DNA of 41,949 bases from Candidatus Omnitrophota bacterium (GTDB taxonomy: Bacteria; Omnitrophota; Gorgyraeia; Pluralincolimonadales; Pluralincolimonadaceae). The DNA lies in assembly GCA_041663405.1 (NCBI GenBank), contig JBAYMW010000001.1:1-41949 (forward strand), given 5' to 3'. The translations under genes were made by a program, and so were the position numbers. Below, piece by piece: positions 1 to 41,949 of the stretch. Under the pieces are notes generated by a model. The model was not told the origin of the DNA. It did no database searches and worked only from the letters and a program-made list of their open reading frames with translations. Numbering within the stretch: the stretch's first letter is position 1; each line of letters opens with the position of its first letter.

Positions 1-1781
1 CCTGAACGCGACATAGACCATGATGCCGAGCATCGAGAAGACTATGGCGTATATCGCCTTTGTGCGCAGCTGGCTCCCGACCGAAGGCCCGACCTTGTCT
101 ACCCTGATCACCTCGGCCTTATTATCCTTGAACGCGGTATCGAACTTCTTCGATATCTCGTCGGTGACCTTTTCCGGCACGCGTATTATGAACACCTTCG
201 GGTCGTCCTTTAGCTGCTGGACGGAGGAACCGCCCAGGCCTATCTCGGCCAACGCGTTGCGCACGTCCTTGACATCCATCGCCTTCGCGAATTTGAACTC
301 CTGGACCTGGCCGCCCTTGAAATCGACCCCGTACATGTCCGCGCCCTTCATGAAATAGGCGCCCATTCCTACGACAAGCACCGCCGCCGAAAGCGCGTAG
401 CATATCCAGCGGATTTTAATATAGTCGATCTTCGGGGTCCCGATAACCTTGAGCATCGGCAAACCCTTAATAAGCTTAAGGCCCATCAACACTTCGAATA
501 TGACCCTTGTCACAAAGACGGACGTAAACATGCTTATCAGCAGGCCTATGATCAGCGTAAGCGCGAAACCGCGTATCGGGCCTGTACCGAACTGGAAGAG
601 GAATACGGCCGCGACTACGGTCGTGAGGTTCGAGTCGACTATGGCGCTCATGGCCCTTTCATATCCGAGCCTTATCGCCTGGCCGAGCGTCTTGCCCGCC
701 TCGAGTTCCTCGCGCATCCTCTCCTGGATCAGCACGTTGGCGTCGACCGCCATACCCAGGGTAAGCACGATACCCGCTATACCGGGCAGCGTCAGAGTGA
801 CCTTGAAATATGCCATCGCGCCCAAAAGCAGTATGATGTTAAGGGCCATCGCTATATCCGCGATAAAACCCGCCAGCAGGTAATATATCAGCATGAAGAC
901 GCCGACAAAAAGGGCGCCGTAAAGCGTCGCCTTGATGCCCGAGTTGATGGAATCCTGTCCCAGCAGCGGGCCTACGGTCCTCTCCTCCTCGATATAAACC
1001 GGGGCGGGGAGCGCGCCGACCTTGAGCACTATCGCGAGGTCGCCCGCCTCTTCCTTGGAGAACCTGCCTGTTATCTGAGCCTGTCCGGAGGGTATCGCCT
1101 CTTTTATTTCGGGCGCGGATTTTACCTTGCCGTCAAGCACGATCGCCAGCCTGCGGCCGACATTTTCCTGCGTGAGCTTCGCGAATTTCTTCGCGCCGTC
1201 GGCGCTGAACTGTATCGAAACATACGGGTCGTTAAAACGCGACTGGTCGAAACTCATGAACGCCGTGGTAAGCGCGTCTCCCGTAAGGACCGCTTCTTTT
1301 TCTATCAGCAGCGGGTCGCCGTTATCGTCCTTCTGCAGTTCGAATCCCGCGGGCACGTCTCCCTGGAGCGCCTTGCTCAATTTATCCGGGTCGCTCGAGA
1401 CCAGCTTGAACTCAAGTAGAGCGGTCTTGCCTATAAGCTCCAATGCCCTGAGCCTGTCGGTTATGCCGGGCAGCTGTACGACTATCTCGTCCTTACCCTG
1501 CGGGGATATCTGCGGCTCCTTTACTCCGAACTCGTCTATCCTGTTGCGGATGACCTCAAGCGCGCGCTCGGAGGCGTCCTTCCTCGCGTCTTCCGGTATC
1601 TTTGAGGTATCCACTCTCAGGACGAGGTGCATGCCGCCCTGCAGGTCAAGTCCCAGGTTTATCTTGCCTTCCTTTACAACCTTCCCGCTCTGGTCTTTTA
1701 CGTCCAGCATCGGGTTTATAAGCCAAAGCGACACGCCTGCCAGTACGATTACTAAAGCTATCTTCCAGATAAGTCCCCTTT

Positions 1782-1785
<4 letters not shown>
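1..1785 (-). CDS. secDF: SecDF fused protein-export membrane protein (N-terminus complete, C-terminus beyond left edge)
   Basis: Missing from the ORF track because no stop is reached before the window edge. My minus-strand translation from ATG 1785-1783 (ATGA overlap with the yajC stop) gives MKRGLIWKIALVIVLAGVSLW..LGLDLQGGMHLVLRVD..RRLAIVLDGKVKSAP..GIAGIVLTLGMAVDANVLIQERMREE (SecD). It continues in frame with no stop into IDYIKIRWICYALSAAVLVVG..YGVDFKGGQ..VDKVGPSVG (SecF N-terminus). Confidence 0.85.
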
Positions 1786-4214
<2,429 letters not shown>

Positions 4215-4218
<4 letters not shown>

Positions 4219-5366
4219 TCTTTCTCCTTGGCTGTACCGGCACCGTAATCTTTCATTATCTTGGTGCCGGGGTAATAGAAATATAGTATCTCGTCCGCTT
4301 TCTTTCCCGCGCGGGACATGTAATACGCCCCCCACTGGCAGAACCCGACCCCGTGTCCCCATCCAAGCCCTTCGAACGCGGCGTATTCCCCGACCACCGT
4401 TACCTTGAAGTTAGTGCTCCTGACAATATCGCCGCCTATTATCCTCCTGAAATCCTTCGCGAGCAGGACCGAGTCCCCCCTGCTGCCCTTGACCCTCAGC
4501 TCCAGTATCCTGCCGGAAGGGTCCCTCCTGATCACGTCGAATCCGAGTATATCGCCGACCGGATAGCCGGCCGCCTCGAGCTTCTTCTCCGCCTCGCTCA
4601 CAGGGGTCCAGCGTTCCCAGTAATAATGCGGCGACTTGCCGCACCAGCCGCATTTCACCCCCTTAAGTGGAGGCAGGTCTATGTTCCATAGGTTAGCGGC
4701 GTCGAACGTGCTGCCCCCGCAGGTAGCGTGGAAGAAGGTCGGGAATATCGCGCCGTTATAGGTGAGGACCTCGCCCCTGGTCTGGTCGACGGCCCTGTTC
4801 GTCCTCCATTTTTCGGAAAATATTCCGCCGTAGACCTGCGAGCTCACGTCAGCCTGGACATCATAATCCTTGCCCTTCGACTCCTTCATCTGGTTCAACG
4901 CGTATGTCCTCGCGGCGATCGCCTGGGCTTTTAATGACTCCATCGGCCACCATGTCGAAACCTCATTGCGTATAACGCCGTATAGGTACTCCTCGAGGTC
5001 GACGGCGTTGACGACCGTGACCTTGCCCGCATTCTTGAATACCCTTATCTCTCCCCTGAATACGCGGTCATTGATATACGCCCTCGCACCTCCGAGCGGC
5101 TCTATGCCTATCGCCGCGGCCGACACCTTAAGGTCCCCCGCGATGAACCCGTCCTCTGAAGAGGTCAGCGATGTCTCGCCGAGGTATTTCTCCTCGAGCA
5201 GTATGCTTCTTGATATGAGGTCCGTTATCCTGAAGTCTCCCGCGATGAAGATCTTGACCGCATCCGAATCCTTGGCCACTGCGACGCGGACCACCGGCGC
5301 GGCCAGGACGTCGGCAAAATTTACAGCAAGCACGATCAGGATGGACAGGAAGAGGCGGTTGCGCAT
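4215..5366 (-). CDS. SpoIID/LytB-domain protein (secreted cell-wall-acting, lytic-transglycosylase-type family)
   Basis: 383 aa with signal peptide MRNRLFLSILIVLAVNFADVLAAP, plus EEYLYGV...E, ALKAQAIAARTYAL, FHATCGGSTFDA and C-terminal GHGVGFCQWGA. Confidence 0.85.
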
Positions 5367-5372
5367 GACCGG

Positions 5373-6425
5373 CTAGAATAACTCCTTCCGAAATTCTTTC
5401 TTTGGCGGGACTTTCAGGTGCGCGCAGGCGGCGTCAGTCGCTTCCCTCCCCCTCGGGGTCCGTTTAAGGAACCCTATCTTCAGCAGGAAGGGTTCGACCA
5501 CATCCGATATCGTATCCGGCTCCTCGTTGAGCGTCGCGGCAAGCGACTCTATCCCAACGGGCCCGCCCTTGTATGTCTCTATTATAGCCTTAAGGACTTT
5601 CCTGTCCAGGGTATCAAGCCCCATTTCGTCGATACCGAGCATGGCCAGCGCCTTGCCGACGGTCTGCGCGTCGACCTTTCCGTCATTCTTGACTTCGGCG
5701 TAATCCCTGACCCTGCGAAGCAGCCTGTTCGCGATACGCGGGGTGCCGCGGGCCCTGCGGGATATCTCCGAGGCGCTCTCCTTGTCCAGGTCGATCTTAA
5801 GTATCTTTGACGACCTTTTCACTATCTGGACAAGCTCCTCAGGGGAGTAGAAATCGAGAGTATAGAGCATGCCGAACCGTCCGCGCATGGGCGCGCTCAA
5901 CAGCCCCGAGCGGGTCGTGGCGCCTATTAGCGTGAAATGCTTAAGGTTGAACTTTATCGTTTTCGCGTAGGGGCCCTTGTCTATCGTGAAATCTATCTGG
6001 TAGTTTTCCATGGCCGGGTAGAGGAACTCCTCGACGACCTTCGAGAGGCGGTGTATCTCGTCGATAAACAGTATGTCGCCCTCGCCGAGGTTCGTGAGGA
6101 TGCCGATCAGGTCGCCGGCGCGTTCTATGGCCGGTCCGGATGTAGCGGTTATCTTCGTGCCCATCTCGCCGGCGATTATATGGGCGAGCGTGGTCTTTCC
6201 GAGGCCGGGCGGGCCCGAGAATAGGACATGCTCGAGCGGCTCCTTCCTGCGATTTGCCGCCGCGATCGCTATAAGCACATTATCGACCACGGCCTTCTGC
6301 CCGACAAAATCATTTACCTTGGACGGGCGCAAAGACAGGTTCAGTATCGCGTCTTCCTCGGTCTCCTGCGTGAAGACGAGTTTCTCGCGCAGCGATCCTT
6401 CCTCGTTTTCCTTGCCGGCGCTCAT
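5373..6425 (-). CDS. ruvB: Holliday junction branch migration ATPase RuvB
   Basis: 350 aa with LRP....DFVGQ, Walker A GPPGLGKTT and Walker B LFIDEIHRL. 4-nt overlap with the ruvA stop. Confidence 0.95.
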   Translation of the reverse strand: MSAGKENEEGSLREKLVFTQETEEDAILNLSLRPSKVNDFVGQKAVVDNVLIAIAAANRRKEPLEHVLFSGPPGLGKTTLAHIIAGEMGTKITATSGPAIERAGDLIGILTNLGEGDILFIDEIHRLSKVVEEFLYPAMENYQIDFTIDKGPYAKTIKFNLKHFTLIGATTRSGLLSAPMRGRFGMLYTLDFYSPEELVQIVKRSSKILKIDLDKESASEISRRARGTPRIANRLLRRVRDYAEVKNDGKVDAQTVGKALAMLGIDEMGLDTLDRKVLKAIIETYKGGPVGIESLAATLNEEPDTISDVVEPFLLKIGFLKRTPRGREATDAACAHLKVPPKKEFRKELF

Positions 6426-7054
6426 TTGGAGCCCTTCTTATGTTTGTAGACTTCGTTCAGCAGGTCCTCGGCCGTATTGCTCTTCGGGGAGCGCTGCAGC
6501 GCTTTCTGGACCATCTCCTTCGCTTCCTGCTTAGTATACTGTAATTGCAGCAGGACATCGACCGCTTCCTCGACAAAATCCTGCTCCTTCGATACCGTGA
6601 CCTCGATGCCGTATTCCTGTATCAGGCCGAACTTGCCGACCTTGTTCTGCAGCTTGGCGACTATCTCCTTGGCCCTCTGTTCTCCTATGCCGGGCAGCGA
6701 TTTCAGCGTGGACAGGTCGCCGTCGGCTATGGCCTTGACCACCTGGGGTATCGACGCGTTCAGCGCTTTCACGGCCGCCTTCGGGCCGATGCCGGAAACG
6801 GTTATGAATTTTTCGAAAAATTCTTTTTCAATCTCGTTGAGGAAACCAATGAGGACGGGTATGCTGCGCGCGGGATCGACATGGTGATAATGGTATGTTA
6901 TTAACTTGATGGTCCCGTCAGGCGCTATGCTGCCGTCAATCGCCTTCATGACGCATCCGGGAATAAGGACCTCGTATGAGAACCCCCCGTCCACATCGAG
7001 TATCAGGGATGAGGGCTTGCGTTTCGCTATCTTGCCGCGGATATGTGAGATCAT
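6422..7054 (-). CDS. ruvA: Holliday junction DNA-binding protein RuvA
   Basis: 210 aa with MISHIRGKI and HhH motifs FITVSGIGPKAAVKAL and LKSLPGIGEQRAKEIV. Confidence 0.95.
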   Translation of the reverse strand: MISHIRGKIAKRKPSSLILDVDGGFSYEVLIPGCVMKAIDGSIAPDGTIKLITYHYHHVDPARSIPVLIGFLNEIEKEFFEKFITVSGIGPKAAVKALNASIPQVVKAIADGDLSTLKSLPGIGEQRAKEIVAKLQNKVGKFGLIQEYGIEVTVSKEQDFVEEAVDVLLQLQYTKQEAKEMVQKALQRSPKSNTAEDLLNEVYKHKKGSK

Positions 7055-7572
7055 CTGTTCCCCCGGTTGACCTTCAGGGTTAGCCTTGCGACCGGCTCTT
7101 TTTGCGTCATATATGCGTGCGCTACCGCGAGCGCCAGGGCGTCCGATATGTCGGGCGGGTCCGGCGCCTTGCTCATGTTAAACAGGTCCTGTATCATGCG
7201 CTGCATCTGGTACTTGCTGGCGTGCCCGGCGCCGGTTATGGCTTTTTTAATGCGGGTCGCCGCATATCCGACCAGCTTCGCGCCGGAGCGCCTGGCAGCC
7301 AAACAAACAGCCCCCCTGGCGTGGCCCATAAGTATCGCCGTCATCGGATGCTTATAGTGCGAGTAGAGCTGCTCAAGGACCAGCACTTCGGGCTTGTATT
7401 CCTTCATGAGGCCGGCCAGGCCTTCGTAGATCCTGTCGAGCCGGACCTCTATATCATCTTTGGCGGATGTCCTGACCACCCCCGCCTCTATCAATTTGAG
7501 GCCTCCCGGGCCGGCTTCTATAAGCCCGTAACCCGTGATGCATAGCCCTGGGTCGACGCCCAGTATCCTCAT
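7051..7572 (-). CDS. ruvC: Crossover junction endodeoxyribonuclease RuvC
   Basis: Family start MRILGVDPGLCITGYGLIE at ATG 7572, with AAGGA upstream and 14 nt after the yebC stop. The ORF-track extension to 7746 is Arg-rich and lies inside yebC. Confidence 0.9.
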   Translation of the reverse strand: MRILGVDPGLCITGYGLIEAGPGGLKLIEAGVVRTSAKDDIEVRLDRIYEGLAGLMKEYKPEVLVLEQLYSHYKHPMTAILMGHARGAVCLAARRSGAKLVGYAATRIKKAITGAGHASKYQMQRMIQDLFNMSKAPDPPDISDALALAVAHAYMTQKEPVARLTLKVNRGNR

Positions 7573-7586
7573 TGTCAGTCCTTGGT

Positions 7587-8324
7587 CTATTCGAGTATCT
7601 CGTCGGGAATATCGAAATTCGCGTAAACGTTCTGGACGTCCTCGTAATCTTCCAGCATCTCTACGAGCGCGAGCACCTGTTTCGCGGGGGCTCCGGTGAC
7701 CTTTACCGTCATCGTAGGGACCATCGTGACTTCCGCGACCTGGCATTCGACCTTGTTATCGTCGATCGCCTTCTTGACCTTCTCGAAATCCTTCGGGTCG
7801 GTGGTTATCTCGTAAGCCTTATCTTCAGTGATCATGTCTTCCGCGCCGGCATTAAGGGCTATGTCCATCAGCTTATCCTCGTCTATCTTCGACTTATCGA
7901 CGACGATGAGGCCTTTCTTATGGAACAGGCGCGATACAGAACCCGCTCCGGCCATGTTCCCGCCCCTGCGCGTGAGGATATTCTTTATTTCAGCCGAGGC
8001 CCTGTTCTTGTTGTCGGTAAGCGCCTCTACCATTATAGCGACCCCGCCCGGGCCGTAGACCTCGTATACTATGGTCTCATATACGACTCCGGGAAGCTCG
8101 CCGGTGCCCTTCTTTATGGCCTTTTCAATGTTATCCTTGGGCATGTTCACTTCCCTGGCCTTTACCAAGGCAAAGCGGAGCCTCGGGTTCGTATCAGGGT
8201 CGCCGCCCCCGTCCTTCGCGGCGACGGTGATCTCTTTGGTCGCTTTGGTGAACATCCTGCCTTTTACGGCGTCAGCCGCAGCTTTTTTGTTCTTTTGTGT
8301 CTTCCACTTCGAATGTCCGGACAT
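7587..8324 (-). CDS. yebC: YebC/PmpR-family DNA-binding regulator
   Basis: 245 aa with MSGHSKWKTQKNKKAAADAVKGRMFTK..I..AAK.GG.DP..NPRLR. Conserved yebC-ruvCAB context. Confidence 0.9.
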   Translation of the reverse strand: MSGHSKWKTQKNKKAAADAVKGRMFTKATKEITVAAKDGGGDPDTNPRLRFALVKAREVNMPKDNIEKAIKKGTGELPGVVYETIVYEVYGPGGVAIMVEALTDNKNRASAEIKNILTRRGGNMAGAGSVSRLFHKKGLIVVDKSKIDEDKLMDIALNAGAEDMITEDKAYEITTDPKDFEKVKKAIDDNKVECQVAEVTMVPTMTVKVTGAPAKQVLALVEMLEDYEDVQNVYANFDIPDEILE

Positions 8325-8373
8325 CTGAGAAAATACCTCCGATTAGGATTGGTTTTTGGAATTTGGATAAAGG

Positions 8374-8403
8374 ATTATACCACTTTTGGGGATGGTCTTG
8401 CAA
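8374..8403 (-). promoter_or_regulatory. Sigma70-type promoter upstream of yebC
   Basis: Minus strand reads TTGCAA-18 nt-TGgTATAAT (-35 at 8398-8403, extended -10 at 8374-8379). It lies about 45 nt upstream of the yebC ATG. Confidence 0.6.
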
Positions 8404-8424
8404 CAGTAAAAACGGGGAATACGG

Positions 8425-10476
8425 CTATTTGTGGTGTTCGTGGCCGTGCCCGGCATGGCCGCCGGCCGCTTCCTCAGCCGCCTTTTTGATATTGGCGACG
8501 ATGACCTGCGTGATCTTCGCGGGGACTTCTTCGTAGTGGTCGAATTTCATCGAATACGAGCCGCGGCCGCCCGTCATCGAGCGCAGTTCGGTCGCGTATT
8601 TGAACATCTCCGAGAGCGGTATGGAGGCCTTCACGTACTCCTGCTTGCCCCTCCCCTCTATTCCCATGATCCTGCCGCGGCGGGAGTTTATATCGCCTGT
8701 CGTCTGCCCGAGATAGTCGTTCGGCACGATTATCTCGACGCTCATTATCGGCTCTAGAAGCACCGGGCTGGCCAGCTCCTGGCCGCTCTTGAACGCCATC
8801 GAACCGGCGATCTGGAACGCCATATCCGACGAATCGACCTCGTGGAACGAGCCGTCAAAGACGGTCACCCTGATGTCGACGACCGGGTATCCGGCAAGGA
8901 AGCCCTTGTTCATCGCTTCCTTTACGCCCTTCTCGACGGAGGGTATGAACTGCCTCGGTATAGCGCCGCCTACCACCTTATCAACGAACTCGAACTGCGT
9001 GCCGTGCGGAAGCGGCTCGAGCTCAAGCCAGCAGTCGCCGTACTGCCCGCGCCCGCCGGACTGCCTCTTGAACTTGCCCTGGATCTTGACGGCCTTCCTT
9101 ATAGTCTCTTTATACGGGACTTTCGGGACGCCCACCTCAACATCCACGCCGAAACGCTTCTTCATCCTGTCGAGCATCACGTCGAGATGGAGGTCTCCCA
9201 TGCCCGATATGACCAGCTCGTGCGTCTGTTCGTCGCGGCTGATCCTGAACGTCGGGTCTTCCGAGGCGAGGCGCGTAAGCGTGCCCATTATCTTCTCTTC
9301 GTCCTGGCGCGTCTTGGGCTTTACCGAGTCCGATATGCACGGTTCGGGGAAGACGGTCGGCTCGAAGACCACCGGGCTCTTATCGTCGCAAACGCTGTCG
9401 TTATTGTGCGTGTCCTTCAGCTTTGCGACTGCCGCGATGTCTCCCGCACCGGCCTTCTGCACCGGTATCTGCTCCTTGCCCTGCAGGATGTAGATCTGCC
9501 CTATCCTCTCCTTCAGGTCCCTCGTCGAGTTATAGAAACCCGTGTTGGATTCCACGGACCCGGAGTATACCCTGAAGAGCGTAAGGTGCCCGACATACGG
9601 GTCGAATATATCCTTGAATATGAAAGCGGAGAACGGCTCGGACTCGGACGGCTTCCTCGAGACCGCTTCTTTCGTCTTCGGGTTGATGCCCTCGGCCGCG
9701 GGACGGTCCGCGGGAGACGGCAGGAGGTCTACGATACCGTCCAGGAGCTCCTGCACCCCGACGTTCTGCACAGCCGAACCGCAGAACACGGGGACGATCT
9801 TTCCGGATATACAGGCGGACTTCAGGGCCCTCGTCACCTCATCGGCAGAGAGCTCCTTGCCTTCAAGGTACCTCTCCGTCAACGAATCATCGGTCTCGAC
9901 GACGGCGTCGAGCAGGTCCTCTTTCAGTTTCCCGCCCTTCGCGAGGACGCTCTCGACCGATTTGAGCGAGAGCTGTTCGCCGACCGGGCAATCCAGCGCG
10001 ACGCACTGCCTGCCGAACCTTTCGCGTATCATGCTAAGCGTATTCTCGAAACTGGCGTTCTCCTTGTCCAGCTTATTTATGAATATGATGCGCGGGAGCC
10101 CCCTGTCCTCCAGGAATCCCCAGACGCGTTCGGTGCCGACCTCTATGCCGTGGACCGCCTCGATCAAAAGCACTGCCGCGTCTGCCGCGCGCAGGGGCGA
10201 TATGACATCGCCCACGAAATCCGCGTAACCGGGCGTATCCAGGATATGGACCCGCGTGTTCTTCCAGACCAGGTGAAGGAATTTTGAGGTGATGGATATC
10301 TTGCGCTCTATTTCGTCGGAATTATAATCGGAGTGTGTATTGCCTTCCGAGATCTTTCCGAGGCGTGTGGTCATCTTGGCGTCAAAGAGCAGCGCCTCGA
10401 TCAATGAGGTCTTGCCCGAACCGGAGTGGGACACGAACACTACGTTGCGGATATTTTGCGCGGGATATCTTTCCAT
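8425..10476 (-). CDS. Elongation factor G paralog (EF-G-like GTPase, divergent G motifs)
   Basis: 683 aa. G1 is VSHSGSGKTS, G3 is ILDTPGYADF (canonical is DTPGHVDF) and G4 is INKLDK. It has the EF-G domain II-V layout (..YVGHLTLFRVYSG.., ..ISGMGDLHLDV.., ..GGRGQYGD.., ..EPIMSVEI..) and the tail ..GGHAGHGHEHHK. The ATG has AAGGAAGG 5 nt upstream. Confidence 0.85.
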   Translation of the reverse strand: MERYPAQNIRNVVFVSHSGSGKTSLIEALLFDAKMTTRLGKISEGNTHSDYNSDEIERKISITSKFLHLVWKNTRVHILDTPGYADFVGDVISPLRAADAAVLLIEAVHGIEVGTERVWGFLEDRGLPRIIFINKLDKENASFENTLSMIRERFGRQCVALDCPVGEQLSLKSVESVLAKGGKLKEDLLDAVVETDDSLTERYLEGKELSADEVTRALKSACISGKIVPVFCGSAVQNVGVQELLDGIVDLLPSPADRPAAEGINPKTKEAVSRKPSESEPFSAFIFKDIFDPYVGHLTLFRVYSGSVESNTGFYNSTRDLKERIGQIYILQGKEQIPVQKAGAGDIAAVAKLKDTHNNDSVCDDKSPVVFEPTVFPEPCISDSVKPKTRQDEEKIMGTLTRLASEDPTFRISRDEQTHELVISGMGDLHLDVMLDRMKKRFGVDVEVGVPKVPYKETIRKAVKIQGKFKRQSGGRGQYGDCWLELEPLPHGTQFEFVDKVVGGAIPRQFIPSVEKGVKEAMNKGFLAGYPVVDIRVTVFDGSFHEVDSSDMAFQIAGSMAFKSGQELASPVLLEPIMSVEIIVPNDYLGQTTGDINSRRGRIMGIEGRGKQEYVKASIPLSEMFKYATELRSMTGGRGSYSMKFDHYEEVPAKITQVIVANIKKAAEEAAGGHAGHGHEHHK

Positions 10477-10533
10477 GAGACCCTTCCTTTAAGATTTATT
10501 GGTGAGGTCGGTCATTTCGGATAAGTACTAGGT

Positions 10534-10562
10534 AATATAACTCCGGCAAAAAATGTTGTCAA
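10534..10562 (-). promoter_or_regulatory. Sigma70-type promoter upstream of the EF-G paralog
   Basis: Minus strand reads TTGACA-17 nt-TATATT (-35 at 10557-10562, -10 at 10534-10539). It starts 15 nt after the K3 stop. Confidence 0.6.
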
Positions 10563-10577
10563 GCGAAAATGGCGGGG

Positions 10578-13500
10578 CTAATATTCCCGGCAGTACAACA
10601 CCTGCGCCTTGGGCAAATACGTGATCGTCACGTCCTCAAGGACAGGGGTTTCGAAAGCCGGCGTGCCGGTCGTCGAGATCGCCGACTGCTGCAGAACAAA
10701 GCTGTCCCAGTAATTATCCGTAGGTATCCAATTCCCCCAAACTCCTATTCCCGCGCGCACTTTTGTCGCGGATGCCGGGGCGGCAACCCAGCCCATATCC
10801 ATAAGTATATAATCACTGCCCACATTATGGCCCGATGAGGTCGGCAACGAACTCGAGGAAACAAGGTTGCCTCCGCTATCGTAAAATTTCAGCTCCAGGT
10901 CACCGTGCCAACTATCGCAGTCCGCGGACCATGAATACCATCCGCTGAATTTATATTTTGCACCTTTTACGCACGGTACTTCCTGGTATATCTCGGTATC
11001 CAGTTTACTGCTGCCACTGCCGGAACGCCGTCCATGGCGCAAGTGATATGTCCCCTCATACGGCTTAACATTGCTTGCTGTGGCGCCGTTAGCCGACACA
11101 ACCGTCCATGAGCTCAAACTCCCCGTCTCGAAACCGCCGTTGAGCAGGACATTGTCCCTATCCTCTACCGTTTCGGAATCAGTCGCGCTAAGCTTTGTCT
11201 TTACCGTTATCTTATCCGAAACCGTATTTATCGGCTGCCCTGATGACGGATCCGTCCAGTCGCCGCTCCAGGCCGTTTTCGTCCCGGTCGTATCTACGGA
11301 CAACGTTATGCCGCCGCCTTCATCCGCGATCTCATCGGGCACGGCCTGCGTCCAGGTGGCGGTACCCCAAAGGACGTTCTCCCCGGGGCTGAACTGCGGG
11401 GATTCATAGGTACCGCTCGCAGCGTAAAGACCGTTATTCATGTCGGCATTCACCTGGATCTCCGAACGCTCGGTAGGCCATATCCATACGGAACCTATGA
11501 CCGCATTGGAGAACTCAATCTTCCCCTGGGTGGTATTCCATTTGCTGTATTCGTTGCCGCACATGAAATCGTAGTCGGGGTCAGCCTTGTCGGCGTAATC
11601 GGAATGGTAATAATACACGTTCATGTTATCGGCGCCGGCTTGTCCGGAATTATTATTAAGCTTGCTCTCGCCGTTCAGGTATACATAGATCGGGCATACT
11701 TCCGAGATGTAGGTCCCCTCGGGATCACCCTTTATCGGGGAAGGGTTTCTCCATGTGACGGCCAGATGGTTCCATTTTCCCGCGTCCCAATGACCCCATC
11801 CCGTGCCGCCGTAAGGCCACCCAAACCAGGAATCCCCCCATTTAAAAAGGCCCTCCGAGAATCCCCATGCGTTTGCGGAGGTGTTCCATGTTCCTCCGCC
11901 CCATCTCGCCTCGGCATAGGTCCCGCCGCCATCCGACCACATGAACAATGTCACATACGGCATACCGTTCGGATCGGTAAAACCGTCGATGGCGCTGCCG
12001 CTCGTAAGCCGAAGGAACTTCCTGTCTATATCGGAATCACCATAGATCCTGGAATCCAGGCTGTTCCACTGCGTCTTGAACCATATCTCCATCGTCCCGC
12101 CCCCGGCAAGTATATTGTTTGGGGTCTTATAACAGGCCCATACCTGGTCAAAAACATCAACCAGCATGCCGTCCGGCATCAGGTCTCCCCTGTCGGCGAA
12201 ATCGGCCACGCTTCCAAGCTCAGGCTTATTCGATACATTGACCGGGGACTTGTTCCCGCCGGCGGCCGCGGCTTCAAGCGAAACCCTGTACGGCGCGTTG
12301 AACCATCCCGGGCCGTCTGCCGAGTCGGGCCCTCCGGCCGTCTTCCTGGCCAGCATTATCTGCCCGTCGTATGCCGCCGCGGACGGGGGCGTATCCTCCG
12401 CCTCTACAGGCTCGGGATATGTAGTCACGTTCGTCTTAGACGAACCGGACGCTTCCAACTGCTGCTGCGAGGTCAACCTGTATATATCGAATATCTTCAC
12501 GATAGCGGTAATATTCTTACGCGCAAGAGGCAATCCGGAACGACTGACCTCTCCGGATGAAGTCACCTCATAATAACCTCCCGAATTGAAGCTGAATTCT
12601 GTTGTATTCACGATCAGGCCCTTATCGTTCTCGTCCACAAGGCCGTTCTTGTTCCAGTCAATAAGGTATTTACCGATGTAGCCCATCTTATCGGCCCAGC
12701 CCGCATTACGTATCCACGAAAAACCCGTGTTTGGGCACGCGTTGGCCATCACGAGGTCCGCGTCCCTCGTACCTATGGAGCCGCAATTCACTATCGACAG
12801 GTAGAACTGGCTCCAATTCGAATAAGGCCTGTGGTCTATTATATACTGCGCGAGAAGGCCGGCCTCGGTGCTGCTTATCGACAGGGCGCCCCCGGAACAG
12901 GCATCGCATGCGGTGCTTGAAGTAGGGCCGTTTATCTGGCCGTCGCCGCCGCACTTAGGACAGGCATGCACCGCCCTTATGCCGGTCAGGACGGCCCGCA
13001 GCACCTCTTTGCTTGCGGTATTCACGTTTACGGGGGACCTTTTCTGCACCGCGTACGGCGACGAAACGTCTATAGGATTTACGGTCAACGGGTCAACATA
13101 TCCGAATACCGTCAGGTAATCCGCGACGGCGGCGTATTTATCCTCTATCTCCTGCCGGGTGGATCCGCTTATATGCAGCTTAATCTGTTCCTTCGTCGAA
13201 TATCCTCCCGAAGGACGGTTGTTCACTATATTCTCGCAATCCGTATCGGTCAATAAAGCGGGGCTGGATGTGCCGCTGAGGCTCTTAAGTATCTGTATAA
13301 GATTAGTGTTCTCGGCATCGTTGAGGTTTATGCGGCTGGCGCAGTCGACTACTGTAACGTTATACGTGCCCCTAAGGCCCCTGTTGAGATTGGCCGTCTC
13401 AGTGTAGAGGGCGATCGTCCCGTTATCATATGACGTATCGGCGATATCGACCGCATCCGTCGTCGCGCCTATCGAGCCGCACCTGAGTTCCGCTATCGCG

Positions 13501-13667
13501 CGCGATATCCCCGCATCGGCGGAAAGCTCCGCCTTGGCCGCATAATAATAGTTATAGGCTGTCTTAAGGCTTAATATGGACCCAATGGTAAACGACACGC
13601 CGACACAGGACAGGAACGTAAGGGCGCCCAAAGCTATGAGGATGGTTACCCCTCTTCTCAGGCGCAT
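10578..13667 (-). CDS. Giant GspK/PilX-like minor pseudopilin fused to LamG-like, beta-sandwich and CBM4/9-like modules (paralog K3)
   Basis: 1029 aa. N-terminus is MRLRRG|VTILIALGAL (basic-Gly-hydrophobic, no Glu+5). GspK hallmarks are VTVVDCASRINLND and the HhH SPVNVNTASKEVLRAVLTGI. It has CPKCGGDG-x11-CDACSGG, closing strands GGYYEVTSSGEV..NITAIVKIFD (about aa 400), and a LamG_3-like region MEIWFKT..WNHLAVTW..VYLNGE..AVIGSVWIW (about aa 520-735). Then come GTYESPQFSPGENVLWGTATW, a CBM-like NGGFETGSLSSWT (about aa 838-995) and the terminal TPVLEDVTITYLP. Confidence 0.75.
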   Translation of the reverse strand: MRLRRGVTILIALGALTFLSCVGVSFTIGSILSLKTAYNYYYAAKAELSADAGISRAIAELRCGSIGATTDAVDIADTSYDNGTIALYTETANLNRGLRGTYNVTVVDCASRINLNDAENTNLIQILKSLSGTSSPALLTDTDCENIVNNRPSGGYSTKEQIKLHISGSTRQEIEDKYAAVADYLTVFGYVDPLTVNPIDVSSPYAVQKRSPVNVNTASKEVLRAVLTGIRAVHACPKCGGDGQINGPTSSTACDACSGGALSISSTEAGLLAQYIIDHRPYSNWSQFYLSIVNCGSIGTRDADLVMANACPNTGFSWIRNAGWADKMGYIGKYLIDWNKNGLVDENDKGLIVNTTEFSFNSGGYYEVTSSGEVSRSGLPLARKNITAIVKIFDIYRLTSQQQLEASGSSKTNVTTYPEPVEAEDTPPSAAAYDGQIMLARKTAGGPDSADGPGWFNAPYRVSLEAAAAGGNKSPVNVSNKPELGSVADFADRGDLMPDGMLVDVFDQVWACYKTPNNILAGGGTMEIWFKTQWNSLDSRIYGDSDIDRKFLRLTSGSAIDGFTDPNGMPYVTLFMWSDGGGTYAEARWGGGTWNTSANAWGFSEGLFKWGDSWFGWPYGGTGWGHWDAGKWNHLAVTWRNPSPIKGDPEGTYISEVCPIYVYLNGESKLNNNSGQAGADNMNVYYYHSDYADKADPDYDFMCGNEYSKWNTTQGKIEFSNAVIGSVWIWPTERSEIQVNADMNNGLYAASGTYESPQFSPGENVLWGTATWTQAVPDEIADEGGGITLSVDTTGTKTAWSGDWTDPSSGQPINTVSDKITVKTKLSATDSETVEDRDNVLLNGGFETGSLSSWTVVSANGATASNVKPYEGTYHLRHGRRSGSGSSKLDTEIYQEVPCVKGAKYKFSGWYSWSADCDSWHGDLELKFYDSGGNLVSSSSLPTSSGHNVGSDYILMDMGWVAAPASATKVRAGIGVWGNWIPTDNYWDSFVLQQSAISTTGTPAFETPVLEDVTITYLPKAQVLYCREY

Positions 13668-13668
13668 T

Positions 13669-14655
13669 TTATTTGCCCATCCTCGGCATGGACGCCTCTA
13701 TCCTTATATCGTCCAACAACTCATTGAACATGTCTTCATTAAACAGCTTCTTCAGGTCATCGGGCCTTATCCTGGCCTTAGGGTCGTTCTTGACCTTATT
13801 ATATTTTACGGGGTCCTTCAGCTCAAGATCGCAGAATTGCCAAAGCTTTAAGATGGAATTTACGGCTATCGTAATCCCATCCTCCGCCCTCGGGAAGAAC
13901 ATATTACGCGAATCCTGCTTATTCCGGATCCCCTTCAAATACAACAACCACGTATTGGACCACTTATCCCAATCCCTCCCGACGAATTTTTTCTTTGCTG
14001 CGGAGAACTTGTCAGAGAACTCATTTTGCAGCGTCTCAAGTTTTGCCAGGGCCGCAGCTATCTTGCACTTTGCTTCGACCTCGGTTTTGACGATGTCGCC
14101 CAGGGTGCCCACATAAAGCTTGCAGGAATACTCGACAGTCCTTACCTTCGTGCCGAAGGCGAAATTGCTCCGGAGCATCTCCACTATATCCGGGGTTTGC
14201 CTTTCGGGCATGAAGATCACCGAAACGGTATATACGGCAGGGAAGAGCCTCCTCCTGGAAAACCTGAAATCCATCGAGATCCTATTATCGAAGACGCTAG
14301 TCCTGCCGGATGCAATGAACCTGTCCCGCCCCTTGATGTATATCTCTACCATTGCCCCGTTGGGCAGGGCCGCATCGCCCGCGACCGTGACCCGCACGTT
14401 ATCCCCCTGCGGCTCGTATGAGGCGTCTATCTTCAGGTCGTAGGGCAATTTGTTGTCTTTTGTCTTCTCGTCCCCGGGTGTGCCGGCGGTCTCCGGCTGG
14501 GTCTCTTCGGACGTCTCATCAGCGGTTTTGAAGAAATCATCGGGCAGAACCCCGCCGTTCTTAAGCAATATATCGTCGGCCGATGCACGGCCGGCAATAA
14601 AAAAAAGGACGGCCAAGATAAATAGCATCCCACCGCCCTTTTGAAAACTCAACAC
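13669..14655 (-). CDS. Secreted protein of unknown family, K-gene partner (paralog P3)
   Basis: I set the start at GTG 14655 (AGGAGG 7 nt upstream), giving (M)LSFQKGGGMLFILAVLFFIAGRASA|DDILLKNG. The alternative ATG 14628 has no charged n-region, and the ORF-track start 14733 lies inside K2. The stop is 1 nt before the K3 ATG. Paralogous to P1 and P2. Confidence 0.7.
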   Translation of the reverse strand: MLSFQKGGGMLFILAVLFFIAGRASADDILLKNGGVLPDDFFKTADETSEETQPETAGTPGDEKTKDNKLPYDLKIDASYEPQGDNVRVTVAGDAALPNGAMVEIYIKGRDRFIASGRTSVFDNRISMDFRFSRRRLFPAVYTVSVIFMPERQTPDIVEMLRSNFAFGTKVRTVEYSCKLYVGTLGDIVKTEVEAKCKIAAALAKLETLQNEFSDKFSAAKKKFVGRDWDKWSNTWLLYLKGIRNKQDSRNMFFPRAEDGITIAVNSILKLWQFCDLELKDPVKYNKVKNDPKARIRPDDLKKLFNEDMFNELLDDIRIEASMPRMGK

Positions 14656-14677
14656 AAGCCGCCCTCCTATCGCAGGA

Positions 14678-17600
14678 TCATTGCTGATAAAGTATCGTTG
14701 TCTTCGGCATATATGTAATACTGACATCTTCAAGAACAGGGGTCTCCAATACCGGGACGGTCACCGTCGAACCCTGCTCGATCACGGTAATATCGTCGAA
14801 ATACGTCGGGTTCGCGGGCGATCCTCCGCTTTGCCACGTACCGAACCGGGCCCTAACGGTAACTGCGTTGGCAGGCGCCGTGATCCAACCGCTGTCAGCC
14901 ATGTTCCACTGATCCCTTGTGTATAGATGGACATTCCACTGGTTGCTGCCGATGATCGACCCTGAGGAATTCAGGAACCTGTACCCGATGTAAGAACCCC
15001 AGTTGCCGGAACCGCCGCTTGGCACATAAGCCCAGCCGCTTATCCTGTATATTTTGCCCGGCGTGACAGAAACGTCTTGGTACTTTCCTCCGTCCCACCA
15101 GTTCTTTGCCATCTTGCCCCCGCCATGAGGCGTCGGCGGGCCCGTCAGGCTCCATACGTTGGTGCTCCAATCATTTACCCAGTCCGTTATGGCATCCGCG
15201 CATTCAAATCCCGGGGTGAGCAGCAGCTGTTTATTCGGTTGGGTTGATGAAGAAGATGCAGACGCAAGGGTCGCCCTATATGATATCGATTGGGACGAAG
15301 TATTGATGGGCTGGCCGCTGCCGGGGCTCGTCCAAGCACCGGAGAACGAACCCGAGGTATTGACGTCCATAGAAAGACTTTCATTCGCCGTAGGGATCGC
15401 CTGGGTCCACGCGATCGTCCCCCACCGCACCTGTTTTCCCGGAACGGGCGTGTACGACGGCGATACGTATGTCCCGCTATTGACATAAATACCGCTGCCG
15501 TATTCGCTGAGGACCTGGGAAGAAGACAGTTTGCTGTCCCATATTCTCACTGAACCTATAACTGCATTGAGCATATTCCTCGCGTAATGCGATGTCGACC
15601 CCGAACCCTGCCACCATTCATGGCCGACCATTAGATACTGCCACGAGCTGCTGTTCAAATATGGCAGATGATAGTAGTAGGGATCGCTCGTCTTGGCGGA
15701 ACCATCAAAATAACATATAAGGTCCGTTTGTGAGTAGTTCCCGGGAGGAGGCGAGAGCGTATTTGGCGGACCTTTCCCATCGTTCGCAGCCTTCTGCCAG
15801 GATATGACCAGCTGGTGCCAGGAACCGGGGTCCCACGGGCCGAAAAGCTCAGAGCCGGTATAATTCCGCGCGTATTCGATGGCCCATTCTCCGGAACCCT
15901 CGTTCTGACCGGGATAATATGCCCAGGCGGAGCCCGTCCAGTATCCGTAGCCCTGCGCGCCTATCGATACGCTCTTGGGCGTTCCGGAAAAGTTCTGCGA
16001 GTAGAATACAAATGTGGAGAACGGGTATTTAAGGGCCTCCCCGTTTATGGTATCCCTGCTCATGAGCCTTATAGCTTTCCTGTCGAAGCAATCGTCATTA
16101 TACATCTGGCAATCTTTCGCATACCACATCGGCTTGAACCAGATCTCAATAGTCCCGGCGTCCGACGATATGTTGCTGGACGGAAGATAATCGGGGCATA
16201 CGTTATCATACGTGTCCACTATGATGCCGTCCGGTACAAGCTCTCCCCTGCTCGTCCGCGACGCAACGCTTGCTATGTTGGGCATCGTGCCGGCCGGGCT
16301 GCCGCTGTTGGGCGGCGTCTGCAGCGCCGTAGAACCGCCCGCGGCGTCTGCATTGAGGGTAGAATAATAATTAGCCCTGAAATAGCTGCCGGAATTAGGC
16401 GTGGTCTTGACCGTCTTTCTAAGCATCAATTGGCCGTCATACGCAGCCGACGCCACTCCTCCCATCCTCGATTCGGGGTAGCTCTGGAGATCGGTCAGGG
16501 TCCCCGATTCAAAATCCGACTGCGACGTCTTTCTCAGTATATCGAATATCTTAACGGTACAATTTATCGTCTTTTGGGCCAGCACCGTGCCGGCCGCGCT
16601 CCTGACCGTTCCGGTGGAACTCAGCGAATAATACCCTCCGGAATTCAGGCTGAATTCCGTCGTGCTTACCCTCAAGCCCTTATCGCTGCTGCTCACCGCA
16701 CCGTTCTTATCTACGTCTATTACGTACTTGCCTGCCCTTCCAAGCTTATCTCCCCACCCTTCGCCCCTGACCCAGGAAAAACCGGTATTGGGATTAGCGT
16801 TGGCCATGACCAATTCCTGGTCAGATGATGTGTTCGTCCCCTGGTTAAAGAACGCCTTTACGGAAGAATAAAAAGACTCCCAGGAAGAATACGGCCTATG
16901 GGCCGGATTTGATGACGTGCCATCCCCGGCTATCCACAGGGCAAGGTTTTGGGCTTCGGTAGAAGTTATGGTCAAATTCCCCGTATTAGTCGAAGGAGAA
17001 CCGGAACCGTCACAATAAGGACAATCGATATGGCTATTGCTCGGATATACGGAATAATAATACCCGTCCCCTCCGCACATAGGACAGGAGTGGTCTGCCG
17101 TGATCCCGTTCAGGACGGCACGGAGTACCTCACGGCTTGCGGTATTTACGTTCACAGGAGACCTTGGCTGCAAGGCATAAGGCGTTGATATATCCTGGGG
17201 ATTCACCACGAGAGGGTCAACATACCCGAATTCGGTTATATAGGGTTCGATCCTGCGGTATTTCTCGTCCTTCTGCGCCGCAGTGCCCGTGAGGACATTT
17301 TTTATCTGCTGCTTGCAGGCGTACGGCCTGCCGGCCGCTATATTATCACAATCGGTATCGCTTAAGGACGTCAGGGTCGAAGTGATGGCCGTATTGAGGC
17401 TCTTCAGCATCTGCGATAACCGGGCATTGGTGTTTGGGTCGTTTATATTTATCCTGCTCGCGCAATCAACCACCGATACCGAATATCCGCCGTTGAACTG
17501 CAACAGCGTGCCGGAATAACCGGAAGTGAAACATATGTCCGATGCCGAATCTATCTGGTCGGAGGCCGCTCCGCTGGACCCGAACTTGAGCTCGGTTATG

Positions 17601-17782
17601 GCCTTTGCGATCCCTGCCTCGGCCATGTATTTTGCCATGACGGTGTTATGGAAATTGACCGAGGATTTTTGGTCAACTATCGCGACGATCGCGAGCATGC
17701 TCCCGATCAAGCCGAGGGCGCTCAACACCAGCAACGCTAAGACGATCGAAAAACCCATCTTCTTTCCGGCTTTATTTACCAT
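14678..17782 (-). CDS. Giant GspK/PilX-like minor pseudopilin fused to LamG-like, beta-sandwich and CBM-like modules (paralog K2)
   Basis: 1034 aa with N-terminus MVNKAGKKMG|FSIVLALLVLSAL, then VSVVDCASRININD, SPVNVNTASREVLRAVLNGI and CPMCGGDG-x16-CPYCDGSG. It has closing strands GGYYSLSSTGTV..INCTVKIFD and a LamG_3-like region IEIWFKP..WHQLVISW..AVIGSVRIWDSKLSSSQV. It ends with GTYVSPSYTPVPGKQVRWGTIAW and TPVLEDVSITYMP. Collinear with K3 throughout. Confidence 0.75.
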   Translation of the reverse strand: MVNKAGKKMGFSIVLALLVLSALGLIGSMLAIVAIVDQKSSVNFHNTVMAKYMAEAGIAKAITELKFGSSGAASDQIDSASDICFTSGYSGTLLQFNGGYSVSVVDCASRININDPNTNARLSQMLKSLNTAITSTLTSLSDTDCDNIAAGRPYACKQQIKNVLTGTAAQKDEKYRRIEPYITEFGYVDPLVVNPQDISTPYALQPRSPVNVNTASREVLRAVLNGITADHSCPMCGGDGYYYSVYPSNSHIDCPYCDGSGSPSTNTGNLTITSTEAQNLALWIAGDGTSSNPAHRPYSSWESFYSSVKAFFNQGTNTSSDQELVMANANPNTGFSWVRGEGWGDKLGRAGKYVIDVDKNGAVSSSDKGLRVSTTEFSLNSGGYYSLSSTGTVRSAAGTVLAQKTINCTVKIFDILRKTSQSDFESGTLTDLQSYPESRMGGVASAAYDGQLMLRKTVKTTPNSGSYFRANYYSTLNADAAGGSTALQTPPNSGSPAGTMPNIASVASRTSRGELVPDGIIVDTYDNVCPDYLPSSNISSDAGTIEIWFKPMWYAKDCQMYNDDCFDRKAIRLMSRDTINGEALKYPFSTFVFYSQNFSGTPKSVSIGAQGYGYWTGSAWAYYPGQNEGSGEWAIEYARNYTGSELFGPWDPGSWHQLVISWQKAANDGKGPPNTLSPPPGNYSQTDLICYFDGSAKTSDPYYYHLPYLNSSSWQYLMVGHEWWQGSGSTSHYARNMLNAVIGSVRIWDSKLSSSQVLSEYGSGIYVNSGTYVSPSYTPVPGKQVRWGTIAWTQAIPTANESLSMDVNTSGSFSGAWTSPGSGQPINTSSQSISYRATLASASSSSTQPNKQLLLTPGFECADAITDWVNDWSTNVWSLTGPPTPHGGGKMAKNWWDGGKYQDVSVTPGKIYRISGWAYVPSGGSGNWGSYIGYRFLNSSGSIIGSNQWNVHLYTRDQWNMADSGWITAPANAVTVRARFGTWQSGGSPANPTYFDDITVIEQGSTVTVPVLETPVLEDVSITYMPKTTILYQQ

Positions 17783-18836
17783 TATCCTCTCCGGTCTGGA
17801 TCGACAATTCTTCCTTGATCCTTATTATGATATTCCCGCACTCCCTGTTAAGATTTGCAAATTGCGCGGCATCGGACCGCTGCGAATCCCTGAAATATGC
17901 ATTATAAAGACTGGTCAGGCTGTCGGCGGTATCCGCTATGTTCTTTTGTGCGTACGGGTAATATCCGGCGGAACCGTATTTGGACCCGTTGAACTCCGCG
18001 ATCTTCCGCTTTAGTATCTTAAGCCGCGAGCGCCACCTGTCGGACCATACGGATTGCGCATCGACATCTATGACATGCAGCCTGACCTTAACGACATCGT
18101 TAAGATCGGCATAAAGGCCTTCCAGCTCTTTAGCCAGGGGCGCGAGCGCCGCACAGGCGGCTTTTTCCGATTCGGATATCTCTTTTTCATCGCCCACGCT
18201 GAAAGAGCAAGTCGCGCTGGTCAGGGATGCCCCCTTATCCATTTTTTCCAAAACAGCCGGCTGCTGGTTATCGGGAATAAAGACCGCCTCAGCCGAATAA
18301 TTTCCCTTTGATATGTGCATACCTACGGTCTGGAACGATATATCGAAAGTACCCTTGTCGACCATGCACCTGCCGCTCAACATGAGACCGCCGGCGCCTT
18401 TTACGAAAACGCCGATCAGCGAACCGTCAGGAAAGACCGTCTTCCCTTCAACATTAATTAGGTTCCTGTCCCCGGCGTAATCTGCGCGTATATCCAGGGC
18501 CAGGGAAGAGCCGTCGGCCGGAACGCTGCTATACTGGAACTTTACCGGCGCAGCCTCTTCAGGTACTGGGGCTTTCTCCTCTTTCTTCTGGAAGAAATCG
18601 GCCGGAAGCTCGCTCTCCGAGACAGATTCGACATCCTCCTGCCTCAGGGAGACCGTCCCCAGGCTTGTCCTGACCTCTAACAAAGAAATGCTTGAGGAGA
18701 TAACGTCGCCCTGTATGGTCCTGCCGTTCTTAAGAAGGATCTCGTCGGCGCAAACGCAGTTGCCATACAGCATAACCAAAAAAAATGCCGGCAAGGCCCA
18801 CGCAAATTTCCTCATCCGATCAGCCATTCCAGACAC
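17772..18836 (-). CDS. Secreted protein of unknown family, K-gene partner (paralog P2)
   Basis: 354 aa. GTG 18836 is preceded by GGGGGGGGAG + 5 nt. Signal peptide is ..MRKFAWALPAFFLVMLYGNCVCA|DEILLKNGRTIQGDVI. The 3' end overlaps the K2 ATG by 11 nt. Confidence 0.7.
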   Translation of the reverse strand: MSGMADRMRKFAWALPAFFLVMLYGNCVCADEILLKNGRTIQGDVISSSISLLEVRTSLGTVSLRQEDVESVSESELPADFFQKKEEKAPVPEEAAPVKFQYSSVPADGSSLALDIRADYAGDRNLINVEGKTVFPDGSLIGVFVKGAGGLMLSGRCMVDKGTFDISFQTVGMHISKGNYSAEAVFIPDNQQPAVLEKMDKGASLTSATCSFSVGDEKEISESEKAACAALAPLAKELEGLYADLNDVVKVRLHVIDVDAQSVWSDRWRSRLKILKRKIAEFNGSKYGSAGYYPYAQKNIADTADSLTSLYNAYFRDSQRSDAAQFANLNRECGNIIIRIKEELSIQTGEDNGK

Positions 18837-18863
18837 GTGGTCTCCCCCCCCTTGCTCGTTACA

Positions 18864-18892
18864 AGTATATCATATATTCCGCATCATTCCAA
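18864..18892 (-). promoter_or_regulatory. Possible internal promoter upstream of P2
   Basis: Minus strand reads TTGGAA-17 nt-TGaTATACT (-35 at 18887-18892, overlapping the P1 stop; -10 at 18864-18869). It matches consensus less well than the other promoters here. Confidence 0.4.
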
Positions 18893-19876
18893 GCCGGCCG
18901 TAGATACAGACAATTCCCGGACCGTTCCGGACATGGCGTCTTCGAAAGACTGCCTGAGGACCTTCGCATTCTGCACCGGCAGGACATGACCGGCGGATCT
19001 TGCGCCCGATGAATTGAGGTCTATCGTATAGGCCCTCATAAGCAGCGGAAGCTGGCGGAAGCAGAACTGCAGCCTCCTCTGCGATACGGGATGCAGCGAT
19101 ATAAGGTACGCGCCGGAATTGTCCTGAAACCTTTTCCCGGCCGCGCTAACTTTCGAAGCCCATTTCCTCGACCAATCCTTCCACCCCGGTCCGTCATTCG
19201 ACGTCCTGAAATTTTCATAAGCCCTGTTAAGCTCTCTATACAGGCCATCAGCCTCTTTCGCGACATCAGCAAGATACTCCTTCGCCCTCGTCTCATCTGC
19301 TTTCGCCCTCTCGACGGTACCGATAGTGATCGCGAACGGCTCGGAATACGCTTTACCGCCGCCAACCGACGCTTCTGCCTTTACGGTATATTTCCCGGCC
19401 ATTATCTCCTTCTTAAAAGGCCCGAACGCTACATAGAACTCTCCCCTTTTTACGCGCGACTCCTTCACCATTACGATGCTTTCGCCCTGCATGAAATATA
19501 CCCTGAGCGGGGTATTGTTCGGATATGAGCTCGTGCCGCTGACAAAAACCTTGTTCCTCGTGAACTCCGCCTTCAGCTTAATATCCGCCGAAGCAGTCTT
19601 ATTTATTTCCGCTTCCTCCGGGATCACTTCCAGATCGGGCAATTCAACGGTCGAATAACCTTCCGCGGGCTCTTTTATCTCGAACGATTTTATATCCTTC
19701 CTGCTGAGCCTCATCTTGCCCGAACCGAGTTTTATCTCGAGATAATCACCGGTCTGTTCAAGTATCCTGCCTTCCAGCGTCCTGCCGTTCTGCAGCACTA
19801 TTATATCAGCACGTGACGAAGCCGGTACGAGAAATACCATTAAAACGACAAGTGATATCCATCCGAATTTCATCAT
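18884..19876 (-). CDS. Secreted protein of unknown family, K-gene partner (paralog P1)
   Basis: I set the start at ATG 19876, where CTATGATG makes an ATGA overlap with the K1 stop and AGGGAAGG lies upstream. Signal peptide is MMKFGWISLVVLMVFLVPASSRA|DIIVLQNGRTLEGRI. Confidence 0.7.
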   Translation of the reverse strand: MMKFGWISLVVLMVFLVPASSRADIIVLQNGRTLEGRILEQTGDYLEIKLGSGKMRLSRKDIKSFEIKEPAEGYSTVELPDLEVIPEEAEINKTASADIKLKAEFTRNKVFVSGTSSYPNNTPLRVYFMQGESIVMVKESRVKRGEFYVAFGPFKKEIMAGKYTVKAEASVGGGKAYSEPFAITIGTVERAKADETRAKEYLADVAKEADGLYRELNRAYENFRTSNDGPGWKDWSRKWASKVSAAGKRFQDNSGAYLISLHPVSQRRLQFCFRQLPLLMRAYTIDLNSSGARSAGHVLPVQNAKVLRQSFEDAMSGTVRELSVSTAGLE

Positions 19877-22764
19877 AGGCCTTCCCTGCAATATTCTATT
19901 TTTATTCGCGGCAGGTATGTGATGGTGACATCCTCAAGGACCGGCGTCCTTGAGCTGACCGAATAATTGTCCCTGATTATGCTCGACGTGGACAGCACCG
20001 CCTTATACTGTATGCATGGATCGGTCCCGGATAGTGACGCACCGTTCGTAAGCGAGGTCCCCCATGATAAATCCGATGGCGGCAAGCTTGATTTGGACGA
20101 ACCCCTTCTGGCATATAATGTCAGCGCCGTGCTAGTCGGCTGGGTCTGCGGAGACCATGTAATGGTGCCCCATCTTACGTTCGACCCCGCATAGAAAGGA
20201 ACCGATGCAATATAACCGTTCTCGGGAATGGCGCGGAAATTGTCCCAGTGCGTCTGAAGTTTTGTGACAGCGCCGGCCTTGTCGAAGTCGCTTGGGCCGA
20301 TCGTGCACTGTCCCCTGTCAAAATCCGCCCAATCCCACCCGAGGTACTGGTTATTGGCTATATATTTGAATATGGTCTCGTTGGCCGCCGGATATGTGGG
20401 CGACCAGGTAGAATATGCCCCGGCCGCGCCGTTCTTCCATGCCCTGAACGACCCGCTGCTGCTGGTACTGGAACCGGTCATAGCCAGCATCTTTTCCGGA
20501 AGGTAATCGGACTGTGTATAGAACATCCGCGCGGTCATCCTTATCTCGCTGACGTCGCCGAAACAATAAAGTGGTTTTGGTTCCGTGGTTACGGATGTCG
20601 TGCCGTGGCTATCCGTGCAGAGCGTCTTGAAGCCCCTTACCTCAAAAGTCTCACCGTAGGATCCGGTAGACCAGGTATCGTCCTGGACTCCCTTAGCGAA
20701 AATCCAGCACCCGCAGAACGGCGCTTCCGGCTGCCAATAAGTATAGGTGCCGGGAGCAGGTATGCTTTCGAGAGACCAGCTTGCGGGGCGGCTCACGTTA
20801 TAGATATAGGTAGGATTCCCGCTTGCGTCATACACCGGATATACTTCCGGCTCACCGGTGTGCTCCGCAATATTTCCGTCAAAGACACCGTTGGAATTCA
20901 GGTCGTAATAATAGACCCACCTGCTGCTGCCATCGTAAAGCCGCGTTGTCGGCGGCGGGAACGATAAAGGATATACCGTGCCGGTCCCGCGCCATGCGAT
21001 CCGGGTCGAAGGGGCCGATTCCTTGACGAACGCCCTGACAAGCACGCTGTTCGTGTTCGGCCTGAAATAGTTACGATTAAGCTCGAAATGTTTGCTCTCA
21101 AACGTATTTATATCAAGAAATACTTCCCTGTCGCTGTCGCCGTCGTTATCGCAAAAATCCTGGTAGCTTACATTAAGGGTGTCCCGGCCCCACCATGACC
21201 TGTTCCAGTAATACCCTTTCATCATGACCGCGGAGAATGCCGGATCATCGTCTATGTTGTCCCAGAATCCGAGCTTAACGGAGTCCTGCGTTTTCGCATA
21301 CGTCGAGGTATCCCACAGCATTTTCCCTGCGCCGGCGTTCCAGTCGTCCCGTTCGGTCGGGCAGCTGTCGAGCCAGTTCACATTGAAGACTTCGCCGTCC
21401 TGGAAATTCCCGAGCCTGCCGAACCACGCGGCATAGAACTCCTCTTTCGTAGTTTGGGTCCATGTCCCGAATACCGTGATGATCGCCGATGCCTGCTTTA
21501 CCGCCGTTACCTTCCCGCCTTTCATGACATTGGCCGTAGCACCGACGGTCAGTATCCCGGCGTGGTTGTAGCTATTCGCTGGTTCTGTCCTTGGGTCATA
21601 ACCGAGCCTCTCGGCGGGTACAGGTACAGCCGACCCGAAAGAAGCGTTCTTCCATCTAAGCTGGACCGAGTTATGGAACGTCTGATCGTAATATTCAAGG
21701 CGTATCCTGTGCCATCCGGGCGCCGCAAAAGTATAAGTACCCGATGCCGTCCTGTCCCACGGGTAGTTCTCGGTCGTCAATTTATCCGTCCAGCGCGAGC
21801 AGACAAGCGTATCGTTTATGTAAAACCTCGCGCCGTCATCGCAAGCGATCCAAAAGGTTATCGGGGAACCCGCCTCCGTATCAAGGATCTCGATATAGCC
21901 GGTCCATATCACGCCGAATGTCGTGAGGCCGTAATCGCTGACCGTAGCTATAGTGCCGCCGCCCGCGAACTCGGCATCATGCGTCTCGGCCCATGTGTCC
22001 CCTCCGTCGCCGTCGGTGCCCGGCATGATCGCGTCATCAGGCGTCTGGTATACCTCTCCCAGCTCAACGACCTTCTCCGTAAAACTCGACTTGTCGATGG
22101 AGACGCTCGGGGACGAGCCCGTAAGGTTGCTGTAATACCTTCCGAGCAAACCGCCGCGTATTATCGGCTTGCTGACGGTCACCCTGTGCTTGTTGCCGGT
22201 AAAGACCGCCTGCGTTATCCCGGTGGCAACGCATATCTCGTTCACTGTATCGAAAGGCGCGTTCTTGCATTGCGCCGTGCCCTCTATGTTGCCGGCCGTC
22301 CCGCCGACAACCGTATTTACCGAATCGCTGTCCCTGTAATCTATGATATTGGCTATCTGCTGGTTGGTGAGAAAGGTCAACAGTTCCGTTATCTGGCTCG
22401 CGTCGGTCTCGTCGAAGGTATTGATATTGACCATGTCCTCTCCGCTCGAGATCCTGAGGGTATACGTGCCTTCGCCGAAAGCCACGTTCATGCCGCTCGA
22501 AAGCACATAGTTATAGACATAGCTCTTCAGGTCCGCATATGTGCTCGTAAGCACCCGGTTGCGAATATCCGCGACGGCCTTATTGATACCGGCCTCCGCG
22601 ATATACCTGGCTTTTACCGCGTTGACGTAATTGGCCGCCTCATTCCTGGCCATCATCATATTGATCGCGAAACTGATACCGATAATGGAAAGTAGGCCAA
22701 GTATCCCTATGGCCATCAGGAGGGCAACACCCCTCTTCTCTCTCCCGCGTTTACTCGTCAACAC
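19873..22764 (-). CDS. Giant GspK/PilX-like minor pseudopilin with PA14 domain and large C-terminal beta-rich region (paralog K1)
   Basis: The start is uncertain. I chose GTG 22764 (or TTG 22761) because the ORF-track TTG 22848 lies inside the -10 of a consensus promoter. N-terminus is ..KRGREKRG|VALLMAIGILGLL. It has YTLRISSGEDMVNIN and the HhH-like APFDTVNEICVATGIT. PA14 reads GLLGRYYSN..FGVIWTGYIEI..FWIACDDGARFYINDTLV..HRIRLEYYDQTFHNSVQLRWKN. The closing strands are GILTVGATANV..ASAIITVFG, there are DxDxDG-type loops, and the terminal motif is TPVLEDVTITYLP. Confidence 0.7.
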   Translation of the reverse strand: MLTSKRGREKRGVALLMAIGILGLLSIIGISFAINMMMARNEAANYVNAVKARYIAEAGINKAVADIRNRVLTSTYADLKSYVYNYVLSSGMNVAFGEGTYTLRISSGEDMVNINTFDETDASQITELLTFLTNQQIANIIDYRDSDSVNTVVGGTAGNIEGTAQCKNAPFDTVNEICVATGITQAVFTGNKHRVTVSKPIIRGGLLGRYYSNLTGSSPSVSIDKSSFTEKVVELGEVYQTPDDAIMPGTDGDGGDTWAETHDAEFAGGGTIATVSDYGLTTFGVIWTGYIEILDTEAGSPITFWIACDDGARFYINDTLVCSRWTDKLTTENYPWDRTASGTYTFAAPGWHRIRLEYYDQTFHNSVQLRWKNASFGSAVPVPAERLGYDPRTEPANSYNHAGILTVGATANVMKGGKVTAVKQASAIITVFGTWTQTTKEEFYAAWFGRLGNFQDGEVFNVNWLDSCPTERDDWNAGAGKMLWDTSTYAKTQDSVKLGFWDNIDDDPAFSAVMMKGYYWNRSWWGRDTLNVSYQDFCDNDGDSDREVFLDINTFESKHFELNRNYFRPNTNSVLVRAFVKESAPSTRIAWRGTGTVYPLSFPPPTTRLYDGSSRWVYYYDLNSNGVFDGNIAEHTGEPEVYPVYDASGNPTYIYNVSRPASWSLESIPAPGTYTYWQPEAPFCGCWIFAKGVQDDTWSTGSYGETFEVRGFKTLCTDSHGTTSVTTEPKPLYCFGDVSEIRMTARMFYTQSDYLPEKMLAMTGSSTSSSGSFRAWKNGAAGAYSTWSPTYPAANETIFKYIANNQYLGWDWADFDRGQCTIGPSDFDKAGAVTKLQTHWDNFRAIPENGYIASVPFYAGSNVRWGTITWSPQTQPTSTALTLYARRGSSKSSLPPSDLSWGTSLTNGASLSGTDPCIQYKAVLSTSSIIRDNYSVSSRTPVLEDVTITYLPRIKIEYCREGL

Positions 22765-22847
22765 GTTTCGATAACTTCCAACATTCGTGGGTCCTTTTGC
22801 TTGTTTTTCGGTGTTTTGCCCCAGGAAAGAATAACCCTCAACATACA

Positions 22848-22876
22848 ATTTTAGAGCATGAAATGCGCTTTGTCAA
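22848..22876 (-). promoter_or_regulatory. Sigma70-type promoter upstream of K1
   Basis: Minus strand reads TTGACA-17 nt-TAAAAT (-35 at 22871-22876, -10 at 22848-22853), preceded by an AT-rich tract (AACAAAATCATACCAAAAAGCAATAAAG). Confidence 0.6.
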
Positions 22877-22925
22877 CCTTACTTTATTGCTTTTTGGTAT
22901 GATTTTGTTGCTGGCTATCTCTGCC

Positions 22926-23615
22926 CTATTGCGGGATATAAACACTTGTAACAAACGTCTGGGACCTTGTAGAATTCGGTTCCTTGATAATGAGAGTTAT
23001 CTCGACTTTTGTGGGCTTCTTACCTATTTGAGTTGCGCCGCCGCTTGATGTGGAATTCCAACCGGTGGTTACAGTACCTGCGGAATCAAAAAACCTTAAG
23101 GAAAATCCCGTTACGTTCTTCGCGACCTTCGATGACGTGCCGGCCATGCCGGCGCCGAAGGCATAATCAGGTGAAGCAGCGGTCTGGGCGTAATAAAACC
23201 TCATAAGCTCACTGGTTGAACTGTTCAGCCAATACCCCACCTTGCACAATTCAAACTTAGCGGTTGAGTCGTTCAAGGTCGGGTTAAGCGCGGCAATGAA
23301 GAACACCTCGCTCGCGCTGCTTGGCGTAACCCATGTGCTCCCGCCTGAGGCATATCCCCGGAATGTGATATTTGCGTTGTTGGAACTCAGGAATGCCGCA
23401 GAAAGGTCCCTCGTCAGCCAGTCAATAGTGACTCGCGCGGTCTGGTAGACCTCAAGGTGCGCCTGCGTCCTGCTCCACGACTCGAGCCCCGCCCTGAAGA
23501 CGACAAAAAGCGATAACGCGATTATCGCGAATATGACCGATACTACGAGGATCTCAACTAACGTGAGCCCTTTTCTACGGGCCGAGCGACGGGATAAGAG
23601 TGACAAAGTCCTCAT
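22926..23615 (-). CDS. GspJ/PilW-like minor pseudopilin
   Basis: 229 aa with prepilin signal MRTLSLLSRRSARRKG|LTLVEILVVSVIFAIIAL and a PulJ-like layout (..TARVTIDWLTRDLSAA.., ..KVGYWL....L.R.., ..FSLRFFDSAG.., ..VEITLII). The ATG has AAGGAAGG 7 nt upstream. It overlaps the gspI-like 3' end by 41 nt. Confidence 0.8.
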   Translation of the reverse strand: MRTLSLLSRRSARRKGLTLVEILVVSVIFAIIALSLFVVFRAGLESWSRTQAHLEVYQTARVTIDWLTRDLSAAFLSSNNANITFRGYASGGSTWVTPSSASEVFFIAALNPTLNDSTAKFELCKVGYWLNSSTSELMRFYYAQTAASPDYAFGAGMAGTSSKVAKNVTGFSLRFFDSAGTVTTGWNSTSSGGATQIGKKPTKVEITLIIKEPNSTRSQTFVTSVYIPQ

Positions 23616-23946
23616 TGAATGTCCTTCCTTTGTAATCCCACGATATCCTGACGGTGGTAAGCACCAGGCTGCCCGTGGGAGCCACCTGTGTAGTCGAGAT
23701 CGTATAGCGGAACTTCGGGTCGGTGAACACGCCGGACGTGGCCGTCGTGACTGGATAGCCCAGCCTCTTGAGCTCTTCCATAGTGTTCTGCGCGTATATG
23801 GTCGCCTTGGTCAGGTCTGCGGAACGGTTCGCCGAATCGAAACCGACCGGGAAGAGCGCAAGCACCGCGAGGATCCCTATGACCAGTATCGCCAGCGATA
23901 TCAATATCTCTATTAGGGTAAAACCGTTCTTATCGAAAGTCTTCAT
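23575..23946 (-). CDS. GspI/PilV-like minor pseudopilin
   Basis: 123 aa with MKTFDKNG|FTLIEILISLAILVIGILAVLALFP, and the size and layout of GspI. ATGA overlap with the gspH-like stop. Confidence 0.8.
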   Translation of the reverse strand: MKTFDKNGFTLIEILISLAILVIGILAVLALFPVGFDSANRSADLTKATIYAQNTMEELKRLGYPVTTATSGVFTDPKFRYTISTTQVAPTGSLVLTTVRISWDYKGRTFNEDFVTLIPSLGP

Positions 23947-24404
23947 TCAAGGGCTCCTGTGGTCCTGTTAACGGTTATCGTCTTGTTCGCCTTAGGGTTC
24001 TGGACCGTGATCGCGTTAACGGCGGTAGTACTGGTCAGCCCCCCATTCGCGGCAAATGTGACGGTCGTGATCGCGGCAGTGCTGTAAGTCACACCGCCCG
24101 GAAGATTGAATATCTTGTTCTGCGTCGTTCCGGCAGCATTCGTTATCCTGTACGTACCCGGCGTCACCGTGCCGTTGAACTCGGCGCTGAAATTTGCGTT
24201 CTGCGATACCGCATAGCTGCGGGCCGTGCGAAGGACCGTCATGATCTCGCGTTCTGCCGCCTTAAGCCCTGTGCTGCCGGAGAAACCCGTAAAAAAAGGT
24301 ATGCTCATAGCAAGGAACGCAAGCATTATCACGAGGACTATCGACATCTCGATAAGCGTGTAACCCCGACGGCCGCAGGCCCTGACGGAACGTAAAATTT
24401 TCAT
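23943..24404 (-). CDS. GspH/FimT(FimU)-like minor pseudopilin
   Basis: 153 aa with MKILRSVRACGRRG|YTLIEMSIVLVIMLAFLAM and the GspH-type helix LKAAEREIMTVLRTARSYAVSQN followed by beta strands. Confidence 0.8.
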   Translation of the reverse strand: MKILRSVRACGRRGYTLIEMSIVLVIMLAFLAMSIPFFTGFSGSTGLKAAEREIMTVLRTARSYAVSQNANFSAEFNGTVTPGTYRITNAAGTTQNKIFNLPGGVTYSTAAITTVTFAANGGLTSTTAVNAITVQNPKANKTITVNRTTGALE

Positions 24405-24410
24405 AGGAAA

Positions 24411-24438
24411 ATTATACCATATATTGGGATAGTGTCAA
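24411..24438 (-). promoter_or_regulatory. Consensus sigma70 promoter of the pseudopilin operon (probably leaderless)
   Basis: Minus strand reads TTGACA-16 nt-TGgTATAAT-tttcct-ATG (-35 at 24433-24438, -10 at 24411-24416, ATG at 24404-24402). There is no SD. Confidence 0.65.
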
Positions 24439-24460
24439 GGCACAAAGCCGTGAGAATGGC

Positions 24461-24498
24461 AGAAAATAAAGAGGCCCGCTGTCATTACAACAGCGGGC
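24461..24498 (-). terminator. Rho-independent terminator of the rrn operon
   Basis: Minus strand reads GCCCGCTGT-TGTAATG-ACAGCGGGC (9-bp stem) followed by CTCTTTATTTTCT, about 10 nt after 5S. Confidence 0.8.
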
Positions 24499-24507
24499 AC
24501 TATTTAA

Positions 24508-24623
24508 CCCGGCGGCGTCCTACTCTCCCGAGCCGTTGCCAGCTAAGTACCATCGGCCCTGAGGGGCTTAACTTCCGTATTCGGAATGGGAACGGGTGTG
24601 ACCCCCTCGGTATAACCACCAGG
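24508..24623 (-). rRNA. rrf: 5S rRNA
   Basis: Minus strand reads CCTGGTGGTTATACCGAGGGGGTCACACCCGTTCCCATTCCGAATACGGAAGTTAAGCCCCTCAGGGCCGATGGTACT..GGGAGAGTAGGACGCCGCCGGG. The ends pair. Boundaries are +/- 2 nt. Confidence 0.95.
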
Positions 24624-24632
24624 AAATTAATC

Positions 24633-27749
<3,117 letters not shown>

Positions 27750-27754
<5 letters not shown>

Positions 27755-27762
27755 AAAGAGCA
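27750..27762 (-). promoter_or_regulatory. boxA antitermination element in the tRNA-Ala/23S spacer
   Basis: Minus strand reads TGCTCTTTGACAA, which is 12/13 identical to E. coli boxA TGCTCTTTAACAA. Confidence 0.75.
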
Positions 27763-27827
27763 ATGCTCGCCCCGACGCTGCGGGACTCGCTAAAATCCGC
27801 TCTAATCCATATTTATAAATAAAGAAT

Positions 27828-27903
27828 TGGTGGACCTGAGGAGGATCGAACTCCTGACCTCCTGAATGCAAATCAGGCGCTCTCCCAGCTGAGCTACAGG
27901 CCC
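27828..27903 (-). tRNA. tRNA-Ala (anticodon TGC), CCA encoded
   Basis: Minus strand reads GGGCCTGTAGCTCAGCTGGGAGAGCGCCTGATTTGCATTCAGGAGGTCAGGAGTTCGATCCTCCTCAGGTCCACCA, with a G3:U70 pair. Confidence 0.95.
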
Positions 27904-27909
27904 GATAAT

Positions 27910-27986
27910 TGGTGGGCCCAAGTGGATTCGAACCACTGACCCCAGTCTTATCAGGGCTGTGCTCTAACCAACTGAGCTATGGGCCC
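27910..27986 (-). tRNA. tRNA-Ile (anticodon GAT), CCA encoded
   Basis: Minus strand reads GGGCCCATAGCTCAGTTGGTTAGAGCACAGCCCTGATAAGACTGGGGTCAGTGGTTCGAATCCACTTGGGCCCACCA. Confidence 0.95.
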
Positions 27987-28021
27987 AATTCGGTTATCGT
28001 ATGGTTCACCAAAATATGGAT

Positions 28022-29716
<1,695 letters not shown>

Positions 29717-29720
<4 letters not shown>

Positions 29721-29728
29721 CAAAGAAC
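29717..29728 (-). promoter_or_regulatory. boxA-like element in the 16S leader
   Basis: Minus strand reads GTTCTTTGAAAA, the boxA variant typical of many non-enteric rrn leaders. It partly overlaps the processing-stem arm. Confidence 0.65.
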
Positions 29729-29744
29729 GGAAAATTTAGACAAC

Positions 29745-29768
29745 AAAAAAGGCATCGAAGACGATGCC
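29745..29768 (-). terminator. Terminator-like hairpin plus T6 inside the rrn leader
   Basis: Minus strand reads GGCATCG-TCTT-CGATGCC followed by TTTTTTG. It lies between the promoter (29940-29968) and boxA/16S. Confidence 0.5.
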
Positions 29769-29939
29769 TGAACTTGCAGACCTACCGCATCCTCTCGTGT
29801 CTTAAATCATCCGGAAATGTCAAAGAGTTTTTTCAAACTCTTTTTTCTCCTCCCTGGCTACGAAGCAATGTTGTTTAATTAAAAACAACGCCATCCCAAA
29901 TACCGGACCAAAAATGCGGTGTGCCGTTTTGGTTTTGTA

Positions 29940-29990
29940 ATAATACCATTAGGCCGGAGGCTTGTCAAGTATTATTTTCAACTATTTTTT
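29940..29990 (-). promoter_or_regulatory. rrn promoter with AT-rich UP-like element
   Basis: Minus strand reads AAAAAATAGTTGAAAATAATAC-TTGACA-17 nt-TGgTATTAT (-35 at 29963-29968, -10 at 29940-29945). It begins immediately after the tyrS stop. Confidence 0.7.
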
Positions 29991-29991
29991 G

Positions 29992-31185
29992 TCACGAAAG
30001 ATCGACATTCAGGAAGTGGCGGCCTATCTTCAGGAGGGCGCGCTTGCCGGGTATGAAGCACGGCTTGTTAGCGTCGCTTAACTTCTCCCCGTCGAGCTTT
30101 ATGGCTCCCTGCCCCAATAATGAAAGGAGCTTGCTGCGGGAGTCTATGCCCATCGCCTTGAACTCTTCCCTGGAGCCGTCAAAGACCTGGTTCAGGCTCA
30201 GCGGCCCGCCCTTTAATTTCTTGACTGGCGCGTCGTCCGGGTCCTTCTTCTTCTGGAAGACGTCTTCGAAGCTCTTCTTCTCCGCGGCTGCCGCATCGGC
30301 GCCGTGGTAATCCTTCACGATAAGGTATGCCAGGTTCTTCTTCGCATCCATGGGATGCATCGCCCTGACCGCTTTCATCTCCTCATCGGTTAGCAGCTCG
30401 TAATAGGTCAGCATCGACTCGTCCGATATCGACATCACCTTTCCGAAGATCTCTTTTGCGGTATCATTAATGCCGATGTAGTTTCCGTACGATTTCGACA
30501 TCTTCGCGACGCCGTCCGTGCCGACCAAAAGCGGCATCGTTATGACGACCTGCGGCTCCTTGCCGTACGCCTCCTGCAGGTCGCGGCCGACAAGCATATT
30601 GAACTTCTGGTCGTTCCCGCCCACTTCGACATCGGCATCAAGCATGACCGAATCATAGCCCTGCATCAGCGGGTAGAAGAGCTCCAGGAAGCTTATCGGT
30701 TTCTGTTCCTTGAGCCTCTTCTGGAAATCATCCCTCTCGAGCAGGCGCGCGACCGTGTAACGCTGCGCGAGCTGGACTAAATGCTCGAAACCGAACTTAG
30801 AGAACCACGCGCTGTTATGTATGCGCTCGTAGACTTCCTTATCCGCGGTCTTAAGGACCTTGCCGACCTGCTTCTCGTAGGTCTTCGCATTAGCCTCGAC
30901 CTCCTCGCGGGTCAGCACCTTCCTGGCCTGCGTCTGCCCGGAGGGGTCCCCCACGAGTGCCGTGGCATCCCCTATAAGGAAGATGACCTTGTGCCCGAGG
31001 TCCTGGAAATGGCGCAGTTTCCTTAACAGGACCGTGTGGCCAAGGTGGATATCCGGCGCCGTGGGATCGAAGCCCGCCTTGATGACAAGCTGTTTCTTTT
31101 TCTTCAGCTTATCAACCAAGGCGGCCTCGTTTATTATCTCAACGGTACCGCGTTTTATGATCTCGAGCTGTTTTGATGCGTCCAT
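29992..31185 (-). CDS. tyrS: Tyrosine--tRNA ligase
   Basis: 397 aa with the HIGH-type motif PDIHLGHTV, KMSKSYGN and a C-terminal S4-like domain. Confidence 0.95.
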   Translation of the reverse strand: MDASKQLEIIKRGTVEIINEAALVDKLKKKKQLVIKAGFDPTAPDIHLGHTVLLRKLRHFQDLGHKVIFLIGDATALVGDPSGQTQARKVLTREEVEANAKTYEKQVGKVLKTADKEVYERIHNSAWFSKFGFEHLVQLAQRYTVARLLERDDFQKRLKEQKPISFLELFYPLMQGYDSVMLDADVEVGGNDQKFNMLVGRDLQEAYGKEPQVVITMPLLVGTDGVAKMSKSYGNYIGINDTAKEIFGKVMSISDESMLTYYELLTDEEMKAVRAMHPMDAKKNLAYLIVKDYHGADAAAAEKKSFEDVFQKKKDPDDAPVKKLKGGPLSLNQVFDGSREEFKAMGIDSRSKLLSLLGQGAIKLDGEKLSDANKPCFIPGKRALLKIGRHFLNVDLS

Positions 31186-31200
31186 TTAAACCCCTGGGGT

Positions 31201-32784
31201 TTATACCTTAAGGCTTAACGCTATTCTCCTCTCGGCATCATCAACGCGCAGCACCTTTACCTGTACCTTGTCTCCGACCTTGTATGCCTCTTCGAGCTTG
31301 CCGGTCGTCTCAGCGGGGAGCTCGGATACATGCGCGAGCCCTTCGAGGTCCGTGGCAAGTTCGACGAACAGGCCGAAGTTTGTGATCTTTGTTATCGCGC
31401 CTTCCGCGGAAGTGCCCGGCTGGAACCTGGCCACGAATTCCGGCCACGGGTCAGCGACGAGCTGCTTCATGCCCAATGACAGTTTCCTGTTATCGGCATC
31501 GACCGAAAGCACGACTGCGTCTATCTTCTGCCCTTTCTTGAGCACCTCTGACGGGTGGTTGATCTTCCTCGTCCATGAGATGTCGGTGTTATGGAGCAGG
31601 CCGTCTATGCCCTCTTCAAGCTCGATGAACGCTCCGTAGTCTATGAACGAACGGACCTTACCCTTGACCTGCGTGCCGACCGGATATTTTCCGGCGACTT
31701 CGGTCCAGGGGTTCATCTCAGTCTGCTTGATGCCGAGGGCTATCTTCTGGTTGTCCTTATCTATGCTCAGGACTATGGCTTCTATCATATCGCCGATAGC
31801 CAGGACTTCGGACGGATGTCCTATCCTCTTCGTCCATGAGAACTCCGAGATATGGACAAGCCCTTCTATCCCCTTCTCGAGCTCCACGAATGCCCCGTAA
31901 GGCACCAGGTTGACCACCTTGCCCTTTACCCTGTTGCCGACGGGATACTTGCCTTCGACCTGTTCCCAGGGGTTCGGGGTCTTCTGCTTCAACCCGAGTG
32001 AAAGTTTGCCGCTCGCCTTATCGACCGAAAGCAGCATTACCTCTATCTTGTCTCCTACGGCGACCAGCTCGCTCGGATGCGAGATGCGTCCCCACGACAT
32101 GTCGGTTATGTGAAGCAACCCGTCCATGCCCGGTGCGATGTTGATGAACGCGCCGAAGTCGGTTATGTTCTTTACGACGCCCGGTATGACCTGGCCGGTC
32201 TTAAGCTCTTCCATCAGCTTGCCCTTGGCGACATCCCTCTCCCTGATTATTGCCTCTTTACGGGAGACGACGATGTTCTTCCTCGGCTTGTTGATCTTGA
32301 CTATGACGAAGTTCAGGACCTGCCCCAGCAGCTGGTTAAGGTTGCCGAAGCCCTTAAGGAAGACCTGGCTCGCCGGCAGGAACGCCTCGACGCCAATGTC
32401 GACCGTAAGCCCGCCCTTGACCTTCTTCGTCACGCGGCCGGTGACCATATCGCCTTCCTTGCGCTCGGCGATGAGCTTCTCCCATACCTGCATGCGCTCG
32501 GCCTTCCTCTTCGAAAGGACGACCATGCCTTCGTCATTCTCTTTCGACTCGATCAGGACGTCTATCTCGTCGCCGACCTTTATCGATTTCGGGTCAATGA
32601 ACTCATCGAGCGATATGACGCCCTCGGACTTGTAGCCGACGTCGACCACAATGTTCTTGAACGTGACATCGATGACCCTTCCTCTTACGATCTCGCCTTC
32701 CTTCACATCCTTGAAGCTGTCCTCGTACAACTTAGACATATCCATCTTTTCCGAGGACACGTCTTCGTGATTCTCTTCAACCAT
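31201..32784 (-). CDS. rpsA: 30S ribosomal protein S1
   Basis: 527 aa with six S1 repeats of the type G..V.G.V..I.DFGAF..I..G.DGLLHI(S/T)(E/D).SW. Confidence 0.95.
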   Translation of the reverse strand: MVEENHEDVSSEKMDMSKLYEDSFKDVKEGEIVRGRVIDVTFKNIVVDVGYKSEGVISLDEFIDPKSIKVGDEIDVLIESKENDEGMVVLSKRKAERMQVWEKLIAERKEGDMVTGRVTKKVKGGLTVDIGVEAFLPASQVFLKGFGNLNQLLGQVLNFVIVKINKPRKNIVVSRKEAIIRERDVAKGKLMEELKTGQVIPGVVKNITDFGAFINIAPGMDGLLHITDMSWGRISHPSELVAVGDKIEVMLLSVDKASGKLSLGLKQKTPNPWEQVEGKYPVGNRVKGKVVNLVPYGAFVELEKGIEGLVHISEFSWTKRIGHPSEVLAIGDMIEAIVLSIDKDNQKIALGIKQTEMNPWTEVAGKYPVGTQVKGKVRSFIDYGAFIELEEGIDGLLHNTDISWTRKINHPSEVLKKGQKIDAVVLSVDADNRKLSLGMKQLVADPWPEFVARFQPGTSAEGAITKITNFGLFVELATDLEGLAHVSELPAETTGKLEEAYKVGDKVQVKVLRVDDAERRIALSLKV

Positions 32785-32803
32785 CTTCTTTGTTACTCCC
32801 TTC

Positions 32804-33436
32804 TCATTGGATTTTTTGTTTCTTCGCTACCGTCTCTCCCAGGCGCTTGATCTCCCCGGCGACGTGGTCAGCCAGTTTTTGCGCGGCCTCCTTCTTGCCG
32901 CGCGGAAGATCGAGTTTATTGGGATCGATCAGATCTCCTATACATACCGATATGCGCGTAAACGTTATGCGTTTCGCGCCCTTAGGCAGGGCTTTATCCG
33001 TCCCGTCTATATAAGCCGGAAGGATAGGCGCCCCTGTAATTAAACTCAGATAACCGATTCCCGGTTGGGCTTCCTGCATCTCGCCGGTCTCGCTCCTGGT
33101 CCCTTCCGGGAATAAAAAAACAGGTTCGCCGGATTTAAGTAACCGGATGGCGGCCTTCATCGCCCCGATATCCGCCTCACCCCTTTTTACGGGGATCAAA
33201 CCGCACCTGCCGACCACCTGCTTGAACAACCAGTTATCGAACAGGGTGCTCCTTGCCATAAAATGGACCATGCGCGGTGAGGCGCTTGCTATAGCCGGCG
33301 GATCGAGATGGCTCACATGATTGCTCGCCAATATAAAAGCGCCCTTCATCGGGACCTTTTCGGTCCCATTGGCCCTAAAACCCATGAAGATCACAAGGAA
33401 CAGTTTAAGAAAATTTCTTACGATAAAATACATCAT
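32804..33436 (-). CDS. plsC: 1-acyl-sn-glycerol-3-phosphate acyltransferase
   Basis: 210 aa with the NHVSHLDP (HX4D) and FPEGTRS motifs. Confidence 0.85.
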   Translation of the reverse strand: MMYFIVRNFLKLFLVIFMGFRANGTEKVPMKGAFILASNHVSHLDPPAIASASPRMVHFMARSTLFDNWLFKQVVGRCGLIPVKRGEADIGAMKAAIRLLKSGEPVFLFPEGTRSETGEMQEAQPGIGYLSLITGAPILPAYIDGTDKALPKGAKRITFTRISVCIGDLIDPNKLDLPRGKKEAAQKLADHVAGEIKRLGETVAKKQKIQ

Positions 33437-33443
33437 ATGTTTA

Positions 33444-34106
33444 TCAGGCCTTTATCAAGCCGAGGACCTTATCGACGACCCCCTCTATCGTAAGGCCCGT
33501 AGTATCGACTATTATCGAGTCGGCCGCTTTCCTCAGGGGACCTATGGGCCTGTTGATATCGCTGTCATCGCGAATCTTCAGGTCTTTCCTGACGTCCTCT
33601 TCGGTCACCGCCGCGCCGCTCTCCTTAAGTTCCTTGTAGCGCCTCTGCGCCCTTACCTCGAACGCAGCGTCTATATAGAACTTCCTGTCGGCGTCGGGCA
33701 GGACTACGGTCGCAATGTCGCGGCCTTCCATGACCGTTCCGCCCTCTTTGCCCAGCCTGCGCTGGACCGCCACCATATGCGCGCGGACCGGCTTTGCGCG
33801 GGCGATATATTTCACGTTATTCGTGACTTCCGGTGTTCTGATACCGGAGCTTACATCCTCCCCGTCAAGATATACTTTTAACGAGCCGCTTTCCTGCTTT
33901 AGCTTTATATCCGTCGAAGCGGCGAGCATGCCGAGTTTTTCTTCGTCATTCAGGTCAGCTTTTGTCCGGAGCGCCTTAAGGGTAAGCGCGCGGTACATAG
34001 CACCCGTATCTATATATAAGAAACCCAGCCTCTGCGCTACAAGCCTTGCAACCGTACTCTTGCCGGAACCTGCCGGGCCGTCGATGGCTATGACGGGGCG
34101 CTTCAC
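33444..34106 (-). CDS. cmk: Cytidylate kinase
   Basis: 220 aa with IAIDGPAGSGKSTVA and YIDTGAMYRA. Confidence 0.95.
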   Translation of the reverse strand: MKRPVIAIDGPAGSGKSTVARLVAQRLGFLYIDTGAMYRALTLKALRTKADLNDEEKLGMLAASTDIKLKQESGSLKVYLDGEDVSSGIRTPEVTNNVKYIARAKPVRAHMVAVQRRLGKEGGTVMEGRDIATVVLPDADRKFYIDAAFEVRAQRRYKELKESGAAVTEEDVRKDLKIRDDSDINRPIGPLRKAADSIIVDTTGLTIEGVVDKVLGLIKA

Positions 34107-34945
34107 CTTAAGCTCTCCCTCCTCACCTTCGACTTTTCCAGCTCCCTGCGCAGTTTCGCTCCGGAACCGTCCTTTACCAGCTTCTTTATCTTAGCCAGGT
34201 TGCGCGCGTAGTTATCGAGCGCCCTGACGATCTCTTTCCTGTTAGTCACGCATATATCGCGCCATATTCCGGGATCGCTCGCCGCTATGCGCGTCGCGTC
34301 CTTGAAACCCGTAGAGGCAAACTCCAGCGATCCATCGCTCGCGGAATTGACCAGGGCCGCTGCGGCTATATGCGGCAGGTGGCTTATCTGGGCGACTATC
34401 CTGTCATGTTCCTCGGGGGACTTTATCACGATCCTCCCGGCTCCGAGCGACTTCCAGAAACCGCCCAGGCGTTTCATGGCCTTCAAATCTGTTTTATTCG
34501 TCTTTGTCATGATGACGACCGAACCTTCTAACAGGTCTTCCCTCGCGAATATGACACCGCGCCTCTCTGAACCCGCCAACGGGTGCGAGCCGGCGAAATG
34601 AACGCCCTTTGGCATGGACATCTCGAGGGACCTCACTATCCCCGCTTTCGTGCTGCCGACATCCGTCACGACGCAGCCTTTTTTCAACGAACCGCGTATC
34701 TTCGAAGCCATACCGGGTATCAGCCCTACCGGCGTCGCTATTATCACCAGGTCCGCGCCGGCGACACCCTTACCCGCGTCAAGCGTGCCCTTATCTATCG
34801 CTTTGCGTCTCACGGCCTCGGCGATCGAGGACTTCCTCCTGCCGATCCCGATGACCGTTTCCGCAAGTTTCTTCTTCTTCAGCGCTTCGCCGATGGAACC
34901 GCCTATAAGCCCAACGCCTATTATCGCAACTTTTTTAAATATCAC
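34103..34945 (-). CDS. tyrA: Prephenate (or arogenate) dehydrogenase
   Basis: 280 aa with the Rossmann motif [14 protein letters not shown] and GSHPLAGSE. Confidence 0.85.
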
Positions 34946-35948
34946 GTCCGACCGCCTTAGCGACCCCTTTGAGTTCCTTCATCATCTTTTCGAAATTATC
35001 CGGTATAAGCGACTGCGCGCCGTCAGAGAGCGCCTCTTCCGGCTTCGGATGGACCTCTATAATAAGGCCATCGCATCCGGAAGCCACCGCGGCCCTTGCC
35101 ATCGCGGGGACATAACCCCACTTGCCTACAGCATGGCTCGGGTCTATGATCACCGGAAGATGCGTGAGTTTCTTCAGTACCGGCACCGCGCTCAGGTCGA
35201 GAGTAAAACGCGTCTGGTCTTCGAAGGTCCTGATACCGCGCTCGCATAGCATCACGTTGAAATTACCGTTCGAAAGTATATATTCGGCCGACATAAGCAG
35301 TTCGACTATCGTGGAGGATATGCCCCTCTTCAACAGGACCGGCATCTTTGACGTGCCGACAGCCTTCAGCAGGTTGAAATTCTGCATGTTCCGCGCGCCT
35401 ATCTGCAGGATATCCGCGTACTTCTCTATGAGAGGTAGGTCGCGTATGTCCATTATCTCCGTTATTACCGGCAGGCCCGTCTTCTGGCCGGCTTCCTTGA
35501 GGTATTTCAGCCCCTCTTCGCCCAGGCCCTGGAAGCTGTAGGGCGATGTGCGCGGCTTGAAAGCGCCGCCGCGCAGGACCGAAGCGCCCGACTTCTTGAC
35601 GGACTTCGCGATATTTATCAGCATCTCGCGGCTCTCTATGGAGCAGGGCCCGGCCATCGTGACGATCTTCTTCCCGCCAACCTTCACCTTGCCTATATTT
35701 ATGACGGAGTTCTCGTGCTTGAACTCGCGCGATACGAGCTTATACGGCGCGAGTATGGACATGACCTTCTCGACGCCCGGAAATACGTCAAGCGGCGTCG
35801 AGCGGAGGATATCTTCCTCCCCGATGACGCCTATGATCGTGCGCTCCACGCCCTTCGATATCATCGGTTTCAGCCCGACCGACTTGACTTTTGCGATAAG
35901 GTGTTTGAGCTGCGCTTCTGTCGCTTCGGGTTTTAATACGATTATCAT
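34935..35948 (-). CDS. 3-deoxy-7-phosphoheptulonate (DAHP) synthase, type I-beta with N-terminal ferredoxin-like regulatory domain
   Basis: 337 aa. It has an N-terminal [40 protein letters not shown] domain, then [26 protein letters not shown] and IIDPSHA. Confidence 0.85.
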
Positions 35949-35967
35949 CTCAAATCTCCTTGACCAC

Positions 35968-37059
35968 TTACAGCGCTTTCAGGACTTTCTTAATCGCCTC
36001 GACGAACTTCCTGTTCTCCCTGTCGGTGCCTATCGTAACTCTCACATAGCTTTCCAGCTTATAGGCTTTCATGTCCCTGACTATGACCCCATACCTTAAA
36101 AGCTGCTGGAAGGTCTCCCAACTGTCCCTCTTGACGTCAACGAGTATGAAGTTCGTCTGGCTCGGGGCATACGGCAGGCCCATCTTGTCGAGCGCGCCGT
36201 AGAGGTACTTCTTGCCCTTAAGGACGGTCTGCCTGGTCTTCTTCAGGTGCGCAGCGTCATCTAACGATGCCGTTGCAGCAACCTGAGCGAGTGAATTGAC
36301 ATTGAACGGCAGCCTGACCCTGTTCATGCAATCTATGAGCTCAGGGTTTGCCAGGGCAAAACCCACACGCAGCCCCGCGAGCCCGTATGCCTTCGAGAAC
36401 GTCCGTAATATTATGAGGTTCCTGTCCTTTATGTGCCTGAGCGTATCAGGGTAATCTTTCGCATCCACAAAGTCGTAATAAGCCTCATCCATGACCACGA
36501 TGACACTATCCGGGATGTTCTCAAGGAACTTCGTTATCTGCTTGTCGTTGACGTACGTGCCGGTCGGGTTATCCGGATTCGCGATGAAGACGAGCTTCGT
36601 CTTGCCGTCTATGGCTTTCCTGATGCCGTCCATGTCATACTTCAAGTTCACGTTCGGGACGACCTTTACCCTGCGGCCGTATGCCTCGGTTATAAGCCTG
36701 TATTCAAGGAATGTCGGGTCGGCTACGATAGCATTCTCATCCTCGTTCATGAACGCCTGGATAATGATCGCTATCAGCTCGTCCGAACCGTTGCCGAAGA
36801 CGAAATTCTCGGGCTTCATGCCCATCTTCTTAGCGACCTTCGTCTTGAGATAGAAACAACTCCCGTCCGGATAGCGGTTCAATTCCTTCAGGGCCTTGCC
36901 TATAGCAACGAGAGCCTTCTTCGAAGGCCCAAGCGAGTTCTCGTTCGAAGCGAGCTTATAGACCTCTTCCAGCAGCAGCTCCCTCTTTACCTCGTTGATC
37001 GGCTTGCCCGGCTGGTAGGGCTGTATGCTCATTACGCCTTTTTTCGCTAACTTGCTCAT
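35968..37059 (-). CDS. hisC: Histidinol-phosphate / aromatic aminotransferase (class II PLP)
   Basis: Start is ATG 37059 ([19 protein letters not shown], with AAGGGA upstream, 11 nt after the pheA stop). Motifs are [11 protein letters not shown] and the PLP-Lys motif [15 protein letters not shown]. The ORF-track start 37197 lies inside pheA. Confidence 0.85.
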
Positions 37060-37070
37060 CTTATTCCCTT

Positions 37071-38129
37071 TTATGCCAATGGATACGAACCCAGTACTTT
37101 CAGGCTTGTGCAGACTTCCCTTAATTGGTCTATCGCTTTTATCACGTTCTTGTCGTTGTGGTGCCCCATCATATCTACGAAGAAGCGGTATTCCCACGCC
37201 CGCTTCTTTGACGGGCGCGACTCTATCTTCGTCAGGTTGATCTTGTTCTTCTTGAACGGGACCAGCATGTCATGCAGCGCGCCGACCTTGTCCTTGACCG
37301 CGAACATTATCGAGGTCTTGTCCTTGCCGGTCGGCCTGCTCTCGACCTTGCCTATGACAAGGAACCTGGTCATGTTATGAGGGCTGTCCTCTATGGAACG
37401 CGCGAGCATATTGAGCCCGTAGCATTCTGCCGCGAGGCTTGAGCCTATAGCAGCCGCGCCCTTCTCCCTGACTGCCATCCCTGCCGCCTTGGTCGTTGAA
37501 GTAACCTCGATTATTTCAACTCGCGGGAGGTTGGCTTCGAGCCACATCCTGCACTGCCCGATGACGCTCGGGTTGGAATATACCCTCTTTATCTTGTCCA
37601 TCCCGCATTTCGCCAGCAGGTTATGCGATATCTCGATTGATATCTCCGAGCATATCTTCAGGTCGGATTCCATGAACATATCGAGCGTATAATTTATCGC
37701 GCCCTCTATGGAATTCTCTATGGGGACAACCCCGTAATCCGCCCTGCCGTGCTCGACCTCGGCGAATACGTCGTTGATCGTATTTACCGGGAGATAACGG
37801 ACCGATGACCCGAATTTTTTCAGCGCGGCAATATTTGAGAAACTCGCCGGCGGGCCCATGTAAGATATCCTCAAAGGCTTCTCAAGCGCCAGGCAGCCTG
37901 ACATTATCTCGCGGTACACGGCTTGCAGGGCCTCGTCAGAGAGCGGGCCGTCATTCTGCGCGGCAACCCTCTCGTAAACGATCATCTCCCTGTCGGGCGC
38001 CCACGCGCTCTTATTTGCTTTCGCCTTCAGCCGGCCTATCCTGACGCTCAGCTGCGCCCTGCTGTTCAGGATCTGTATTATCTTCCTGTCCAACAGGTCT
38101 ATCTTCTTGCGTAACTTCTCCAGTTCCAT
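37071..38129 (-). CDS. pheA: Bifunctional chorismate mutase / prephenate dehydratase (P-protein) with ACT domain
   Basis: 352 aa with the CM helix LRKKIDLLDRKIIQILNSRAQLS, the PDT core ..TRFLVIG.. and the ACT motif LTKIESRPSKK. The ATG has AGGAGG 6 nt upstream. Confidence 0.9.
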   Translation of the reverse strand: MELEKLRKKIDLLDRKIIQILNSRAQLSVRIGRLKAKANKSAWAPDREMIVYERVAAQNDGPLSDEALQAVYREIMSGCLALEKPLRISYMGPPASFSNIAALKKFGSSVRYLPVNTINDVFAEVEHGRADYGVVPIENSIEGAINYTLDMFMESDLKICSEISIEISHNLLAKCGMDKIKRVYSNPSVIGQCRMWLEANLPRVEIIEVTSTTKAAGMAVREKGAAAIGSSLAAECYGLNMLARSIEDSPHNMTRFLVIGKVESRPTGKDKTSIMFAVKDKVGALHDMLVPFKKNKINLTKIESRPSKKRAWEYRFFVDMMGHHNDKNVIKAIDQLREVCTSLKVLGSYPLA

Positions 38130-38703
38130 CCTGTACCTCCTGGCCTCCGAGTCCCTGTTTCAATTCGCTTAGATCTATATCCGATTCCGTGAATTCGCCT
38201 AATTTCGGCAGCTCATTAAGAGTGCTCAGCCCGAACCTGTCGAGAAATTCCTTCGTGGTGCCGTAGAGTATCGGCCTGCCCGGCGCGTCCTTCCTGCCGG
38301 TTATCTTTATCAGCTGCCTGTCCGCGAGCGTCTTTATGACGCCATCGACGTTGACGCCGCGTATATCCTCTATGTCGGCCTTCGTGATCGGCTGGCGGTA
38401 CGCGACTATCGCGAGCGTCTCGAGCGCCGGCTTCGTCAGCTTGTCCTTCGACTTAACCCTGTAAAACTTCTTGAGATAATCGGCGAACTCGGGCATCGTA
38501 ACCATCTGGTAGCCGCCCGCCAGCTCGTACACCTTGAAGCTCCTTCCGAGCGTCTCGTACTCCTTCTGGAGTTCGGCAAGCGCCGTCTTGATATCCTTCG
38601 CGTCGACCTCCTCCAGGACTTCCTTCATCTGCTCGATCGTTATCGGCTTCTCCGACGTGAAGAGCAGCGCCTCGATTATCTTTTTTGCCTCAGACAGCTC
38701 CAT
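38011..38703 (-). CDS. scpB: Segregation and condensation protein B
   Basis: 230 aa with IEALLFTSEKPIT and two winged-helix halves. The last ~40 codons (an acidic, Q-rich tail) overlap pheA out of frame. Confidence 0.85.
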   Translation of the reverse strand: MELSEAKKIIEALLFTSEKPITIEQMKEVLEEVDAKDIKTALAELQKEYETLGRSFKVYELAGGYQMVTMPEFADYLKKFYRVKSKDKLTKPALETLAIVAYRQPITKADIEDIRGVNVDGVIKTLADRQLIKITGRKDAPGRPILYGTTKEFLDRFGLSTLNELPKLGEFTESDIDLSELKQGLGGQEVQDGTGEVTQEDRPVGQEDNTDPEQQGAAERQDRPAEGESK

Positions 38704-39460
38704 TTGGCGTTCCTTCTACCGCGGCCTTCAGTTTCGGGCCGATGTTGTTCGGGTTGCGCACCACCTCAATCTCGCCGAAGATATTGTGCTGCCTTACCAT
38801 CACTTCCTTCAGCCTTATCAGCTCAAGCAGCGCGAGGAACGTCGCTATCAGCTCTATCTTGCTCCTCGACTTCTTGAATATATCCTTGAAATTTATTACC
38901 GGCTGTTCCACGAGCATATGGAACAGCTCATGGACCTTCTCCTCGACCGTGAACTCATCCTTGACCACCTCGAGGAACGCCTCGCGCGATACGCTCTTCA
39001 GTATCGTAGAGAACGCGTTGATGAGGTCGAATATCGACGCCTCAAAATACGGCCCTTCGGTCTGGTCTATATACTGGGTCTCGTCCACCGAGCGCGGGAA
39101 GACCATCGATCTCCTGCGTTCGAGCTCGGAGAGCTCTCCGGCCGCTTCCTTGAACTTCTTATATTCAATGAGCCTGCGCACAAGTTCCGCGCGCGGGTCC
39201 TCTTCCTCTATCTCTTCCGGCGGCTGTTCGTCCGGCGGCAGCAGCAGCCTGGACTTAATATGCATCAGCGTCGCGGCCATCACTATGAACTCGCCGGCGA
39301 TATGCAGGTCAAGCAGTTCCATATATTCCATGTAGTGCAGGTACTGCTCGGTTATCTTTGATATCGGGATATCGAAGATGTCCGCTTCTTCCTTCTTGAT
39401 AAGGTACAGAAGAAGGTCCAGCGGGCCTTCGAACACGTCAAGCTTTACCTTGTACGTCAT
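38690..39460 (-). CDS. scpA: Segregation and condensation protein A (kleisin)
   Basis: 256 aa with FEGPLDLLLYLIKKEEADIFDIPISKITEQYL. Confidence 0.9.
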   Translation of the reverse strand: MTYKVKLDVFEGPLDLLLYLIKKEEADIFDIPISKITEQYLHYMEYMELLDLHIAGEFIVMAATLMHIKSRLLLPPDEQPPEEIEEEDPRAELVRRLIEYKKFKEAAGELSELERRRSMVFPRSVDETQYIDQTEGPYFEASIFDLINAFSTILKSVSREAFLEVVKDEFTVEEKVHELFHMLVEQPVINFKDIFKKSRSKIELIATFLALLELIRLKEVMVRQHNIFGEIEVVRNPNNIGPKLKAAVEGTPNGAV

Positions 39461-40437
39461 ATACCGACTGCTTTCCTGACCTCGCCCATTGTCTCACGCG
39501 CGACCGCGCGCGCCTTCTCGGCGCCCTTCTTAAGGACCGCCTCGAGCCCTGCCCTGTCGCTTAATATCCTGTTCCTTCTTTCCTGGATGGGCCTGAGCAG
39601 CTCGATTATGCAGTCCGCGAGCTTCGCCTTGTCCGCGACACATCCTATCCTTGCCGACTTGCATTCCCCGGGAATGCTTACGGCCAGTTCCGGGAAGAAG
39701 TACTTGTAATACGAATATACGTTGCAGATATCGGGATGCCCGGGATCGTCCTTCTTTATCCTCTGCGGGTCCGTTATCATCGCCTTTATCTTCTTCTTCA
39801 CTTCGTCGGGAGAGTCCGAAAGGTTCACGGCGTTGCCGTAGCTCTTGGACATCTTCCTGTTATCCACTCCGAGAAGGCGCGGCGTCTGCGTCAACAGCCC
39901 CTCCGGCTCCGGGAATATCTCTTTCTTATATAAATAATGGAACTTGCGCGCTATCTCCCTGGTCAGCTCGAGATGCGGGAGCTGGTCCTCTCCGACAGGC
40001 ACGGCATTAGCCTTATATATCATTATATCGGCCGCCTGGAGTACCGGGTAGCCGAGAAATCCGTACGTCGTGAGGTCCCTGCCCTCGACTTCCCTGAGCT
40101 GCTCCTTATACGTGGGGCAGCGTTCGAGCCACGAAAGCGGCGTAATCGCCGAAAGTATCATGTTCAGTTCGAGATGTTCAGGCACATCGGACTGCACGAA
40201 GATGACCGACCTTTCCGGATCGAGGCCGCACGCGAGGAAATCCGCGGTGTTGTCGATAATGTTATCTTTCATCGCCGACGGATCCGCGTATTCGCTCATC
40301 AGCGCGTGGTAATCGGCGACCATGTAGAAGCAGTCGTACTTATCCTGCATCTCCACCCAATTCTTCAGCGCGCCGGCAAGATGGCCCAGGTGCAATTTGC
40401 CCGTGGGGCGCATCCCGCTTAATACCCTCTTCTTCAT
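39457..40437 (-). CDS. trpS: Tryptophan--tRNA ligase
   Basis: 326 aa with GKLHLGHLAGA, VADYHAL and KMSKSYGN. Confidence 0.95.
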   Translation of the reverse strand: MKKRVLSGMRPTGKLHLGHLAGALKNWVEMQDKYDCFYMVADYHALMSEYADPSAMKDNIIDNTADFLACGLDPERSVIFVQSDVPEHLELNMILSAITPLSWLERCPTYKEQLREVEGRDLTTYGFLGYPVLQAADIMIYKANAVPVGEDQLPHLELTREIARKFHYLYKKEIFPEPEGLLTQTPRLLGVDNRKMSKSYGNAVNLSDSPDEVKKKIKAMITDPQRIKKDDPGHPDICNVYSYYKYFFPELAVSIPGECKSARIGCVADKAKLADCIIELLRPIQERRNRILSDRAGLEAVLKKGAEKARAVARETMGEVRKAVGI

Positions 40438-40440
40438 ATT

Positions 40441-41949
40441 TTAGAGCTTCCTTGCGGTCCTCTTGAATTCGAATACTTCTATCACGTCTCCGGCCTTAAG
40501 GTCGTCGAAATTGCTGAGCGCGATGCCGCACTCAAAACCTTCCGCGACCTCCTTCACGTCGTCCTTGAAACGCTTGACCGAGGCGATCTTGCCCTCGTAT
40601 ACTTTATCCTTGTCCCTCCAGAGGCGGCATCCGGCGTTCCTGGTTATCTTGCCCTTGGCGACAAAGCATCCCGCGATCGTCCCGGCCTTCGTGACCTTGA
40701 AGACCTGCCTGACATCGGCGCGGCCGACAAAGACCTCGGTTATCGTAGGGTCTAGCATGCCTTCCATCGCGTTCTTGACGTCGTTTATCGCCTCGTATAT
40801 GATCCTGTAGAGCCTGACGTCGACCTTCTCCAGCTTGGCCGCCTCTTCCCCCTCGGGAGTATATTCGACATGGAAACCTATGATTATCGCGTTTGAAGCG
40901 GCGGCGAGCATGACATCCGAATCGTTTATGCTCCCGGCGCCCGAATGTATCACGTCGAGCTTTATATCGCTGGTGCCGAGGCTCTTCAGCGACTGTTCAA
41001 GCGCCTCGACAGAACCCTGCACGTCGGCCTTGATTATGACCTTCAACTCCTTGGCCTTGCCTTCCTTGACCTGCTGTGAAAGCTCTTCCAGGGTTATCCT
41101 CTTGACCGGCTGCATCTGCGCCGATTTGGCTTCCTGCCTGCGCTTCTCGACCAGCTCCCTCGCCGTCTTCTCGTCCGGGACGGTGAAGAATATGTCTCCC
41201 GCTTCGGGAAGCCCCGCCAGGCCGAGTATCTCGACCGGCTTTGAAGGGGGCGCCTCGTTAAGCCTGTGACCGAGGTCGTTTATCATGGCCCTGACCTTAC
41301 CGTAATGCAGGCCCGCTACGACAATATCCCCGGGCCTCAACGTCCCCTTCTGTACGAGGACGGTAGCTATGGGTCCGCCGCCTTTGGATATCTTGCCTTC
41401 GATCACGACGCCCTTCGTATTCCCGGTCGGGTCGGCCTTCAGCTCGAGCATTTCGGCCTCAAGCATAAGCATCTCAAGAAGCTCTTCTATGCCCTTGCCG
41501 GTCTTAGCCGAGACACCGATCATGACTGTCTTGCCGCCCCAGTCCTCGGACATGAGCCCAAGCTCGTTCAATTGCTTCTTAACCCTATCAGGGTTCGCTT
41601 CCGGTTTATCTATCTTATTCAGCGCGACGACTATCGGTACTTCGGCCGCGCGGGCGTGGTCAATGGCCTCTTTGGTCTGGGGCATTACGCCGTCATCGGC
41701 AGCGACGACAAGTATTACGATGTCCGTCGCCTGCGCGCCGCGGGCCCTCATCGCGGTAAACGCCTCGTGGCCGGGCGTATCCAGGAACGTCACGTTCCCC
41801 TTCCCGACCTTGACTACATACGCCCCGATATGCTGTGTAATGCCGCCGGACTCTTTATCGGCCAGGCTTGATTTCCTGATAGCGTCCAGGAGCGAGGTCT
41901 TGCCGTGGTCGACATGGCCCATCAACGTTACGACCGGGCCGCGCGAAAC
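40441..41949 (-). CDS. infB: Translation initiation factor IF-2 (G domain to C-terminus; N-terminus beyond right edge)
   Basis: The frame is open to the window edge (..GPVVTLMGHVDHGKTSLLD, DTPGHEAF, NKIDK). The ORF-track start 41925 is only an internal TTG. Confidence 0.95.
   Translation of the reverse strand, partial: VSRGPVVTLMGHVDHGKTSLLDAIRKSSLADKESGGITQHIGAYVVKVGKGNVTFLDTPGHEAFTAMRARGAQATDIVILVVAADDGVMPQTKEAIDHARAAEVPIVVALNKIDKPEANPDRVKKQLNELGLMSEDWGGKTVMIGVSAKTGKGIEELLEMLMLEAEMLELKADPTGNTKGVVIEGKISKGGGPIATVLVQKGTLRPGDIVVAGLHYGKVRAMINDLGHRLNEAPPSKPVEILGLAGLPEAGDIFFTVPDEKTARELVEKRRQEAKSAQMQPVKRITLEELSQQVKEGKAKELKVIIKADVQGSVEALEQSLKSLGTSDIKLDVIHSGAGSINDSDVMLAAASNAIIIGFHVEYTPEGEEAAKLEKVDVRLYRIIYEAINDVKNAMEGMLDPTITEVFVGRADVRQVFKVTKAGTIAGCFVAKGKITRNAGCRLWRDKDKVYEGKIASVKRFKDDVKEVAEGFECGIALSNFDDLKAGDVIEVFEFKRTARKL

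Follow-up and report, generated by a model that had tools for sequence, protein, structure and literature searches.

A minor-pilin locus of an Omnitrophota genome with three GspK-type apex subunits as candidate alternative glycan-binding pilus tips

The window analyzed here, 41,949 nucleotides (41.9 kb) of a Candidatus Omnitrophota MAG contig, contains nine minus-strand genes in the order H-I-J-K1-P1-P2-K2-P3-K3, situated downstream of an rrn operon. Three genes for giant K proteins stand beside a single H-I-J set of minor pilin genes. The nine open reading frames are located where the initial annotation had placed them, and its claim that the surroundings hold no pilus machine is borne out: pilin, ATPase, platform, secretin and peptidase genes are not found elsewhere in the window, where the neighbors are rrn and housekeeping genes. 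The arrangement it gave for the K genes and their partners had to be corrected; from the order K1-P1-P2-K2-P3-K3, the pairs are (K1,P1), (P2,K2) and (P3,K3). An intrinsic-terminator-like hairpin behind the 5S rRNA (24474..24498, minus strand, as for all features below; stem of 11 bp, 7 of them GC, plus a T tract) stands between the rrn operon and the pilin locus. Chance does not explain the arrangement, because the locus is syntenic over its whole length in at least eight related genomes (L004, L005, L006, L010-L013 and L017).

H (153 aa, 23943..24404), I (123 aa, 23575..23946) and J (229 aa, 22926..23615) were proposed to be GspH/I/J-like, and the sequence searches support their assignment as GspH/FimU-, GspI/PilV- and GspJ/PilW-class minor pilins, respectively. 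Their prepilin motifs (RRG/YTLIEM, KNG/FTLIEI and RKG/LTLVEI) are the only three G/[FYL]TL[IV]E sites in a six-frame scan of the window, and Pfam N_methyl exceeds its gathering score in each (23.8, 31.7 and 26.4 bits). H also matches Pfam GspH above cutoff (24.0 bits, cutoff 21). The TIGR pilV (8.7e-10) and gspI (3.7e-7) matches of I are each below cutoff, and J matches T2SSJ at 1.4e-4 (22.6 bits, under the cutoff of 28) and TIGR gspJ at 7e-8, covering 180 of 192 positions. All three have BLAST matches in the type IV pilus machine clusters described below, H and J to their counterparts in L040 (2e-18 and 2e-32) and I to the I genes of the clusters (5e-18 to 1e-24).

The H-I-J genes are preceded by a promoter (24411..24438, TTGACA-16-TGgTATAAT) that agrees with the consensus at 12/12 positions, and its elements are kept in L004, L005 and L006, where the flanks diverge. 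Only 7 nt separate the -10 box from the H ATG, and the mRNA therefore probably has little or no leader. A second promoter, for K1-P1-P2-K2-P3-K3 (22848..22876, TTGACA-17-TAAAAT), is situated in the J-K1 intergenic region, which is strongly conserved in a five-genome alignment; an Rfam search of the J-K1 leader matched no family.

The K proteins had been assigned to the GspK/PilX class, and this holds by profile and fold for K2 (1034 aa, 14678..17782, KMG/FSIVL) and K3 (1029 aa, 10578..13667, RRG/VTILI, locus tag WCY23_00055), and more weakly for the divergent K1 (963 aa, 19873..22764, KRG/VALLM). The hallmarks on which the assignment was based, VVDCASRINLND, SPVNVNTAS and ITAIVKIFD, are present in K2 and K3 and missing from K1. 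All three proteins retain Gly at -1 and lack Glu at +5, and GspK as a rule has no Glu+5; Pfam N_methyl was not detected in them. Matches of the window's K proteins to T2SSK/GspK are weak, at 19-26 bits, where the NCBIfam equivalog cutoff is 130. K1, whose start codon is corrected to a GTG at 22764, matches NCBIfam T2SS_GspK at 1.8e-4 (model positions 2-198). A short GspK-like N terminus and a PA14 insertion are followed in K1 by about 480 unassigned residues, and the protein closes with a conserved C-terminal domain. The helix-hairpin-helix motif is absent from K1, the K1-K3 alignment is confined to about aa 1-153, and the pilin module of K1 is poorly supported. Its PA14 domain (21646..21933, Pfam PF07691, 31.3 bits with a cutoff of 24, 2e-7) is placed ahead of the closing strands and matches PDB entry 6qdi at 8.4e-10, as well as the PA14 protein 6qe7. 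K2 contains the helix-hairpin-helix, a CxxC..CxxC insertion and a LamG-like region, and its conserved C-terminal domain is interrupted by a beta-sandwich module. K2 and K3 are 53% identical across aa 1-410 and 38% across the remainder.

For K3, the Pfam T2SSK match (26.0 bits, cutoff 24.2) is limited to the 19-aa helix-hairpin-helix of the alpha-domain, the T2SSK signature (aa 210-227, RSPVNVNTASKEVLRAVL, 12987..13040), where columns Arg-210, Asn-214, Asn-216, Val-222 and Ala-225 are invariant or nearly so. The alpha-domain also contains a CxxC...CxxC zinc-ribbon-like insertion (aa 235-258, 12894..12965) with weak DnaJ_CXXCXGXG and Anti-TRAP matches, a feature shared by 20 of 92 K homologs. 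An AF2 model of aa 1-440 (pLDDT 77.9) has one significant match in the Protein Data Bank, 6utu_C (E 2.8e-4, probability 1.0, TM 0.47 on the target), which is the XcpX/GspK subunit of the XcpVWX tip complex. The full-length model (pLDDT 83.8, pTM 0.78) resembles CBM16, CBM61 and CBM22 in Foldseek (TM 0.7-0.8, E 1e-6 to 1e-7). The region concerned is a CBM4/9/16/22-like beta-sandwich (aa 838-1000, 10668..11156), for which Pfam CBM_4_9 gives 6e-5 and 23.9 bits, slightly under the cutoff of 25.9. Comparison with uninterrupted C-terminal domains suggests that this sandwich interrupts the conserved C-terminal domain at a loop. The protein ends in a beta-hairpin (aa 1007-1028, TPVLEDVTITYLPKAQVLY, 10584..10649) that is conserved family-wide and common to K1, K2 and K3; its strands in the model span residues 1009-1018 and 1022-1028 (pLDDT 81-93).

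Sugar-binding-type modules are thus carried in cis on K, as PA14, CBM folds and, in relatives, LamG, and in each of K1, K2 and K3 the N-terminal part runs on into beta-sandwich modules of this type. Among the C-terminal profiles that the initial annotation had suggested, PA14 is confirmed in K1 and CBM_4_9 remains just below cutoff in K3, and Laminin_G_3 matches none of the window's own proteins and appears only in homologs (14 of 47, best 1.9e-13). The large, module-bearing K is not confined to this locus. It is the norm in Omnitrophota and Planctomycetota, in which we counted 92 distinct K proteins of at least 600 aa, with sizes of 673-1572 aa. T2SSK is found in 32 of 47 family members (best 2.1e-10) and PilX_N in 17 of the 47. 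Most K proteins share the uncharacterized C-terminal domain with last residues TPVLEDVTITY, and at least 65 of the 92, from two phyla, have the beta-hairpin. The three paralogs are maintained as distinct proteins: the orthologs specific to each are 55-78% identical (75-78% for K1 and 55% for K2).

Each K gene is coupled to a gene for a Sec-exported P protein, as first proposed: in about 40 loci from two phyla, the P start lies -18 to +7 bp from the K stop. In the window, the start of P1 (330 aa, 18884..19876) abuts the K1 stop, its paralog P2 (354 aa, 17772..18836) runs 11 nt into the K2 start, and P3 (13669..14652), a paralog without the SH3-like barrel, stops 1 nt ahead of the K3 start. The start of P3 is ambiguous between 14652 and 14628, and P0049 is the same protein from the later start. 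In P1, an SH3/Sm-like barrel is combined with an Ig-like beta domain and with a helical domain that bears a W..WS..W motif; the protein matches NCBIfam Lepto_7_Nterm (2e-8) and no Pfam family. The searches gave no recognizable function for the P proteins.

Homologous H-I-J-K blocks occur in distant Omnitrophota and in Planctomycetota within full type IV pilus clusters of the order PilB-PilT-PilB-PilC-pilin-H-I-J-K-PilM/N-secretin. The G-H-I-J-K block lies between PilC and PilM/N in L008, L030, L040, L041, L043, L051 and L083, and these clusters encode two PilB, PilT, PilC, an Amuc_1100-like protein and a secretin. The machine clusters L086 and L087, also from Omnitrophota, do not contain the block. 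The locus had been called an orphan, which is correct in that machine genes are not in the window, but it does not form a system of its own; because related clusters occur with the block and others without it, "orphan" is better read as relocated. The cognate machine of this MAG was not found, as a PilM search gave 10 proteins, none of them from the MAG; type IVa pili are reported for nearly all Omnitrophota (PMC10066038). In the window, as in every machine cluster surveyed, K is the next gene after H-I-J. Since the survey took in K-adjacent H-I-J sets, further sets may be present in these genomes.

K-P pairs also recur inside carbohydrate loci of related genomes, at least 20 in number, including loci for cellulose and mannan utilization. 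The neighbors are a regulator, GH94, a CBM30/11 protein and GH9+CBM30 in L020; a CBM11/PEP-CTERM protein, GH26+CBM9 and GH94 in L031; and GH5, GH113, GH130, an ABC transporter, LacI and GH2 in L007 and others. Such placement in polysaccharide-degrading clusters suggests pili whose tips are exchangeable and specific to the substrate.

The reading we favor, with moderate confidence, is that K1-K3 are alternative glycan-binding tips on a common H-I-J base of a PVC-type type IV pilus. The locus would be the minor-pilin operon of that pilus, encoding its priming and tip complex, and in this lineage it would have parted from the machine genes and moved behind the rrn operon, under strong promoters of its own. 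H, I and J would form the common base, and the pilin module of one of three alternative apex subunits would, judging by homology, seat on I and J. Beyond it, each K would present variable PA14, LamG-like or CBM-like modules and, at the C terminus, the conserved beta-sandwich domain with its roughly 100 aa. If one H-I-J-K complex primes the filament, the K incorporated would decide which glycan is bound at the tip, and a PilT-type motor, present in relatives, could then pull the cell onto a polymer or glycan-coated surface. The cognate P most likely acts in the periplasm, as an escort or stabilizer of K, or else travels to the tip together with K. We infer exchangeable tips from the three K genes beside one H-I-J set in the locus, from the K genes at five loci in the sister genome CAZYUB01 (L013, L014, L020, L029 and L031) and from the better conservation of the K2/K3 pilin module over the effector part. 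The glycan link is argued by the embedding of K-P pairs in carbohydrate loci, although CBM, PA14 and LamG folds fall short of proof of glycan binding. The nine-gene synteny and conserved consensus promoters indicate that the locus is maintained.

The same modules could instead recognize cargo on a T2SS-like pseudopilus that pushes glycoside hydrolases, CBM proteins or the P proteins through a secretin, which we consider unlikely. The top family matches are indeed to the T2SS families GspH, T2SSJ and T2SSK/GspK, the pilin adjoining H in relatives has a T2SSG domain, P carries a Sec signal like T2SS substrates, and secreted GH9, GH26 and GH5 enzymes and CBM proteins neighbor K-P pairs. However, besides a PilT-type ATPase the clusters have two of the PilB type with MshEN domains, as well as a PilM-PilN fusion, and GspC, GspL and GspM were not recognized in those surveyed. 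The T2SS is not known to carry 600-1200 aa of bulk at its tip, and Omnitrophota clusters of the same type were scored as type IVa pili (PMC10066038).

Pili with alternative tips might also serve an epibiotic or parasitic lifestyle, their ligands being surface glycans of a host or prey and not foraged polysaccharides. Omnitrophota are described as ultra-small with host-dependent traits, and type IVa pili are listed with their symbiosis-related genes (PMC10066038), host adhesion through PilC/PilY1 N-terminal lectin-like domains is on record (bioRxiv 10.64898/2026.09.18.752573), and the three K genes of the window lie in a housekeeping context outside any CAZyme locus. This, too, seems improbable to us: the window holds no sign of a host, and solo K-P pairs are recurrently partnered with cellulose, mannan and beta-glucan catabolic genes and with sugar transporters under GntR/LacI regulators. 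It is more doubtful still that K proteins are not filament subunits at all and act as inner membrane-anchored or periplasmic glycan binders with a pilin-like N-terminal helix and P as a sugar-capture partner. The missing Glu+5 and N_methyl would fit, as would the many K-P pairs distant from H-I-J genes and adjoining ABC sugar transporters. But the absence of Glu+5 is usual for GspK, Gly -1 is kept in K1-K3, H-I-J directly precede K in the window and all surveyed machine clusters, and the best-conserved part of K2/K3 is the pilin module.

Alternative pilus tips of this kind would extend a known theme of modular pilins and tip adhesins. PilY1 is a large tip protein known to cross the secretin, and K would have to do the same, as a compact subunit of about 110 kDa at the tip. 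Precedents exist in modular lectin pilins (PMC8179133, PMC9934059) and in the docking of PilC/PilY1 on PilK (bioRxiv 10.64898/2026.09.18.752573). Because lectin, PA14 or LamG modules grafted on pilins ("modular pilins") and alternative tip adhesins have been published (PMC8179133, PMC9934059, PMC9109919), what remains of the claim that the architecture is undescribed concerns the K-type carrier, its pairing with P and the conserved C-terminal domain alone.

The nine genes that the initial annotation had described as a set of minor pilins, large apex subunits, and partner proteins are real, and their coordinates were confirmed by the ORFs, the prepilin motifs, and the Pfam matches. They are tightly packed on the minus strand and follow a complete rrn operon (16S, tRNA-Ile, tRNA-Ala, 23S, and 5S). 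The GspH/I/J-class minor pilin genes H (23943-24404), I (23575-23946), and J (22926-23615) are followed by K1 (19873-22764), P1 (18884-19876), P2 (17772-18836), K2 (14678-17782), P3 (13669-14652), and K3 (10578-13667; identical to WCY23_00055), where K denotes an apex subunit of the GspK/PilX class and P a small Sec-exported partner. A strict order of K followed by its own P was rejected; the order in the window is K1-P1-P2-K2-P3-K3, and L014, a locus from a related genome, holds a P-then-K pair in which P ends at the K start, as it does for P2-K2 and P3-K3. Directly after K3 lies the gene of an EF-G-family GTPase of 683 aa (8425-10476, minus strand) with its own promoter-like site at 10534-10562, and then YebC, RuvCAB, SpoIID, QueA, and Tgt. 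The rrn operon is preceded by TyrRS, ribosomal protein S1, PlsC, Cmk, aromatic amino-acid genes, ScpA, TrpRS, and IF-2.

H, I, and J match the Pfam N_methyl family above threshold, and H also matches GspH above threshold. The matches of J to T2SSJ and TIGR gspJ, and of I to TIGR pilV and gspI, are below threshold. In a six-frame scan of the whole window, the canonical G↓xTLxE prepilin motif occurs only three times, in H, I, and J. The Verru_Chthon cassette A-D of the PVC group resembles this arrangement in being composed of four genes of prepilin-type proteins, and H, I, and J show weak matches to its proteins D, B, and C, respectively (20.5 bits against a cutoff of 70, 28.6 against 51.4, and 32.3 against 256.5). 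With scores so far below the cutoffs, this cassette (TIGR02596, TIGR02598, TIGR02599, and TIGR02600) was rejected as the identity of the locus; its protein A gave no match to K1-K3 at E ≤ 1.

The region in front of H (24404-24498, minus strand) contains a strong terminator behind the 5S rRNA, followed by a 12/12-consensus sigma-70 promoter with an extended -10 box. In this promoter-like site, a perfect TTGACA-16-TGgTATAAT, the -10 box ends 7 nt before the H ATG, which makes a leaderless H mRNA probable. The related loci L004, L005, and L006 keep this promoter and its spacing, and in L006 H also follows the 5S gene. The spacer between J and K1 (22765-22925, minus strand) is unusually highly conserved across five genomes. 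Its conserved sites are a promoter-like TTGACA-17-TAAAAT, a ATTCTTTCCTGG box just downstream of that promoter, and an AGCAAT..CCAAA.AGCAA element upstream of the -35 box. An Rfam search of this conserved K1 leader matched no family; the spacer may bind a regulator or act as a leader element.

The translated K proteins begin with class III signals (RRG↓VTILI, KMG↓FSIVL, and KRG↓VALLM) that keep the Gly at -1 and have Ile, Leu, or Met at +5 in place of Glu. A missing Glu at +5 is a hallmark of GspK-class subunits. The initial annotation had assigned a GspK/PilX-type N terminus to all three proteins. By sequence, the signal for it is weak in the proteins of the window but consistent across the family. 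K3 scores 26.0 bits against T2SSK (PF03934; cutoff 24.2), in a match that covers only the 19 aa of a helix-hairpin-helix. An AF2 model of K3 residues 1-440, built with 46 homologs (pLDDT 77.9), reveals an N-terminal helix of 60 residues, two strands, a large insertion made up of helices, and closing strands. The sole significant PDB match of this model is 6utu_C, which is XcpX (GspK) from the Pseudomonas XcpVWX tip complex (Foldseek E 2.8e-4, probability 1.0). For K2 the T2SSK match is weak (0.017), and K1 is without the helix-hairpin-helix motif and can be aligned to K3 over only ~150 N-terminal residues. Among 47 K family members, T2SSK is matched by 32 (best 2.1e-10) and PilX_N (PF14341) by 17 at E ≤ 0.01 (best 4.4e-6), and K1 itself reaches 13.9 bits with PilX_N, against a cutoff of 25.5. 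Unlike H, I, and J, K1-K3 do not match the N_methyl signature (IPR012902), and the pilin module of K is supported through the fold shared by K3 and XcpX. The K proteins of the window score 13.8-21.1 bits with NCBIfam GspK (NF037980; equivalog cutoff 130) and are 963-1034 aa long, compared with ~300-350 aa for GspK. K2 and K3 are clear paralogs, with 53% identity over residues 1-410 and 38% over the rest. Both carry a DnaJ-CXXCXGXG-like, zinc-ribbon-like CxxC...CxxC insertion in the alpha-domain, directly after the helix-hairpin-helix (in K3 at 12894-12965, minus strand, aa 235-258). The insertion occurs in 20 of 92 K homologs and is absent from K1.

The modules added to K come from families that are not specific to pilus biology, namely PA14 in K1, CBM_4_9-like and CBM16/22/61 folds, and, in relatives, Laminin_G_3 (14 of 47). 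The PA14 domain of K1 is bona fide (Pfam 2e-7; PDB 6qdi 8e-10) and is inserted before the closing strands; the ~480 residues that follow it have no assigned domain. A model of full-length K3 (pLDDT 83.8, pTM 0.78) matches CBM16, CBM22, CBM61, and a porphyran-binding CBM, with TM values of 0.7-0.8. When PDB sequences were searched with K3, K1, and profiles of K, P, and the C-terminal motif, only PA14, a marginal LamG-like match, a marginal match to the XcpX helix-hairpin-helix, and noise were found. A PilY1 identity for K or P was rejected, as neither a PilY1-type family nor a PilY1 beta-propeller is present among the Pfam matches of K1-3, P1-3, 47 K relatives, and 26 P relatives.

K1, K2, and K3 all terminate in ...TPVLEDVTITYLPxxxxxY. 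Of 92 distinct K homologs of 600-1572 aa, at least 65, with members in both Omnitrophota and Planctomycetota, have the TPVLEDVTITY ending, and their middle parts are completely different. Comparison with shorter relatives indicates that this hairpin forms the last two strands of a beta-sandwich of ~90-110 aa (WGTxxW ... I.Y.A.L ... TPVLEDVTITY), and the CBM of K2 and K3 sits inside one of its loops. The isolated C-terminal domain matches nothing in Pfam and has no relative among PDB sequences. Residues 394-417 of K3 rise from a pLDDT below 50 in the N-terminal model to above 90 in the full model, an indirect hint that the C-terminal hairpin may contact the pilin beta-sheet. Because the hairpin is the end of a folded ~100-aa sandwich and not a free tail, a simple reading of it as a free plug is weakened.

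P1-P3 are 17-27% identical to each other. Each combines a Sec signal peptide with an optional SH3/Sm-like barrel (absent from P3), a linker rich in Pro and Glu, an Ig-like beta domain, and a helical domain whose W..WS..W motif is invariant. The family corresponds to no Pfam family and no PDB relative, and Pfam analysis of 26 P proteins gave marginal SH3/LSM-like matches only. An exhaustive profile search of 1.84 billion representatives retrieved only 27 proteins at E ≤ 1e-30 and 136 at E ≤ 1e-10. The distance from the K stop to the start of a P-family gene is -18 to +7 bp in ~40 loci of the two phyla; K and P thus form a conserved pair, which to judge from this spacing is probably translationally coupled. 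By analogy with TfcP and PilY1 (PMC8833165), or with PilY1 encoded after PilX, we favor a role for P as a cognate escort or co-tip factor of K. In the representative library, giant proteins of 1477-5344 aa (P0100, P0107, P0114, P0116, P0119, and others) also contain 8-19 repeats of the Ig-like segment (profile positions ~112-175), and they may be relatives of the giant surface proteins that have been reported in Omnitrophota.

A scan of GTDB species representatives yielded 194 relatives, from Omnitrophota and Planctomycetota. Of the loci, 76 were retained and annotated by BLAST with proteins of a Pfam-annotated cluster. The whole order H-I-J-K1-P1-P2-K2-P3-K3-EF-G-YebC-RuvCAB is repeated in L004, L005, L006, L010-L013, and L017, and the EF-G-family gene keeps its position after K3 in every syntenic genome. 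Orthologs share 75-78% identity for K1, 55% for K2, and 73-75% for K3, and the paralogs share 25-39% with each other. Since each K has its own orthologs, to which it is more similar than to its paralogs, the triplication is old and has been maintained. The MAG of the window encodes a fourth K, WCY23_02995 (P0031), of the L020 type, and the sister genome CAZYUB01 has K genes at the syntenic triple locus and at L014, L020, L029, and L031, five loci in all. Several of these loci (L010, L013, L014, L019, L020, L023, L029, and L031, from CAZAEH01 and CAZYUB01) belong to MAGs titled "uncultured Planctomycetia bacterium (binchicken)." Their synteny with Candidatus Omnitrophota MAGs is near-identical, with K3 identities of 70-75%, and the Planctomycetia label is probably wrong. 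On the JGI contigs L001-L003, a single-copy K homolog of 1009 aa adjoins defense genes (ApeA/HEPN, SMODS plus S_4TM). Just upstream of this homolog, an indel of ~7.5 kb distinguishes L001 from L002, and the inserted segment contains a 119-aa fragment of a K N terminus (L001 5454-5813).

Nine of the related loci (L008, L030, L040, L041, L043, L044, L051, L080, and L083) contain a pilus machine cluster together with an H-I-J-K block, in the order PilB-(PilT)-PilB-PilC-pilin(T2SSG domain)-H-I-J-K-[P]-PilM/N-Amuc_1100-like-...-secretin. The window's H, I, and J proteins have homologs in these clusters (E down to 1e-34), whose K proteins are 673-930 aa long. The PilM proteins of the clusters have PilN domains and carry the NCBI name type IV pilus assembly protein PilM. 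The Amuc_1100-like protein (PF28028, an Akkermansia pili-associated family) is placed after PilM/N in Omnitrophota pilus clusters (L008 18655-19443, L086 11651-12409, and L087 11612-12352). L086 and L087 have the order PilB-PilT-PilB-PilC-PilM-...-secretin with nothing between PilC and PilM, the arrangement expected where the minor-pilin block sits elsewhere, as in the window. The 10 proteins retrieved in a homolog search with PilM from the closest machine-linked relative include none from the MAG of the window. Type IVa pilus genes have been reported in nearly all Omnitrophota (Seymour et al., PMC10066038).

Away from the H-I-J locus, Omnitrophota repeatedly have K-P pairs inside loci for carbohydrate utilization. 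A mannan-type set of GH5+CBM9, GH113, GH130, ROK, a sugar ABC transporter, LacI, and GH2 accompanies the pairs of L007, L025, L026, L028, L029, and L033, and the pairs of L009, L016, and L019-L022 lie with GH94, GH2, GH35/42, and a regulator. In L020, K-P is followed by a GntR/LacI-type regulator, GH94, a CBM30/CBM11 protein, and GH9+CBM30. L031 contains a CBM11+PEP-CTERM protein, K, GH26+CBM9, a regulator, and GH94. In several of these glycan loci, a gene for a small PEP-CTERM protein directly precedes the solo K (L007 9195-9944, MtNMDc37 2376-3116, and L031 9253-9897); the L031 protein has CBM11 and SGBP_B-like similarity. This recurrence suggests that the PEP-CTERM protein is a third partner of the K-P cassettes.

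The best-supported reading of the locus is a common H-I-J base with several alternative glycan-binding apex subunits K, for a retractile type IV pilus; the function of the K-P tips is inferred. Alternatively, the genes could serve a secretion-type pseudopilus with a tip that selects cargo. The pilins do score best with T2SS families, although the PilM/PilN identity, together with PilT, makes the machine type IVa-pilus-like. K could also be a membrane-anchored binding protein outside the filament; a tip is favored by its strict adjacency to H-I-J and by the pilin module being the better conserved part, as well as by the PilT and PilM/N context. A further alternative retains the same apparatus and directs it at host-cell glycans. 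The many K copies within cellulose/mannan catabolic loci provide a concrete, testable link between pili and polysaccharide foraging, in phyla without cultured models, and bear on the debate over host-dependent versus free-living saccharolytic Omnitrophota.

Extending the tip reading, we consider it possible, if rather doubtful, that in Omnitrophota, and probably in Planctomycetota, K-P cassettes are plug-in, substrate-specific pilus tips, and that the K C-terminal domain is a built-in equivalent of the PilY1 plug. One H-I-J base and one retractile machine would then be armed with whichever apex subunit is expressed, and many apex genes would be integral, regulator-controlled parts of individual polysaccharide-utilization loci. 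The conserved C-terminal domain with its TPVLEDVTITY hairpin might be folded back against the pilin module of K and would stabilize it as the PilY1 plug does PilK, making K a natural PilK-adhesin-plug fusion. If true, this would make such tips the pilus-borne equivalent of glycan capture in the Sus-like paradigm. The plug mechanism, proposed recently, could be tested on the K family, which supplies natural cases.

How the tips of type IV filaments gain their ligand specificity is an active question. Diderms are known to use a separate PilY1 adhesin that plugs onto PilK, and monoderms modular minor pilins. The locus described here and its relatives represent a third layout, in which the GspK/PilK-class apex subunit itself bears the ligand-binding modules, with a conserved undescribed C-terminal domain, an obligatory partner gene, and several alternative copies per genome. 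The initial annotation had not recognized the architecture as a described system, a claim that has to be narrowed, since modular pilins with LamG, PA14, or vWA modules and alternative tip adhesins are already published (PMC8179133, PMC9934059, PMC9109919, PMC7541494). Type IV pili tied to polysaccharide attachment are likewise known in Firmicutes (bioRxiv 10.1101/614800, PMC3672088). A literature search, with subscription journals outside its coverage, found no description of a GspK-class apex subunit as module carrier, of the K C-terminal domain or the K-P pair, of several K per single H-I-J, or of K-P cassettes inserted in catabolic loci; for the carrier, the domain, and the pair, the claim therefore stands.

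The GspK-GspI-GspJ tip of the T2SS pseudopilus (XcpX-XcpV-XcpW, PDB 6utu) has the same H-I-J-K gene order as the window, and GspK shares with K a class III signal without Glu at +5 and an alpha-domain with a helix-hairpin-helix inside the pilin fold. For K, a place at the apex of a GspI-GspJ-GspK-type trimer is suggested by the adjacency of its gene to I and J. In contrast to GspK, K has three times the size and also contains PA14, LamG-like, or CBM-like modules and the conserved C-terminal beta-sandwich; it occurs in three paralogs and scores far under the GspK equivalog cutoff, and the machine associated with it in relatives has PilT and PilM/N. In type IVa pili, the C-terminal plug of PilY1 docks on PilK (bioRxiv 10.64898/2026.09.18.752573). 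This PilX/PilK and PilC/PilY1 system resembles the present one in that an adhesin gene follows a K-type gene, paralogous adhesins occur within one genome, and an engineered PilK-plug fusion is functional. It differs in that the adhesin part of K is covalently fused to the pilin and the PilY1 beta-propeller is absent from K and P. Whereas PilY1 plugs are reported to be poorly conserved, the K hairpin belongs to a ~100-aa domain whose sequence is conserved across phyla.

The modular pilins of Streptococcus sanguinis, PilC with a lectin module and PilB with a vWA module, are like K in that a ligand-binding module has been grafted onto a pilin module; the most frequent grafts include PF13385 (LamG-type) and PA14, and a tip location has been predicted (PMC8179133, PMC9934059). 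These pilins are defined by the N_methyl signature and are mostly simple pilin modules from monoderms, whereas the carrier here is a GspK-class apex subunit of a diderm that is invisible to N_methyl and has nested insertions and an obligatory partner gene. The minor-pilin/PilY1 sets of Myxococcus xanthus likewise provide alternative tip adhesins under different conditions (PMC7541494, PMC9109919, PMC8833165), and TfcP, a periplasmic accessory protein encoded with the tip genes that supports its cognate adhesin, is a possible analogy for P, although P bears no relation to cytochrome c. In M. xanthus the duplication covers all four minor pilins together with PilY1, whereas here one H-I-J serves several K. 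The pili of the cellulolytic Firmicutes Caldicellulosiruptor bescii and Ruminococcus (bioRxiv 10.1101/614800, PMC3672088) and the surface glycan-binding proteins of Bacteroidota PULs share with the K-P cassettes that glycan-attachment proteins are encoded beside, or co-regulated with, polysaccharide-degrading genes. In the Firmicutes, however, the pilin itself binds and the pilus locus is single, and the SusD-like and SGBP proteins are lipoproteins rather than pilins, whereas here cassettes for tip subunits are scattered into individual catabolic loci.
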